Shown here piece by piece: positions 1 through 51,236 of a stretch of DNA of 51,236 bases (position 1 is the first letter of the stretch; each line of letters begins with the position of its first letter). This DNA is from Nitrospirota bacterium (GTDB taxonomy: Bacteria > Nitrospirota > Thermodesulfovibrionia > JACRGW01 > JBFLZU01): contig JBFLZU010000065.1 of the NCBI GenBank assembly GCA_040756155.1, positions 1 through 51,236 on the forward strand, read 5' to 3'. The notes beneath the pieces were generated by a model. It did not search any database. It was not told the DNA's origin and was given only the letters and a program-made list of their open reading frames with translations. Made by a program: the position numbers and the translations under genes.

Positions 1-76
1 AAGAAGGGGGTGAAATTATTTTGTGATAATTATGGACAAAGCTTCAGGACGAGTTTTATAATTTAACCTGGAAAAA

Positions 77-120
77 GTGGGGAATAAATCTGATACCGGG
101 GTGGGGAATAAAGCTGATAC
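77..120 (+). repeat. Two tandem 20-bp direct repeats (GTGGGGAATAAA[T/G]CTGATAC) upstream of the first CDS; candidate regulator binding sites
   Basis: 77-96 and 101-120 differ at one base and sit in a 24-bp register. TTGACA at 121-126 and an AAGGAG SD at 136-141 follow. Confidence 0.6.
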
Positions 121-146
121 TTGACAATAAGTAGTAAGGAGAAATT

Positions 147-1544
147 ATGCCCAGTTTCACTATCGAGCATGCCCTGTGGGCACTTCTGTTAGGGGGTCTA
201 AGCGCTGTATCACTGCCAATGGGAGCGATGCTTGGAGTACTCTGGAAACCCAAAGCATGGGTGACAGCAGCCCTGACAGCCTTTGGCGCAGGAGCCCTTC
301 TGGCAGCCTTGAGTGTGGAATTGGTAGCCCCTACTGCACTGGCTGTGATGGGACAGGGAGCGAGTGGTTCCAATGTTGAAGTCCACGGGGGTAGTGCACT
401 GGTTGCCCTGTTTGCCTTGCTGGTCGGGAGTATTGTCGGAGGTATCCTATTTATTGTACTGGATCAACTCCTGAATGCAAAAGGTGGATACCTGCGCAAA
501 ACGGCTACTACTATCACTTACCTCAGCCAACGCCGGAAGCGACGAACCGAACGGATGCTACACCGACTGGGCCAAATTGAGTTCTTTCGGAACATCCCAC
601 CCGAACATGTGCAGATGTTGGTGGAATATTTGCGACCCGTAACTTTTGAGGCGGGTGAGAGACTATTCAGACAAGGAGATCGGGGAGATCGGATGTACTT
701 TCTTGAGCAAGGCAAAATTACGCTGTTGCTGGACGGTAAAGAGTTTAAAGCCTTAGGCACCGGTGATATCTTAGGCGAGATCGCCCTGCTGACAGGAGCG
801 CCACGGACGGCAGAGGCGGTAGCCCATAGTCACACCGTCGCCTTTGTTCTACTTAAGGAAGACTTCGACAGGATCCGTAAGACATTACCAGAACTCGAGG
901 AAGCAACCACGCGACTGGCAAGTCAGCGTCTCGACGAACTGCGACATCACCAAGAAGTCGCTGCCCATGCCGCCGCTGATTGGGCAGAGAAGGCATCCAA
1001 CGCTCTGCGCCAGAGCACCTCTCTGCCAACTCCCCATGAGATAAGACTCGCCGCAAGCGAGCACAAAGGTGCCCCGTTAGCGATCTGGTTGGGCAGCTTG
1101 CTAGACGGCGCCGCTGAGAGCTTCGTCATCGGTGCTGGTTTTCTGGCGATATTAACCGCTAAGATGGCTCACGGCATGCCGAGTTTCGTGGAGGTTATTC
1201 CCTATATGCTTATTGTCGGCGTGTTTCTGTCGAATTTTCCTGAGGCGATGTCGAGCAGTATAGGTATGAAGAATCAGGACTGGAAGGCGCCAAAGATTCT
1301 TGCATTGTGGGTATCGTTGATGGTAATGGCAGCCTTAGGCTCGGTTGTGGGCTACTCCGTCGGTGCCGAAGTAGGTCACATTGTTATAGCGGGCATCGAG
1401 GGAGTCGCTGCAGGTGCCATGCTGACGATGATCGCACAGACAATGATTCCCGAAGCAGTGCATCTGGGTGGTCCCAACATCGTTGGTTTGAGCACGCTGG
1501 CTGGATTCCTCTCGGCGGTAGCCTTCAAGATTCTTGAGTCTTAA
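147..1544 (+). CDS. ZIP-family-like metal permease with a cyclic-nucleotide-binding (CAP/cNMP) domain in the central cytoplasmic loop
   Basis: 465-aa ORF with SD. Hydrophobic N-terminal helices are followed by FFRNIP..FRQGDRGDRMYFLEQGKI..GEIALLTGAPRTA, a cNMP-binding beta-roll/phosphate-binding-cassette pattern. Later helices carry LLDGAAESFVIG and LSNFPEAM, resembling ZIP/ZupT TM4-TM5 metal-site motifs. GC is much higher than in the neighbours. Confidence 0.6.
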   Translation: MPSFTIEHALWALLLGGLSAVSLPMGAMLGVLWKPKAWVTAALTAFGAGALLAALSVELVAPTALAVMGQGASGSNVEVHGGSALVALFALLVGSIVGGILFIVLDQLLNAKGGYLRKTATTITYLSQRRKRRTERMLHRLGQIEFFRNIPPEHVQMLVEYLRPVTFEAGERLFRQGDRGDRMYFLEQGKITLLLDGKEFKALGTGDILGEIALLTGAPRTAEAVAHSHTVAFVLLKEDFDRIRKTLPELEEATTRLASQRLDELRHHQEVAAHAAADWAEKASNALRQSTSLPTPHEIRLAASEHKGAPLAIWLGSLLDGAAESFVIGAGFLAILTAKMAHGMPSFVEVIPYMLIVGVFLSNFPEAMSSSIGMKNQDWKAPKILALWVSLMVMAALGSVVGYSVGAEVGHIVIAGIEGVAAGAMLTMIAQTMIPEAVHLGGPNIVGLSTLAGFLSAVAFKILES

Positions 1545-1562
1545 CGATCAGAGAGTATCTTT

Positions 1563-2384
1563 GTGATTACCAATAGCAAAAGAGCCGATTTTCTGAGTAC
1601 TGCTATTAAAGCAGCAAAAGTTGCAGGCAATATCATTCTAAGTAATCTCGGTAAGATTTCGAAAAATGACATTGGTTTAAAGCAAGCATCAGACTTCGTT
1701 ACACGTATTGATAAGGAATCGGAATATGCTATCATAAGGATAATTAAAGAAAAGTTTCCTGATCACTATTTCCTCGCAGAAGAATCCAGCAGGGATACTG
1801 ACACAGGTACATACCTGTGGATAATTGATCCACTTGACGGCACCACAAATTATATCCATGGATTCCCAGTCTTTGCTGTTTCTGTGGCACTTCAACATAA
1901 AGATGAAATAATCACTGGGGTTATTTTCGATCCCTTGAAGAATGAACTCTTTACTGCTGAGAAAGGGAAAGGGGCATTCTTAAATGGACAACCGATAAAG
2001 GTATCTGCTGTCACTGCTTTGCAAAATAGCCTCATTACAACAGGCTTCCCTTTTAGAAAGAAAAATCTAATTGATGAATACTTAAAGCTCTTCAAAAATA
2101 TCCTCCATAAAGTGAGCGACCTGAGAAGGGCTGGTGCTGCTGCACTTGACCTCGCATATGTTGCCTGCGGAAGATGTGAGGCATTTTTTGAGCTTGGCCT
2201 CAGCCCCTGGGATGTGGCAGCAGGAAGCCTCATAATAAAAGAGGCAGGAGGGATCGTTACTGATTTTAGCGGAGGGACTGAGTATTTGTCTACAGGCAAT
2301 ATTGTCGCAGGAAACCCAGTAATTCATAAAGAGATATTGAAGGAAGTAAAGGGTGTATTTTATCCTCTGTCTTTACATCATTAA
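1563..2384 (+). CDS. suhB: Inositol monophosphatase family protein (SuhB-like)
   Basis: 273 aa with GTG start. WIIDPLDGTTNYIHGFP and WDVAAGSLIIKEAGG motifs are typical of the IMPase/SuhB family. Confidence 0.85.
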   Translation: MITNSKRADFLSTAIKAAKVAGNIILSNLGKISKNDIGLKQASDFVTRIDKESEYAIIRIIKEKFPDHYFLAEESSRDTDTGTYLWIIDPLDGTTNYIHGFPVFAVSVALQHKDEIITGVIFDPLKNELFTAEKGKGAFLNGQPIKVSAVTALQNSLITTGFPFRKKNLIDEYLKLFKNILHKVSDLRRAGAAALDLAYVACGRCEAFFELGLSPWDVAAGSLIIKEAGGIVTDFSGGTEYLSTGNIVAGNPVIHKEILKEVKGVFYPLSLHH

Positions 2385-3585
2385 AGAGGTTTTTGAATAT
2401 ATGATTCAGTACCTCAATCTCAGGCACATGAGAAAGGCAGGTGCGACAATACCACCTGAATTTGAGGGGAAGATAGATGAAGCATTGCTGAAAAAGACTC
2501 AGGAATATGAAGCAGACAAAACCCGCTTTGGCTTTGTTTCATCACTATTTGGTAATATTGTCACCATCGTATTTATCTTCGGTGGCCTGCTGAACATATA
2601 CAATACATGGATAGCATCTTTGAACCTCTCCTTTATTATCTCAGGTTGGTTCTTTTTTATGTTCTTATTTTATGCTGGAGAAATCCTCTCAGTGCCTTTT
2701 AATCTCTACAATATCTTTAAGATAGAAAACAAGTATGGATTCAACACCATGACCTTCAGACTATGGATATCAGATTTTATAAAATCGCTTTTAATTTCTA
2801 CTGTCATAATGTCTCTGATTATATTTGCAGGACTTTGGCTTATTCGATTGGACCCAAATCTCTGGTGGTTATGGGTATGGGGCTTTCTCTTTATTTTCAG
2901 CATTTTTATAATGTATATATCTCCTTATGTCGTTGAGCCTCTTTTTAATAAATTCACACCCATCGAAGATGAATCATTAAAAGAGAAAATTTTAAAATTA
3001 GTGGAAAAAGCCAATATTCACGCAGGCAGGATATTCCAGATGGATGCATCAAAGAGGAGCAGACATACTAATGCCTATTTCACTGGCGTCGGGAAAACAA
3101 AGAGAATAGTGCTTTATGATACCCTACTTGAAGGGATGAATCATAACGAGATACTCTCTGTTCTTGCACATGAGATAGGGCATTGGAAAAAGAAGCATTT
3201 ATTGAAAGCCCTTGCTGCATTTGGGATGTTTTCACTTATTGTCCTTTATCTCACACACAGACTCATTCAAGGTGATTTTATTTTAACGCTTTTCAATATA
3301 AGCACAAACACTATTTTTGCAAAATTTATTATCCTTTCATTCCTTGTTAGTATTCTTTTATTGCCTTTGAAACCATTCGTGAATTTCTTTTTAAGAAGGC
3401 ATGAAAGGCAGGCTGATAGGGCATCGTATGATCTCACAAAGGATGTAGAGAGCATGGTGAGTGCCTTTATAAAACTCTTAAAAGAAAACCTCTCAAATCT
3501 CTATCCACATCCACTCTATGTTACCTTATACTATTCACATCCTCCTATACTGGAGAGGATAAGGTATATCAAGGGATTTCAATAG
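2353..3585 (+). CDS. Peptidase M48 / Ste24-type (CAAX-prenyl-protease-like) zinc metalloprotease
   Basis: HEIGHWKKKH (HExxH) motif and a multi-TM N-terminal half. GTG 2353 (AGGAAG SD) overlaps the suhB end by 32 nt; alternative ATG at 2401. Confidence 0.85.
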   Translation: MYFILCLYIIKEVFEYMIQYLNLRHMRKAGATIPPEFEGKIDEALLKKTQEYEADKTRFGFVSSLFGNIVTIVFIFGGLLNIYNTWIASLNLSFIISGWFFFMFLFYAGEILSVPFNLYNIFKIENKYGFNTMTFRLWISDFIKSLLISTVIMSLIIFAGLWLIRLDPNLWWLWVWGFLFIFSIFIMYISPYVVEPLFNKFTPIEDESLKEKILKLVEKANIHAGRIFQMDASKRSRHTNAYFTGVGKTKRIVLYDTLLEGMNHNEILSVLAHEIGHWKKKHLLKALAAFGMFSLIVLYLTHRLIQGDFILTLFNISTNTIFAKFIILSFLVSILLLPLKPFVNFFLRRHERQADRASYDLTKDVESMVSAFIKLLKENLSNLYPHPLYVTLYYSHPPILERIRYIKGFQ

Positions 3586-3691
3586 GATTCTACGAAGGGG
3601 AGTTAAGAGGGGTCAGGTTGGGTTATTTCTTTCACCTACAAATATTAACTTTTTAGAAGATCTAAGAAGTAACAATTAAATAAAGGCTGGA

Positions 3692-4252
3692 TTAAGGATT
3701 ACCAAAACGCTGTCTGAGAGTTCGCACAAAAATAGCGTCTGCTTTTGCAGAAATCATCTCAAGTGGAGAATAGCCTCTCTTCCATGCGAAAAATAAGGTA
3801 AGAACGATGACAATTCCGGTAATCACTACATTTTGCCATGCATTGAGTTTCCATTGTCCTTCCCATACTAATTGAAAAGAATTTGAAAAGGGCCACAGGT
3901 AGGGGATAGGCCACTGATAATCATCAGGGCCACGAGAACCGGCTATATCTCCCAGCAGGTGGAGATGGAAGCTGATAAATACAAGGAACGTAGTAATCCA
4001 CCTTCGTTTCGCGAGCATAAAACCTAAAAGTGTTACCAAGAAAGCAAACCCTATGTTATGAGTCAAGACGTGATGAAATTCCCCATACCATCGAAAAGGT
4101 TCACTCTTTCCCGCCAATAAATCGGCAACAATCACAAGACTATCTGCATCAGAGATAATACCTGCAACGGTTACAAGTGCCCTATCGCGCTTGTCTAACT
4201 TAGCCGTATTTGCAACAAGCCAACCTATAAAGAAATGCGTTACAGGGCTCAT
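3692..4252 (-). CDS. Membrane-bound metal-dependent hydrolase, DUF457/YdjM-like
   Basis: 186 aa, polytopic and His-rich (MSPVTHFFIGW.., HHVLTHN, HLHLLGD). The pattern matches the YdjM/DUF457 family as I recall it. Confidence 0.55.
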   Translation of the reverse strand: MSPVTHFFIGWLVANTAKLDKRDRALVTVAGIISDADSLVIVADLLAGKSEPFRWYGEFHHVLTHNIGFAFLVTLLGFMLAKRRWITTFLVFISFHLHLLGDIAGSRGPDDYQWPIPYLWPFSNSFQLVWEGQWKLNAWQNVVITGIVIVLTLFFAWKRGYSPLEMISAKADAIFVRTLRQRFGNP

Positions 4253-4337
4253 TACCTTACCTCAGAATTCACACCGAGTCTCCATCAATAAGCAATTTTT
4301 TGTTTTTCATAGTAGGACATCTTTCAGATCTTTCTTT

Positions 4338-4541
4338 TTAAATCGCCTCTTTAACTGATTTTAAAAGAATTTCATAATCCTTTTCACTTTTCACAAATAC
4401 ACCGAGATTTCCCAATCTGATATTCTTTAATCCAGCTTCTTTTGCTGCCTGATAAGCCTCAAGCATTTGATCTACATCTGGACTGGGAACATCTTTGAGC
4501 TTATATTCGCCAAAGAAGGCTAAAATGGTAAATGGAATCTC
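4338..4541 (-). pseudogene. Start-less remnant encoding the C-terminal ~67 aa of a second radical-SAM activase-like protein
   Basis: Open frame EIPFTILAFFGEYKLKDVPSPDVDQMLEAYQAAKEAGLKNIRLGNLGVF..KEAI* lies directly downstream of the intact gene, in another frame. It parallels the intact gene's own PWHVTRFYPHHKLSHLSSTPISDLERARMIGKEEGLWYVYLGN segment. No start codon. Confidence 0.45.
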
Positions 4542-4543
4542 AT

Positions 4544-5578
4544 TTATTTTTCCTTGCCATTATTTGCTTCAAACCTTCCAGGAATCAAGGTACCGCATTT
4601 CGGACATCTACCTTTTTCAACCTTATTCCTGATAATCTCAAAAATATACCTTTCTATCAACAACTCTCCGCATTCGTGGCAATATGTATTTTCCCACCTG
4701 TGGCCTGGAACATTGCCAAGATACACATACCATAGCCCTTCCTCTTTTCCGATCATCCGTGCCCTTTCAAGGTCTGAGATAGGTGTTGATGATAGATGAC
4801 TGAGTTTGTGATGGGGATAAAACCTCGTTACATGCCATGGGGTCTCAGGACCGAGGCTAATTTTTATCCATGATGCAATATCCCGGAGTTCTGTCTTATT
4901 ATCATTAAATCCTGGAGTAACATTTGTGACGCACTCTACATGCATTCCATATTCCTTCGCCTTTTTAGTTATTTCGAGGATTCCTTCAAACCCTTCTATA
5001 TGACAGGTTCTAAGATATGTCCTGTCAGAAAATGCTTTTATATCAACCCTGTAAACATCAAGGAATGGTGCAATCGCCTCCAAAGCTTCTCCTGTAATAA
5101 ATCCATTGGTCACATAATTTGTATAAAGTCCTTGAGCTCTGGCAAGCCTTGCACCATCAAGGGTATATTCGAACCATAGTGCTGGCTCATTGAATGTCCA
5201 GGAGATGCCAATACACCCTGTAGACTTTGCCTTTAAGACCAATTCTTCTGGAGGCAGATATTCTGTATACATCGTTCCTACTTTCCAGTGTGATATATCC
5301 CAGTTCTGGCAGCCGGGGCATCTGAAGTTACAGCCAACACTGCCAAGAGAAAGCCACCTTGAGCCAGGGTAGAAATGAAAGACAGGTTTTTTCTCGATGG
5401 GGTTTATTGATAAAGATGATACTTCTCCATATATCAGGCTATAGAGCATTTCGCCTTTATTCATCCTTGTATGACACCAGCCCTTTTTGCCTTCTGAGAT
5501 AACACACCTTCTCTGGCAGGTAAGGCATATGACCTTTCCATCAGCAAGCCCTGTGTACAGATACGCCTCTTTTTCCAT
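4544..5578 (-). CDS. amrS: AmmeMemoRadiSam-system-type radical SAM enzyme (PflA-like activase family)
   Basis: CNFRCPGCQNWDIS (CxxxCxxC) cluster motif, N-terminal CLTCQRRC, and a C-terminal CHECG..CPKCG zinc-ribbon tail. Confidence 0.75.
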   Translation of the reverse strand: MEKEAYLYTGLADGKVICLTCQRRCVISEGKKGWCHTRMNKGEMLYSLIYGEVSSLSINPIEKKPVFHFYPGSRWLSLGSVGCNFRCPGCQNWDISHWKVGTMYTEYLPPEELVLKAKSTGCIGISWTFNEPALWFEYTLDGARLARAQGLYTNYVTNGFITGEALEAIAPFLDVYRVDIKAFSDRTYLRTCHIEGFEGILEITKKAKEYGMHVECVTNVTPGFNDNKTELRDIASWIKISLGPETPWHVTRFYPHHKLSHLSSTPISDLERARMIGKEEGLWYVYLGNVPGHRWENTYCHECGELLIERYIFEIIRNKVEKGRCPKCGTLIPGRFEANNGKEK

Positions 5579-5636
5579 AAATTAATTTTAAACCTTAATC
5601 CGAACAGTTACAAATTTTTAATACAACATAAATTTG

Positions 5637-5665
5637 TTGCAAGCATATAAAATACCTCATATAAT
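5637..5665 (+). promoter_or_regulatory. Sigma-70-type promoter candidate for ald
   Basis: TTGCAA (5637-5642), 17-nt spacer, TATAAT (5660-5665). GAGGA SD at 5681-5685 and GTG at 5693. Confidence 0.5.
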
Positions 5666-5692
5666 AATCGCCATCTGTTTGAGGATTGTAGC

Positions 5693-6808
5693 GTGATAAT
5701 AGGTGTTCCAAAAGAGATAAAGAAAGAGGAATACAGGGTTGGAATTACACCCTTTGGTGTTGAAGAACTCAAAAGGGATGGTCATACAATCCTTATAGAG
5801 ACTGGCGCTGGTGAAGGTAGTGGCTTTTCTGACGATGAATATTTGAAGGTAGATGCTGATATTGTTGACAGGGAAATTCTATTCAAAAAGGCAGAACTCA
5901 TCGTCAAGGTAAAGGAGCCTTCCCCCTCTGAGTACGATTTGCTCAGAGAGAGGCAGGCAATCTTCACATACCTCCATCTGGCACCAAACCGTGAACTTAC
6001 AGAACTACTCCTGAATAAAAAGGTGATTGCTCTCGGATATGAAACCCTCCAGAAAGATGGAACCCTTCCTTTACTTGCTCCGATGAGTGAGATTGCTGGC
6101 AGAATGGCACCCATCATGGGTTCATACTACCTTCAGAAGATTAATGGAGGCGAAGGGATTCTCTCTACAGGGGCAGGCGGAGTCAAACCTGCAAAGGCAT
6201 TGATACTCGGTGCAGGTATTGTTGGCACCAATGCTGCCCGTGTCTGTATCGGGCTTGGAATGGATACTGTTGTAATAAATAGAGGGTCAGAAAGATTGCA
6301 GAAGATCGATGAAATATTTCTGGGAAGAGTAAAGACCTTACCCCTTACAGAACATAATATAAAGGAAGAGATAAGGGATGCAGATATTGTAATTGGAGCA
6401 GTTCTTGTCCCCGGTGGAAGAACCCCGATACTGATAAGCAGAGAGATGCTTAAGACCATGAAAAAAGGCACTGTAATAATAGATGTATCTGTGGATCAGG
6501 GTGGATGTGTGGAGACATCAAGACCCACCACACATGATAATCCTGTTTATGAGGTTGATGGCATAATTCATTATACAGTTGCAAATATGCCCGGTGCATA
6601 TCCAAGGACATCAACCCTTGCACTGACTAATGCAACACTCACATATATCAAAACTATAGCTAACAAAGGCATCGAAAGAGCAATCAAGGAAGACCCCACC
6701 ATCAAAAGCGCTCTTAACACTTACAGGGGTGAGGTTGTTCATAAGACACTGGCAGATTCAATGGGTATCGCTTATAAAAATATTGCTGAAATCTTAATGC
6801 TCCCCTGA
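5693..6808 (+). CDS. ald: Alanine dehydrogenase
   Basis: 371 aa. MIIGVPKEIKKEEYRVGITP N-terminus and LGAGIVGTNAARV Rossmann motif; length and overall pattern fit the Ald family. Confidence 0.9.
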   Translation: MIIGVPKEIKKEEYRVGITPFGVEELKRDGHTILIETGAGEGSGFSDDEYLKVDADIVDREILFKKAELIVKVKEPSPSEYDLLRERQAIFTYLHLAPNRELTELLLNKKVIALGYETLQKDGTLPLLAPMSEIAGRMAPIMGSYYLQKINGGEGILSTGAGGVKPAKALILGAGIVGTNAARVCIGLGMDTVVINRGSERLQKIDEIFLGRVKTLPLTEHNIKEEIRDADIVIGAVLVPGGRTPILISREMLKTMKKGTVIIDVSVDQGGCVETSRPTTHDNPVYEVDGIIHYTVANMPGAYPRTSTLALTNATLTYIKTIANKGIERAIKEDPTIKSALNTYRGEVVHKTLADSMGIAYKNIAEILMLP

Positions 6809-6837
6809 AAGACTTGAAAATGCAAAGCGAGCGAATT

Positions 6838-6945
6838 CCCCGCAGCTTGCTGCGGGGTAAGCAAGCAAATATAAAATGAAATAATTCCTTACATTTCGAA
6901 GATCCCCTGCAGCTTGCTGGAGTCCCCTGCTGCAGGAGAGCTTCG
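6838..6945. repeat. Cluster of GC-rich hairpin/repeat units sharing the core CYGCAGCTTGCTG
   Basis: CCCCGCAG-CTTG-CTGCGGGG is a perfect 8-bp-stem hairpin at 6838-6857. A second unit CCTGCAGCTTGCTGG sits at 6906-6920, followed by CCCCTGCTGCAGGAG. The cluster starts 30 nt after the ald stop and has no U-tract. Confidence 0.7.
6879..6918 (+). repeat. Left copy of a 40-nt imperfect inverted repeat (partner at 48858-48897)
   Basis: The reverse complement of 6879-6918 (AGCAAGCTGCAGGGGATCTTCGAAATGTAAGGAATTATTT) matches 48858-48897 at 35/40 positions. Confidence 0.8.
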
Positions 6946-7029
6946 ATAAAGAGAATCTGTCATACCGAACTTGTGGGTTAACTTTTTAGAAGGTAATACC
7001 TACCTATCCGAGTCACCTCGAAAATTTGC

Positions 7030-7064
7030 TTGACAAAAGCCTTAATTTATGATTCAATTGAATC
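7030..7064 (+). promoter_or_regulatory. Promoter candidate with overlapping perfect 14-bp palindromic operator
   Basis: TTGACA (7030-7035), 17 nt, TTCAAT (7053-7058). GATTCAATTGAATC (7051-7064) is a perfect palindrome covering the -10. Confidence 0.45.
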
Positions 7065-7094
7065 AGTTGAAGAATTAATGTTCAGGAGGTAGCT

Positions 7095-7268
7095 ATGGCT
7101 AAGAATGCACCTTATGGAGATAATCACAGGCAAGGCGCAGTTAGAGACCGTTCACAAGTTCACAATCCACATAATGAGCGATGGATTAAGAGAGATATAG
7201 CCACAGGAAGATTTATTGATCAAAAAGCGGATAAAGAACCGTTTAAAGGGGTGAGGAAAGAAAAGTAA
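7095..7268 (+). CDS. Small basic hypothetical protein (57 aa)
   Basis: Below the ORF-track cutoff. AGGAGG SD 7084-7089, ATG 7095, TAA 7266-7268. MAKNAPYGDNHRQGAVRDRSQVHNPHNERWIKRDIATGRFIDQKADKEPFKGVRKEK; no TM segment. Confidence 0.55.
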   Translation: MAKNAPYGDNHRQGAVRDRSQVHNPHNERWIKRDIATGRFIDQKADKEPFKGVRKEK

Positions 7269-7357
7269 ATATCTATCATACTGTTTTGTGCCCAATATTT
7301 TGGATACCGACTAAAGGGAGACGATATTTGGGCAAGCTGAATAAGGAGGTGATGCCC

Positions 7358-7495
7358 ATGGTTAAAGGTTTTTCGTTATTGACGTGGCTTATAGGAAAAT
7401 TTCTTGCCATAAAGTGGTTTGTCATCACAAGCATCGTATTTGAATTAGTCTCTAAAGTGTCGGGCAGAAGACAGTATATAGTATGGCAGGGATGA
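7358..7495 (+). CDS. Small hydrophobic (single/double TM) hypothetical protein, ~45 aa
   Basis: AAGGAGG SD at 7343-7349. ATG at 7358 (or 7352), within track ORF 7286-7495. MVKGFSLLTWLIGKFLAIKWFVITSIVFELV is hydrophobic. Ends 14 nt before the 471-aa gene. Confidence 0.4.
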   Translation: MVKGFSLLTWLIGKFLAIKWFVITSIVFELVSKVSGRRQYIVWQG

Positions 7496-7508
7496 GAAAA
7501 ATATTTCT

Positions 7509-8924
7509 ATGAATGACTATTTAGATAAAAATGCTGTTGATGAATTTAGTGATATTTTATCGCATTGGATAGATGTTTATAAATGGCAGAATTGTTCTTA
7601 TGTAGCTATCAAATCTCCAACAGGCCCCAAATTAGTATTTGGGCGCATCATATTAGAAACAAGCCTTTATAAGGATAGTATTACAGATTTTTATCTTGAA
7701 ACACAAAGTATTATTGCTCAGCATGAAATATTAAGCGCAGAACCAAATAATATCGATAAACGACTGCTTGAAGCAAAAGAGGGTTTAGCAACATATTCCA
7801 AGCATGCGTTCAATTTAAAAAATAAATCAGGAGAGCTGCCAGACTTTACATGTTATCCAATCTATCATCCCGCTATTTCTTATGGCCCAAGACTTCCGAG
7901 TCTAATTATTCGAGAAAGAGAAAGACATGCTATTTTGACAATGAATTTACGATTGCTTGATTGGGAACTAAGATCTGCCGACCAGCCGTTTGATAGTATT
8001 GAAGATTTACTTGCCTATATGGGTTTCCCTGTGTTGTCGCAGATGGGAGATTTTGCCACATTGGAAATTGTTGCTCGAACTCCCACAAATATTTCTGATA
8101 AATCTATAATCAATAACAACAATTCAACAATAATTGTAAATGTATCTCAGGATTTAGATGCGACTAAAATAAAGGTTGGCTGTAAAGTTTTTAACAAAGA
8201 TGGTATTAAGCGATTTTCTGTAAACGGTGAAAAAATAAGGTGGACTGACAATAAAGATTCTCTAATAGGAGAGTATAATCACACAGTTGAAGATGCTTCT
8301 TGGCTTCAAGCTTTTTTAAGCTATGAGGGCTTAGCTTTACATAGTTGGTATGTAAGTGATCCACAGAAGCAAACAAATCCTCGTTACTCGATTCATAATC
8401 TGTTTGATGAAAAACACGATATTCTTCAAAAGTTCTTATTGCAAGCTGGATATACTTCGGAGAATTTTGAAGATGGGGTTGCTTTACTACTTAACACGTT
8501 AGGTTTTTCTATTTTTCATTACGGTCAAATTCCAAAATTAAAAGATGGTCCGGATATTATTGCATTTACACCCATGGGGAATATTGCAGTTATTGAATGT
8601 ACTATAGGGCTACTCGATAAAGAAGACAAATTAGCAAAACTAATTCAAAGAACAGTTCTTATTAAGGAAAAACTCAAAAGTGCAGGATTTGGACATTTTT
8701 CAATTCAACCAATAATTGTATCAAAACTTCCGAGGACTGAAGTTACTGGGCATCTTGAAGAGGCTGGTAAACATGGTATTGCTGTCGTATGTAAGGAGGA
8801 GTTAAACGAACTTCTTAACCGCATTACTTCCTGTCCTGATCCAGAAGGACTTTTCCAAGAAGCATCACGGTTGATACCTAAAAGTGAACAACTTTCATTG
8901 CCCGATATAAATAATAGAACATGA
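7509..8924 (+). CDS. Uncharacterised 471-aa protein with C-terminal Mrr-like / PD-(D/E)xK-type nuclease module
   Basis: The N-terminal ~310 aa have no motif I recognise. The C-terminal FEDGVALLLNTLGFSIFHYGQIPKLKDGPDIIAFTPMGNIAVIECTIG follows the Mrr_cat pattern (FE..v..LL..lGF ... DG.DI.a ... v.EC[K]), with Thr in place of the usual Lys. Confidence 0.4.
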   Translation: MNDYLDKNAVDEFSDILSHWIDVYKWQNCSYVAIKSPTGPKLVFGRIILETSLYKDSITDFYLETQSIIAQHEILSAEPNNIDKRLLEAKEGLATYSKHAFNLKNKSGELPDFTCYPIYHPAISYGPRLPSLIIRERERHAILTMNLRLLDWELRSADQPFDSIEDLLAYMGFPVLSQMGDFATLEIVARTPTNISDKSIINNNNSTIIVNVSQDLDATKIKVGCKVFNKDGIKRFSVNGEKIRWTDNKDSLIGEYNHTVEDASWLQAFLSYEGLALHSWYVSDPQKQTNPRYSIHNLFDEKHDILQKFLLQAGYTSENFEDGVALLLNTLGFSIFHYGQIPKLKDGPDIIAFTPMGNIAVIECTIGLLDKEDKLAKLIQRTVLIKEKLKSAGFGHFSIQPIIVSKLPRTEVTGHLEEAGKHGIAVVCKEELNELLNRITSCPDPEGLFQEASRLIPKSEQLSLPDINNRT

Positions 8925-8962
8925 AACCTAAAACTACAATAATCATCGGCAACGAAGGATAA
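8921..8962 (+). pseudogene. Vestigial 13-codon 5' end of a beta-class methyltransferase gene
   Basis: ATG 8921 overlaps the TGA of the 471-aa gene (ATGA). It encodes MKPKTTIIIGNEG*, compared with the 11455 MTase start MRSNTTIIIGDSRR. 8933-8953 matches 11467-11487 at 17/21 nt. GAAGGATAACTT follows (8954-8965) and recurs at 11437-11448. Confidence 0.4.
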
Positions 8963-8965
8963 CTT

Positions 8966-10267
8966 ATGAGAACAGCAGTATCAACTATAATTGAACACAG
9001 AACTGATAACTCAACAATTGAACGTGACCGCTTAGAAGCAAAATATTCCAGATATTTTGAAAACCGTCTGGATTACAGACAACTTGTAACCTACGTCCCT
9101 AATAAGAAACTGCCTGTATATAACTGGTTTAAATACAAGGAAGGATTTTCGAGACAGCTTGTTTATAGCATCTTAAAAGAATGGAAGATAAGCAAGAAAG
9201 ATATTGTCTTTGACCCTTTTGCAGGCTGTGGAACCACACTTCTTGCTTGCAAGGAATTCGGATACAAGGCAGTTGGACTCGATATTTTACCAGTAGCAAT
9301 TTTTGTTGCAAGAGTTAAGCTACAGGACTGGCCTAACCTTAAGGTTTTAGAAAAAGCTATTCAAATACTCATGAAAGAGAAATTTCATAAGCCTAAACTT
9401 TCTTTCCCTGAAGCTTCTATTATTGATAAGGCATTTCCGAAACATACACAAGAAGAAATTCTCTTTTATAAGGAACGTATTCTTCAATTTAAAAAGCCAG
9501 TTCAGGACTTTTTAATGCTCGGCCTCCTCAGTATTCTTGAAAATGTAAGCTATACGTCTAAAGACGGTCAGTTTCTTAGAATAGTTGATAAGCACATCCC
9601 TTCTGTGAAAGAAGCTCTCGGAAGACAACTTACAAATATGATTGAAGACCTACGCATACAACAGAGTGCACTCTTTAAAGATGGAAATGCAAAGGTTGAA
9701 ATTATAGAAGGAGATGCAAGGGAACCTGATCTTCCAAAAAAATATTGGGGGAAGATAGGAGCAGTTATTACATCTCCACCTTATTTGAATAGATATGACT
9801 ATTCCAGAACCTATGCGCTTGAACTCTGCACTTTAAATTCGAGTAACCTCAGCGAAATCAGACATAGTTTATTAAGGTCTCATATTGAGTCAAAAATACA
9901 TAATGGCAAAGAGCTTTCCATTTCAGCTATAGATGAAATATTAAAAAATCTCAATGAAAAAGATTTGAATAATGATAGAATTCCAATAATGATAAAAGGA
10001 TATTTTGAGGATATGAACCTTGTTATAAAACAACTCTCACGTTATCTCAAACCAGGAGGCATTGTAGCCCTCGTTGTAGCAAATGCACGATTCGAAGGAG
10101 AAATGGTTCCTACAGATTTGATTCTATCTGAACTTGCCGAATTGAACGGTCTCAAAACTGAAAGAATATGGATAACACGCTATAAAGGCAATAGTTCACA
10201 GCAGATGGCCCGTTACGGGAAGCTTCCTGTGAGAGAAACCATAGTTTTCTGGAGGAAGTCTCTATGA
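8966..10267 (+). CDS. Type II DNA amino-methyltransferase (N6-adenine or N4-cytosine), motif order I then IV
   Basis: FDPFAGCGTTLLAC (AdoMet motif I) near aa 82 and ITSPPYLNRYDY (motif IV) near aa 268. Confidence 0.8.
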   Translation: MRTAVSTIIEHRTDNSTIERDRLEAKYSRYFENRLDYRQLVTYVPNKKLPVYNWFKYKEGFSRQLVYSILKEWKISKKDIVFDPFAGCGTTLLACKEFGYKAVGLDILPVAIFVARVKLQDWPNLKVLEKAIQILMKEKFHKPKLSFPEASIIDKAFPKHTQEEILFYKERILQFKKPVQDFLMLGLLSILENVSYTSKDGQFLRIVDKHIPSVKEALGRQLTNMIEDLRIQQSALFKDGNAKVEIIEGDAREPDLPKKYWGKIGAVITSPPYLNRYDYSRTYALELCTLNSSNLSEIRHSLLRSHIESKIHNGKELSISAIDEILKNLNEKDLNNDRIPIMIKGYFEDMNLVIKQLSRYLKPGGIVALVVANARFEGEMVPTDLILSELAELNGLKTERIWITRYKGNSSQQMARYGKLPVRETIVFWRKSL

Positions 10268-11241
10268 AAAGAATAGAATCGAGTCTCAATGAAGCACTTA
10301 TAAAGTCATACGTTGCAAGAGCAAAGCTTTTTTATTCAGTTTTGAAAAGTAAAGATATCGAGAAACTATTTGCACAAGTTGAAAAATGTTCAATAAAGGG
10401 CATTCCGTGGGATATCGAAAAATTAGGTATTTCTAAAGAGGCGTTCATCGTTACTAAAAAGGCTTCCATCCCGCCTCATATGATTTTTTGCCATCCAGAG
10501 ATTTTAAATAAATGTCCAAATCTTGTTGAATATTATAGAAGTTTAACTGCCTTATCACAGAAAGGCCTCAGTCAAATTCTATCTGGCAAATTACCAAAAG
10601 CTCGCAAAGGAGATAATAAAGAACGTTTTCGATTAATTTCTGCGACTTTAAACAAAGTTATTTCAAGTGTCATTATTGATACCGAAGGTTTCTCTTTCTC
10701 CCTTGCAAAGGATGCATTAATCGCAGAAATAGGCTCAGAGATACAAGGCACTTGGGTAAATATTATTGGGCAGGGAGCAGCAAAGGCTGTTGAAGAAATA
10801 ATACAAGAATATGCTCAAGAGAAGGAGTTCATTTCATCAACTGAGAAAAAAGATATAACCATAAAGGGTAAAAAACAGAAACAAATACATCTTATTTTGA
10901 AGAATAATTGGCGCATTATTTTCTCAAGCGAACCCGACATTGCAATCAGAGATAATAAGGATAAGTTAAAGGTCGCTATCGAAATCAAAGGCAGTATGGA
11001 TAAAGCTGGCGCACAGACACGCTTAGGCGAGGCCAAGAAATCATTTGCAAAAGGCAAATCTGAAAATGCGCATTGCTTAACTATTTATTTAGCAAGTTGC
11101 TTTACCGAAGCTGTTTTATCCCAATTAAAAACAGATCGAGAAATTGATACGTATTTCAATTTGATTGACATCATTGCCGATGAAAAGAAAAAACAAGAGT
11201 TTTTAGAAGAATTGTTTCATTATCAGATAAGGATAGAGTGA
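10264..11241 (+). CDS. Type II restriction endonuclease (PD-ExK), cognate of the 8966 methyltransferase
   Basis: ATGA stop/start overlap with the MTase. SEPDIAIRDNKDKLKVAIEIKG gives a textbook PD...ExK catalytic motif. Family not assignable by eye. Confidence 0.65.
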   Translation: MKRIESSLNEALIKSYVARAKLFYSVLKSKDIEKLFAQVEKCSIKGIPWDIEKLGISKEAFIVTKKASIPPHMIFCHPEILNKCPNLVEYYRSLTALSQKGLSQILSGKLPKARKGDNKERFRLISATLNKVISSVIIDTEGFSFSLAKDALIAEIGSEIQGTWVNIIGQGAAKAVEEIIQEYAQEKEFISSTEKKDITIKGKKQKQIHLILKNNWRIIFSSEPDIAIRDNKDKLKVAIEIKGSMDKAGAQTRLGEAKKSFAKGKSENAHCLTIYLASCFTEAVLSQLKTDREIDTYFNLIDIIADEKKKQEFLEELFHYQIRIE

Positions 11242-11265
11242 GTCAAGATTTATGGAGGTTAGGCG

Positions 11266-11445
11266 ATGAAAAGTAAAAAACTTATTAAGAAGAAAAAGAA
11301 AGAAATGACAGAAACGAATGTGCGTATTAAGTACTTCGCAATTGTTACCAACAGGCCCGAAGAATTTATCGAGAAGCTCGAAAAACTATGCAGTGATTTC
11401 GCTGTTGAGAATGACTATTTTAAAAATTTCAGTTTTGAAGGATAA
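11266..11445 (+). CDS. Small hypothetical protein (59 aa) between the two R-M pairs
   Basis: GGAGG SD at 11254-11258, ATG 11266, TAA 11443-11445. Lys-rich N-terminus MKSKKLIKKKKKEM. Below the track cutoff. Confidence 0.35.
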   Translation: MKSKKLIKKKKKEMTETNVRIKYFAIVTNRPEEFIEKLEKLCSDFAVENDYFKNFSFEG

Positions 11446-11454
11446 CTTAAAATT

Positions 11455-12717
11455 ATGAGATCTAACACCACCATAATCATCGGCGATAGTCGGAGGATGA
11501 AGGAGATAAAGGATGAATCTGTTCACCTCATCATCACATCTCCCCCTTACTGGCAATTAAAGGACTATGGAAATGGGAGCCAGATAGGGTTTAATGACAG
11601 TTATGAGGACTATATTAACAATCTCAATCTTGTCTGGACTGAATGCTACAGAGTCCTACACAAAGGCTGTCGTTTGTGCGTGAATATTGGCGATCAGTTT
11701 GCACGGTCCGTGTATTATGGCCGATATAAGATCATTCCTATAAGAGAAGAAATAATTAAGTTTTGCGAGACTATTGGGTTTGATTACATGGGAGCTATTA
11801 TCTGGCAGAAGGTTACCACATGCAATACGACAGGTGGAGCCACAATTATGGGTTCTTTCCCTTATCCCCGGAATGGTATCATTAAGCTCGACTATGAATT
11901 CATTTTAATTTTCAAGAAGCTCGGTGATCCTCCGAAGGTCAGCAGAGAAGTAAAAGAAAAATCAAAGCTCACTATTGAGGAATGGAACGAATATTTCTCC
12001 GGGCACTGGAATTTCCCTGGGGAAAAGCAAGACAAACACCTTGCTATGTTTCCAGAAGAATTGCCAAGGAGATTGATAAAAATGTTCAGTTTTGTCGGAG
12101 ATACAGTTCTTGACCCATTCCTTGGAAGCGGTACAACCTGTCTTGCTGCAAAGAATCTCGGTAGAGACTCCATCGGATATGAGATTAGTAAAGATTTTTT
12201 GCCAATAATAAAGACAAAATTAAAGAACTCTGATATAGAAATAATTCACCAAGAAAAACTTAAAATAAATTTTAAGGATGAGACCAAAAAACTTCCCTAT
12301 GTCTTTAAAGACCCTGTCAGGTTCGATAAAAAAATCGATCCCAAAAAATTAAGATTCGGCTCAAAGATAGATAATAATTCAGCCCATCATAGAGAAACAT
12401 ACTATTCAGTTAAAGAAATAATAAGTCCTGAGATATTGGTTCTGGATAATGATTTGAAAGTCAGATTGCTCGGAATTAAAGGAAAAAAAGAGATAAATGG
12501 ACAGGTGCTTCAATTTCTAAAGGTGAAGGTAAAGGGACAGAAGGTATTTCTTAAATTCGATACCATAAAATATGACGACGAGGGTAATCTATTATGCTAT
12601 CTTTACCTTAAAAATAAAACCTTTATAAATGCACATCTTATTAAAAATAAACTGGCCCAGGTAGATTCTTCTCTGAACTTTAAATACAAAAATAAATTTC
12701 TTTCCATGCAAAAATAA
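11455..12717 (+). CDS. Beta-class N4-cytosine/N6-adenine DNA methyltransferase fused to a C-terminal degenerate SNase-like OB-fold domain
   Basis: IITSPPYWQLKDY (motif IV) near aa 26, then DPFLGSGTTCLAAKNLGR (motif I) near aa 220. The C-terminal VRLLGIKGKKE..GNLLCYLYLKNKTFINAHLIKNKLAQV resembles staphylococcal-nuclease topology but lacks the GID.PE and Arg catalytic pattern. Confidence 0.75.
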   Translation: MRSNTTIIIGDSRRMKEIKDESVHLIITSPPYWQLKDYGNGSQIGFNDSYEDYINNLNLVWTECYRVLHKGCRLCVNIGDQFARSVYYGRYKIIPIREEIIKFCETIGFDYMGAIIWQKVTTCNTTGGATIMGSFPYPRNGIIKLDYEFILIFKKLGDPPKVSREVKEKSKLTIEEWNEYFSGHWNFPGEKQDKHLAMFPEELPRRLIKMFSFVGDTVLDPFLGSGTTCLAAKNLGRDSIGYEISKDFLPIIKTKLKNSDIEIIHQEKLKINFKDETKKLPYVFKDPVRFDKKIDPKKLRFGSKIDNNSAHHRETYYSVKEIISPEILVLDNDLKVRLLGIKGKKEINGQVLQFLKVKVKGQKVFLKFDTIKYDDEGNLLCYLYLKNKTFINAHLIKNKLAQVDSSLNFKYKNKFLSMQK

Positions 12718-12735
12718 AAAGAGGAAAGTCTTTAG

Positions 12736-13323
12736 GTGAAGATAAAGCTTACAAATGAAGAAATCAGAAAATCCTTAGAGATTCCATCGACTTCATTTCC
12801 AAAATATGTCTCACAGATAATCAATCTCGCTAACCAGAATGCACAGGGGACAAGACCAAGAGTTGTTGGTCAACTTACTGATTTAATACAAAAGTTTTCT
12901 GGCAGAACCCTGGATGAATGGGAACAGTGGTATTTGCAAAGGTATCCTAATGCTATAAAGACCGCTAATGAAAAAATTCTGGGAATGGTTGAGAACCTCA
13001 AAGAGACGACACAAAAAATTAATTACGATATGGTCAATGAATGGGTAAGGGACCTTGTTATTGTACAAACATTTATTGGACTTCAATTTCAAGAGGCAAT
13101 TATAAAGAAAGGTGCTGAGATTAAAGGTGTTGATTATAGGCTGGCAGAAAAAACTGATGAATCAAAAGGAATTGATGGATATATTGGAAACATTCCTGTC
13201 TCAATAAAGCCAGAGACTTACAAGATTAAAAAGTCTTTAAGAGAAGACATAACTGTTAAGCTTATTTATTACAAAAAGATTAAGAATGGTATTGAAGTGG
13301 ATTATAGCGAGATCATTGATTAA
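12736..13323 (+). CDS. Probable type II restriction endonuclease partner of the 11455 methyltransferase
   Basis: 195 aa, GTG start 18 nt after the MTase stop. ESKGIDGYIGNIPVSIKPE could be a D...(S)xK nuclease core. The call rests mostly on position. Confidence 0.4.
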   Translation: MKIKLTNEEIRKSLEIPSTSFPKYVSQIINLANQNAQGTRPRVVGQLTDLIQKFSGRTLDEWEQWYLQRYPNAIKTANEKILGMVENLKETTQKINYDMVNEWVRDLVIVQTFIGLQFQEAIIKKGAEIKGVDYRLAEKTDESKGIDGYIGNIPVSIKPETYKIKKSLREDITVKLIYYKKIKNGIEVDYSEIID

Positions 13324-13343
13324 CTATATATTGGAGGATTGCT

Positions 13344-13631
13344 ATGTGTGAGAAAAATGTAATAATCCCTAACGGCAAAAAGCTTTATCTCGCAACCTTT
13401 GAGTTCATCAGCGGTGAATATGGACAAATCTTTGAAAAGGTATTTTATGCAAAGGACGAAGAAAATTTAAAAGATAAGATTCATAGATACTTTATTGACT
13501 ATGATGGCATTAGAAATACTTCGGAGATAGATGGAAATGTTTATTATTATTGGCATGGTGAAATTGCGGTTAAACAGGATGGCTGGGAGAAAATCACGAG
13601 CTTTAAGCAACTTGTTAATAAACTTATTTGA
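13344..13631 (+). CDS. Hypothetical protein (95 aa)
   Basis: GGAGG SD at 13333-13337; no recognisable motif. Confidence 0.4.
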   Translation: MCEKNVIIPNGKKLYLATFEFISGEYGQIFEKVFYAKDEENLKDKIHRYFIDYDGIRNTSEIDGNVYYYWHGEIAVKQDGWEKITSFKQLVNKLI

Positions 13632-13826
13632 TGATTAAAAGATTAGTCTCGTTCAACATGATGGAGAATAAACGATGAGTAAGAAAATCTGTTACTAAAA
13701 ATTCTGATATCATTACTTACCAACTACCTCAGCCATAGACGAAAAGGTTGACTCTTTTCGGGGTAACACTACGGATAATGGAGCAAAAACAGCTGGTTTG
13801 GAATCAACAAAGGAAGGGTAGAGTTG

Positions 13827-14201
13827 TCAATCTAACTTTTCTATAAAAGCCCTGGTAGCTTTTATGGCATCTTTAACTATATTAACATCATATAGCAATC
13901 CTCGATAATATCCTGCTATATGGAGTAAATCATAAAGTTTTTCAAACTCTCTCAAGAGTTTTCCATCATGAACAGCTATATACTTCTGCAATGCCCTTCT
14001 ATAAGCATCTACAGACTTTGGAAGTTCTTTCTTGGTTAAACCTTTCTTTATAAGAGCCTCATTAATAGCTTCCAAGACAGCAAGATAGGCGGTTCCAAAT
14101 GCCTCCCTGACAGGCTTGACATTCGTATAAGTGTCATCCTCTATAGGAACAGACTTAAGTATCTCTCTCGCATTTTGTAAGTATCTTAATGATTCTTTCA
14201 T
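13827..14201 (-). CDS. Helical hypothetical protein (DUF5618-like as I recall), paralog of 30606-30983
   Basis: 124 aa. About 26 differences over 125 aligned positions versus the 30606-30983 product, by eye. Confidence 0.5.
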   Translation of the reverse strand: MKESLRYLQNAREILKSVPIEDDTYTNVKPVREAFGTAYLAVLEAINEALIKKGLTKKELPKSVDAYRRALQKYIAVHDGKLLREFEKLYDLLHIAGYYRGLLYDVNIVKDAIKATRAFIEKLD

Positions 14202-14265
14202 TCGTGTATACTGCTCATTTTTATCTGTTTTAATTTTAAATTATAAATATGACACTATATAACTG

Positions 14266-15012
14266 TCAAATAATATCCGTTGGGCTTCCGTCTGCCTTTT
14301 CCCAACTGCAGGAGAAGAAACCTTTTGAACTCAACTCGCTCAAAAGTATAAAGCATGTCTTTATATAAAGGGCATGGTCATCAACCTGCAGGAGAGTCTT
14401 TTTCAATATATCGAACCTCATTTTATTGAGGGTTATTATTAATACCACCCCTCTAATTGCTTGTACCCTGTTGATAACATCCCTGATTACCTCAGAGCCA
14501 ATATCAACAACAACAAAGTATTTCCTCTCTGTATTTGAATCCTTTATCCTGATATAAAGATCAGGGGAGATACCATCTCCATTTTCTGTGTTAGATAAAA
14601 ACCATCTGCTATCCCTTATCAGATATTTCATCTGTCGTTTCATCATATCACTCTTGACAACCCTGACAACCTCTGTAATGATGAGTTCTTTAAACATATC
14701 TTCCTGAGACACAATAGACATACGGATATTCTCAGCCGCATAGTTACAGTATACAGTGAGATATTCCACAGAGAGCCTTGTCAGATAGTAGAGAATACCA
14801 GAAGTGATGCGTGTGCGATTATATCTCTGTTTATACAGAAAACCTGCATTTACAAGTTTACTGAGTCTTTTCCTCAGATTTTCCTTATGTAAAAACTCAT
14901 TTCTGTTTTTCTTCCAGTGGTATCGGTATAACTGTTCCAATGTTGCAGGTCCTGCTGACAGGGTTTTGAATATATCTATATCCCTGTCTGTAATGCTTAC
15001 ATAACCCTTCAT
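14266..15012 (-). CDS. Replication-relaxation (Replic_Relax, PF13814-like) family protein
   Basis: N-terminal winged-helix-like ITDRDIDIFKTLSAGPATLEQLYRY ... LRKRLSKLVNAGFLYK pattern. 4-bp overlap with the coupling-protein gene. Confidence 0.55.
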   Translation of the reverse strand: MKGYVSITDRDIDIFKTLSAGPATLEQLYRYHWKKNRNEFLHKENLRKRLSKLVNAGFLYKQRYNRTRITSGILYYLTRLSVEYLTVYCNYAAENIRMSIVSQEDMFKELIITEVVRVVKSDMMKRQMKYLIRDSRWFLSNTENGDGISPDLYIRIKDSNTERKYFVVVDIGSEVIRDVINRVQAIRGVVLIITLNKMRFDILKKTLLQVDDHALYIKTCFILLSELSSKGFFSCSWEKADGSPTDII

Positions 15013-16913
15013 AATATCAATCCCGACATCCCGTCATCTTCGTAAGCAGACAAATCATACGGATCAAAGGTAGGTTTTTTCGATATACCTCTTTCATCGA
15101 TGTTCTTTTCGATGTGTTGGTAAATACCTATATCATCAATCCTGTCGCCTTTAACCATCTTGGTGTCACTATGGGTCTTTAAATATCCATTCCGTGATAA
15201 TACGGGTACCTTCAGCGGTGAAGTATCTATTCCCCATCTTTTCTTGTATTCATCAATATTCTGTGGCAGGGGCTTTATGAGACCTTTTATTAACCGTGAC
15301 TCATAATATCTCTCCAGATCAAGAATGAACGGCCTTGTATCAGGTGTAAAGCATATCGCCTTTTTCTTAGCCATATTTCTTATGCTGTCATCACTCATAA
15401 GGACATCAGGCTCCCATGCTATCTGTTTCTTATTGAGCCATGGTATTATCGGTTCGGTAAAATACCTTGTCATTAATGTCCTCTGTTTTCCAAGCATCTC
15501 AGAAACATACTTTGAGGTCTTAAGGTTTATCCCGCTGAGGTATATCTGTGTCCTTAGATTCGTCATAATAGCACCAAATCTATCCCCGTAGTTCTCAAAG
15601 AAGTCTATATTTGTGGTACTGAGGATGCACTGCGTATTTGTATCCCTCGCTATGGATATATACTCAGGCATATCAACAATATTCAAATTTTCAAATTCAT
15701 CGAGATAAAGCGCAAGGTCATTTGATCTAAAAAATATCTCACCTTTTGATGCCCTTTGCCTCTGGATGCGTTTCTCCTCAAATGCCCTTCGCATAACGAG
15801 TCTCGTCATAAGGGATGCTATCTGCATACCAACCTCTTTTTTGTCAACTGGAACACCTATGATCAAAAGTGCTGGTTCTTCTTCCCTGAAGAGAATCTCC
15901 AGAGTAAAATCGGATCTGGAGAAGGCAGCCTGAACCTGTGGTTCTTTAAATATAGAGAGTTTCTTGCGAACAGATGAGAGTATATCCATCTGCGACTCAT
16001 TAGTCCTCTTCATCCAGTCATCAAATCCAGTTATTATCTCAAGATTCCTGCAACACTGGATAAATTGATTCAGCACCTTGTGGGACCTTATCAACTGATA
16101 TGCGATAGAGAGACTGCATTCGCTGTCTTTAAACTCCTCCCTGATTAGTTTGAGCAGAGATTCGAGAAAATCGTGTGACCTTCCCTCAAAGAATTCATCT
16201 CTCTTTTGCACCCTCCTTTGATCCCCAAGAAAGGCATTTACGATTGTCTGTATCTCATCGTCTGTTGCCTCTAAAAGTGGATTGAATCCCCAGCAGTCAG
16301 GATGCCATGGATCAAAAAGGATAACCTTCTTGCCATTCTCCATCCATGCACCTGCAACTTTATTGTATAGTTCGGGAGATTTTGCATCTATAACAACTGC
16401 ACTTATATTCCCATAAGCGTCATACAGGAGCTGAGGAATTATAAGTGATGAAGTCTTTCCAATACCTGTGGGTCCAACTATCAGTGTGTGCATAAATCTC
16501 TGTTCACGGGGAAGTGATATCCTTCTGCCTCTATATCTACCGAGATGGTAAAAATTTTCCTTGTCACCTAAAAACCTTCTTAATCTTTCATACCTCTTGG
16601 AACATATGGAGATAGAACCGTATATAAAGACGCCTATAACACTGAATCCTGCTGCAACATTCATCATGCCTGCTCTGCCATAGAAATATGCAAGAATGAC
16701 AATCATAAAGGAAACCATTGCTGAAAACGAAACACGTCTCACAAGAGGGGTAACGGTTCCATAGAACCTTAAGATCTCCCTCCGTGTCGCCCATCTGCCA
16801 GTGTCTATGTTGGACTTTGTTTTTCTTGCAGTTGTATAGAGTTTATATACAGTGTAAGAGATAAGGATAAACATTATCGCCAGGATAACGGAAATATTCT
16901 TTGTCTCAAACAT
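15009..16913 (-). CDS. traD: Type IV secretion coupling protein (VirD4/TraG/TraD family ATPase)
   Basis: 634 aa. N-terminal TM helices, Walker A LIVGPTGIGKTS, Walker B-like LYLDEFENL. Confidence 0.8.
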   Translation of the reverse strand: MFETKNISVILAIMFILISYTVYKLYTTARKTKSNIDTGRWATRREILRFYGTVTPLVRRVSFSAMVSFMIVILAYFYGRAGMMNVAAGFSVIGVFIYGSISICSKRYERLRRFLGDKENFYHLGRYRGRRISLPREQRFMHTLIVGPTGIGKTSSLIIPQLLYDAYGNISAVVIDAKSPELYNKVAGAWMENGKKVILFDPWHPDCWGFNPLLEATDDEIQTIVNAFLGDQRRVQKRDEFFEGRSHDFLESLLKLIREEFKDSECSLSIAYQLIRSHKVLNQFIQCCRNLEIITGFDDWMKRTNESQMDILSSVRKKLSIFKEPQVQAAFSRSDFTLEILFREEEPALLIIGVPVDKKEVGMQIASLMTRLVMRRAFEEKRIQRQRASKGEIFFRSNDLALYLDEFENLNIVDMPEYISIARDTNTQCILSTTNIDFFENYGDRFGAIMTNLRTQIYLSGINLKTSKYVSEMLGKQRTLMTRYFTEPIIPWLNKKQIAWEPDVLMSDDSIRNMAKKKAICFTPDTRPFILDLERYYESRLIKGLIKPLPQNIDEYKKRWGIDTSPLKVPVLSRNGYLKTHSDTKMVKGDRIDDIGIYQHIEKNIDERGISKKPTFDPYDLSAYEDDGMSGLIL

Positions 16914-16914
16914 G

Positions 16915-18222
16915 TTATTTTCTCTTAAAGGTTACAAACCTCCACCTGCTTGTCATCCACATACTGAGACCGCTGATACCATACCATGTAAACCATGTAG
17001 TAAATATGGTTATGCCAAGAAAGATGAAGAGTGTAGAGACATCAGCGTGGATTGCATCTGTCTGAATCCCTGTAAACAGGGAAAATGCAGTCATGGCAGA
17101 TTCTGCAACAGTATCGGTAGTTCCCAATATTCTATCCCTTATCGTACTGGATATTGCCTCTACGATATACAATGAATTCAGCCACATCCACATCCCGAAG
17201 TATCTTACCAGGATTGAGAATCCGAATATCGTTGCGTAAAGAACAGTAAGAGGATATGATGCTGAGAGTATGACCTTGGCTGAACCAATAAAATCGTGAA
17301 GATGGTCTCTGATAAACCAGAATATCGCTGATAACATCTGAAGTAACAAAAACCTCGAAGGAAGATTTACAACTGACCCTGCAAAACCACCAACCTTTCT
17401 CCAGACGGATTCCCAGAACCCTTCATTTTCTGTTCTCCCACCTCTGAGTTTATCTTCTCTAATTTTTTCATTTAAGATCAGGGCATCAAATACTTCATCC
17501 CTCCAGCCATCACTGTTAAATCTCCTTCTGTATTCCTCTATTATTTTCTTCTGTCTTTCATTCAGAGTTAAATCTCTGATACCCTTTAACGCATGGCCCT
17601 GTAATCCTGCGTATGCATGTCTGTATGCATTACCAACCTTCTCGATGAGTATCCTTTTCTTTTCATCGCATGAGAGATCCTCACCACCCAGGATTCCTCT
17701 CTGGAAATATATAACTCCTTCTTCGCTTTCTGTCCTGTAATCCATCTTACTTGGAATTACAGTCTTACCTTTTCTTTCTCCTATAACATTCGCCTCTTTG
17801 TAACAGATGTTATAAAAATTTCTTATATCAGACCTATCATTTGAACTCAGGTTCTGATAGGTTTGCTCTATTGCAGCCATCCCGAGCTCACCCTCTTTGG
17901 CAGTAATCCATATCGCATCCACCTTGTAGTCTGGCACTGCAATCTCGCTAATCTTGAATGCGAGGGAGTTAATAAAGTCTGTGCATCTTACCCAGACGCT
18001 TGTTGTTGAAAATATCGAGAATATCAGGACAGATGTGAGAATATATTCACCCGCATACAAGTAAGGAGATTCGCTTCCTTTTATCGCAGAGAAATATTTC
18101 GTAACACCAATTAACACAACTATTACAAAGAGAAGCAGTGTCACAGGTGGAATAAATATAGAATCCTTTACTGATTTCAACATCTCAAGCATCATCACAT
18201 CATAGGGATATTCCTTAAACAT
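16915..18222 (-). CDS. traG: Polytopic membrane protein, F-type TraG N-terminal-domain-like
   Basis: 435 aa. Two N-terminal TM segments, a ~220-aa loop, then a cluster of C-terminal TM segments. Sits between the traH-like and T4CP genes, as traG does in F-like operons. The call rests on topology and position only. Confidence 0.4.
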   Translation of the reverse strand: MFKEYPYDVMMLEMLKSVKDSIFIPPVTLLLFVIVVLIGVTKYFSAIKGSESPYLYAGEYILTSVLIFSIFSTTSVWVRCTDFINSLAFKISEIAVPDYKVDAIWITAKEGELGMAAIEQTYQNLSSNDRSDIRNFYNICYKEANVIGERKGKTVIPSKMDYRTESEEGVIYFQRGILGGEDLSCDEKKRILIEKVGNAYRHAYAGLQGHALKGIRDLTLNERQKKIIEEYRRRFNSDGWRDEVFDALILNEKIREDKLRGGRTENEGFWESVWRKVGGFAGSVVNLPSRFLLLQMLSAIFWFIRDHLHDFIGSAKVILSASYPLTVLYATIFGFSILVRYFGMWMWLNSLYIVEAISSTIRDRILGTTDTVAESAMTAFSLFTGIQTDAIHADVSTLFIFLGITIFTTWFTWYGISGLSMWMTSRWRFVTFKRK

Positions 18223-18225
18223 GAA

Positions 18226-19464
18226 TCATCTCCTTTTGATATCCCTGGATTTAAAAAGTATCCCTCCAATCTGTTCATCAGATAGAACAGGAAGTCTTAC
18301 ATCAGGATTGTATTTTATGAGCCTTTCAAAGAGTGGAGCTATAAGTTCTTTCTGAATCTTTGCCTTCTCTATAAGAAAGTTATACTGGTTCAGAAGCCTT
18401 TTTCTTTTTCTCTCGAGTTCAGCAATCTCACCTTTGCTGAGTCTCGGGTTCGACTCTTCTGCTTCAAGTATATTGTGAACTTCTATAATCTTATACTGTA
18501 GTTTGATTATTGACTGGATAGTGGATATATGGTCTATCACCACCGTCCTCGTAGCCGAATCCATCATATGAAGTGTCTTGAGTATCTCGATGGTCACCTG
18601 CCATTCAGGTGTGGATACCTTCTTTATGTCATCAATCGAAATATTCTCACCCTTCAGGTATCTGTCCATAAGGGAGTTCAAGTTTTTCGCATAGTCCTCT
18701 TTTAAATCCGCATGGAGGTTTTCAACCGCATTCATACCAATCTTTGTTGCCCCCGCTCTTCCAGCACCACTATACCTCATATCTCCAATCAGCAACTTTG
18801 CGATATTCTCTGTAGCAGGAGATGCTCCGGCATGCTTGAGGGCTTTATCAATCAGATCGATCTCACCTTCTGTGAATCCTCCCCATGGATCTTTAATGTT
18901 TTTTTCACTCCTGCATTTATCCATAGCTAAATTGAGGTCCATACCCGTAGACACTTTCTGATTTATACATTCATAAAGACCTTTGTGCTGAAGCATCATA
19001 CCGATATTCATTGCACCCTCTTCCAACTGAGCACACTGGGCATTTCTCAGCGTCAACATCATATTTGTCATCGCCTTGAAATGTTTGTATGCATCGCAGA
19101 GTTGTTGCGAAGCATAGCACATAAGGACAAGAGGTGCTGCAGCAATAGCGGTTCCTGCCAGTCCTTTTGCAAAACTTTCTAAAGCCTCCTGATTGAACAT
19201 AGCCTTTATATTTCCTGCAAGGTCAAGGGCACTGCAGCCTCTTCTCTCAGCATCAAGTTGAAATCGAAGCATATCTCCTCCTGACGACTTATTTGGAAAT
19301 GCCCTGATACCACCGCTGTAAGAAAAACTTTTATCACTCCTTGAATAATCATTGTAGGTCTCAAATGCCTTATCCCTTGAGTCTTCAAACAGGTCTCCAG
19401 AGACTGAGGATACATAACTTATTGAAAGGAGAAAACCTATTATATGAGCAATCAGTTTACGCAT
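18226..19464 (-). CDS. traH: F-type TraH-like periplasmic protein
   Basis: 412 aa with a signal peptide. RGCSALDLAGN..F..L..A.. resembles the TraH GCGGIDLF region. Position is upstream of the traG-like gene. Confidence 0.5.
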   Translation of the reverse strand: MRKLIAHIIGFLLSISYVSSVSGDLFEDSRDKAFETYNDYSRSDKSFSYSGGIRAFPNKSSGGDMLRFQLDAERRGCSALDLAGNIKAMFNQEALESFAKGLAGTAIAAAPLVLMCYASQQLCDAYKHFKAMTNMMLTLRNAQCAQLEEGAMNIGMMLQHKGLYECINQKVSTGMDLNLAMDKCRSEKNIKDPWGGFTEGEIDLIDKALKHAGASPATENIAKLLIGDMRYSGAGRAGATKIGMNAVENLHADLKEDYAKNLNSLMDRYLKGENISIDDIKKVSTPEWQVTIEILKTLHMMDSATRTVVIDHISTIQSIIKLQYKIIEVHNILEAEESNPRLSKGEIAELERKRKRLLNQYNFLIEKAKIQKELIAPLFERLIKYNPDVRLPVLSDEQIGGILFKSRDIKRR

Positions 19465-19487
19465 AATTTACCCATTTAATTAAAATA

Positions 19488-19904
19488 TTACTTCTCTGAA
19501 TTAGTTTGTTTAACAACATCCTCTTGAACTGCAATCTGGTTTAAGACTTCCTGTGCTGCATTTATCTTTCTGAGTTTCTCTTTGTTCCACTCAAGATACC
19601 TCTTTGCATTCTCTTCTGTAGGATCCTCAAGGAAATCAAGGACTATTTTTGGAGGTACATAGTATCTTATGGAGCCATCAGGAGATATAACAGGTTCAAT
19701 CCAGAGGCTCTCCTTTTGAGACTTGAGATTTGAGATTTGAGATTTCATATTTGAGGATGGTGCTGGTGCTTTCTTAGTTTCTTCCTTGCACTCAGAAAAA
19801 AAGACAATCTTTTTACAGTCAAAGAAGGATACCCCTCTATCTTCTGCAAAAATGGAACTCGGGTATAACAGCAATATTAAGGTTATAAGTATTTTTCTGT
19901 TCAC
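19488..19904 (-). CDS. Secreted 138-aa protein, tentatively TraF N-terminal-region-like
   Basis: Signal peptide MNRKILITLILLLYPSSIFA. DPTEENAKRYLEWNKEKLRK resembles the helical N-terminal part of TraF-type proteins. Contains the heptamer tract. Confidence 0.3.
   Translation of the reverse strand: MNRKILITLILLLYPSSIFAEDRGVSFFDCKKIVFFSECKEETKKAPAPSSNMKSQISNLKSQKESLWIEPVISPDGSIRYYVPPKIVLDFLEDPTEENAKRYLEWNKEKLRKINAAQEVLNQIAVQEDVVKQTNSEK
19716..19757. repeat. Six consecutive 7-bp units (TTGAGAC, TTGAGAT x3, TTCATAT, TTGAGGA) inside a CDS
   Basis: Read directly from the sequence. Encodes ..NMKSQISNLKSQKE.. on the minus strand. Confidence 0.9.
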
Positions 19905-19965
19905 ATATATGATATTACTTTTGCATGGAAGAAAAAGGTGGTATGTTAGAGCGCAGGAAAAAGGT

Positions 19966-20711
19966 TTATTTCTTTTCTAAGTCCTGGTAAATACTACTAA
20001 ATTGATCAAGAGCAGATTCAAGATTTTCAGCAATATCTCTCGCAAGCAAGTCCGGATCTGGAAGGTTTTCAGAATCTTCGAGGCTTTCATCCTTCAGCCA
20101 GAAAATATCAAAACTTACCTTATCCCGTTGGATCAATTCGTTATAAGTGAATGCTCTGAATCGTTCCGTCTCTTTTCTGTTAAAGCGGTTATCCTGGTTA
20201 TAGCATCTGATAAAATCCTGGAGGTCTTCGTATCGCAATGGGTTCGTCTTGAGAGTAAAGTGCTTGTTTGTTCTTAAATCGTATATCCAGAGTATTCTTC
20301 TGCAAAAGCCCTTCGTATATCTCTCCCTTTACATCAATATCTATCCCTACCCATGTCTCATCATTAATGAGCATTATCAATCTCTTGAGTTTTGCAGGGT
20401 CTTGAATCTTATTCTGCGACTTTCTGGAAGATAACCCCAAGCATGCCCTTTTCTTTACCGAGAGACTCAAGGATATGTCTGTAATGGACTTCGAGGACAT
20501 CCCCATCTTTTTCAAGAAGGCTCTGCCAGTCAAGACCCTTCGGGATTGTTGGGGGTTTGTTAAAGGGCGGCCTCGTCTGCTCATCGGCCATCTTGAGGAA
20601 CAAGAGATATGTGAGCTGTTCCACATAGTCGCCATAGCTTACCCCGTCATCACGGAGGACATTGCAGTAATTCCAGAGTCTTTGAACTATTGTTGAAGAT
20701 TCATTAGGCAT
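19966..20711 (-). pseudogene. hsdM: hsdM (type I R-M methyltransferase) pseudogene: frameshift plus loss of the catalytic core
   Basis: Frame 1 gives the HsdM N-terminus (MPNESSTIVQRLWNYCNVLRDDGVSYGDYVEQLTYLLFLKMADE..). A 1-nt shift lies near 20411-20430 (..IFQK / QNKIQDPAKLKRLI..). After YEGLLQKN (~20295) the frame jumps to WIYDLRTNKHFTLKTNPLRYEDLQDF.., the HsdM C-terminal tail. The AdoMet/NPPF core is absent. Confidence 0.75.
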
Positions 20712-21066
20712 GATGTCCTCTACCAGTTTTGATCGTAGCGTAAATTGCTCTAATGTCGGATATGATTTTATCTATTGAAGGCTCTTTACAGGGGATATGT
20801 CCTGAGGGATTTTCATATGGATGATAGTGCCATTCCTTCAAATTATCATATCCGAAGATTCTTTGATCATTCTGTATCAATGCAAAATCCATGCGCTCGT
20901 TTCTTGCATTATATCGCACTGCAAGGAAAAGGTTTTCACCAAAATGGATATTACATTTAAGAGATCTGTGGGTTCTTAAAAGGAATTCGATCTTATACTC
21001 TACGAAATGTTTTTTGAGAGAAGTTGTTATTTCTGAAAGGAAGGCATCAACATTAAGGCTCTTCAT
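20704..21066 (-). CDS. Small protein, tentatively DUF6516/TumE-like toxin family
   Basis: 120 aa. FGYDNLKEWHYHPYENPSGHIP His-rich pattern. 4-bp overlap with the upstream 108-aa ORF. Confidence 0.3.
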   Translation of the reverse strand: MKSLNVDAFLSEITTSLKKHFVEYKIEFLLRTHRSLKCNIHFGENLFLAVRYNARNERMDFALIQNDQRIFGYDNLKEWHYHPYENPSGHIPCKEPSIDKIISDIRAIYATIKTGRGHHA

Positions 21067-21389
21067 TTTTTCTTAAAGCCTTTAAGTTTTGCCAGTGCTG
21101 ATAATAACTCCCTTTTCTCCATCTCTAACATTTCCCAATCTATAAAATCTCCTTCTACCTCATGACCGTGCCTATTCTCAATCTTATCTTCATCCCACAT
21201 CTTTTCGAATTCCTTAAAAGAGACACCATATTTCTCTTCAAATCTCAGTATCTCACGGGTATAGTGCTCTATCCTGTTCTCTATTGCAGAGAGAAGAATA
21301 TCATCTATTTTTTCCTTCAGCGCATTTTCACCAAAGGATTCTACGAGGGCATTGTATATATCTTTGTCTATTTCCAATATATTAGGCAT
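21063..21389 (-). CDS. Small acidic helical protein, possible antitoxin-type partner
   Basis: 108 aa. RFEEKYGVSFKEFEKMWDE pattern, seen in small antitoxin-like proteins. Translationally coupled to 20704-21066. Confidence 0.3.
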   Translation of the reverse strand: MPNILEIDKDIYNALVESFGENALKEKIDDILLSAIENRIEHYTREILRFEEKYGVSFKEFEKMWDEDKIENRHGHEVEGDFIDWEMLEMEKRELLSALAKLKGFKKK

Positions 21390-21453
21390 GGTAACCTCCT
21401 TTTATCTTTTCATATTATAGCAGAAGTTTTATTCCCCCTTATATTTTTCTTTC

Positions 21454-21525
21454 GTAAGGGCGAATGGCCGTTCGCCCTTACATCCGTTTGTCCTGCCATT
21501 TCAATGGGCGTATTGCCATACGCCC
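21454..21525. repeat. Two REP-like GC-rich hairpins downstream of the RAYT remnant
   Basis: GTAAGGGCGAA-TGGCCG-TTCGCCCTTAC (21454-21481, 11-bp stem). GGGCGTA-TTGCCA-TACGCCC (21506-21525, 7-bp stem). Confidence 0.8.
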
Positions 21526-21530
21526 TTAGA

Positions 21531-21827
21531 TTATTTCTTTCTGTTCGGATTCTCCTCATCTTCATCCCATTTCAAGGGATTATATCTGATGTATTCACGG
21601 ATAGAATTTAATTCATTTTCATTGCGAATTATGTGTTCGTAATAATTGCGTTGCCAGAGTATAGCCGACCGTTCCACATTATTTTGATTTATCCATTTTA
21701 AATATTCGGTTGAAACCATTGATTTAAATACACCAACGATATTTCCTAATGTAGGGGCAGGGCTTGCCCCTGCCCTTTTATTTGTTATTTCATTATTTTG
21801 GGCAACCGCAAGGGTTGCCCCTACATT
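21531..21827 (-). pseudogene. 3' remnant of an IS200-like / REP-associated tyrosine transposase (RAYT-type) gene
   Basis: Open frame ..NVGATLAVAQNNEITNKRAGASPAPTLGNIVGVFKSMVSTEYLKWINQ..LWQRNYYEHIIRNENELNSIREYIRYNPLKWDEDE. This is the C-terminal YEHIIRNE..IREYI.NNP..W signature only; the N-terminal HUH/Tyr domain is absent. The frame starts at the hsdR' stop. Confidence 0.6.
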
Positions 21828-21828
21828 T

Positions 21829-22905
21829 TTAATCCATTACAAGGTTCTGATTGAAAAACCCAAGGGTTTGTTTTGAAGGAGTCGCAGTAAGTCCTATAAT
21901 AAAGGCATCAAAATACTCAAGAACCTGTCTCCATAAGTTATAGATAGAACGGTGGCATTCATCAGTAATGATAAAATCAAAGGTTTCAATTGGAATCTGA
22001 GGATTGTATAAAACCTGTAGGGGCGGGCTGACCACATCCCTATCGTATTCAAATATTGATCGCTCTTCAAGTTCGGCGTCAAATTCAGGTTCCCCTTTGA
22101 GCATGGAATAAAGCCTTTGAATGGTTGTAATGCACACCCGGCTTACAGGGTCGAGTGTGTTTGTGGTGAGGTGCTGAACATTATAAAGCTCTGTAAACTT
22201 TCTGCCGTCATCAGGGGTTATATACTGCTGGAATTCCTTTCTCGTCTGGCGACCGAGATTGTTTCGGTCAACTAAGAAAAGCACTCTTTTTGCATTCGCA
22301 AATTTTATTAACCTGTAAATGAAACTTACAGCAGTATAAGTCTTTCCTCCGCCTGATGCCATCTGGATGAGCGCCCTCTGTCTTGCCTCTGCAAAGGATT
22401 TTTCAAGGTTCTGAATTGCCTCAATCTGACAATCCCTTAAGCCTTCAGTTATCAAAATAGGCATGTTCGTAAGCCTTGCTCTCAGGGTGTTGCCCTGTGA
22501 AAGCCATTCGTTAAGTGTTTCAGGCTTATGAAAGGCAAATACCCTTCGAGAGCGTGGGGTAGGGTCTCTCAAATCCCTGAAAAAGGTTTCTATACCTGTG
22601 CTCTCATAGGCAAAGGGAAGGGGTTCGTGAACATGTGGTAAATCTTTAGGAAGACCATACAGATAGGCTTCAGATTGCTCAGCAACACCGCTTAATGTGG
22701 TACCTTCAGGCTTTGCCTCCATAACTCCAACAGCTCTTCTATCCACAAAAAGCAGATAATCTGCGAGTCCCGATTCAAGTGGGAATTCACGGAGAGCCAC
22801 GCCAAGAGAAGCACCAAGATTTAATTCCTGTAAGTCCTGAACCCTCCAGCCTGCCATCTCAAGCAGTTGGTCGATATGTCGCCGTGCTTTCTCCTCAGGT
22901 TCCAT
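21829..22905 (-). pseudogene. hsdR: Truncated hsdR-type (type I/III restriction helicase-nuclease) gene, N-terminal ~358 aa only
   Basis: MEPEEKARRHIDQLLEMAGWRV N-terminal nuclease-domain pattern, Walker A QMASGGGKTYTA, FIITDECHRS (DEAH-type), LTATP. It stops just after motif III; the helicase C-lobe and C-terminal domains are missing. Confidence 0.7.
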
Positions 22906-23195
22906 GCTAATAACCTTTCTCTACATCTTATATAAGCATCGCCATTTTGTATAACCTAAAGGTTGTATGAAACTCTTGTAAGTTCTCCTTTTATTGCTAT
23001 AATTATACTCACAAAATTAAAGATGTAAAGGAAGAATAATTGGCTTATGTAGGAGGAATTGCTCGGAGTAAGGAGGTCTTCAAGTTATTGTGCAGTTAAC
23101 TTTAGAGATCGGGGGGTAATGGAATATCAAGTATCTTTGCCATAGCTATGTAAAAAGAGTCATACTGGTTAGGACATCACTAGAGTAACTGTCCT

Positions 23196-23768
23196 TTATG
23201 GAAGATACCTTCCAAGTTTCGGTTGTCCATAAACCTTATGAAACTTACCATCTCTGACAAATACAAAGGCTGGAATCTTTTCAATCTTAAACATCTCGAT
23301 CTCCTCCCCAGGGATATGAATAACCATATCATCACCCCATTGTTTCTTAAGTTCCATAAATCGTTTCCCATCAAACACCGTTGAGAATATCTTCACATCG
23401 TAATCAGGATGACTCTTTGAAAATTCATTTGCTGTCTTTATAGCACCAATGCTGTAAGGACAATCACCAACGAATACATAGAGTATCTTCTTCTCCTGAA
23501 TTTCCCTTTTCAGAAACTCCCTTTGGGCATCTTTTATAAGATTATCAACCTCTTGTTGTGGAGATACCTGAGAATCAGATTTGAGACTTCGTCGTGAGCG
23601 CTCAGCCGAACGATTTGAGATTTGAGATTTCTTGCTTTTAACTTCTGACTTCTGACTTTTTACTAAAGGATTAGTAAAGATATCCGCATGTGTAATATCT
23701 ATAGTAAAGGCACACCAGTAAAAGAGCCAGGCGTAACACAGCAACAGACCTTTCGCCAGTAAACCCAT
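23196..23768 (-). CDS. Periplasmic thioredoxin-fold protein, F-type TraF/TrbB-like, with CxxS active-site variant
   Basis: Start taken at Met26 of the track ORF (23768), giving signal-like MGLLAKGLLLCYAWLFYWCAF. KILYVFVGDCPYSIGA and IEKIPAFVFV (thioredoxin beta1-CxxS and cis-Pro region). Carries the repeat insert at 23575-23634. Confidence 0.5.
   Translation of the reverse strand: MGLLAKGLLLCYAWLFYWCAFTIDITHADIFTNPLVKSQKSEVKSKKSQISNRSAERSRRSLKSDSQVSPQQEVDNLIKDAQREFLKREIQEKKILYVFVGDCPYSIGAIKTANEFSKSHPDYDVKIFSTVFDGKRFMELKKQWGDDMVIHIPGEEIEMFKIEKIPAFVFVRDGKFHKVYGQPKLGRYLP
23575..23634. repeat. Composite repeat: heptamer tract interrupted by a 26-nt imperfect palindrome (copy 1)
   Basis: TTGAGAC (23581-23587), then TTCGTCGTGAGCGCTCAGCCGAACGA (23588-23613; perfect 10-nt core TGAGCGCTCA), then TTTGAGA x2 (23614-23627). 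In frame within the CDS (..KSQISNRSAERSRRSLKSD..). Confidence 0.9.
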
Positions 23769-24694
23769 ATATAACCTCCTACCTCTGGTGGTAATGCTGT
23801 GGCAAAATCCCACGATGCAGGGCTCTGTCCTATCTTTATACACCCAGAAGATCGTGGAAAGACCATCTGCAATTTATCATCTTGGGTGGGCTGGAAGTGA
23901 AGGGGAATGAACCCTACTCTACCTGTAACAAAGGGTTTTGATGCAACACTTACAGCCCTGAAACAGGTTGCAGCACTTGCAACTGCACTGCTATTGGCAA
24001 TCATAAGTCCAGTTCTCGGATATGTCGCACCCCATGTCCCCATGCATGCATCTTCAACTGATATAGCGTCTCCAATTAATGGAATCCCGCTTAGAGAACA
24101 AATCTGAGAAGCACCTGCGGTAGCAGATGCAAGCCATTTAAATGTAAAATAATCAGCAGCACCAGTCCTCCAGTTAACAATATCTACCTCTGAGAGATAA
24201 TTTACAGCATAAGGAAGTGTGAGGTCTTTTTTGCACAGTCCGAATATTGCCTGAACAGGATTTTTTATATATCCGAGAAATGAAAAAGTCACAACATGGG
24301 CTTCATGGTAGAAGGAATTCGTCTGATAGAATGAACTCGCCCCACCTGCTCCACCAAAAAGAGATGATGCTTCTTTTAAAGGTTCTAAAAGGGTATTAAC
24401 AATGGAAAGGGAACTGCTGAATGGCTGCCTCGGTGTCTCGATAAGTAATACAGGAGACCAGTAGCACATATTTATACCAGGTAAGAGTTTCTTCTTATCA
24501 AGCCAGCATGGTCCAGCCACCTTATACTCAAGGCAACTCTTTACATTAAGTGCTGATGCTAAAGAAGTTATATCAACCGCATAGGCAGAAGAAGTGCTGA
24601 AGATTTGAAGAACTACAGTGCCGAAGCACACTAAGGACTTTAGCACTTCAGCCTTCAGAGCTTGCGTTCTGAGGTTAATCAAAATCCTTCTCAT
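23699..24694 (-). CDS. traU: F-type conjugative transfer protein TraU
   Basis: 331 aa with a signal peptide. CW..MCYW Cys/Trp-rich pattern and GTWGATYPRTG (TraU WG..YPR.G signature). Confidence 0.75.
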   Translation of the reverse strand: MRRILINLRTQALKAEVLKSLVCFGTVVLQIFSTSSAYAVDITSLASALNVKSCLEYKVAGPCWLDKKKLLPGINMCYWSPVLLIETPRQPFSSSLSIVNTLLEPLKEASSLFGGAGGASSFYQTNSFYHEAHVVTFSFLGYIKNPVQAIFGLCKKDLTLPYAVNYLSEVDIVNWRTGAADYFTFKWLASATAGASQICSLSGIPLIGDAISVEDACMGTWGATYPRTGLMIANSSAVASAATCFRAVSVASKPFVTGRVGFIPLHFQPTQDDKLQMVFPRSSGCIKIGQSPASWDFATALPPEVGGYIWVYWRKVCCCVTPGSFTGVPLL

Positions 24695-25202
24695 AAATAA
24701 TCAACTCCTTGCCTGTTACCTCTACAAGGGAGGGGGTGTGTGTTACTCCATACATCTTAAGAATTTCTATAGTAGCTGGTTGCACGGGAATTTCAAGAGA
24801 GACAATGTCAGGTCTCAGTCCACAGTCAACGCAGTAGCCATACCATAAATGAGATTTGAGACTTCGTCGTGAGCGCTCAGTCGAACGATTTGAGATTTTA
24901 GATTTGAGTGATGAAATTTCTTTCTTAGAGAAAAACAGAAACTTGCCAGTGAGGGGAACTTCGTGGGAGAGAGGAATCTTTCTAATATTGGATTTTATTG
25001 CCTGAGGAAGCGATAAAGAGCGTAATTGTACAGACTTTATTGTTATCTGAAATCTGGCATCTGTAATCTGAGTTCTGAGATCTGGGATATTATTAACCCT
25101 GCAGGTAAACCCTTCAGTGCCGATGTCAATAACATCAAAAGGTATGGTAAATATTAGAGTTATAAATACAACATTAAATCTTCTAATTATCTCAAGGAAC
25201 AT
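24675..25202 (-). CDS. Small periplasmic/membrane-anchored CxxC protein at the traW/trbB position (thioredoxin/glutaredoxin-like C-terminus)
   Basis: Start taken at Met17 (25202), because the upstream 48 nt read through two hairpins. GKFLFFS ... WYGYCVDCG ... GVTHTPSLVEV. Contains repeats at 24851-24909 and 25046-25087. Confidence 0.35.
   Translation of the reverse strand: MFLEIIRRFNVVFITLIFTIPFDVIDIGTEGFTCRVNNIPDLRTQITDARFQITIKSVQLRSLSLPQAIKSNIRKIPLSHEVPLTGKFLFFSKKEISSLKSKISNRSTERSRRSLKSHLWYGYCVDCGLRPDIVSLEIPVQPATIEILKMYGVTHTPSLVEVTGKELIIYEKDFD
24851..24909. repeat. Composite repeat copy 2 (same orientation as 23575-23634)
   Basis: GAGATTTGAGAC, then TTCGTCGTGAGCGCTCAGTCGAACGA (24863-24888; 25/26 identical to copy 1), then TTTGAGA TTTTAGA TTTGAGT. 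In frame (..KSKISNRSTERSRRSLKSH..). Confidence 0.9.
25046..25087. repeat. Six consecutive degenerate heptamers TCTGNNN (opposite orientation to TTTGAGA tracts)
   Basis: TCTGAAA TCTGGCA TCTGTAA TCTGAGT TCTGAGA TCTGGGA, read directly from the sequence. Inside the same CDS (..LRTQITDARFQITIKS..). Confidence 0.85.
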
Positions 25203-25229
25203 TTTTGACTGAACCAAAAAGAAAAATAG

Positions 25230-25269
25230 GTCAGGCATCTTGCCTGACATCCGAGGCAGGATGCCTCGG
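25230..25269 (-). terminator. Two adjacent 8-bp-stem hairpins followed by a U-tract on the minus-strand transcript (terminator/attenuator candidate between traC and the next gene)
   Basis: GTCAGGCA-TCT-TGCCTGAC (25230-25248) and CCGAGGCA-GGA-TGCCTCGG (25251-25269). The minus-strand RNA continues CUAUUUUUCUUUUUGG just before ATG 25202. Confidence 0.4.
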
Positions 25270-25305
25270 CTATTTTCTTCTTAAATTGCAATGTATTCAC
25301 CCCCA

Positions 25306-25374
25306 CCCTTACCCTCCGCCGTCAAGGGGAGGAATCTCTATACAATTCCCCTCTCCTTGCGGGAAGGGTTAGGG
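25306..25374. repeat. GC-rich imperfect palindromic intergenic element
   Basis: Arms CCCTTACCCTCCGCCGTCAAGGGGAGG (25306-25332) and CCCCTCTCCTTGCGGGAAGGGTTAGGG (25348-25374) are approximate reverse complements. Lies in the traC-downstream gap. Confidence 0.7.
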
Positions 25375-25405
25375 AAAGGGGATAAAAATCACTCAATTTA
25401 TCTAA

Positions 25406-27868
25406 TCAGTATGACACCCCATATGGATTCTCTCTTGCAGCGGTCATTATTGCATCTCTTAGCCCGTATTCCTTCTCAAGCCTGCTGAGATACGCCTTAT
25501 CCTGGTCTCTTGATGTGGTTACCCAGTAACTGAATGGGTCAAGCAGAACCCTCACAATTGTGCACCATCCTTCCGTCTTTATAAGTATCTCGTTGAAGTT
25601 CCTCTGTTTCGTTAGCGTCCTGTAATACGACAAAACCCCATCTGAAAGACCGAGTGCTTCCCTGTTTCTCTCAATAGTGTCTACATTCTGCGTAAGGAGT
25701 ATCTTATTAGGGCAGTTATCCTTAAGCACCTCAGCTACACCTTTGAAGTCATCGAGCTGTTGAGTAACAAAGATAACAGCACATCCAAAACTTCTAAAAG
25801 TTTTTACAACCTCAACAAGAAACATGAGGGTGATAGGGTCATTGAAGAGTTGCCATGCCTCATCTATTATGAGGTATTTCATTACGCCAGGATTCTTTTT
25901 GACAAACTGCTTGATGTAATAGATAAGAAGCATCACATTCACTGCAAAGAAATCTTTGTAGAGGTCAATATCGCCGAGCTGAAAACTTATAAGCCTGTTC
26001 CCCTTGAAGTCAAGCGGTGGCTTATCCCCACTGTAAAACCGTGCATATTGACCATCGCCGTAGAACGGTTTTATCTTTCTTGAAAGCTTGAGCCCGATAT
26101 CATCCTTCCTTTTAAGTATCTCTGCAACTGTCTCTATAGACGGACTCTCTGATGAACGGAAGCACTCAAGGACAGACTCACTCAATACCGCCACTTCCTC
26201 CCTTGTAATTGCCTCAGTCCCTCCTGTAGCCATCATGGAGAGGAGATGCGTGAGAAACACTCTGTGGTCATCATCCCTATCACCCCTGAAAGGGTCGAGT
26301 ATAAAGTCTATCTCCCCCTCAAATCTTATATGCTGACCACCTGCAAATCTTGTGAGTCTTTCGTATGTGTCTTTCTTATCAATGACAAAGACTATACCGC
26401 CCCTTGCAAGTGCCATCATGATGTGTTTTGACATGGTAACGCTCTTTCCTCCCCCTGTCATCCCTGTTACAAGGCAATGAGGGGCGGTGGATGATGTGAA
26501 GCTATCAAACAGATCAAGATAGATTATCTCACCCCTTCGGTTATAGTAGAAATCTGTTACCGATTTTGAGCCAGATGAATTCCTGTACAGTGGAAGCAGA
26601 TCTGCTATGTTTGAACCAAGAAATGTAAATGTCTTCTTAAGGACATCTTTTTCTGATGGCAGTTCTGGGTCATAACTAAGCGGTAATGCTTGAAGGAACA
26701 TCGCAGGAGAATTCATATCCTCCACAATAGGGATTGTGCCAGCAGACTCAAGGAAGCTTACAAATTTTGTAGATTTTGCATCTATCTCTTCATCATCTCC
26801 AAGGATTACAAAGATAAAAGATGCCTTAAAATACTTATCACCTGATGAATAGGTCTTATCAATCAGGCTATCGCACTCTTTCTTGATTATATCTTTCTCA
26901 ACAGCAACATCGCCCATCAGTCCTGCGCTGTGAAGCCATGCAAACGCCTTTCTTCTCTTCATGTAAGATTCCATCTGAGTCTGAGAAGGTTTGAAAAAAT
27001 TTACAGCAAAGATAAAATTATCTGTGATGTCATAAAGGCTTATCCCGTCTGGTTTTTCCTCAAAAAGCATATTGGGCTCTGTCACAAAAACGGTTCTGAA
27101 TTCACCTGCTTCCTCTCTCTGTCTTGCCCCCACTGGAGGCTCTTTAAATGTTATCACCCTCGTCCTTATCCCCTCAAAGACCCATTCGCAGTTCTTCAGT
27201 TCAGGCGAATTGAATAAGAACTTGTTACAGATTGGAGGCAGATGGTTATCCAGAGGTGGAGGTCTTTTAAATGTTGTTCTTGGATTTAATAACCGGTAAT
27301 GGAGATTTATCATATCTTGAGGATAGAATTTTCTATGGGAGATATTGTTCATCGTAAATGTGGACTCTATCTTTTCATCAACCCTGCTCTGCACAGATAT
27401 TCTTGATGTGCCATTATCCCTGAAGGGGAAGTATCTTACAGTGAAAAGTGTAGTTATCGTTTTTGGATAAAAGTTAATCTCATTATAAGAGAAGAATCCC
27501 CTGTATAAAGATTTCTCATACATCTCGAGATTAAAATCAAGAAGTTCTTTCATCGCAGGATTATCCGGTTTCAGGGTGTCTCTTATCTCTTTCTTTATAC
27601 GCTCATTCCCCCTGAATCCAACAGTTATCACTTGATAGAGAAACCCTTCAGGCAGGGAATTTAGAAAATTTTTCAATTTAAAAGAATACCCTTCAAGTTC
27701 AGAGGTTGATCTTCCATCAACAGGAAATCCACCCACCTCCCAGACCTGCCCTATTGAGCCATCCCTGAGGATGAATCTCCCATCCTCATAATCAACAGGG
27801 GTGAAAAGGGAAGTAAATGATTCCCCTGTATCAAAAAACGCCTTCCATGTCTTAAGGGTTATACTCAT
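25406..27868 (-). CDS. traC: F-type TraC / VirB4-family T4SS ATPase
   Basis: Walker A VTGMTGGGKSV and Walker B YLIIDEAWQLF. About 820 aa from Met43 (27868). The 42 upstream codons of the track ORF run through a GC-rich repeat (RPRSPRSPRGRG) and are rejected. Confidence 0.85.
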   Translation of the reverse strand: MSITLKTWKAFFDTGESFTSLFTPVDYEDGRFILRDGSIGQVWEVGGFPVDGRSTSELEGYSFKLKNFLNSLPEGFLYQVITVGFRGNERIKKEIRDTLKPDNPAMKELLDFNLEMYEKSLYRGFFSYNEINFYPKTITTLFTVRYFPFRDNGTSRISVQSRVDEKIESTFTMNNISHRKFYPQDMINLHYRLLNPRTTFKRPPPLDNHLPPICNKFLFNSPELKNCEWVFEGIRTRVITFKEPPVGARQREEAGEFRTVFVTEPNMLFEEKPDGISLYDITDNFIFAVNFFKPSQTQMESYMKRRKAFAWLHSAGLMGDVAVEKDIIKKECDSLIDKTYSSGDKYFKASFIFVILGDDEEIDAKSTKFVSFLESAGTIPIVEDMNSPAMFLQALPLSYDPELPSEKDVLKKTFTFLGSNIADLLPLYRNSSGSKSVTDFYYNRRGEIIYLDLFDSFTSSTAPHCLVTGMTGGGKSVTMSKHIMMALARGGIVFVIDKKDTYERLTRFAGGQHIRFEGEIDFILDPFRGDRDDDHRVFLTHLLSMMATGGTEAITREEVAVLSESVLECFRSSESPSIETVAEILKRKDDIGLKLSRKIKPFYGDGQYARFYSGDKPPLDFKGNRLISFQLGDIDLYKDFFAVNVMLLIYYIKQFVKKNPGVMKYLIIDEAWQLFNDPITLMFLVEVVKTFRSFGCAVIFVTQQLDDFKGVAEVLKDNCPNKILLTQNVDTIERNREALGLSDGVLSYYRTLTKQRNFNEILIKTEGWCTIVRVLLDPFSYWVTTSRDQDKAYLSRLEKEYGLRDAIMTAARENPYGVSY

Positions 27869-27903
27869 ATTTTCTTCTTTATGGAATATTACTTTTAGAG
27901 TAA

Positions 27904-28035
27904 ACCCCGCACCCCGCCCACGCGGGCTGCGGGGACTGCGCGGGCGGGGCTTTAGACCCCGCCCTTGCAAGAGGAAAACTTTTATCCCATTCATCCCCGC
28001 CTTAAAAGGCGGGGCATTCTGGCGTGGTGCGGGGT
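27904..28035. repeat. GC-rich nested inverted-repeat element with mutually exclusive hairpins, upstream of traC
   Basis: Outer arms ACCCCGCACC (27904-27913) / GGTGCGGGGT (28026-28035). The 8-mer occurs as CCCCGCCC (27912-27919), GGGCGGGG (27942-27949) and CCCCGCCC (27957-27964), so the middle copy can pair with either flank. A separate hairpin CCCCGCC-TTAAAA-GGCGGGG sits at 27995-28014. Confidence 0.85.
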
Positions 28036-28164
28036 AAAATTAAGTCCAAAAATGTGTCAATCTCAAAAACCATTGTAGGACGGGGCTTTAGTGCTGCAAC
28101 TCTTGGAGAGAAGTAAGAAGTGGAATAACAGCAGAAAAGGTGTTGACTTATCTCGCAAATTAAT

Positions 28165-28184
28165 TTTTTTGTATATACAAAAAA
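28165..28184. repeat. Perfect 20-bp AT-rich palindrome TTTTTTGTATATACAAAAAA
   Basis: Read directly from the sequence. Lies in the 600-bp gap between divergent traC (-) and the lipoprotein gene (+). Confidence 0.9.
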
Positions 28185-28253
28185 TATACGAGGTGTGAAT
28201 ATGAAATTTGCAAACATAAAAGAACTTCAAAGGGAAGGCAGAGTCGTCCATAT

Positions 28254-28412
28254 CGAAGAATTATTAAGGGCGAGGATTTTATGTTTCAGCTATCAAAGGA
28301 AGAATTTAATAGCTTGAGGTTCCATTTTGGCACCTCAAAAACATCTATTAGAACCACCCGAAAAACCCAAAAAGCGTATAGGTTTTCTTACAGAGTAACC
28401 AGAGGGTGTTTA
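28254..28412 (+). pseudogene. Degraded remnant of an ORF6N/KilA-N-like DNA-binding protein gene
   Basis: ..RRIIKGEDFMFQLSKEEFNSLRFHFGTSK.. matches the conserved RFP.DFMFQL.KEEF.NL..q..TS block of ORF6N-domain proteins as I recall it. The N-terminus is missing. Downstream, ..IGFLTE*PEGV.. appears only after a frame change and a stop. Confidence 0.35.
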
Positions 28413-28462
28413 CAAGGCAGGATTTTGGAAAGAAATATTGATTTGATTAAAATTTAAATTTT

Positions 28463-29086
28463 ATGATGGGTGGAATAGATATGAACAGAAGTTTAAAAGT
28501 CACCATAATTATTATAACCCTATCAATCATAGCATCTACAGTTTTTGTGGGCTGCACAACAAAACCACAGATTGTCAATTTCAGCGAAAAGGCTCTGACA
28601 CTACCAAATCATCAGAATCCAGAGATTGTTTTTATCGTGCCGCCGTATGTAATTAACAAGATTGTTCGTAATCCATTTAATAAGAATATTATATCTCTGA
28701 CGTACGTTGGAGATACGGGCGTACCCATTAGAAACGCCCTTATAGAGAAATTCAAGGATTATAATATCAAAACATTAGATACCAACACAGAAGAAAGAAT
28801 ACATGCACCTGCTGTGGTAAAAATCTGGATAGATGAGGTAGAAGCTAAAACAAAAATGCGATACTTCCCATGGCCTGCTAATACGTCTCATGTCACATAT
28901 TATGTCACAGTCACGGATATAAACAACAACTGGAGCGAAAAACTAAAGGTAAGGGCATGGGGGACTTATGGGGGCTGGCCTGAAGATAGTGCATGGGCTT
29001 CTTACAAAAATGCCTCTGAAAAACTTGTTAAGGAAATCTACAAACTCCTTATTAAAAAGGGCACGATAAAAGAGAAGAAGGGATAG
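28463..29086 (+). CDS. Hypothetical lipoprotein (only plus-strand gene inside the transfer array)
   Basis: 207 aa. Signal peptide with lipobox STVFVGC; no other motif recognised. Confidence 0.5.
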   Translation: MMGGIDMNRSLKVTIIIITLSIIASTVFVGCTTKPQIVNFSEKALTLPNHQNPEIVFIVPPYVINKIVRNPFNKNIISLTYVGDTGVPIRNALIEKFKDYNIKTLDTNTEERIHAPAVVKIWIDEVEAKTKMRYFPWPANTSHVTYYVTVTDINNNWSEKLKVRAWGTYGGWPEDSAWASYKNASEKLVKEIYKLLIKKGTIKEKKG

Positions 29087-29109
29087 CACACCCTTCGTCT
29101 CTTATTTGT

Positions 29110-30495
29110 TTATTTACCTGTTCCCCAGATGACAGTTGGCATTGTTGGCTCCTGCCATCTAATAGGGTCTTCCCCTTCCATAAGGGATTCTGACGGGGAT
29201 CTTTGGGTCTCTCTCTTAATTCTATAGGCATCGTTACCGGTTACCCTTGTTCTTCCGCCGAGGAGTCTTCTTCCGTAGTTTTCTTTGTTAAAGGTATTTG
29301 CAGCCCCTCCACCCTCTATCCCTGGCTCAGAGGTAACCCAGTTCTTTATCGCTCCATGGACAGGAGATGAGCCAGCATCTGGAGATGTTATCTTTGGGTA
29401 ATAACTCTCAGGGTAAAAAGGTACAGGTGAAAGCGTAGCCGGATCAAGAAGTTTTTTATATGGGGCATTAAAATTATCCACTCCACCTGCAATAGCAGAG
29501 CCTGCACCAGTTGCAGCGGTGATTCCCAATTCAATACCACGGGGAATCGCCACCCCTGTGACCACTTCAACTATTGCACCGAAGAGAGTTGAAGACCCTG
29601 CCTCTGCAGTCAATGTTCCTGTAATTGCACTGGTTACACCTATTTGACCAAGTATAGCTCCAATAGCATACGATGCTGCAATCGCCATAAGTGCAGCGAA
29701 GGTAACAACCACCCAGCCAAGCCAGCCCTTCATCTCCACTGATTTCTCATATATCTTTATCGCCTCCTGAGAGAAATTATGGCCTGGCATGGTCTTTATC
29801 CATCTGACACCTCCAACTTCATATATCCCTGCAGCATCTGAAACAAATCTTGGACCCATATCCATAGGGATAGCCATGTAGTAGTCCTTTGGATAAAGGT
29901 AAACCTGGACAGTTGAGGTGCATTTCTTTTTCAAGCCACTTCGGGAACATTTCTGGAAGTGGTCCTGCTTTATCCCTTCCTCTGCAAGGATGGCAATTGT
30001 AGAGAAGTTCTTTTTCATCTCAGCTGCCATAATCCACATGAACTCAGGCATGGAGATATTCTTGAATTCTACATCCCCTGAATCCCATCCCTGAGAAATA
30101 TAAAGAGTATCTGTTGATGGCTTTATAGGCTCAAGAACCAACGAGACCTCATCAAGCCCGTAGGCAAGGTGCATCTTTGCTATATAGCCCATGCCTAAAG
30201 AGGGGGAATATTTCCCAAGTATCATCACAGGTGCCTCTCTTGGAAGCCTCAAAGACTGGATCTGCCCTGTAATCTCCCGTGAGGGTATCTTTAGCATGAC
30301 TACATTCTCCCTTCCAGCCACACGCGCCCATGAGGTAAGAGAATCAGGACTTCCGTCTCTAAGATATCCTACAGAGCCAGCAAATGATACTGCCGTCTCA
30401 AAGACAAAGAAAACAAATGCTACCACTGCTGAGATTATTCTGAAGTATATGCCTGTCTTATAATACATGCTTGCTCTTTTGTTCTTCTTACTCAT
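29110..30495 (-). CDS. Hypothetical membrane protein with Gly/Ala-rich glycine-zipper-like segment
   Basis: 461 aa. N-terminal TM; central GWLGWVVVTFAALMAIAASYAIGAILGQIGVTSAITG...GITAATGAGSAIAGG; soluble C-terminal tail. No T4SS family recognised. Confidence 0.45.
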   Translation of the reverse strand: MSKKNKRASMYYKTGIYFRIISAVVAFVFFVFETAVSFAGSVGYLRDGSPDSLTSWARVAGRENVVMLKIPSREITGQIQSLRLPREAPVMILGKYSPSLGMGYIAKMHLAYGLDEVSLVLEPIKPSTDTLYISQGWDSGDVEFKNISMPEFMWIMAAEMKKNFSTIAILAEEGIKQDHFQKCSRSGLKKKCTSTVQVYLYPKDYYMAIPMDMGPRFVSDAAGIYEVGGVRWIKTMPGHNFSQEAIKIYEKSVEMKGWLGWVVVTFAALMAIAASYAIGAILGQIGVTSAITGTLTAEAGSSTLFGAIVEVVTGVAIPRGIELGITAATGAGSAIAGGVDNFNAPYKKLLDPATLSPVPFYPESYYPKITSPDAGSSPVHGAIKNWVTSEPGIEGGGAANTFNKENYGRRLLGGRTRVTGNDAYRIKRETQRSPSESLMEGEDPIRWQEPTMPTVIWGTGK

Positions 30496-30605
30496 ATATT
30501 ACATTTGAGTTAAAAACAAAAAATCTTCTAATATTTCCAAAAATAAAGGAAAGTCATCGGGGGGAAAGTGATGGGTCGCCTATGACTCTGTAAAAACTAA
30601 ATTTT

Positions 30606-30983
30606 CTATCTAATCTTCTCCATAAATGACCTTGCAGCCTTAAGGGCATCTTTGACCATATCTACATCGTAGATGAGGCCTCTGTAATAACCCGCAATGT
30701 GAAGAGCATCATAAAGCATCTCAAATTCCCTCATAAGCTTACCATTATGAACTGCTATATACTTCTGTAGTGCCTTCCTGTACGCATCAACTGATTTTGG
30801 AAGTTCTTTTTTTGTAAGACCTTTTTTAGTCTTGAGATATTCATTTATAGCCTCTAAAACTGCAAGATATGCTGTTCCAAGAGCTTCCCTTACAGACTTT
30901 ATATCTGTATATATGTTATCCTCTATAGGGACAGACTTTAATATCTCTTTTGCATTGTTTAAATATCTTAATGCCTCTTTCAC
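30606..30983 (-). CDS. Helical hypothetical protein (DUF5618-like), paralog of 13827-14201
   Basis: 125 aa, GTG start. High similarity to the 13827-14201 product along the full length. Confidence 0.5.
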   Translation of the reverse strand: MKEALRYLNNAKEILKSVPIEDNIYTDIKSVREALGTAYLAVLEAINEYLKTKKGLTKKELPKSVDAYRKALQKYIAVHNGKLMREFEMLYDALHIAGYYRGLIYDVDMVKDALKAARSFMEKIR

Positions 30984-31058
30984 TTTGTAACCTTTCTTGT
31001 TATCCTTGATTCTTCAATGAGTATTTCTCTTGTAATGTATCACCTCACTGTTTATATG

Positions 31059-31499
31059 TCAAGGTTTGCCATTCTTACTGAGAGGGTCTTTGCCGAGTTC
31101 TATTTTCTTGATTGGAATATCCTTCAGATTCGCTCCGCTCACTGCGGGCTTAGGCATGCTTATTGTTCCTCTGAAGTCCTGAAGAAACCACCTTGCATCC
31201 TTTAGCCAGATAAACACAGTATGCCCCATTACAAGGTCGTTCGTAGGGGTGATATGGTCATAGACCCATACCTCAAGTACCTCAGGAGGTGTAACAACAG
31301 GGAAGAAAGGTATGTCTGCTCTCTCAGTGATAACAGGAGCTATCTGAGCCTTCAAACCATCTGTCTTCCCCTGTGCCTTCGCATATATCTCCTGCGGTGG
31401 TAGAGTCCCTGACTTATTATTATTTATGCCGAGGGATGCACAACCACTAATAATTATTAGAGAGATTGATAGGGTCAATATAAGGGATTTTACTCTCAA
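31059..31499 (-). CDS. traV: F-type TraV lipoprotein
   Basis: 146 aa. Lipobox IISGCAS. PEVLEVWVYDHITPTNDLVMGHTVFIW resembles the TraV ..iW.aP..D..g.l motif. Position is after traB. Confidence 0.6.
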   Translation of the reverse strand: MRVKSLILTLSISLIIISGCASLGINNNKSGTLPPQEIYAKAQGKTDGLKAQIAPVITERADIPFFPVVTPPEVLEVWVYDHITPTNDLVMGHTVFIWLKDARWFLQDFRGTISMPKPAVSGANLKDIPIKKIELGKDPLSKNGKP

Positions 31500-32646
31500 A
31501 TCTACTGCCGCCTCCTTTCAGGGTAACTCCATCAACTATATAGAGATGAACCTTCTTGCCGGCTTTCACCTCGACAACAGGAATAAGCACATCTGCCTGT
31601 TTAGCGTAAAACTCTCCTGACTTAGACGCAATCTGTCTTGATGCCTCAGCAAATGTATATGTCGCCACATCACCGGTAATATTCGTTGCTGTGGCTACAC
31701 CTCCTGTGCCTCCTGCCACTGCCAGTGTTGTGGTCTGTGCTGTGGCTAATGCCTGAGAAAGCCCCTGAAGGAATGCGCTTATCCCTGTAGTCTTTAAGAA
31801 TTCACCTGTGTATCTTTTAACATCCCCTTTTATCCCGAAAATGTTATCTTCGTCTGTGAGATAACCATTTACCTTTTCGTCAAAGAAACCTCCATCCTGC
31901 CATCTGCATGACATTTTCTCAACTTGAATCTTTGCCCTCCCTGTTCCAATGTCACCAACAGCCTTTGCTACTGCAAGACATCCCTTAAGGGGCACAGGAG
32001 AGCCCATCGGACCTGAGAACGCCTTATCTATACTCAAACTCACAGGCATGGGCTCTCCGTTGTGTGGGGCATAAGCCCCTGAAAGAAGGGTAGCATCCGT
32101 AAAGGATGCTGAAGGGAGGTATGGATCTGCCTTCTTTGACTGGGGTGGAGAGGAATTATCAACAGGAGGCAATTCAATCTTTTTTATCCTTGGAGTCATG
32201 GATACCTTTCCTTCGGCTCCGCTCAGGACAGGTTTCTCTTGTTCAGCGGCACCTTCTTCGACGGCAGATATCCTATCTTTTTTCTTCTTTATCTCATTTT
32301 CGAGTTCATACAGGGTCTTTTCATCCTTTTTTGACACCTCATCCGTATGTCTCACTTCTGTCCTCTTCATTTCTTTTATTCCATTAACTTCTTTCTTTAT
32401 CTCCTGAAGTGCTGTGTTAAGGGTATGTATCTGGCTTTTAAGTTCATCTACAGGATTTACATTCCCCTTCTGTTGCTGTTTTGCGTCATCTATTATCTTT
32501 TCTGTTTTCTTGGGGGTCTTACCGGGAGTTACAAAAAAGAGGAGAGCAATAATCAGTGTGAGGGCTATAAGTATCGTGGGGTGCTTTTTTATGAAGTCTG
32601 TTAATTTATTGATTGTATCTAACAATGTAGCCATGTGTGGCTCCAC
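31447..32646 (-). CDS. traB: F-type TraB (VirB10-like)
   Basis: 399 aa. N-terminal TM, Lys/Glu-rich coiled region, and C-terminal LPSASFTDATLLSGAYAP...KGCLAVAKAVGDIGTGRAKIQVEKMSC pattern, as in TraB/VirB10. Confidence 0.65.
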   Translation of the reverse strand: MEPHMATLLDTINKLTDFIKKHPTILIALTLIIALLFFVTPGKTPKKTEKIIDDAKQQQKGNVNPVDELKSQIHTLNTALQEIKKEVNGIKEMKRTEVRHTDEVSKKDEKTLYELENEIKKKKDRISAVEEGAAEQEKPVLSGAEGKVSMTPRIKKIELPPVDNSSPPQSKKADPYLPSASFTDATLLSGAYAPHNGEPMPVSLSIDKAFSGPMGSPVPLKGCLAVAKAVGDIGTGRAKIQVEKMSCRWQDGGFFDEKVNGYLTDEDNIFGIKGDVKRYTGEFLKTTGISAFLQGLSQALATAQTTTLAVAGGTGGVATATNITGDVATYTFAEASRQIASKSGEFYAKQADVLIPVVEVKAGKKVHLYIVDGVTLKGGGSRFESKIPYIDPINLSNNY

Positions 32647-33301
32647 CTTTAAGAAATTTATCCTTAAGGGAAATCGCTATAATACCTTCGAGGTAATAAT
32701 CCTTTATCGGAAATGGTTTTATTGAACCCTCTTTCCTTACTATCTCTATAACAAGTCCCTGCAGGCTCATTGCGTTATAGACCTTGAGGGCTTTTACGGT
32801 AAAATCCTCATCCTTATATAAGATAAATCCACCTTCCGAGACCTCTACCCCTTCAGGAACCTCGTTATTCGTCATTGATTTAATCAATCCGAGTGGCGTG
32901 AGCGCCCTTAACTTTTCAATACGCTCTTTTGCCCCAATAACATGGCTCACGAGCCTTATCTCTTTATGCCTCTGTTCAGGTGGCACGATAATCAGGCTGA
33001 AAACATACTGTCTGTTATCTCTGGTAACTACATACAGGTCTCCTGAGATAAGTGAGAGCGGTTGCAAATAAACCCTCTTTCCTGAATACTCCATGGACAG
33101 CAGATTCTGGTCAATCCCTGTTATAAATGTTGTTATCTCTGATGGCATCTCAATAGAGGTAGCCTGCCCTACAGAGAGCCTTATAGTCTGTATCCCTTTA
33201 TACTCGATAATCTCAGTTGCAGTCACAATTGAGTATAAAGCTAAGATCATGGAACTAAGGGCTAAGAGCAGGATTGGACAGAATAATTTTAAACCTGACA
33301 T
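32606..33301 (-). CDS. traK: F-type TraK (VirB9/secretin-like)
   Basis: Start taken at Met24 (33301), which gives a signal-like MSGLKLFCPILLLALSS. The longer track ORF (to 33370) reads through the heptamer tract and overlaps traE. Position is between traE and traB. Confidence 0.55.
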   Translation of the reverse strand: MSGLKLFCPILLLALSSMILALYSIVTATEIIEYKGIQTIRLSVGQATSIEMPSEITTFITGIDQNLLSMEYSGKRVYLQPLSLISGDLYVVTRDNRQYVFSLIIVPPEQRHKEIRLVSHVIGAKERIEKLRALTPLGLIKSMTNNEVPEGVEVSEGGFILYKDEDFTVKALKVYNAMSLQGLVIEIVRKEGSIKPFPIKDYYLEGIIAISLKDKFLKGGATHGYIVRYNQ

Positions 33302-33321
33302 CTCAAATCTAAAATCTGAAA
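33301..33321. repeat. Three heptamers TCTCAAA TCTAAAA TCTGAAA (reverse orientation of TTTGAGA) at the traE/traK junction
   Basis: Read directly from the sequence. Confidence 0.85.
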
Positions 33322-33326
33322 TCTGC

Positions 33327-33905
33327 CTATCGTATCTCCCTGCAGTTTTCATCATCAATCTCCAGCCCAAAAGGATTCAATGGCGTTTTATATCGCCCTC
33401 TGACTACTTTAACCTTGCATAAAATATTCTTTATCCCTGACTCCTTCCCCCCGATATAAGTCCTCTGGTCACCCTTTATCGTAATCTCATATCCGTTGCT
33501 ACTCTCAGCCACATCAGGTTCTCCATCTGGTGTGAATGTATATGCAAGCTGAGATTCTTTTATCCTGTTTATTTCTGAAAGAAGTGTTGGCTTCTGCTCA
33601 GAGGCATAGCGAGATGTCATAAGTCTGTATGCCAGCGCGTATTGCCCATCAACAGTTCCAGGATTCACATTCTTCTTTTGATAAAAATAATACCTTACGA
33701 AGATAGATGGCACGCCAGCAGGAATATGTCCAACCACTGTCTCTCCTACAACTTTATCAACATCTATGTAAGTGATATTTATCCTGAAGGTCATAACGAG
33801 TATCGCAATTATAAGGATCACTATCAATCCTGCCTCACCAATAGCAATGATGGAAAGCCTCCTGTTTATTACCTTCAGGTCTTCTCCATAATCCCAGAAC
33901 TTCAA
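33327..33905 (-). CDS. traE: F-type TraE (VirB8-like bitopic protein)
   Basis: 192 aa. Single N-terminal TM (LSIIAIGEAGLIVILIIAILV). Size and position between traL and traK. Confidence 0.6.
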   Translation of the reverse strand: MKFWDYGEDLKVINRRLSIIAIGEAGLIVILIIAILVMTFRINITYIDVDKVVGETVVGHIPAGVPSIFVRYYFYQKKNVNPGTVDGQYALAYRLMTSRYASEQKPTLLSEINRIKESQLAYTFTPDGEPDVAESSNGYEITIKGDQRTYIGGKESGIKNILCKVKVVRGRYKTPLNPFGLEIDDENCREIR

Positions 33906-34198
33906 GGAGAAAACCTCCTGTTTTTATGAGGCTCTTTTACAACCAATGGGAAGAAATTATGCATAAAGAGAATCCTGTAAACAATATTCTGGAGTATATA
34001 GCCCCTTCCCTTTTTTCTTCTTATAGTCCGTAGTTTTATACCTGCTATTAAGGGTGGCATCAGGGAGAGGATAACCGGGAGTCCAATCAATATGGATATC
34101 GCTCCTGTGAAGAAAAATGTCAGTATTATCACAATCCATTCATCGAGTGTAAAGAATATCTCTACAGGTCTGTCTATAAATCTTGGTGCCCAGTTCAC
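33902..34198 (-). CDS. traL: F-type TraL
   Basis: 98 aa. FTLDEWIVI.. then TM, then RRKKGRGYILQNIVYR, which parallels F TraL ..LPLDE.. and KKLKKGRGSSWLRDLIYW. Confidence 0.7.
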   Translation of the reverse strand: MNWAPRFIDRPVEIFFTLDEWIVIILTFFFTGAISILIGLPVILSLMPPLIAGIKLRTIRRKKGRGYILQNIVYRILFMHNFFPLVVKEPHKNRRFSP

Positions 34199-34548
34199 TT
34201 ATGGATGGTTCCTCCGAATGACTGCCAGAGAAACTGGGCTATCTCATAGATTGAGGCAAGCAGAAACCCTCCAACAAAGGCAAATAGGGCAATCTTGGGA
34301 TGCCTTGTCAGCAGGGCGATGACTCCTGAAACGCAGGCAACAAGAAATATCATGAAGCCAACCTTACCCTTAGTAATCTCCTTTATGTTATCTGTAATCT
34401 TTTGGGCGGATGCATCGAGCCTCGCAAGTTCACCTTCAGCTGCCACCTTCGTGACAAAGATAAAAACAATACATATCATTAAAAATAATACTATTAATCC
34501 TCTCATCTTTACACCCCCAAGGCACCCTGTGCCTGTTATTATTTTCAA
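34195..34548 (-). CDS. traA: T4SS pilin (TraA/VirB2/TrbC-like)
   Basis: 117 aa (alternative start Met15 at 34506). A signal-like segment ending VAAEG is followed by two hydrophobic helices. Lies immediately upstream of traL. Confidence 0.5.
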   Translation of the reverse strand: MKIITGTGCLGGVKMRGLIVLFLMICIVFIFVTKVAAEGELARLDASAQKITDNIKEITKGKVGFMIFLVACVSGVIALLTRHPKIALFAFVGGFLLASIYEIAQFLWQSFGGTIHK

Positions 34549-35345
34549 CCACCTTCCTGCTCACCTATCACCCATGGAAGAGTAGGAATGACTGTTCCGT
34601 CCATAATGAATGTTGGTGTTCCTGTTACCCCTATCTTCCTGCCTTCTTCTATATCTTCTGTAACCATCTTTGTGGCTATCTTCCTCAGTTCGCTGTTACA
34701 TCTTTCTTTTCCTTCGGCTTTGCTCAGGACAGGTTTATTCTTTGAAAGCCATCTACATTGCTCTTCAATAGCCCTTTTCTTTGCCTCTGGATGTATAGAT
34801 TCAAGGGGATAGTGCTTTATCACCACCCTGTAATCTTTGCCTCTATACGCCTTTATTGCTTCTAATGCCCGCTTTGATGCTGGACAATCAGGGTCAGAGA
34901 ACATAAATATGGTTTTTTTACCTTCAGGGTTGTAGACAATCCTGTCCTTCTCTCTCAACTTGATATCGATCTTCTTGAACTCAACATCACCTGCAAGCCT
35001 CTGTGTAATATTTTCACCGTCTCTAAAGATCTCACCAGATATCAAGACCTTCTTGTCATTTGAAATATAGAGCACTAAAGGAATTTTCATCATTCCCTGG
35101 TCGACTGTAAGTCGGACTGCCTTGAAGTTAGGAATCTCTTTAAAATCTGTTACGCTTGTTACTGAGAAAATATCCCTTTTTAAAGAGATTGGTTTTCCTG
35201 CCCGTTTTTCTATCTGTTTTATCCAGAAGTCTATGGCAACATTACCGTAATCATCTGGACTATACTGCTCTGCCAGAATATCTGTGGTAGCTATCATACT
35301 CGCTATAAGTATAAAAAGCCCTATCAATATATCTGTCTTTTTCAT
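34545..35345 (-). CDS. DsbC/DsbG-like periplasmic thiol-disulfide isomerase with CPAS (CxxS) active site
   Basis: 266 aa. Signal peptide, N-terminal dimerisation-like region, FSDPDCPASKRA, and the GVTGTPTF cis-Pro loop. Confidence 0.7.
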   Translation of the reverse strand: MKKTDILIGLFILIASMIATTDILAEQYSPDDYGNVAIDFWIKQIEKRAGKPISLKRDIFSVTSVTDFKEIPNFKAVRLTVDQGMMKIPLVLYISNDKKVLISGEIFRDGENITQRLAGDVEFKKIDIKLREKDRIVYNPEGKKTIFMFSDPDCPASKRALEAIKAYRGKDYRVVIKHYPLESIHPEAKKRAIEEQCRWLSKNKPVLSKAEGKERCNSELRKIATKMVTEDIEEGRKIGVTGTPTFIMDGTVIPTLPWVIGEQEGG

Positions 35346-35429
35346 TGCTATCCCTCCCTGTCATCTTGTTTTTTTAATCATAACATTAAAAGCCCTTTTG
35401 TTATTGAAACAGTCTTTCTTGATAGGGCT

Positions 35430-35458
35430 ATTATATAAAGAGTCTGCTGTTTCTGTAA
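35430..35458 (-). promoter_or_regulatory. Sigma-70-type promoter candidate for the dsbC-like/tra operon
   Basis: On the minus strand: TTACAG (35458-35453), 17 nt, TATAAT (35435-35430). A strong GGGAGGG SD precedes ATG 35345. Confidence 0.4.
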
Positions 35459-35459
35459 A

Positions 35460-35557
35460 CCCCGTTAGAAAATTTGGATGGGGCATTAGACCTCGCCTTC
35501 GCTATCAAATTTGTAGAGGTTCCATCCTCGCACAAAGGTCGGGACTTTCTAACGGGG
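35460..35557. repeat. ~98-bp element bounded by 12-bp perfect inverted repeats (MITE/REP-like)
   Basis: CCCCGTTAGAAA (35460-35471) and TTTCTAACGGGG (35546-35557). Lies in the gap between the SLT gene and the dsbC-like gene. Confidence 0.75.
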
Positions 35558-35581
35558 TAAATTATTTAAAGAAATAACCCA

Positions 35582-36139
35582 TTATCGTGGTCCTCTTCTG
35601 AATTTTTTATACCTCTCCGTCTCTCTCAAAACAGCTCTTAGATATGATTTACTCTTTGCACCGTAATAATCGTATATTGCATGCTTGAGATTCTCGTTGT
35701 TAACCTTATAATAGTAATTTAAAACTTTCAGCCCTGCTTTAGTATTGTAGAAGGGATCTTTAAGCAGTCTTTGCCCGTCAAAATATCTTTTCCATGTCGG
35801 ATAATGCACCTGCATAAGACCTCTTGCATCTTTGTGGCTTCTTGCAAAGGGATTAAAACCACTTTCAATCCTGCTTATACCAACAATCAGTTCCAATGGA
35901 AAAGGAAATTCCTTTGATTCACGAACTATGCTCCTGGCGACAGCATAGGAGAGCATGATGTCCTGTTTTGGGTTCACCATTGTGATATACTTAAATAGAA
36001 TGAATGTTTCTATGCGTTCACCAAAAGGAAGTGAAAGCAAATCCTCAGAGATAAACTTTATTGTCTCACTTGAGAAAAGTTGACCTGCAGAGAAAAACAA
36101 AAACAAAACTGTAAATATTACCACCTTAAACATTACCAT
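35582..36139 (-). CDS. Lytic transglycosylase (SLT domain; VirB1/Orf169/R64 PilT analogue)
   Basis: 185 aa with a signal peptide. GISRIESGFNPFARSHKDARGLMQV (catalytic Glu-Ser and GLMQ motifs). Confidence 0.8.
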   Translation of the reverse strand: MVMFKVVIFTVLFLFFSAGQLFSSETIKFISEDLLSLPFGERIETFILFKYITMVNPKQDIMLSYAVARSIVRESKEFPFPLELIVGISRIESGFNPFARSHKDARGLMQVHYPTWKRYFDGQRLLKDPFYNTKAGLKVLNYYYKVNNENLKHAIYDYYGAKSKSYLRAVLRETERYKKFRRGPR

Positions 36140-36171
36140 CCATGCCTTCAGCTCTTTAGCACTATTTGAGG

Positions 36172-36354
36172 TTAAATCCTTTTATCCATCTTGAGTCTCT
36201 CAATACACTGTCTCATCGATACCATTCCATATTCTGAGCCTGACTCGATGTAATTGTTTATCCCTGAAAGGATTGCTGCCATATCCTTCCCTTTACCTGT
36301 CAGCACCTGATGCACAGGCAGGGTATTCATTAATACCTCATAGGCAAGAACCAT
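36172..36354 (-). pseudogene. Remnant of the extreme C-terminus of a PilT/PilU-type ATPase
   Basis: 60-aa ORF LAYEVLMNTLPVHQVLTGKGKDMAAILSGINNYIESGSEYGMVSMRQCIERL fits only the PilT C-terminal pattern. There are no Walker motifs, and only ~80 nt of space upstream. Confidence 0.4.
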
Positions 36355-36436
36355 CCTCTTTTTGTCGACGTAAGCTCGGATTGCCCATCTTTATGACAGC
36401 GATAATTCTGTGGACTCCAACTCCACACTCACTCTT

Positions 36437-37849
36437 TCACTCTACCTCAATCGGCGCAAGATATGTATATCTATTTGCTGGTAGATTATTTACAGCATCA
36501 TTATTGACATCATAAATTGTCGTTGTATTGAATGGGTCTATTATCTTTGTCGAAAGAGTGGCATATGATGTATCGGAAACGGTCACAGTTTTCCCCTTTA
36601 TCTCTGTAGGTGATATACCACTTACATTTGACTGGTCTATGGGACTGTAGCTACCGCTTGGGGTTATGTAGTAACGGTTAAAATCCATAGAGAGCATCCA
36701 GCCTATCTCGTGTTTGTTGTAATAGGTACCGTTATTAGGATCTTTCTGTGATGAACATGTATAAGTAGTTGTAGTTTGAGGGCAGTTATAACATGTAACT
36801 CCACTATATCCTGATATCTCAGAACCATCACCAGTAGGACAGGTAGTCCACCTCCAATTCCAATATCCGTATGAGCATCCCATTCTATTGCAATGCTCAC
36901 CAGTATAAGGCGTATTATATTCCCTACACTCGTATTCCCAAAATTGGGTAGTAGTGTAGACTGTTGAAGTAGAAGATGAACATACATTTGTTACAAACCG
37001 AGTAAACTTTCTAATTACAGTACTAACCCCTATCACAGGCACAAGACTTCCATCACTCTGCGTCTCCCATAAAGGCTCGGTAGCATAGGCATAATCAAGG
37101 AGAGCGTAAGGGATTCCTTCATTAGATAAATCCACTTTTATCCGTTCATCTATAAGAACTTTTAACCCCGACTCTTTATCAATAACCACATCGTCTTGAG
37201 ATTCAGGGGCATCATATCTACCACCAACATCAAAAGAGTTCTGAACAGCGACGTTGCCATTAAGGTCAAGGAAATATCTTAAAAGTATGCCTGCCCCAGA
37301 AATAGACCAGGTAGATGGAAGCACAGAGTCTATTTTCTTTGTTATATACCTGTAGTAAGCAAAGGAATACCTTGGTTTTACTATAATCCTTGCTCCGGGA
37401 TATGTAATGTTTCCTGATTTGTCTATCTTTACAGGCATGTATATCCATTTATCTGTAATAGATCCATTTTCGGTAAAAGAAAAGTAGTAATCTATACTGG
37501 TATAATCGAGGGATTTATTTTCCATATAGTCCTTTGCCATCGGGACTATATCAGGTACTTTCCCTTTTACGAAAGAATCTATGGTGTTTAGTGCTAATGT
37601 AGCAGAGGAATAATCTGTTGATGGTGGAGAGCTAATTTTATAGTTAAAATCTGCCGTATCTTTGCCGTATCCTGAGATTATCTCAGTTATATCGTTTACA
37701 AGTCCTTTTCTTATAGTAGCATCGTATTGTGATTCAATCCCCTCAAGTTCAAAAATATAAAGAAATTGTCTGCTTCTTGGAAGTTCAGCAGCATCAGACA
37801 CAGATACAAATAAAACCACAACTGCAAACATAAACCACTTCTTTCTCAT
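36437..37849 (-). CDS. Secreted Cys-rich protein (pilus-associated adhesin or TraN-analogue candidate)
   Basis: 470 aa. Signal peptide MRKKWFMFAVVVLFVSVSDA. Nine Cys are clustered in ~95 aa (VCSSS..ECREYNTPYTGEHCNRMGCSYGYWNWRWTTCP..VTCYNCP..YTCSS). Confidence 0.4.
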   Translation of the reverse strand: MRKKWFMFAVVVLFVSVSDAAELPRSRQFLYIFELEGIESQYDATIRKGLVNDITEIISGYGKDTADFNYKISSPPSTDYSSATLALNTIDSFVKGKVPDIVPMAKDYMENKSLDYTSIDYYFSFTENGSITDKWIYMPVKIDKSGNITYPGARIIVKPRYSFAYYRYITKKIDSVLPSTWSISGAGILLRYFLDLNGNVAVQNSFDVGGRYDAPESQDDVVIDKESGLKVLIDERIKVDLSNEGIPYALLDYAYATEPLWETQSDGSLVPVIGVSTVIRKFTRFVTNVCSSSTSTVYTTTQFWEYECREYNTPYTGEHCNRMGCSYGYWNWRWTTCPTGDGSEISGYSGVTCYNCPQTTTTYTCSSQKDPNNGTYYNKHEIGWMLSMDFNRYYITPSGSYSPIDQSNVSGISPTEIKGKTVTVSDTSYATLSTKIIDPFNTTTIYDVNNDAVNNLPANRYTYLAPIEVE

Positions 37850-37919
37850 AAAATCCTCTATTTATATCTTCTACTACTATATATTACTCTGGAGTTAAAA
37901 TCCGATCCCTTCCTTTTCT

Positions 37920-38852
37920 CTAATAAACCCCGAAGACAGTTTTCACTATTGTTTCACCCCACGGTGTGGTTGTCAAAATCCTAATTGAATAAGGTGATGT
38001 TTCTCCATTATCCGGATTTCTCGTAGAGGATGACCCATTATCCACCCTGAATTCATTCCCCCATGCATCCTTTATCTGTTCAGGATTAAATTTGAGGGTG
38101 GATATGGCATTTATATCATTAAGAGTAGCGATACAGTCATCTGCTACCGTGCATGAGTTAAGAAGATGACTGTTAGTATCCCACTTTGTAGGAACAGATG
38201 CCCCATTTCTATCAGTCTTTGCAAATCTGTCAACATTCACATCATGGTTTGGATCGGCAAGATACAGGGTGGTGAAATAAGACTGGAAGGTATTCCCTGT
38301 GTCGTCCATCTTTTTCAGTGTCTCTTTGTATTTTGAAACCTGTATCTCAAGACCACTTACCTCTGCACAGATATCATCACTGCCGCAGGTAAGCTTTCCT
38401 TCACTCGCATCGAACAAAGAGGATAGTTTAGAATCTGTGGATTTTGATACAAAGGCTATGACATGATACTGGACCTGCGGGCTTGTTGTGCTGGCAAGCC
38501 TGTTACTTACATAAGCGGTATACTCCATGTTATATACATCACGACCAACTGCCTTCTGTGACATACCAGCATAGGAAGATACAGAGTAAAAACTTGTCCC
38601 TGTCGTCCCTGACGTTATTGTGTTAGAGCCAAATCTAAACTCCTGCCCATCGTAAGAGTCAACATCATAGGCATACATGTCGTATATACGCTCAATGGCA
38701 GATCTTATTTTCTCTACCTGCTTTTCATTCTCCTTTCTTTTCTGCCAGCGATAAAACTCTGATAGGTCAGGTAACACAAATGCGAAAATTATAGTTATTG
38801 CCGTGAGGACAAAAATAACCTCAAGGGCAGTAAAACCACTCTCTCTTTTCAT
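37920..38852 (-). CDS. Prepilin-type (class III signal) large minor pilin / pseudopilin
   Basis: MKRESG|FTALEVIFVLTAITIIFAFV with Gly-1, Phe+1 and Glu+5. 310 aa. Confidence 0.7.
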   Translation of the reverse strand: MKRESGFTALEVIFVLTAITIIFAFVLPDLSEFYRWQKRKENEKQVEKIRSAIERIYDMYAYDVDSYDGQEFRFGSNTITSGTTGTSFYSVSSYAGMSQKAVGRDVYNMEYTAYVSNRLASTTSPQVQYHVIAFVSKSTDSKLSSLFDASEGKLTCGSDDICAEVSGLEIQVSKYKETLKKMDDTGNTFQSYFTTLYLADPNHDVNVDRFAKTDRNGASVPTKWDTNSHLLNSCTVADDCIATLNDINAISTLKFNPEQIKDAWGNEFRVDNGSSSTRNPDNGETSPYSIRILTTTPWGETIVKTVFGVY

Positions 38853-39877
38853 CTTATCGCCATCGTTGCCTTCATCGTAGGAATAATTATCGCACCTGCG
38901 ATACTGCCGATAATAATCACAAGTCCTCCTATCAACACAGGTTGTAAGTAATTCAATAATCTATTTGTAAGAATCTCCACCTCTTTCTGTTTTATATGTG
39001 CTATCATATTTAGATAGTATTCGAGATTCCCTGTAAGTTCACCTGTTGACAGAAGAGATGCAATATGACCCTCAAAGCCAACCTCTTTAGCGGTTCTGGG
39101 CAGTGGTATACCCCGTCTCAAAAGCACCACCATCCTCTCAAACCTCCTTTTTATCTCAGGATTACTGACTATTTTGGATACCGCACCTGCTATTTCATCT
39201 ACCATTATTCCTGTAGCAAGCATCAGGCTGAACATAAAGAATGACAGGGTATAGTCCTTCCCTCGCTCAATCCTCTGAACAAGAGGCACCATCCTGTAAA
39301 GTCTCCATGCTAAAGGTGATGTAGCGAATCTATAGAGGATAAATAATATAGTGAGATAAATCGGAACGGTGGCATATATATAATCTGCAAACTTTTCGCT
39401 TACACCTACCATGAACGAAAGTACTGATGGCACATCCTCTGGAGGAACAACATCAAGAAGTTTTCTGAATCTCGGGAATACGAAAGATAAGAGGACAGGG
39501 ATTACTATTGCGAAAACCACGAACATAACAATTCTTGGGTATATTGTAATGTTCTTTATTGTATCCTTCATGCTTTTCTCATGCTTAAGGATCTCCCTGC
39601 ATCTATCAAGCGCCTCTGGAAGTTTTCCGTGCTCCTCCCCTGCCTCAACAATGGAGCATAGTATATCTGATATCCCGGCATCTTTAAGGGATTTTGATAG
39701 CGAGTAGCCTTTAACTCTACCATCTTTTATCTTTTCAATAACTGAAGATGCATCTGCTGAAACGATGTCTTTAAGATTATCAAAGGTTATCTCCCATGGC
39801 ACTCCTTTATGTGCTGAATCAGCCATAACCTCAAATATTATAAGAAGGTCGTTTATCTTGAGAGTTTTTTCTATCAT
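38849..39877 (-). CDS. GspF/PilC-family inner-membrane platform protein
   Basis: 342 aa. Duplicated helical cytoplasmic domain plus three hydrophobic segments. 4-bp overlap with the downstream pilin gene. Confidence 0.7.
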   Translation of the reverse strand: MIEKTLKINDLLIIFEVMADSAHKGVPWEITFDNLKDIVSADASSVIEKIKDGRVKGYSLSKSLKDAGISDILCSIVEAGEEHGKLPEALDRCREILKHEKSMKDTIKNITIYPRIVMFVVFAIVIPVLLSFVFPRFRKLLDVVPPEDVPSVLSFMVGVSEKFADYIYATVPIYLTILFILYRFATSPLAWRLYRMVPLVQRIERGKDYTLSFFMFSLMLATGIMVDEIAGAVSKIVSNPEIKRRFERMVVLLRRGIPLPRTAKEVGFEGHIASLLSTGELTGNLEYYLNMIAHIKQKEVEILTNRLLNYLQPVLIGGLVIIIGSIAGAIIIPTMKATMAIR

Positions 39878-39883
39878 AAAAAA

Positions 39884-41569
39884 TTAATTGGTCTTTACTA
39901 CGCTTCTCACCTCATCAACCGATGTATAGCCTTCAGCAACAAGCCTTAATCCATCCATAAAGATATTCTTCCGTTCTTTCATTATCTTCTTTATAGCGAA
40001 CACATCTTTATAAAGTATCGCCTCTACAACCTCATCGTCAAAAATTAATACCTCAACTATTGGTTTTCTACCTTTGTATCCGATGTTATTGCAGTATCCA
40101 CAGCCTGATTCATTCTTCCTGTAAATAACTTCTGTATTGAAGCCTGAATCTTTTAGAAGATTTAGATTTCCTCTGTCTTCCTTCTTGCAGTGAGAACAGA
40201 GTCCCCGTACAAGTCTCTGCGCTATGATTGAATTCACTTCTGATGCGACATCCTCTTTATCTATACCAAGATGTCTAAGCCTCATTGTTGCCTCAGCAGC
40301 GGAATTAGAATGGAGTGTGGTAAGAACTAAATGACCTGTATTTGCTGATTGAATAACTATCTCTGCGGTCTCTTCGTCCCTTATCTCACCTATAAGTATC
40401 ACATCCGGGTCATGTCTCAATATATGTCTTAATGCCTTTGAAAAGGTAAAACCCTTCAGTTCATTTACCTGAGCCTGCACCCTGAATGGATCCCTATATT
40501 CAACAGGATCCTCTATTGTAATGAGGTTCTTCTCGAATGTATTTATATATTTCATCATAGAATGAAGTGTAGTTGATTTTCCACTCCCTGTAGGACCTGT
40601 AACTATAATCATCCCCTGAGCCTCTCTAACAAGGAATATCAATGTCTTCTGTACTTCAGGCGTAAAACCAAGTGCATCCAAGGATATACTCCCAACTACT
40701 GAGCGTTTTAGCAGCCTTATATGCATGGACTGGGCTCTCTCCTGCCTGTCTGGAAGTGCAACAGGATAAACAGAGACCCTGCAGTCGACTCCTGAGAGGT
40801 CAGGATCAAGCACACCTGCATTGAAGCTACCGTCGCCTGGCAATTCCCTGTCATTTTCGGATATGTGAGACCTTAAAAATATCGCATTTATTATCTGCGT
40901 GTAGGTCTCTTCTGAAAAATGCATTATGATTCTCAGTGTCCCATCAATTCTGAAACTTACCATCCATACCCCTGGATTAAAGTGTATATCTGTTGCACCA
41001 TCGTAAAAAGCCTTTTTGATTATCATCGTGCCTATAGCAAGCCCATCCCTTGATGTATCTATCTTATGATGAATCTCAGAGACAGGTATGGATTTCCACT
41101 TTGAGTATTTCTCAACCATCAGGGTAGAGACAACATGAAGAGTTATCTGTCTATTTTGGAAGTATCTTTTTACAAAATCTATTGATTTTATATCATTAGG
41201 ATTTGTAAATCCTACGTGTACAGTTCCATTAGATTCGCTTTGCTCACTACAGGCTTCATAAAGGGGGATAACTCCCATTTTTGTTATAGAATCCACAGGA
41301 AATGATGAAAGAAGCGATGTATCTACAATATTTATAGGTGAGAAGTAAGGGTATCCTGATTGCTTTGAGACAGCCTCAGCAATGACCTCTGGATCGGTAA
41401 GCCCCAGTTCAACGAGTATCTCACAAAGGGGTTTTCTTGCTACCCTCTGTCTTGAAAGGGCAGCATCTATAAATTGCTCGGGAACACCCATCCTGATAAG
41501 TATCTTACCTATCTTATCCACTGTTGCAGTTCTTCCATGAATCCCATGAGTTCCATTCTTTCGCTCCAC
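39884..41569 (-). CDS. GspE/PilB-family assembly ATPase
   Basis: Walker A GPTGSGKSTT, DPDVILIGEIRD, His box TGHLVLTTLH, tetracysteine CSHC...CGYC, and an N-terminal GspE_N-like domain. Confidence 0.9.
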   Translation of the reverse strand: MERKNGTHGIHGRTATVDKIGKILIRMGVPEQFIDAALSRQRVARKPLCEILVELGLTDPEVIAEAVSKQSGYPYFSPINIVDTSLLSSFPVDSITKMGVIPLYEACSEQSESNGTVHVGFTNPNDIKSIDFVKRYFQNRQITLHVVSTLMVEKYSKWKSIPVSEIHHKIDTSRDGLAIGTMIIKKAFYDGATDIHFNPGVWMVSFRIDGTLRIIMHFSEETYTQIINAIFLRSHISENDRELPGDGSFNAGVLDPDLSGVDCRVSVYPVALPDRQERAQSMHIRLLKRSVVGSISLDALGFTPEVQKTLIFLVREAQGMIIVTGPTGSGKSTTLHSMMKYINTFEKNLITIEDPVEYRDPFRVQAQVNELKGFTFSKALRHILRHDPDVILIGEIRDEETAEIVIQSANTGHLVLTTLHSNSAAEATMRLRHLGIDKEDVASEVNSIIAQRLVRGLCSHCKKEDRGNLNLLKDSGFNTEVIYRKNESGCGYCNNIGYKGRKPIVEVLIFDDEVVEAILYKDVFAIKKIMKERKNIFMDGLRLVAEGYTSVDEVRSVVKTN

Positions 41570-41582
41570 TCAAGACATGTCT

Positions 41583-42155
41583 TTAATATTCCTCATTGAA
41601 GATGAACCTTACGGTCTTAAGATTTCCTGTGCCTTCAATTATTACCCTTCCCGTAGATGGGCTGGATTCTTTATCTATGGCTTTATCTATTTCATTTGCA
41701 ATGTCTGATGGAACATTGGTCACATATATATTGTGGTCATAGGCATTCCCATTGCCATTGAGGTCTACACTCCTCTTATAGGATATATAGCCATTTGCAA
41801 TCCCCGTGGCAGGGTTGTTACTGATCAGTTTTCCTCCGCCTTTTATATACGGACCTCTCCAGTAATCTCTAACATCAACGCCCATAAGGGTATTCTGAGC
41901 AGCGTCCTTATCCCATAGAGCCTTTATATCATCTTCAGATGTATAGGTTCCTGTATCCATCTTGAACCGCTCTTCTGCCGCTGCATACTGCTCAGCCTTC
42001 GTGATAAGAGCAGCCGAATTTGCTCTGTTTGTGTTCATTAGAGTAATTATCGTTCCTGCAAGAATAGCGATGATTACTATCACAAAGATCAATTCAATCA
42101 GTGTAAAACCTCTTTTATCCTTAATCTTCAATCCCGAATCCTTACTTATAAACAT
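41583..42155 (-). CDS. Major prepilin with long (16-residue) leader, type IVb-like
   Basis: MFISKDSGLKIKDKRG|FTLIELIFVIVIIAILAG. 190 aa. Confidence 0.8.
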   Translation of the reverse strand: MFISKDSGLKIKDKRGFTLIELIFVIVIIAILAGTIITLMNTNRANSAALITKAEQYAAAEERFKMDTGTYTSEDDIKALWDKDAAQNTLMGVDVRDYWRGPYIKGGGKLISNNPATGIANGYISYKRSVDLNGNGNAYDHNIYVTNVPSDIANEIDKAIDKESSPSTGRVIIEGTGNLKTVRFIFNEEY

Positions 42156-42161
42156 AACGCT

Positions 42162-42713
42162 TTACCTCCTTTCTTTTTCCTTCACATAGAGCTTAAAATC
42201 GAATATTAGTTTTCCTTCTTTTGCCTCCATTCTGTCTACTGAGACAGGAAATATCTCTTCGATAAGCTCGAGAAATCTTGCAAGTTCTGAAAGTGTATTG
42301 TATGCAACCTCAAACTGCAATGGAATGAAAGTTCCAATACCATCCCTTCTTGCCATATCAGTTATTTTTATACTTGATACTTTTTGATTTTTTGGTGAGG
42401 CCTTGAGTCTGTAAATCGACGATAATTTTTTTACACCATACTGAAAAGCAGAATAACTGTTTTCGCTTCCAAACAGAACTACGGGTTTAACAGGAAGTTG
42501 CCTGACCTTATCACTAAGGTTTCTATACTCCGAGATTTGGTATCTTAGAAGACTTGATTCTTCTCTGAGTTTGTACTTGCTGTTTATCAGATTACTTATA
42601 ACCAGCAATTGACCTATCAGCAATACTGTAAATAGCATCGTCCATGCGATGAGTCTTTGTCGAAAACTTAATCTTAAGGGAATTGCTTGTCCCTTCCCAG
42701 AAGGCATTCGCAT
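42162..42713 (-). CDS. Bitopic GspM/PilO-like assembly protein
   Basis: 183 aa. Basic N-terminus, then a single TM (IAWTMLFTVLLIGQLLVI) and a periplasmic domain. The track ORF overlaps the upstream gene by 122 nt, so the true start is uncertain. Confidence 0.4.
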   Translation of the reverse strand: MRMPSGKGQAIPLRLSFRQRLIAWTMLFTVLLIGQLLVISNLINSKYKLREESSLLRYQISEYRNLSDKVRQLPVKPVVLFGSENSYSAFQYGVKKLSSIYRLKASPKNQKVSSIKITDMARRDGIGTFIPLQFEVAYNTLSELARFLELIEEIFPVSVDRMEAKEGKLIFDFKLYVKEKERR

Positions 42714-43614
42714 TCTTTACCTCCCTTTTTACTACCTTAAAGGCACCTATGAAATCAGCAGAATCCTTAAACCTCATAATAACTTCAAGGTTATTCCTTT
42801 TGCCAACAACCTCTATCGAGTCATATTTACAAGTCTTTAAAAACTCAATGGTCTTTAACACATCTTTAAAAGATACACCCTGCTTTTTAATAATATAACC
42901 ACCTCTTTCAGCTATCAGTCTCTCGAGTTTGTTCTCTTCTGAATAAATATCGCTATGGAGGTTCAATTCAGCAGACCTCAAATTCGAGATGGATATAAGA
43001 AGGCTCAAAAGCACAAGGAAAGAAATGGCATTTCCAGCAATGCCAGCAGAAATTATCCTTTTTATCCTTCTCTTTTTCTCTATATAAGGATTCCTATAAA
43101 AATATTCCTTCCCAGCCCTTTTTATTGAATCCGAAAATTGCTCAAACGGTATATTATATCCGTATATATGCGTCTCTGGTATTTTACCCAGCCTCAGATA
43201 TGAAACAGTATTTTCGATCTCACCCTCGATTGAATCTCCCACATTTACCATGTATCTCGTGATATCTATTGCACCTTCTGAGTTTACATAGCTGATGAGC
43301 AGTATCTCGATGTCCTTAAACCATACACCAGTAAGCGTAGATGGCTCTCTCTTAAAAAATATCAATGGATTCGTTATAAAACACTCTTTCTGTCTTACTT
43401 CCTCAAACATCTCACTTGACTTTTCAGAATAAACAAGATCACCAATCTCGATAGATATATCTTTGTAGATATTTCTCGTGCAGGATGTATCCCCGGAGAA
43501 ATAAAGAACAGTCGCTCTCTCAGGGATATCTCCTACACTTTCTGCATCTTTTCCATCAAACATGATAATCGTCTTAGGTTCTTCATTAATTACAAGATAC
43601 ATCTCACTATTCAC
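42592..43614 (-). CDS. GspL / PilM-PilN-like assembly protein (cytoplasmic domain, one TM, periplasmic domain)
   Basis: 340 aa. Central TM AGIAGNAISFLVLLSLLISI. The call rests on architecture and position only. Confidence 0.4.
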   Translation of the reverse strand: MNSEMYLVINEEPKTIIMFDGKDAESVGDIPERATVLYFSGDTSCTRNIYKDISIEIGDLVYSEKSSEMFEEVRQKECFITNPLIFFKREPSTLTGVWFKDIEILLISYVNSEGAIDITRYMVNVGDSIEGEIENTVSYLRLGKIPETHIYGYNIPFEQFSDSIKRAGKEYFYRNPYIEKKRRIKRIISAGIAGNAISFLVLLSLLISISNLRSAELNLHSDIYSEENKLERLIAERGGYIIKKQGVSFKDVLKTIEFLKTCKYDSIEVVGKRNNLEVIMRFKDSADFIGAFKVVKREVKNANAFWEGTSNSLKIKFSTKTHRMDDAIYSIADRSIAGYK

Positions 43615-43634
43615 TGTTCACTATTTATGGCATC

Positions 43635-44438
43635 TTATGGCATCGTTGATGGCACAGGAGAAATACTGCCCTTCTCTATTGGAAATGGAAATGGCTGTAC
43701 CCTCTGGGGATGCCTCTGGTATGTACCGTCTGGTGCATACCTCTGCTCAGGACTTGAAGTACGCATAGATGCAGAGGGAAGTATCATCCTTTCCATTCCA
43801 TCCTTCTCGACAAGGACATAATCATAAGTAATCCTCTTTATTTTATATGTCCCTATCTGAGCACCATCTATAATGTTATACCTTCTTCTACCATATACCG
43901 CTATGGCAGTCATCCGCTTCCCTGTATTTATGATGCCAGATACCTCAAGGACAGGCTCTTTATCTTCTTCTTTCATTTCAAAGCCAGGAAGGGCGATAGA
44001 GCCTTGAATCTTGATCAGACTGCTTTCAAGTGTTCCTTTTTTGACCTTTGCCTCTACCTCAGTTAGTTCACCCTCTCTTTTCTTTTTCTTTATCTCGGTC
44101 ATTATAGCTTCGAGTTTTGCTTCATCCTCCGCCTTAGATATCCTTTCCTTTCTTTCTTGTTTTTCTATATCTTCCTTCCTGAAGATGTCGTATACCTTGG
44201 TCACAGGTATTTTTACTGTTGTCTGTGGTGCCTCCTCTTTCCTTTCAGGGATTGATGGCTGTTTTGGTTCAGCCTTTACAGGAAAACCCTTATCGCTTTT
44301 TGTAAAAAGAGGCGGTCTTTCAGGGACGCTCTTCATCTGGGAATTTATGTAGATTATAGTTGCAAGCGATGAAACTCCTATAATACCAAGAAAAACAAAA
44401 GCATATTTTTTGTATTTTTTAATGTCTATCTTTAGCAT
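43635..44438 (-). CDS. PilP/GspC-like bitopic protein
   Basis: 267 aa. N-terminal TM, Lys/Glu-rich linker, and a C-terminal beta-rich segment (VSGIINTGKRMTAIAVYGRRRYNIIDGAQIGTYKIKRITYDYVLVEKDG). Confidence 0.4.
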   Translation of the reverse strand: MLKIDIKKYKKYAFVFLGIIGVSSLATIIYINSQMKSVPERPPLFTKSDKGFPVKAEPKQPSIPERKEEAPQTTVKIPVTKVYDIFRKEDIEKQERKERISKAEDEAKLEAIMTEIKKKKREGELTEVEAKVKKGTLESSLIKIQGSIALPGFEMKEEDKEPVLEVSGIINTGKRMTAIAVYGRRRYNIIDGAQIGTYKIKRITYDYVLVEKDGMERMILPSASMRTSSPEQRYAPDGTYQRHPQRVQPFPFPIEKGSISPVPSTMP

Positions 44439-44534
44439 ACCCCATATACGGCTTTACGCTTAGCCGTCCTCCTTTCTTTTTATTACTACCATATTGAGCC
44501 TGAATGGGCTATTATCCACAGGCTTAAACTATTT

Positions 44535-45287
44535 TTAATATTCCTGAACCGCATATACCCATTCCCTTTCACCCCATGGAGTATCAAAGCCAATCCTGCA
44601 GTTATACGGTGGAACAGGACTTAAAGATGAAGAGAAATTATCAAAGAAATACGATGTATTCCATCCTGTCTTCCTGCAGTTAATCTTAAGAACAGTGCAA
44701 ACATTTGTGTCTTCAAGGGTTGCAAATGCTGTGCAATTAAACTCTCCAGCACCATTACATGTGTTCTTCTTAAAATAGTTTTTTGTAAAATCATGATATG
44801 GGTCTGCTAAATACTTTGCCTTATGATACTGTTCAAGTTTAAATGCAATATCCTCTGCATATCTCCTCGTCTGCTCATAGAGTTCCTTCTGTATCTTAAA
44901 GCCATCAACCACCAGAACATAATCCTGAGAAGTTGATATCTCCCCTGTTGATTGGTTAACTGTGGTTTTATCATCCTCCAGAAGTATCAACACAAAATTA
45001 TGATAATAAATACCTGTCCTGTTAAGCCTTCCGGTCGAAGCAGTCCTTACCCTGTACTTCTTTGACGGCACTACAGGAAGGCTCACAACCCCTTCCTGAC
45101 TGTCAATCTCTCTTGCGTTCTCTTTATAGTATTTCTCATAATATCCATTAAGACTTTTCAGATATGCCATCTTGTCTTCTTTTATAACCCTAGGTTCATA
45201 AAGTAGAGCGAATATCAATGCGCCACCTGCTACAGAAAACAAGATATAAACCAAGATTATAAGGATAGAACCATTCTCACTTCTCAT
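44535..45287 (-). CDS. Pilin-like protein lacking Phe+1/Glu+5 (GspK/minor-pilin-like), paralog-like to 37920-38852
   Basis: MRSENG|SILIILVYILFSVAGG. C-terminal FDTPWGEREWVYAVQEY parallels TTTPWGETIVKTVFGVY of the 310-aa pilin-like protein. Confidence 0.45.
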   Translation of the reverse strand: MRSENGSILIILVYILFSVAGGALIFALLYEPRVIKEDKMAYLKSLNGYYEKYYKENAREIDSQEGVVSLPVVPSKKYRVRTASTGRLNRTGIYYHNFVLILLEDDKTTVNQSTGEISTSQDYVLVVDGFKIQKELYEQTRRYAEDIAFKLEQYHKAKYLADPYHDFTKNYFKKNTCNGAGEFNCTAFATLEDTNVCTVLKINCRKTGWNTSYFFDNFSSSLSPVPPYNCRIGFDTPWGEREWVYAVQEY

Positions 45288-46909
45288 TTCTCATTTTTTT
45301 CACTTCTAAACGGTATCCCTTCAGTCAGTTTTGTTACCCTTAAAGCAATCACAAGTTCTGATTTTACAATGGAGTCACTATGACTCTTGAAAAGTTCTCC
45401 GAATATCGGTATCTTTGAAAGTATCGGAACACCCTGCGTTGTCCTGGAGGCGCTTTCTTTCTGAACCCCTCCAATAACTATAGTGCTTCCAGATTTAATT
45501 CTTAACTGCTGATAGGATTGCTTAAGCGTTAAAATAGGGTTTTCTGTTGTATTACTCCCAATAGTAACCTCCTTAAAAGACTCGATGTTTGAAAGTATCG
45601 GTATTAAGGTAAGACCTATGGTCTCTCCATCTTCCTCGACATGAGGTCTTACCCACAGAGACACCCCCTCCTGCGCCCTTTCAATGTTGAATGAAGTTGT
45701 AACAGGCGTTGTTCCAGTAGTTGCAGTGCTGTATGTCTGCTGGACACTGGAAACATAAGGAGTTGATTTTGTGGACATTATTGACGCTGGCATGTTATTT
45801 ATAATAAGCTGTCTTGGTTGAGCAAGAACCTTTGTTAACCCCTGCTCCTCAAGGGCTTTTAATATCGTAGAGAAATGGTTCGAATCCCTTTTGTATTCAA
45901 TCGTTATAAAAGGAGTAGTTATCTTCGTTGCACCACTCTGAGAGGCTGTAAGCCTGCCCCCTTCTATCTGAGCCAGCTTGCTCCAATCAATTCCAAATTT
46001 AAATGCATCAGAAAGTGTCACCTCTACAATCATTGCCTCTATGTAAAGCAATTGCCCCATCTCATCCTTGAATCGTTTCAGATAAGATTCAACAGATGCA
46101 ACATTTGAAGGATAATCAGTTACAATCAGGTTACCCGAAATCCAGTCAAAGACAGCCCTGCCCTCAGGAGAGATAAACATCTTAACCGTTGACTCAAATG
46201 TCTTTTTTGTATCTTCTTTGTCTTCTTTTGATACAGAAAATAGTGCCTTGATGTTTGACTGTGTGCCTCCCTGTGAACTTGTAGTACCGGATGTTCCTCC
46301 TGAAGATGATGAAATCACATCGTTTGATACATCGTATTTAACAGAACCACCACTTTGGTCAAAAACTGCAAGTGGAAGCTTAGATGTCTTTGTGAGGTAT
46401 TTTGATACGGTGATGACTTTTTCCTTACCATTGATATCCACAAAATACGATGCACTCTCTACTATTGACCTTATCGCTCTGGATACTGGAAGATTTCTTA
46501 TGTTCACATCAACAGGCTTTTGAGCATTAACACCATCGCCGTAAATTATGTTGTAATCTGATGCTATTGCTGAGAGAATATCTCTTAATGGACATGACGC
46601 ACAGTTTACATCAACCATCCTTTCTTCATAATGGCGAGATTTTTCTGAAACTTCTGTTTCGTTTAGACCGACATCACCGATCTCTGGCGACCCTCCATCC
46701 TTATCCTTTCTCTGTGTATCTATTTTTGTTACGCGTATTGGTTTTTCTTCTTTGATGATAATAGGTTTTTCTCCTGAGAATTCACGGTCTTTTACAGCCT
46801 CAGCTGAAGACTGATATGTCTCATGTGGAACTTTCTCAACTGTTGCACAGGAAGTAAATAAAAAAACAGCGATTATTAATATAATTATTTCAGTTGGTCT
46901 TAACTTCAT
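45284..46909 (-). CDS. Secretin (PilQ/GspD/R64-PilN-like), lipoprotein-type signal
   Basis: 541 aa. Lipobox LFTSC. Secretin-domain pattern VLAQPRQLIINNMPASI ... GVPILSKIPIFGELFKS. Confidence 0.85.
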   Translation of the reverse strand: MKLRPTEIIILIIAVFLFTSCATVEKVPHETYQSSAEAVKDREFSGEKPIIIKEEKPIRVTKIDTQRKDKDGGSPEIGDVGLNETEVSEKSRHYEERMVDVNCASCPLRDILSAIASDYNIIYGDGVNAQKPVDVNIRNLPVSRAIRSIVESASYFVDINGKEKVITVSKYLTKTSKLPLAVFDQSGGSVKYDVSNDVISSSSGGTSGTTSSQGGTQSNIKALFSVSKEDKEDTKKTFESTVKMFISPEGRAVFDWISGNLIVTDYPSNVASVESYLKRFKDEMGQLLYIEAMIVEVTLSDAFKFGIDWSKLAQIEGGRLTASQSGATKITTPFITIEYKRDSNHFSTILKALEEQGLTKVLAQPRQLIINNMPASIMSTKSTPYVSSVQQTYSTATTGTTPVTTSFNIERAQEGVSLWVRPHVEEDGETIGLTLIPILSNIESFKEVTIGSNTTENPILTLKQSYQQLRIKSGSTIVIGGVQKESASRTTQGVPILSKIPIFGELFKSHSDSIVKSELVIALRVTKLTEGIPFRSEKNEK

Positions 46910-46926
46910 CGTTCTTAACTTAATAA

Positions 46927-47487
46927 CTACTCATAAATTATTATCTCCGCTCTTCTATCTCTCTCTTTATCTGCAGTATTGCTTTCTCTCGCTTCAATAT
47001 CTATAGGTGTATTTATTCCAAGAAAACGCAAATAGTTAACGATTGCCATAGCTCTTTTTGTCCTTAAATTAGTGTTTCTCTGAGCCGATCCATCAGGACT
47101 TGAGTATCCAACTGCTACAACTTTATTTTTTGAGTTTTTGAGATTATATTTATTAGCCGCATACTTAATAGTCAGCTTTGCGTAATCACTCAAAGAATAT
47201 CCAGCCTCAGGAAAAAACACTGAAACAATGGTATTCTCCTTTACAGGAACTATGCCTTTGGTTTTTGTTATATTCTCTGGATTGTTGTAAATAACTGATA
47301 TCTTTTCAACATTATCCAGCCTTGCAATCAATTTTTGTTGTGAATGCTCTATATTGTTGACCCTGAGTAAAAGATATTCGTAATAAGCCTGAAGTTCCCT
47401 GATTTTTTTATAAATATCGTCACCCCAGACCGAGTTGGCAAAACTGCTAAACAAAACCAGCATGAAAAATAGCAGGATATTCCTCAT
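46927..47487 (-). CDS. OmpA_C-like peptidoglycan-binding protein
   Basis: 186 aa with a signal peptide. VAVGYSSPDGSAQRNTNLRTKRAMAIVNYL ... RRAEIIIYE. Confidence 0.65.
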   Translation of the reverse strand: MRNILLFFMLVLFSSFANSVWGDDIYKKIRELQAYYEYLLLRVNNIEHSQQKLIARLDNVEKISVIYNNPENITKTKGIVPVKENTIVSVFFPEAGYSLSDYAKLTIKYAANKYNLKNSKNKVVAVGYSSPDGSAQRNTNLRTKRAMAIVNYLRFLGINTPIDIEARESNTADKERDRRAEIIIYE

Positions 47488-48107
47488 TTCCCATCATCCA
47501 GAAACTTAAATATCAGACCGTTTTTTGTAAAGATACCCTCGCCTTTCCTTACAGCAAGTTTTGTAATATATTTATCATTCACAGTCTCTACAATATAATC
47601 TGTGGAATCCCTTCTGATTTTGTAGGCATGGTCATTTATAATAAGGATATCACCATTTGAGAAAGCGATAATCGAGTGAGGACTGCCCTTCACCAAGTGC
47701 TTTACCGATTCGAGGGTAACAACATCTGTTTTGTCTTTTTTTGTGTATGTATTGTATGCAATCATGTGTATATCCGCCTTATCAGACACTTTAATTTCTT
47801 CGGGTTTCTTTTCCTCTTTCGAAGGAGAAGTCTTTTCAACTTCTTGAACGTGCTGGAACTTAATCTCTCCAGGGAATACAACAACAGGGGTTTCATGTGC
47901 CGGAATCATAACTCCACCTATAACCATATTGGGGAATCTCACATTCTGAACTACAGGCTCTTTCCAGACAAACGCCTTTTTATCTTTTAGAGCATTTTCA
48001 TTAATTGAATGGACCCTATGTTCTTGATCTCTGTTCTCAAAAAGATAGGGGAGGTAAGTGCATCCAGAACTAAACACCAATATCAAAGATAAAACAATAC
48101 TTCTCAT
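47484..48107 (-). CDS. Hypothetical lipoprotein (pilotin/PilL-position)
   Basis: 207 aa. Lipobox VFSSGC. 4-bp overlaps on both sides. Confidence 0.45.
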   Translation of the reverse strand: MRSIVLSLILVFSSGCTYLPYLFENRDQEHRVHSINENALKDKKAFVWKEPVVQNVRFPNMVIGGVMIPAHETPVVVFPGEIKFQHVQEVEKTSPSKEEKKPEEIKVSDKADIHMIAYNTYTKKDKTDVVTLESVKHLVKGSPHSIIAFSNGDILIINDHAYKIRRDSTDYIVETVNDKYITKLAVRKGEGIFTKNGLIFKFLDDGK

Positions 48108-48829
48108 AAGAAATACCCTCTGAGAAATTCGATTGCCTCTTTTTCTATCTGTCGTATCCTCGTTACTGTCAATCCATATACCTCTGCAACCCTATGGTAA
48201 TCAAAACTGAAACTATAGAGTAAACGCAGTATGTTCTGCGACCTCAGTGGTAATGGCTTTATTAATTCTTCTATGAAATCGCCATTTATCAATTTCAATG
48301 CCTTTTTCTCAATCTCTATTACCTCTTCAACGGTTAAGCCTTCACTCTCAGCAACCCTATCAGGAGATTCCACAACATAGCCACATATCCCCCATAGCCT
48401 GCAGACAGTTCTCCTTTGTTGTGCAGATAGTAATATCAGGGTATTGTAGTTGGCACCGTTACTCCTTATGCCAAAAGATCCAATTTTAGCCCTGAGATTC
48501 AGTCTGTCATCATCGAGACTGACACAAGCATAAATGTTGTCTTCTTTTTTTGTAATCTCTGAAAATGATTTATGCAGATACCAGTAAAAGATATCAGTAA
48601 ATTTAACTTTTCTTACCTTATATTTAAGTAACCCTCTCTTTTCCCTATAATTGATCTCGTAGCAATTTAGATTATAGTAATCTCTTGCTTTACTGAAGGC
48701 TATAAATGATTCATTCAGGAAGTCGTCCATATCCAGATACCTGGCCCTACGGGTATATAACTTAGCTATTTTCTTGACAAGCCCAATATTCTCTTTTAAG
48801 AATGTTATAATATCAGCATCATCATTCAT
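48104..48829 (-). CDS. Sigma-70-family RNA polymerase sigma factor with two region-4-like HTH segments
   Basis: Region 2-like NIGLVKKIAKLYTRRARYLDMDDFLNESFIAFSKARDYY and FTDIFYWYLHKSF. Two sigma-4-like blocks: LSAQQRRTVCRLWG..VAESEGLTVEEVIEIEKKALKLI and LPLRSQNILRLLYS..VAEVYGLTVTRIRQIEKEAIEFLR. Confidence 0.65.
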   Translation of the reverse strand: MNDDADIITFLKENIGLVKKIAKLYTRRARYLDMDDFLNESFIAFSKARDYYNLNCYEINYREKRGLLKYKVRKVKFTDIFYWYLHKSFSEITKKEDNIYACVSLDDDRLNLRAKIGSFGIRSNGANYNTLILLSAQQRRTVCRLWGICGYVVESPDRVAESEGLTVEEVIEIEKKALKLINGDFIEELIKPLPLRSQNILRLLYSFSFDYHRVAEVYGLTVTRIRQIEKEAIEFLRGYFL

Positions 48830-48857
48830 CTTTCATCCATTCATTGAGATTCATCGT

Positions 48858-48897
48858 AGCAAGCTACAGGAAATCTTTGAAATGTAAGAAATTATTT
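48858..48897 (-). repeat. Right copy of the 40-nt imperfect inverted repeat (partner 6879-6918)
   Basis: AGCAAGCTACAGGAAATCTTTGAAATGTAAGAAATTATTT is 35/40 identical to the reverse complement of 6879-6918. Lies 29 nt upstream of the sigma-factor ATG. Confidence 0.8.
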
Positions 48898-48900
48898 TAT

Positions 48901-49986
48901 TTAAATTCGCTCGCTAATGCGCTCGCTTTGTATTTTCAATAGAGAGTCGATTGAGACATCAATATCTGTACAAAAATCAATAATCCTTTTTATCTCGTCT
49001 TTAAATCTTTTTAATCCTTCTACCTTTATCTTTTTTTCGCCAAGCAAATACTTAACCTTAGAAAGTTTATCGTGGACATCATCAAATAATACATGGATAT
49101 GCCTGTATCTATCTATTATCTCAAGGGATTTATTCCTTTCAATAGCCGTCTTCAAGTGGTTCTTTACTTTCTCGTAGTCCGGTGGATACGATGTTCCATT
49201 TAACCTTCTTGTAAGTTCTGCATCTTTTTTATTAATTATTTTTTGAAGTTCACTTATTTGATTAACAAGACCATCCTTTTCACGCTGAAATACCGCTACA
49301 AGTTTCTCTATCTGTTCCTCCATATTTTTTTCATAATCTTTAATCTTATCTGTTTTTATTTTCAGTTCGTTTTTATACCCGTTAACCTCATCGTTTCTCT
49401 CAGCGATAATCCAGCTTAATTCTTCGATTTTCTTATCTTTTTCATCATCTCTCATTACCTTATTATCTTTTACTTTGATATGTTGACCATTTCCCGTGCT
49501 ATTATAGGGCATCCCCTGCCCTTCTTTGATTACTTCTTTAAGTTCTGCTCGGTTCAAGTCTTTCCCTTTTTTCACAATGCCACTCGATACCACCACATGC
49601 TCACTATCCAGGAATATTCTCTTTTCTTCTGCAGTAAGATGGTCGAGCAGAGAGTATCTTGTATAACCGATTTCTTCAAGAATATTCTCTGAATTTTCTT
49701 CGATTGACCTTTCCGCCGCGTTCATTATCCTGTAGCCTGTCTGGACCGTAATACCAACCTCTTCCTCAAGCCATCTTTTAAAGTTGCCTCCTTCTATCGC
49801 CATCTTATTCTTTGCAACAATAATACGGATCCCTAACTCGACCAGATTTATACGAGAGCGATAAAGAAGTAAATTGTATTGCTGGTACAGTGATTTTATT
49901 TCTTCTGTCAGGAGATTTAATGGTTTTTTCTCATGTATTGAAAGATAATCATCAATCTTTCTATAACTCTCAACATACTCCTTCAT
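48901..49986 (-). CDS. DUF3102-like N-terminal domain protein with long coiled-coil C-terminus
   Basis: 361 aa. ELGIRIIVAKNKMAIEGGNFKRWLEEEVGITVQTGYRIMNAAE follows the DUF3102 pattern (iG..L...K......G.f..Wl.e......tA.r.M). The C-terminal half is Lys/Glu-rich and heptad-like. Confidence 0.5.
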   Translation of the reverse strand: MKEYVESYRKIDDYLSIHEKKPLNLLTEEIKSLYQQYNLLLYRSRINLVELGIRIIVAKNKMAIEGGNFKRWLEEEVGITVQTGYRIMNAAERSIEENSENILEEIGYTRYSLLDHLTAEEKRIFLDSEHVVVSSGIVKKGKDLNRAELKEVIKEGQGMPYNSTGNGQHIKVKDNKVMRDDEKDKKIEELSWIIAERNDEVNGYKNELKIKTDKIKDYEKNMEEQIEKLVAVFQREKDGLVNQISELQKIINKKDAELTRRLNGTSYPPDYEKVKNHLKTAIERNKSLEIIDRYRHIHVLFDDVHDKLSKVKYLLGEKKIKVEGLKRFKDEIKRIIDFCTDIDVSIDSLLKIQSERISERI

Positions 49987-50010
49987 GGGGTATTTCCCTT
50001 CACTTCGCTT

Positions 50011-50256
50011 TCACTCGCTATGCATTTTCGAGTGTTTCTCAAGTTCTAATCTGATTAGATTCAATATAGCAATCTCTATATCCTTCCCTTTATATCGCTT
50101 GGTAATGTCTACATTCTCACTGACAATCTCTTTTAGCATCTTCTTTAGGGTTTTCTTACGCATATTAGCAATGACCCCGAGGGCTTGAATGTATGAATGA
50201 TTTATCTTCAAGGTTAACCTTTTCCCATTAATAACAAAAGATTTTCTCAGCATCAT
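50011..50256 (-). CDS. Small hypothetical protein (81 aa), possible DNA-binding regulator
   Basis: Starts ATGATG 8 nt downstream of a perfect -10 box. Basic; no confident fold call. Confidence 0.45.
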   Translation of the reverse strand: MMLRKSFVINGKRLTLKINHSYIQALGVIANMRKKTLKKMLKEIVSENVDITKRYKGKDIEIAILNLIRLELEKHSKMHSE

Positions 50257-50264
50257 GTTTTCAT

Positions 50265-50315
50265 ATTATACTAATTCTTTTTCGAAATGTCAATAAAAAA
50301 ATTTCAAATTGAAAT
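50265..50315 (-). promoter_or_regulatory. Perfect-consensus sigma-70 promoter (TTGACA-17-TATAAT) with adjacent palindrome; predicts a leaderless mRNA
   Basis: On the minus strand: TTGACA (50293-50288), 17-nt spacer (50287-50271), TATAAT (50270-50265), then only 8 nt (ATGAAAAC) before ATG 50256, with no SD. Palindrome ATTTCAA-A-TTGAAAT at 50301-50315, just upstream of the -35. Confidence 0.7.
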
Positions 50316-50396
50316 ATTTTTTAAAAATTTGTTACTTTTTCTTGGCAAGGCACTATAAAATTGATATTTTTGAAATCGTTGCAGCTCTACAGAGGA

Positions 50397-50948
50397 TTAT
50401 TCTTTTATGATTATTTTCGTTAAGGAATTTTTTATGATTTTAGCAATCTCCATAGCGTTAGAATCAAACATTCTAATACATTTATAACTGCTTCGTTTAC
50501 CGATTGAATCTGTTTGGTTTGTCCCGTGAATCCTCACAGGCTCGTTAAAATTCTTAAATTTTATTATAAATTTAACTTTCCCCATGGCATTGCGGGGATC
50601 TCCTGGCTTGATCGCTAAAGGCAGTATTTCTCCATCCTGAAGATAAGCAAGACGGATATTCGCTGTCGGGTACCAGTATGGATTTAACTCAATTCTTTCT
50701 ATTTCTCCAGTCATTGGTAGGAGATAATAGTCTTTAGTCGGTGCGCCAATGGGATATGAGCTGATTTTTGTGTAGGATTGTATTTCTTTCTGGCTTCCAT
50801 TTATCTGCCAGAGAGTTATTTTAAAGTCATTGACTGATATGACTATGAGGTAACGATATAATCCAGAGGATTCTGTTTTTCCAGTCCAGGATAGGATTGA
50901 GATCAAAATTATTGCAATTGCGATAAATATAATTTTTAAGGTTCGCAT
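50397..50948 (-). CDS. L,D-transpeptidase (YkuD domain)
   Basis: 183 aa with a signal/anchor. VRIHGTNQTDSIGKRSSYKCIRM (His ... Cys-x-Arg catalytic pattern). AGGAGG SD. Confidence 0.7.
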   Translation of the reverse strand: MRTLKIIFIAIAIILISILSWTGKTESSGLYRYLIVISVNDFKITLWQINGSQKEIQSYTKISSYPIGAPTKDYYLLPMTGEIERIELNPYWYPTANIRLAYLQDGEILPLAIKPGDPRNAMGKVKFIIKFKNFNEPVRIHGTNQTDSIGKRSSYKCIRMFDSNAMEIAKIIKNSLTKIIIKE

Positions 50949-51113
50949 CTCACACCTCCTCTTTGACTATATTTGAATATATTCTACTATTCAACTTTCA
51001 TCTTATCTCTTTATATCATTTTTATTCTAAAAATTCAAATTCTCTGGTAAGATTATCAAAAATAAGGGATAAGTTAGTCAGTAATTAAAGTATGTCAATT
51101 AAAAATTACGAGA

Positions 51114-51193
51114 CTTTCCCACATTTTCGGCTAAAAATACCTTTTTATTGTTATCAATCAAGGAGTTGTCATCTTTCCCGAATTTTCGGCTAA
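51114..51193. repeat. Two 21-nt direct repeats CTTTCCC[ACA/GAA]TTTTCGGCTAA, 59-bp register
   Basis: 51114-51134 and 51173-51193 are identical at 19/21. They lie in a non-coding-looking region at the window edge. Confidence 0.75.
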
Positions 51194-51236
51194 CTCGTTG
51201 TCCAGATAATGTTTAACCTGGTAGAGTTTCAGATGA

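Follow-up and report, generated by a model that had tools for sequence, protein, structure and literature searches.

A pilus-type gene set contiguous with an F-like transfer locus in a Nitrospirota island

The gene array and its setting

The window, by which we mean the whole 51,236-nt stretch analysed (Nitrospirota contig JBFLZU010000065.1), has housekeeping genes at 1–6.8 kb followed by an island whose junction with the chromosome is the same in a second MAG; these two observations indicate chromosomal integration. The right-hand boundary is absent from the window, the contig end falling inside the island, and GC content (0.39–0.42 in the island, 0.43 in the flank) gives no clear separation. 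The window showed no integrase, no oriT and no relaxase assignable to a recognised MOB family. The island is a mosaic, with restriction-modification (R-M) systems, pseudogenes and repeats.

In the ORF list, minus-strand ORFs run unbroken over 13827–50948, and 28463–29086 is the sole sizeable plus-strand ORF there that is no shadow. A preliminary description had placed every credible gene but one on the minus strand, and this held from 14266 to at least 50948. All eight junctions it listed as short overlaps proved to be 4-nt overlaps; five are true ATGA, and the remaining three (34545, 34195 and 33902) are of TTGA/GTGA type and need alternative start codons. Its layout of a few long operons was less clean: type I R-M genes, now decayed, break it up, as do a RAYT fragment, toxin-antitoxin (TA)-like genes and an insert of 3 kb; intergenic gaps of 236–1241 nt with promoter-like sites also occur. 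Pfam and NCBIfam searches bore out the sigma factor, the secretin, PilB, PilC and prepilin genes, the tra core and the coupling protein (T4CP), whereas matches behind the TraH-, TraG_N- and PilP/GspL/GspM-like labels were weak or indirect. The two modules, a pilus set and a tra set, are contiguous on the DNA and co-directional.

The pilus-type genes

48104–48829, minus: sigma-70-family factor (ECF-superfamily level), two tandem region-4-like HTH segments
47484–48107, minus: lipo207, predicted lipoprotein of 207 aa (N-terminal signal with Cys)
46927–47487, minus: OmpA-like peptidoglycan-binding protein, weak (Pfam OmpA 1.3e-4, under cutoff)
45284–46909, minus: secretin, closest to MshL type (PF00263 8e-33)
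44535–45287, minus: pilin-like protein of 250 aa lacking Glu5, with the 310-aa protein below as a paralogue
43635–44438, minus: putative bitopic protein of 267 aa, PilP/GspC-like by position only
42592–43614, minus: 340-aa protein of putative GspL or fused PilM-N-like topology (cytoplasmic domain, one TM, periplasmic domain)
42162–42713, minus: bitopic protein of 183 aa, weakly PilO/GspM-like (GspM NF040576)
41583–42155, minus: major prepilin, 16-residue leader, G/FTLIE (N_methyl 5.5e-8)
41515–41556, minus: first 12–14 codons left from a PilT-like retraction ATPase gene, otherwise deleted
39884–41521, minus: PilB/GspE-class extension ATPase (T2SSE 8e-97)
38849–39877, minus: PilC/GspF platform protein (T2SSF 5.7e-33, two stretches)
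37920–38852, minus: prepilin-like protein of 310 aa (G/FTALE; N_methyl weak), candidate minor or tip pilin
36437–37849, minus: secreted protein of 470 aa (signal peptide; C-terminal half Cys-rich), candidate adhesin or substrate
35582–36139, minus: lytic transglycosylase, SLT (PF01464 1.6e-14)

The sigma protein matches Pfam Sigma70_r4 (1.5e-8) and TIGR02937 (47.7 bits, over the 42.9 cutoff), with an RpoS-type region 4 at residues 129–181 and a FliA-type one at 184–237. Its gene overlaps the next via ATGA and has no homologue in any related locus. It had been taken to head the array, which in fact continues upstream of it to at least 50948.

Although lipo207 has no Pfam or NCBIfam match, in eight Omnitrophota loci and in locus L048 a homologue is encoded immediately upstream of the secretin, and we regard it as a conserved secretin partner. 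The neighbouring OmpA-like protein gives Pal/YiaD-type matches at ∼1e-4. The secretin, probably itself a lipoprotein, scores higher with MshL (TIGR02519, 176 bits) than with PilQ (120), GspD (116) or type IVb PilN (85), all under their cutoffs; no Secretin_N repeats were detected in it by Pfam and NCBIfam. Bit scores of the extension ATPase are nearly equal for PilB (TIGR02538, 320) and GspE (TIGR02533, 317), and against PDB entries reach 203–281 for PilF/PilB/GspE versus 97 for BfpD, ∼110 for PilT and ∼45 for VirB11. The major prepilin passes the TIGR02532 cutoff and is GspG-like at 7.6e-10, under cutoff. Judged by these sequences, the pilus would belong to the secretin-containing PilB/MshL (type IVa/MSH-like) class.

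The 250- and 310-aa pilin-like proteins share 30% identity (BLASTP, E=3e-17), and each has an orthologue in L048, at 34% and, over the full length, 33% identity respectively. Labels between secretin and prepilin are less secure: those likening three proteins to PilP, GspL and GspM fit topology and position but found no accepted family match, the GspM trace reaching only E=0.04. The 267-aa protein has neither a Pfam or NCBIfam match nor a homologue in related loci. The 340-aa protein, also without a Pfam match (AlphaFold single-sequence model, pLDDT 35.7), has homologues in L047 and L048, encoded immediately after the secretin gene, and the 183-aa protein weakly matches 147- and 141-aa genes of these same loci (E=0.005). 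For the 470-aa Cys-rich protein there was no family match and no homologue in related loci.

The set had been called complete, but no prepilin peptidase gene is present in the window and the PilT-like gene has been lost. Of the latter the window keeps MELMGFMEELQQ only. A contig of another MAG (L003), 98.7–99.3% identical on both flanks of the deletion site, has ∼1 kb more at this point, with a gene for a T2SSE protein of 348 aa. The presence of a PilT-like gene in both L003 and L048 argues that the pilus set was ancestrally retractile, with a PilT-like ATPase.

The transfer genes and their interruptions

34545–35345, minus: DsbC-like disulfide isomerase (Thioredoxin_2/DSBA; DsbC NF008129 2.8e-9)
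31059–34548, minus: type IV secretion system (T4SS) core block, TraA-like to TraV, comprising the next six
34195–34548, minus: TraA/VirB2-like pilin candidate (topology only)
33902–34198, minus: TraL (Pfam TraL 1.3e-3, weak)
33327–33905, minus: TraE (Pfam TraE 6.8e-6)
32606–33370, minus: TraK (NCBIfam F-type TraK 4e-4, weak)
31447–32646, minus: TraB (Pfam TrbI 1.8e-14; NCBIfam F-type TraB 8e-23)
31059–31499, minus: TraV lipoprotein (Pfam TraV 1.2e-6)
28001–31058, mixed: inserted/cargo block between traV and traC, comprising the next three
30606–30983, minus: DUF5618 gene (Pfam DUF5618 7e-37)
29110–30495, minus: membrane protein of 461 aa (no Pfam match)
28463–29086, plus: lipoprotein (no Pfam match)
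25406–27868, minus: TraC, VirB4-family ATPase, F-like (TraC_F_IV 1.7e-18; P-loop_TraG 8e-26)
24675–25250, minus: thioredoxin-like ORF with CVDC, beside TraU
23699–24694, minus: TraU (Pfam TraU 6.3e-22; TIGR03756 6.7e-11)
23196–23843, minus: thioredoxin-like ORF with CPYS, beside TraU
19966–22905, minus: decayed cargo inside the tra array, comprising the next five
21829–22905, minus: truncated hsdR (ResIII 3.8e-38 on a 358-aa ORF)
21748–21827: REP-like palindromes (inverted repeat I7)
21531–21719, minus: RAYT-type transposase fragment
20704–21389, minus: TA-like pair
19966–20711, minus: hsdM fragments (HsdM_N 9.7e-12 on a 100-aa ORF)
19488–19904, minus: p138, matching TraF-like thioredoxin genes of group B (below)
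18226–19464, minus: p412, weakly TraH-like
16915–18222, minus: polytopic protein of 435 aa, weakly TraG_N-like
15009–16913, minus: T4CP, VirD4/TraG type (T4SS-DNA_transf 2.3e-30, TrwB_AAD_bind, TraG-D_C)
14266–15012, minus: divergent Replic_Relax protein with a winged helix and a PD-(D/E)XK nuclease-like domain, which may process DNA as partner of the T4CP

Upstream of the DsbC-like gene lies a 236-nt gap that contains a promoter-like site (35459–35430, 11/12 matches). TraC, TraU, TraE, TraV and TraB pass Pfam thresholds. TraC scores 278 bits with the F-type profile TIGR02746 versus 162 for VirB4 and 83 for the GI-type TIGR03744, and the only PDB matches of TraB are F/pED208 TraB (2e-16). The original label of F-type was nonetheless too strong: T4SS NCBIfam equivalog scores are all far under cutoff, TraN, TraW and TrbC were not found by Pfam/NCBIfam profile search of the window, and the T4CP is VirD4/TraG-like rather than TraD-like. 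Among plasmid TraC proteins, the nearest has 22% identity to that of the window. We describe the T4SS, from these profile matches, as F-like but deep-branching.

The TraH-like label of p412 stands at the level of TIGR03755 E=0.0026, with one homologue matching Pfam TraH at 0.0027; homologues of p412 occur in 32 related loci and those of p138 in 27. The TraG_N-like label found no direct Pfam or NCBIfam match, but hhalign relates the protein to an Omnitrophota TraG_N family (E=7e-4). The Replic_Relax label likewise found no direct Pfam match and is upheld through homologues: 80 were collected, and 32/40 match PF13814 (best 4e-14). Its AlphaFold model (pLDDT 93) gave as top Foldseek matches FokI (∼5e-4) and, similarly, AF2093 (3.9e-4), then PadR (∼1e-2), at low TM-scores. 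Its gene and that of the T4CP overlap by ATGA; in L001 and L008, too, a Replic_Relax-like gene stands beside that of the coupling ATPase.

Both cargo stretches, 19966–22905 and 28001–31058, were missed in the first reading. The latter includes ∼0.5 kb of non-coding DNA, and no related locus has it between traV and traC. A 58-nt repeat (family D3, 95% identity) has one copy in each thioredoxin-like ORF beside TraU. The thioredoxin-fold proteins would be helpers of the T4SS. The copy in the window seems to have decayed in part and may have lost the ability to transfer itself.

Recurrence of the linkage and its interpretation

All relatives compared were MAG or metagenome contigs. The closest relatives of the window tra genes, which we call group A (Omnitrophota MAG loci L005–L012), have the order TraK-B-V-C, then lipoprotein, secretin, PilB, PilC and pilins, then TraU; lipoprotein and secretin are present in 8/8 loci reaching beyond traC, and PilB and PilC in all three reaching further still. 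In group B (Bdellovibrionota-type), a full-length PilB-class ATPase gene abuts traU in 26/26 loci containing both, with PilC, secretin, lipoprotein and prepilin all absent within 10 kb; this ATPase is PilB/GspE-like (∼240 bits) rather than VirB11-like (∼52 bits). L047, closest to the window in secretin (35% identity) and T4CP (36%, full length), combines TraU, a VirB4-like gene, T4CP, SLT and ParA with secretin, PilB and PilC. The window PilB groups in one clade with those of L047 and L048 (98% NJ bootstrap), whereas a single origin of all T4SS-linked PilB has 25% only. More distant secretin relatives (27–30%) come from chromosomal pili of the ordinary MSH type that have no T4SS, which suggests recruitment of the pilus set from the MSH-type class.

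The linkage thus appears in three different gene orders and several phyla, and the signature lipoprotein-secretin pair is common only to T4SS-linked or mobile-context loci. This recurrence in other uncultured bacteria argues for a real variant. That pilus cluster and conjugation module came together by chance in a recombination-prone island is the least probable account and already looks disfavoured, even granting the mosaic island and the T4SS-free distant secretin relatives. The two sets are best read as envelope machines that have travelled together in evolution.

We think it fairly probable that this array constitutes the transfer module of an ICE-like (integrated conjugative element) island in a Nitrospirota chromosome, with a type IV pilus serving mating. 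We infer a division of labour in which the pilus would reach and pull in recipient cells, or stabilise mating pairs; the Replic_Relax protein, or a relaxase not seen here, would process the DNA, and the T4CP would deliver it to the F-like T4SS, which would pass it on. Expression of the operons is probably triggered by the sigma factor that the island itself encodes. Caveats on this reading are the missing recognised relaxase, integrase and prepilin peptidase, the lost pilT-like gene and the broken tra array.

A single chimeric machine, with the pilus-type parts as structural components of the T4SS and no separate pilus, seems unlikely. PilB might, for example, replace a missing VirB11-like third ATPase, and the secretin might form an outer-membrane conduit or pilus port. 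The group A pilus genes inside the tra operon, the solitary traU-adjacent ATPase of group B and the failure to find F-specific TraN, TraW and TrbC in the window all fit; the rarity of VirB11 outside MPF-T (PMC4027160) counts the same way. In the window, however, the gene sets are separate blocks divided by the 236-nt gap and its promoter-like site, and a free-standing retractile pilus needs just such a full set, with pilins and a PilT ancestry. TraK, TraB and TraV, which build their own outer-membrane core complex, are retained, as is the VirB2-like pilin candidate.

In the Neisseria gonococcal genetic island an F-like T4SS releases DNA into the medium, and a comparable system here, paired with a competence pilus, would serve transformation, not mating. 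An F-like T4SS and T4CP without a recognised relaxase, and type IVa-like retractile ancestry, the class used for DNA uptake, are compatible with this, but ComEA, ComEC and DprA-type genes were not found among the scanned island ORFs, the Cys-rich secreted protein and both large pilin-like proteins look more adhesin-like, and pilT is deleted in the window copy; we consider it improbable. Slightly less probable again is type II-like secretion, exporting the 470-aa protein or other cargo for the element. GspG as best family match of the major pilin, the evenly scoring ATPase, the GspM-like trace, the missing retraction ATPase and a Cys-rich secreted protein encoded within the block would suit it. 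Against it, the orthologous modules of L003 and L048 encode PilT-like ATPases, which T2SSs lack; the secretin is MshL-like with Secretin_N repeats undetected; GspC and GspH-K families were undetected; and it is the 250- and 310-aa pilin-like proteins that are conserved, not the 470-aa protein.

Mating with the help of a type IV pilus has precedent (PMC9045228, PMC5297154, PMC4027160). The preliminary description could not place the arrangement in a described family, and our search of the library yielded no paper on it. The pairing is apparently an undescribed variant of pilus-assisted conjugation. The mating role proposed for the window pilus is that of the R64 thin pilus and the PAPI-1 pilus, but those are type IVb, whereas the window set is PilB/GspE- and MshL-like and so of a different kind.

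Extent and interruptions of the gene array

The co-directional minus-strand run is real, and in the ORF list it is longer than the 14266-48829 claimed in the preliminary description, extending over 13827-50948. All eight 4-nt gene overlaps are present; five are ATGA and three are TTGA or GTGA, so the latter three rest on alternative start codons. The sigma-70-family factor matched TIGR02937 above cutoff. Pfam and NCBIfam models also bore out the labels secretin, prepilin, PilB/GspE ATPase, PilC/GspF, SLT, DsbC-like, TraL, TraE, TraK, TraB, TraV, TraC, TraU and VirD4-type T4CP, but the TraH-, TraG_N- and PilP/GspL/GspM-like labels were weak. As a single transfer array the run held up for strand but not for continuity: the tra array is broken by hsdR and hsdM remnants, a transposase fragment and a 3-kb block.

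Features interrupting the tra array
19966-20711, three hsdM fragments in different frames
20704-21389, TA-like pair inside the tra array
21531-21719, RAYT-type transposase fragment, adjoining REP-like GC-rich palindromes at 21748-21827
21829-22905, truncated hsdR, a decayed type I restriction-modification remnant inside the tra array
between traV and traC, 3-kb block with a DUF5618 gene, a membrane-protein gene (461 aa), a lipoprotein gene on the plus strand and non-coding DNA

The traV-traC block was absent from every related locus. Two DUF5618 paralogues (13827-14201 and 30606-30983) form direct repeats 16.8 kb apart with 75–80% nucleotide identity; they flank the whole T4CP-to-TraC segment, and recombination between them would remove the T4SS core. 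A 58-nt repeat with an internal palindrome (23573-23630 and 24848-24905, 95% identical) lies in frame in the thioredoxin-like ORFs flanking traU, encoding KS.ISNRS.ERSRRSLKS in both; it could be a short mobile repeat that the coding sequence tolerates.

In the sigma factor (48104-48829), tandem region-4-like HTH segments are apparent at residues 129-181 and 184-237; no region 2 was recognised by Pfam, and none of the related loci had a counterpart of the factor. Upstream of its gene, 48901-50948 of the minus strand holds probable further genes of the element: one for a DUF3102 protein whose coiled coil is long, one for a small RHH-like protein and one for a YkuD L,D-transpeptidase. A perfect -35/-10 consensus at 50293-50265 precedes the RHH-like gene; consensus promoter and terminator scans of the window came out near shuffled expectation.

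The left part of the contig holds two blocks outside the array.

Features left of the array
1-6.8 kb, housekeeping genes: cNMP-binding protein, inositol monophosphatase, M48 peptidase, YdjM, radical-SAM enzyme, alanine dehydrogenase
7072-13631, plus strand, type II restriction-modification systems: XcyI-like endonuclease with methylase; MjaI endonuclease with N6_N4 methylase-SNase fusion; also an uncharacterised 471-aa protein

A second MAG (L052, GCA_964502495.1) matches window positions 1924-7071 at 97% identity, diverges to 11460 and matches again in the methylase gene. The end of the match at 7071 places the island start near 7.07 kb, and the swap of 7071-11460 for other DNA in the sister MAG indicates that the island edge carries a variable islet of defence genes. 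The right contig end falls inside the island. The window is the full 51,236-bp contig, and no terminal overlap was found at its ends; a circular plasmid was rejected on the missing overlap together with the chromosomal left end. PLSDB plasmids held no DNA near-identical to the window. Neither tRNA nor Rfam features, as attachment-site markers, were found in the window, and it contains no integrase, recognised MOB relaxase or terminal repeat. It does contain a T4SS and a T4CP, and the island adjoins housekeeping genes. Two relatives of group B (defined below) from the protein database, L001 and L002, carry integrases, and L002 also a MOB relaxase; at least some members of that group are therefore ICEs.

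Class of the transfer system and of the pilus

The tra genes had been described as MPF-F. They are F-like by Pfam, TraC and TraB, but several defining features of the class fail. TraC_F_IV, TraE, TraV, TraU and TrbI pass Pfam thresholds. The TraC-like protein (MEW6409759.1) scored 67 bits with Pfam TraC_F_IV (gathering score 28). With the F-type model TIGR02746 it reached 278 bits (cutoff 567), against 162 for VirB4 and 83 for GI-type TIGR03744, and is closer to F than to VirB4, TrbE or GI; among plasmid TraC proteins the nearest shares 22% identity. TraL scored 19.5 bits against a gathering score of 24.4, and TraK matched in NCBIfam only (4e-4). The order TraL-TraE-TraK-TraB-TraV is the same as in F, and the PDB matches of the TraB C-terminal domain were to F and pED208 TraB only.

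TraU scored 78.8 bits in Pfam, with the GI-type TIGR03756 slightly above the F TraU equivalog. TraW, TrbC and TraN found no match among window ORFs of at least 80 aa. The TraH-like candidate p412 (18226-19464) matched weakly, and its family profile found nothing meaningful in the PDB; p138 (19488-19904) matches TraF-like genes of related loci that are mostly from Bdellovibrionota and Oligoflexales (group B). The TraG_N-like candidate, a 435-aa protein (16915-18222), had no direct TraG_N match, but hhalign linked it at E=7e-4 to the TraG_N family of Omnitrophota and 'Planctomycetales' loci (group A). The T4CP matches VirD4/TraG/CD1115 models, and TraD models reach 3e-5 at most. The window thus departs from MPF-F both in the F-specific set TraU/TraW/TrbC/TraF/TraH/TraN and in TraG_N with a TraD-type T4CP. 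All NCBIfam T4SS equivalog scores are far below cutoffs, and the MPF-G set TIGR03744-TIGR03759 is likewise sub-threshold (score/cutoff in bits: TIGR03756 42/188, TIGR03755 17/270, TIGR03752 19.5/241, TIGR03744 83/521). TraU and TraH homologues are known from no other classes than MPF-F and MPF-G (PMC4027160), which places the window T4SS in that super-group without assigning it to either.

In the pilus module, secretin, ATPase, platform and prepilin are all above family thresholds (PF00263, T2SSE, T2SSF and N_methyl/TIGR02532, respectively), giving the type IVa/MSH-class combination of secretin, PilB-class ATPase, PilC platform and prepilin with class III signal. The ATPase scored 320 bits with PilB and 317 with GspE models; against the PDB it reached 203–281 bits with PilF/PilB/GspE, compared with ∼110 for PilT, 97 for BfpD, 65 for DotB and ∼45 for VirB11. 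It has a weak MshE-type N-terminal motif. The best secretin model was MshL, at 176 bits versus 85 for type IVb PilN (TIGR02520). These ATPase and secretin scores put the pilus in a type IVa/MSH/T2SS-related class, not the type IVb of R64/TP114/pYR4/PAPI-1. Accordingly the R64-type set (PilN secretin, PilQ/BfpD-type ATPase, PilS pilin, PilL/M/O/P) was not recovered; PilS and PilL of R64 type had no match in the window. A type II secretion system is likewise unlikely: Secretin_N and GspC had no match, GspG/H/M left sub-threshold traces, and orthologous modules carry PilT-like genes. Recognition of the PilM/N/O/P-type alignment proteins is limited to topology and position, and the single-sequence AlphaFold model of the 340-aa GspL-like protein (pLDDT 35.7) was unusable. 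No prepilin peptidase (A24) was found in the window.

The window copy has lost a PilT-like gene. In a 99%-identical contig of another MAG (L003), the prepilin gene and pilB are separated by ∼1 kb that the window does not have (L003 702-1707). This stretch encodes a 348-aa PilT-like ATPase, and its flanks are 98.7–99.3% identical to the window. In the window the first 12–14 codons of this gene remain just upstream of pilB (41515-41556, minus strand), marking a precise ∼1-kb deletion. Besides L003, a relative found through its secretin, L048, carries PilT-like genes, two of them. A second PilT remnant had been suspected at 36172-36354 from by-eye likeness to the PilT C-terminus, but was rejected when BLASTP against the L003 PilT, phmmer against the PDB and tblastn of three PilT-like proteins gave no match. 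We also noted a second PilB, 87% identical to that of the window, on the 2,440-bp contig P0007 (MEW6408846.1), whose accession falls in the numbering range of the window proteins. P0007 probably belongs to the MAG of the window, which would point to another, diverged copy of the pilus module in this bin.

Linkage of pilus and tra genes in related loci

Scanning one genome from each GTDB species with a TraC alignment gave 43 loci, which we searched by tblastn and with iterated HMMs from the window proteins; relatives of the secretin were searched separately. Three gene orders emerged.

The ten loci of group A come from MAGs of Omnitrophota or labelled 'Planctomycetales', and their TraC shares 29–31% identity with that of the window. 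Their gene order is TraG_N, Replic_Relax, T4CP, (TraA, TraL), TraE, TraK, TraB, TraV, TraC, followed by a homologue of lipo207 (the 207-aa predicted lipoprotein partner of the window secretin), secretin, proteins of 394, 161 and 220 aa, PilB, PilC, three pilins and TraU. Pilus genes thus lie within the tra operon. Lipoprotein and secretin are present in 8/8 loci reaching past traC, PilB and PilC in 3/3 reaching further. An hhalign comparison of the window with group A left the 394-, 161- and 220-aa families, the 257-aa Replic_Relax-like protein and the TraA and TraL candidates without a significant match.

Group B comprises 35 loci with TraC 21–24% identical, in the order TraU, PilB-class ATPase, TraF-like, then TraE, TraB, TraV, TraC and a p412 homologue. 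PilB adjoins TraU in all 26 loci with both, the ATPase gene lying directly 3' of traU (L013-L046; e.g. L021 2288-4926, L046 3-3166), and it is PilB/GspE-like, not VirB11-like. Secretin, PilC, lipo207 and prepilin-motif ORFs were absent within 10 kb in every group B locus. In several of the Bdellovibrionota-type loci among L013-L046 the TraU ORF is much lengthened, to 660–870 aa, by an extra N-terminal region.

The two closest secretin relatives are L047 and L048. L047, with a secretin 35% identical and a T4CP 36% identical to those of the window, shows the order TraU, VirB4-like, T4CP, SLT, ParA, secretin, 325 aa, 147 aa, PilB, PilC. L048 has an orthologous pilus module with homologues of lipo207 and of the 340-, 250- and 310-aa proteins, on a contig too short to include neighbours. 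Of the secretin relatives at 27–30% identity, L049 and L050 are ordinary MSH-type pilus clusters on chromosomes, with no T4SS, and L051 has a ParB/primase context. In an NJ tree of PilB, the window grouped with L047 and L048 (98% bootstrap), group A with L051 (77%) and group B by itself (73%); support for one clade uniting every T4SS-linked PilB was only 25%.

A pilus block that is chromosomal in relatives without a T4SS, which would reduce the pairing to mere adjacency, was found for distant relatives only. Closer relatives are linked to a T4SS, in three gene orders, so the linkage is evolutionary and not accidental. Full-text literature searches turned up no account of such an architecture, a pilus set with a deep F-like T4SS; two 2026 preprints on Omnitrophota mention pilus and secretion genes on mobile elements, no more.

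A further recurrent neighbour is the product of 14266-15012. It had no direct Pfam match, yet 32 of 40 homologues match PF13814, upholding its Replic_Relax label. A search of 1.84 billion representatives gave 80 homologues, with conserved H108, D134, P150-D151, E168, D170 and K182. Replic_Relax proteins combine an N-terminal winged helix with a PD-(D/E)XK-like domain bearing a conserved PD...E.D...K motif. The alignment-based AlphaFold model (pLDDT 93) likewise shows a winged helix and an α/β domain, and its best PDB matches in Foldseek include AF2093, FokI and PadR, consistent with the published PD-(D/E)XK assignment (PMC3424549). Several group B loci have Replic_Relax-like genes. Beside or overlapping the coupling-ATPase gene, the gene is found in the window (14266-16913), in L001 (13263-15625), where the ATPase is FtsK/SpoIIIE-like, and in group A locus L008 (3074-6098). 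This recurrent adjacency hints at a relaxase-like role; as partners of coupling ATPases, Replic_Relax proteins are candidate unconventional relaxases.

Explanations and known systems

The core of the preliminary interpretation, two paired machines, was strengthened, with several details corrected. We consider it reasonably likely that the window carries an ICE-type transfer module that combines a recruited MSH/type IVa-like pilus with a deep-branching F-like T4SS, and that this copy is partly decayed. The recruited pilus would serve mating-pair formation for the T4SS.

The chief alternative takes the pilus-type parts, PilB foremost, to be integral components of the T4SS. The architectures of groups A and B suggest it, with PilB next to TraU or a pilus set inside the tra operon; we nonetheless judge it rather unlikely. 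An equally doubtful proposal carries this further, to an unrecognised, phylogenetically broad T4SS class with PilB integral to the F-like machine, joined in some branches by secretin, lipoprotein, PilC and pilins. PilB would take the VirB11 role and Replic_Relax that of the relaxase, making a T4SS-T4P chimera and not a T4SS with an accessory pilus. Its putative members come from MAGs with the labels Nitrospirota, Omnitrophota/'Planctomycetales' and Bdellovibrionota/Oligoflexales, apart from single loci under other labels.

To our knowledge, pilus-assisted conjugation is known solely from Proteobacteria, where type IVb pili accompany T4SSs of the I and GI types. A recruited mating pilus would extend the principle to a PilB/MshL-like, ancestrally retractile pilus class, to an F-like T4SS lineage that branches very deeply and to uncultured phyla with scarcely charted routes of gene flow. 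Perhaps the most important result is comparative: the traU-adjacent PilB in dozens of Bdellovibrionota-type loci and the Omnitrophota pilus sets in tra operons define a testable family. It could show how F-like systems without VirB11 power pilus dynamics, and whether T4P parts can be integrated in a T4SS. Some Bdellovibrionota are cultivable, so experiments are conceivable.

Among known systems, R64 and TP114 (IncI1/IncI2) pair an MPF-I T4SS with a thin type IVb pilus (pilI-pilV). Like the window, they are conjugative elements with a second, type IV pilus beside their own T4SS, and they share a pilus lipoprotein, lipoprotein secretin, ATPase, platform protein, pilins, large adhesin-type minor pilin and lytic transglycosylase. 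Their pilus is used for mating in liquid or gut (PMC9045228; PMC4027160). The window T4SS is instead F-like, not I-type, and its pilus is PilB/MshL-class, not PilQ/PilN/BfpD-class, ancestrally retractile (PilT-like ATPase), and without shufflon or prepilin peptidase.

ICEs of the PAPI-1/pKLC102/ICEHin1056 family combine an MPF-G T4SS with a type IVb pilus (pilL-pilV). They too are chromosomally integrated and have a T4SS with TraU-, TraH- and TraG_N-like proteins, and their adjacent type IV pilus is required for transfer (PMC5297154; PMC4027160). By contrast, TraC of the window is F-type rather than GI-type, its TraB matches F TraB, its TIGR037xx families are all below cutoff, and its pilus class differs as it does from R64.

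On the pilus side there is a likeness to chromosomal MSHA-type pili (MshL, MshE, MshG): MshL is the best secretin model, and L049 and L050 are MSH-type. The window differs in having no MshM/MshN-like genes, in scores all below equivalog cutoffs, in other accessory proteins and in its setting in an island with T4SS genes. On the transfer side, F and pED208 (MPF-F) have in common with the window the TraL-E-K-B-V-C order and the presence of TraU, of a DsbC/thioredoxin helper and of a lytic transglycosylase. The window is without their TraN, TraW, TrbC, TraD-type T4CP and MOB-F or MOB-H relaxase, and its lineage differs from them in that the conserved neighbourhood includes type IV pilus genes along with a PilB-class ATPase.

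Follow-up and report, generated by a model that had tools for sequence, protein, structure and literature searches.

The window, a stretch of 51,236 nt, carries a conjugation region in which traU (23699..24694, minus strand; Pfam PF06834, E 6e-22) lies between two genes that each bear an insert. Downstream of traU, a minus-strand gene at 23196..23768 encodes a protein of 190 aa with a signal/TM helix, a linker holding the repeat segment and a putative TraF/DsbE-like thioredoxin-fold domain (CPYS). Its start, MGLLAKG, agrees with the MGVLAK start of its orthologues, and its linker is 13 aa longer than theirs. The repeat segment covers about residues 38-66. In the predicted structure (pLDDT 54.5) residues 21-68 scored below 50, placing the segment in a low-confidence linker; it had earlier been put in the linker after the signal peptide. 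The top five Foldseek matches of this low-confidence model were thiol-disulfide oxidoreductases of the DsbE/ResA-like kind (best E 2e-4), and the match to Pfam TraF was weak, below the cut-off (E 0.067).

The gene upstream of traU (24675..25250, minus strand) is a 191-aa ORF with a 175-aa form starting at 25202, and belongs to a small family that adjoined traU in every locus examined. Its repeat segment directly follows a beta1-like strand, FLFFS, and falls within the stretch that forms an SAxDxxSxxxAK segment in relatives. An alignment of 23 sequences showed 12 extra residues at the insert point, where three relatives have 1-3 and the others none; the segment was absent from all 22 other representatives. 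The insert had been placed between the FLFFS strand and a WYGYCVDC active site. The first half of this description holds. However, the family consensus is DYGxCIxY and solely the first Cys of CVDC is nearly invariant, so an active site is unsupported, and a CxxC thioredoxin-fold oxidoreductase was rejected for this protein. Its structure model was uninformative (pLDDT 40). The thioredoxin fold once assigned to both genes is moderately supported for the downstream protein alone, by its Foldseek matches.

Word-based homologue searches with both proteins found nothing, and their relatives were collected by a full HMMER scan and by inspecting the neighbourhoods of traU genes. Relatives of both proteins lacked the segment, in agreement with the view that the segments are insertions and not an ancestral domain. 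The nearest TraU was 37% identical and none of the tra relatives represents a closely related empty site; insertion of the tra copies is thus read from distant relatives and from the behaviour of the family elsewhere.

Two copies of a 27-nt element in heptamer tracts

Both repeat segments contain an SDR-type element of 27 nt. On the plus strand, copy 1 occupies 23586..23612 (ACTTCGTCGTGAGCGCTCAGCCGAACG; conserved 29-mer, 23585-23613) and copy 2 occupies 24861..24887 (ACTTCGTCGTGAGCGCTCAGTCGAACG; conserved 29-mer, 24860-24888). A 26-mer described earlier was recovered at 23588-23613 (exact) and 24863-24888 (one mismatch), and shuffled versions of the window gave zero matches to it. Read on the minus strand, copy 1 gives RSAERSRRS and copy 2 gives RSTERSRRS. 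Both minus-strand frames are open across the copies (..SNRSAERSRRSLKS.. and ..SNRSTERSRRSLKS..), confirming that the two lie in frame within neighbouring genes, each adding RS[A/T]ERSRRS.

Comparison of 225 unique copies defined the conserved unit as the 29-mer G[A/G]CTTCGTCGTGAGCGCTCAG[T/C]CGAACG[A/G], outside which conservation drops off; the net DNA gained per insertion is exactly 27 nt, or 9 codons. Copy 2 has the commonest variant, A..T..A (174 of the 225), and copy 1, A..C..A, is the sole hybrid of its type. Four of the six frames of the element are stop-free and the other two contain TGA. The element had been called palindromic, and a short dyad is indeed present (TGAGC|GCTCA, with TTCG..CGAA). 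On the other hand, its single-strand hairpin is weak (about -3 kcal/mol, not better than shuffled sequence), so the term applies to the dyad and not to a stable stem-loop, which this folding energy rules out. An Rfam search returned no match covering the element, ruling out a known RNA family.

ATTTGAG-type heptamers were found on either side of both copies, as expected from the earlier description. The tract around copy 1 (23573..23633) reads AATCAG ATTTGAG / 27-mer / ATTTGAG ATTTGAG ATTTCTT on the plus strand, and direct sequence reading showed that its heptamer phase is unbroken after removal of 27 nt. A second short array, (ACTTCTG)2.5, lies 3′ of this tract at 23641-23658. The tract around copy 2 (24847..24908, plus strand) reads AAATGAG ATTTGAG / 27-mer / ATTTGAG ATTTTAG ATTTGAG. 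A third tract (19716..19757, plus strand) reads TTTGAGA CTTGAGA TTTGAGA TTTGAGA TTTCATA TTTGAGG and consists of the same heptamers but has no core, as had been supposed. It encodes ..SSNMKSQISNLKSQKES.. in a third gene of the tra region (19488-19904, minus strand). The positional orthologue of this gene (L244:6448-6867) is of equal length (139 vs 138 aa), indicating that the tract replaces linker sequence and adds none. In the window, the element landed in ATTTGAG arrays that were already part of linker-like segments in two genes for periplasmic T4SS accessory proteins, and the third tra-region gene still has its array unbroken.

In-frame heptamer arrays abound in this genome: dozens of perfect arrays of at least 21 nt were found (about 65 listed), most of them within long ORFs. 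Among its seven genes for PF05635 (four-helix-bundle) proteins, one is preceded by GAGATTT heptamers and one lies near other period-7 runs, which is suggestive only.

Insertion as a discrete 27-bp unit

The genome holds only three copies of the element. The third (C59:23230-23255) lies inside a MITE-like repeat (C59:23131-23380), whose near-identical paralogues at C59:54231-54435 and on contig C125 lack exactly its 27 nt; this comparison gave 198 matches and 7 mismatches outside indels. Filled and empty sites were also found in the PurS-PurL genes of Brocadiaceae. Two of these proteins (L251 and L252, 963 aa) carry the 27-mer at one heptamer junction (LRRERSVER), and their nearest relatives (L253 and L254, 954 aa) have exactly 27 nt fewer. 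An independent insertion was found one heptamer upstream in L257 (FVVSAQSND), and L258, the most similar to it at that site, is empty. A single heptamer tract was therefore hit twice by the same 27-mer, at two separate junctions.

Removing 27 nt restored the heptamer phase in 19 of 24 cases, compared with 7-12 of 23-24 when 26 or 28 nt were removed. In a Leptolyngbyaceae MAG, copies are spaced 27 nt apart. Heptamer arrays surrounded 37 of the 225 copies vs 2 of 900 random sites, and inverted repeats of at least 7 bp enclosed 45 of the 225 vs 21 of 900. The junctions were mostly xxG|ATT. These results show that the element inserts as a discrete unit of 27 bp, preferentially at RG|ATT-type junctions that lie within tandem arrays of heptamers or are enclosed by short inverted repeats. 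The earlier reading, of a discrete small element that sits in heptamer tracts and is tolerated as an in-frame insertion, was upheld.

A first alternative is that no dedicated machinery is involved, and that ectopic gene conversion or recombination, with heptamer arrays as homology arms, is the only way in which the 27-mer spreads. The two tra copies share a 58-nt block (23573-23630 vs 24848-24905; 95% identity, 55/58 nt), and with flanks so alike, one may have been templated from the other; moreover, the empty purL tracts hold ACTTCGG heptamers resembling the left end of the element. However, the same exact 27-nt unit, with boundaries constant to the base, sits in flanks that have no similarity to each other, including the MITE-like repeat (CAG|AAT), REP-like stems, hairpin loops and AAGGCAG or ATTTTGG heptamers. 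We therefore regard spread by recombination alone as improbable.

Distribution and relation to known repeats

More than 120 contigs from genomes, and again more than 120 from metagenomes, carry the exact 22-base core of the element, against a chance expectation of about 0.07 by our own estimate. Carriers include Brocadiaceae, heterocystous cyanobacteria, Chloroflexota, Ignavibacteriales, Nitrospinae, Omnitrophota and Patescibacteria. Near letter-identical copies thus occur in at least seven bacterial phyla, some of these phylum assignments depending on MAG binning. With such a range, the element behaves as mobile DNA of one of the smallest kinds. Twenty carrier genomes had 1-30 copies each, mostly with 0-2 mismatches, and a reversed-pattern control gave 0; among those checked, genomes of Fischerella, Nostoc, Calothrix and Westiellopsis had 10-29 copies of the very same 27-mer. 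Within the host's own phylum, the core was present in only 3 of 301 genomes, and in none of the 60 nearest relatives of the host. Phage carriage was rejected after a search covering 50,697 phage records, without a match, and one IMG/VR contig.

Stop-free frames of at least 150 codons contained 80 of the 225 copies, and all four open frames were used. Besides the tra genes, copies were found in PurS-PurL, in TruD and in an annotated NRPS gene on the Acaryochloris plasmid pREB1. Because 27 nt make 9 codons and four of six frames are stop-free, the element can persist in genes with a tolerant linker.

A second alternative treats the sequence as a functional site that selection maintains in the tra operon, such as one at which a regulator, methylase or recombinase binds or recombines DNA. 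The element contains AGCGCT within TGAGCGCTCA, and its core has dyad symmetry and no stable hairpin. On either side of traU lies a direct copy, both in one reading frame, so that recombination between them might excise traU and would yield an in-frame fusion. Such a role is nevertheless very unlikely, since identical copies sit in unrelated genes and spacers of many phyla, in both orientations and four frames, the segment is missing from the traU loci of relatives, nothing ties copies elsewhere to tra genes, and the neighbours of copies include no partner gene. Least credible of all, and in effect refuted, is a local duplication or an ancestral peptide of two paralogous thioredoxin-like genes: although the genes are adjacent and hold the repeat in the same frame, the two proteins align only across the repeat-encoded stretch and have nothing else in common, their relatives lack the segment, and the element has a third copy in the genome and hundreds in unrelated places elsewhere.

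The closest known kind of repeat appears to be the small dispersed repeats (SDRs) of cyanobacteria. SDR1-8 of Nostoc punctiforme and its relatives are reportedly nested in heptameric tandem repeats, and their units are said to be about 21-27 nt long. The 27-nt insertion, with its 29-nt conserved unit, falls into this class and has no coding capacity. Like SDRs, the copies are dispersed, near-identical within genomes, nested in heptamer arrays and other repeats, and present or absent between related loci (purL orthologues, MITE paralogues). In contrast to the SDRs reported from cyanobacteria, the 27-mer occurs far beyond this group, in at least seven phyla, and in conjugation and housekeeping genes as an exact 27-nt frame-neutral insertion. 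The study of Elhai et al. (2008; Genome Res 18:1484) is cited by title in passages of PMC3116915 and PMC2884548, the latter of which gives cyanobacterial small dispersed repeats as 'some 20 bp'. The 27-mer sequence string itself was not found in the searchable literature.

Other classes were less similar. Rickettsia palindromic elements (RPEs) are robust palindromes of about 100-150 bp that are not known outside Rickettsia. They are selfish repeats that protein-coding genes tolerate as in-frame insertions (PMC3733652). The likeness to RPEs noted earlier is one of behaviour, the 27-mer being likewise tolerated in frame within genes; in size (27 nt), sequence, hairpin strength and range across phyla, the two differ. 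REP/REPIN elements are short palindromic dispersed repeats, sometimes intragenic, with GTAG or CGTC tags and RAYT transposases; the CGTC type has 8-9 bp stems, 4-5 nt loops, a CCA tail and no known transposase (PMC3733652, PMC3116915). The 29-mer has CGTC just before its dyad and, like CGTC-type REPs, lacks a known transposase. However, its dyad is of 5 bp with no loop and no CCA tail, and membership was rejected on this geometry and on the folding energy, no better than that of shuffled sequence. The 27-mer is often inserted into GTAG REPs and is not itself one.

MITEs are IS-derived, 70-300 bp long and bounded by terminal inverted repeats of 15-30 bp. Membership of the 27-mer in this class was excluded by its length of 27 nt. 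The terminal repeat of an IS was likewise ruled out, since inverted copy pairs in two carrier loci (L146 and L197) enclose ordinary genes, not transposases. In phase-variable heptanucleotide contingency loci, members of a population differ in the number of repeats, with a shift of the reading frame as the result. These repeats and the STRR heptamers of cyanobacteria resemble the host tracts in being tandem heptamers; they correspond to the target tracts and not to the 27-mer, and the arrays in this genome are mostly coding and length-neutral.

Proposed mobility and its meaning

Taken with the filled and empty sites, the distribution makes it most likely that each copy is a member of a many-phyla family of ultra-small non-coding dispersed repeats which adds 27 bp per insertion. 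When the 2,975 ORFs lying within 2.5 kb of copies were clustered all against all, no recurrent neighbour gene emerged, the families found being common ones such as sensor kinases, and no transposase accompanies the element. RAYT was not enriched, with RAYT-like ORFs within 2.5 kb at only 4 of about 240 loci.

A putative enzyme, not encoded by the element, would insert it in trans at RG|ATT junctions, recognising the dyad-symmetric core as duplex DNA and acting independently of a hairpin. Copies landing in the two TGA-containing frames would be removed by selection. The family may have reached this lineage horizontally, and conjugative elements like this one are plausible vehicles. In its fullest form, this proposal holds that the 27-mer is mobile DNA of only 25-27 bp, one of the smallest examples known, that is active at present and is moved by a horizontally shared enzyme whose targets are RG|ATT junctions within hairpin repeats and arrays of heptamers; that its length, a multiple of three, and its four stop-free frames are an adaptation to life within genes; and that conjugative elements and pREB1 carry it between phyla. 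We put this forward tentatively, as a possible but doubtful reading.

The movement of non-coding repeats of about 20-30 nt has been a standing question ever since these were described in cyanobacteria. The present case supplies a unit with sharp limits (27 bp added, 29 bp conserved), a target motif and natural pairs of filled and empty sites, including two independent hits in the purL tract. The same sequence occurs in phyla as far apart as Cyanobacteria, Planctomycetota, Chloroflexota and Patescibacteria, and elements of this kind travel on conjugative DNA and lengthen proteins by peptides of 9 residues. Together, these features make a phyletic-profile search for the enzyme and an insertion trap in culturable carriers feasible. 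For annotation, the element accounts for unusual segments, Ser/Arg-rich or of the 'VRLSAHDE' type, in proteins that are otherwise conserved.

Repeat copies in the conjugation genes

The region encodes an F-like T4SS (TraC, TraU, TrbI, TraE, coupling protein and a DsbC-like protein), next to which is a T2SS/T4P-like module. As predicted originally, two near-identical 26-nt copies were present, TTCGTCGTGAGCGCTCAGCCGAACGA at 23588-23613 and a copy with one mismatch at 24863-24888; no match was obtained in 100 shuffles of the window sequence. The block common to both copies was 58 nt long (95% identity); in it the core is preceded by two ATTTGAG-type heptamers and followed by two or three others, matching the heptamer flanks proposed for both. 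Both also lie in open frames, as claimed, within the minus-strand ORFs flanking traU at 23196-23768 (190 aa, downstream protein) and 24675-25250 (191 or 175 aa, upstream protein), where the repeat segments read ..KSQISNRSAERSRRSLKSD.. and ..KSKISNRSTERSRRSLKSH... The tract at 19716-19757 is the same heptamer array lacking the core; it lies in a third gene of the tra region (19488-19904) and is length-neutral compared with the orthologue.

The model of the downstream protein was of low confidence (pLDDT 54.5). Its C-terminal domain gave thioredoxin-fold thiol-disulfide oxidoreductases as the top five Foldseek matches (best E 2e-4, from this low-confidence model), and Pfam gave a weak TraF match. 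The repeat segment falls within residues 21-68, all with pLDDT <50, a sign that the linker following the signal or TM helix may be disordered, consistent with the linker position proposed for this insert. In the upstream protein, the segment directly follows the beta1-like strand FLFFS, and fills and extends what relatives have as SAxDxxSxxxAKxxxxDYGxC. The insert had been placed between the GKFLFFS strand and a WYGYCVDC active site; the position after FLFFS stood, but the active-site label was unsupported because, of the two Cys residues in 'CVDC', just the first is conserved in the family. The structure model of this protein was uninformative. The family is very small, making up 42 clusters at the 50% identity level in a set of 1.84 billion proteins, and its gene lies directly upstream of traU in every locus examined. 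On one metagenome contig (L244:4492-5029) the orthologue is split into two overlapping frames, probably by an indel error of long-read assembly.

Between 19966 and 23100, type I R-M fragments break up the tra gene array: an HsdM N-terminal piece (20409-20711) and the N-terminal 358 aa of HsdR (21829-22905). A 62-aa ORF (21531-21719), adjoined by GTAG-type palindromes (21748-21827), resembles a RAYT C-terminal tail by eye; Pfam gave no confirmation.

Insertion of a 27-nt unit

That the element is an insertion is supported by four lines of comparison: MITE-like paralogues, the PurS-PurL gene and both window protein families. A genome-wide 26-mer search, suggested with the original prediction, found a further copy in the host genome at C59:23230-23255, within a ~250-bp MITE-like repeat with terminal repeats GGGACGGTTCTATTTTCT. 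Near-identical paralogues (C59:54231-54435; contig C125) lack exactly the 27 nt, with 198 matches and 7 mismatches outside indels. In the Brocadiaceae PurS-PurL fusion gene, the linker joining the two domains contains a heptamer tract. In sequences L251 and L252 (963 aa) the 27-mer occupies one heptamer junction, reading LRRERSVER, and their closest relatives, L253 and L254 (954 aa; 89% identity over a 256-aa query), have exactly 27 nt fewer. An independent insertion in L257, one heptamer upstream, reads FVVSAQSND; L258, the sequence closest to it at the insertion site, is empty.

Orthologue alignment likewise points to insertion for both window segments. A full HMMER scan yielded the 42 representative clusters of the upstream-protein family, and among the 23 aligned, the window's protein alone has 12 extra residues after the IFVFS-like strand. 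The downstream protein has 13 additional residues in the linker relative to five positional orthologues. Gene duplication as the source of the shared segment was excluded because the two window proteins align over the repeat-encoded stretch alone.

The unit was defined from 225 non-redundant copies in public genomes and metagenomes. The conserved unit is a 29-mer, G[A/G]CTTCGTCGTGAGCGCTCAG[T/C]CGAACG[A/G], with near-total conservation inside and a sharp fall outside. Two linked variants dominate, A..T..A (174 copies, hosts mostly AT-rich) and G..C..G (40 copies, hosts mostly GC-rich); window copy 1 is the sole A..C..A hybrid. Deleting exactly 27 nt restored heptamer phase in 19/24 arrays, compared with just 7-12 of 23-24 for 26 or 28 nt, and three head-to-tail copies in a Leptolyngbyaceae MAG (G075:C123:210-292) are spaced at 27 nt, indicating that the added DNA is 27 nt. 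The outermost two bases at either end (GA..GA or GG..GG) may represent a 2-bp target duplication flanking a core of 25 bp. The single-stranded fold was weak (about -3 kcal/mol, no better than shuffles), and in its symmetry, TTCG-n3-TGAGC|GCTCA-n2-CGAA, the element resembles a site recognised in duplex DNA more than it resembles a hairpin.

Target sites, coding frames and distribution

After removal of the 27 nt, junctions were mostly xxG|ATT (CAG|ATT 54, TGG|ATT 23, others), and orientation relative to the target was fixed. Heptamer arrays accounted for 16% of element sites versus 0.2% of random sites, and inverted repeats with a minimum length of 7 bp flanked 20% versus 2.3%. TGA is present in two of the six frames; the four open frames read RS[T/A]ERSRRS, VRLSAHDE, FVVSAQ[S/P]N and LRRERS[V/A]ER. 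Frames free of stops for 150 codons or more contained 80/225 copies compared with 78% of random 27-mers, and gene-borne copies occupy all four open frames; thus the element is depleted in genes yet does occur there. PurS-PurL, TruD and an NRPS are among the gene hosts that were confirmed.

The exact 22-base core was found in more than 120 contigs of a one-genome-per-species collection (chance expectation ~0.07 by our own estimate), and metagenomes likewise gave over 120 contigs; both counts are lower bounds. Named carriers include Brocadiaceae and other Planctomycetota, Cyanobacteria (Nostoc, Fischerella, Calothrix, Westiellopsis, Rivularia, Leptolyngbyaceae, Acaryochloris), Chloroflexota (Anaerolineae, Dehalococcoidia, others), Ignavibacteriales, Nitrospinae, Omnitrophota and Magasanikbacteria. 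Twenty carrier genomes held 1-30 copies each, with lineage-specific sub-variants, and a reversed-pattern control gave no matches. One Chloroflexi MAG (L070:4171-4277) has two copies 78 nt apart within a repeated coding unit. Among 72,556 plasmid records only a few cyanobacterial plasmids matched, including conjugative Acaryochloris plasmid pREB1, where the element lies inside an annotated NRPS gene; phage records gave no match and IMG/VR one contig. In the host's own phylum only 3/301 genomes carry the element, which is absent from all 60 nearest relatives; this sparse presence points to horizontal arrival in the host lineage.

Host repeats and mode of spread

Heptamer arrays are a genome-wide trait of the host: dozens of perfect tandem arrays reach 21 nt or more (about 65 listed), built from many different units and mostly in-frame within long ORFs (e.g. 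C10:13137-13176, C111:7684-7724, C70:2239-2271). In the Brocadiaceae purL linker (L251-L275), the heptamer-built ISDSGFRxxDFxxH keeps its length across most sampled family genomes, which suggests that coding heptamer arrays are long-lived there. The MITE-like family gave 25 terminal-repeat matches (at most 2 mismatches, both strands), with copies at C59:23131-23380, C59:54231-54435, C61:121-267 and C125:~26950-27218. It shows several nesting levels; some copies hold a hairpin module flanked by GGGACTGTCCC (34 motifs in the genome), and in one copy this module contains the 27-mer. Another tiny dispersed repeat, CAATCGAAGATCGCGAAG, is 18 nt long (16 copies at no more than 2 mismatches, e.g. C59:23298-23315) and is present in some family copies and missing from others. 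Seven PF05635 (23S rRNA IVS-type four-helix-bundle) genes were also found; one, C98:1520-1837, has (GAGATTT)3 ahead (region C98:1453-1837), the same heptamer as the tra genes, and TCTCAAATCTGAAAT within its 3' part.

Discrete 27-bp insertion, target bias, frame neutrality and occurrence in many phyla are direct observations, and no cis-encoded gene of the element was found. A putative enzyme acting in trans would recognise the dyad core, purifying selection would clear copies in TGA frames, and horizontal transfer would proceed aboard mobile DNA. The main rival, spread solely by recombination between heptamer arrays, is weakened by boundaries that are identical in flanks unrelated to each other. 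A functional-site reading, including two direct copies permitting traU deletion, is speculative and has no direct support.

The sequence string had no match in the searchable literature, and identity with CGTC or GTAG REPs, MITEs or RPEs was rejected. Among known kinds, the nearest are the Nostoc 'small dispersed repeats', reportedly described by Elhai et al. in 2008 as nested in heptameric repeats. The element shares all behavioural features tested, and we rate it as belonging to this already known kind of repeat. New, to our knowledge, are its near-identical spread across phyla, its residence in conjugation genes and the exact pairs of filled and empty sites.
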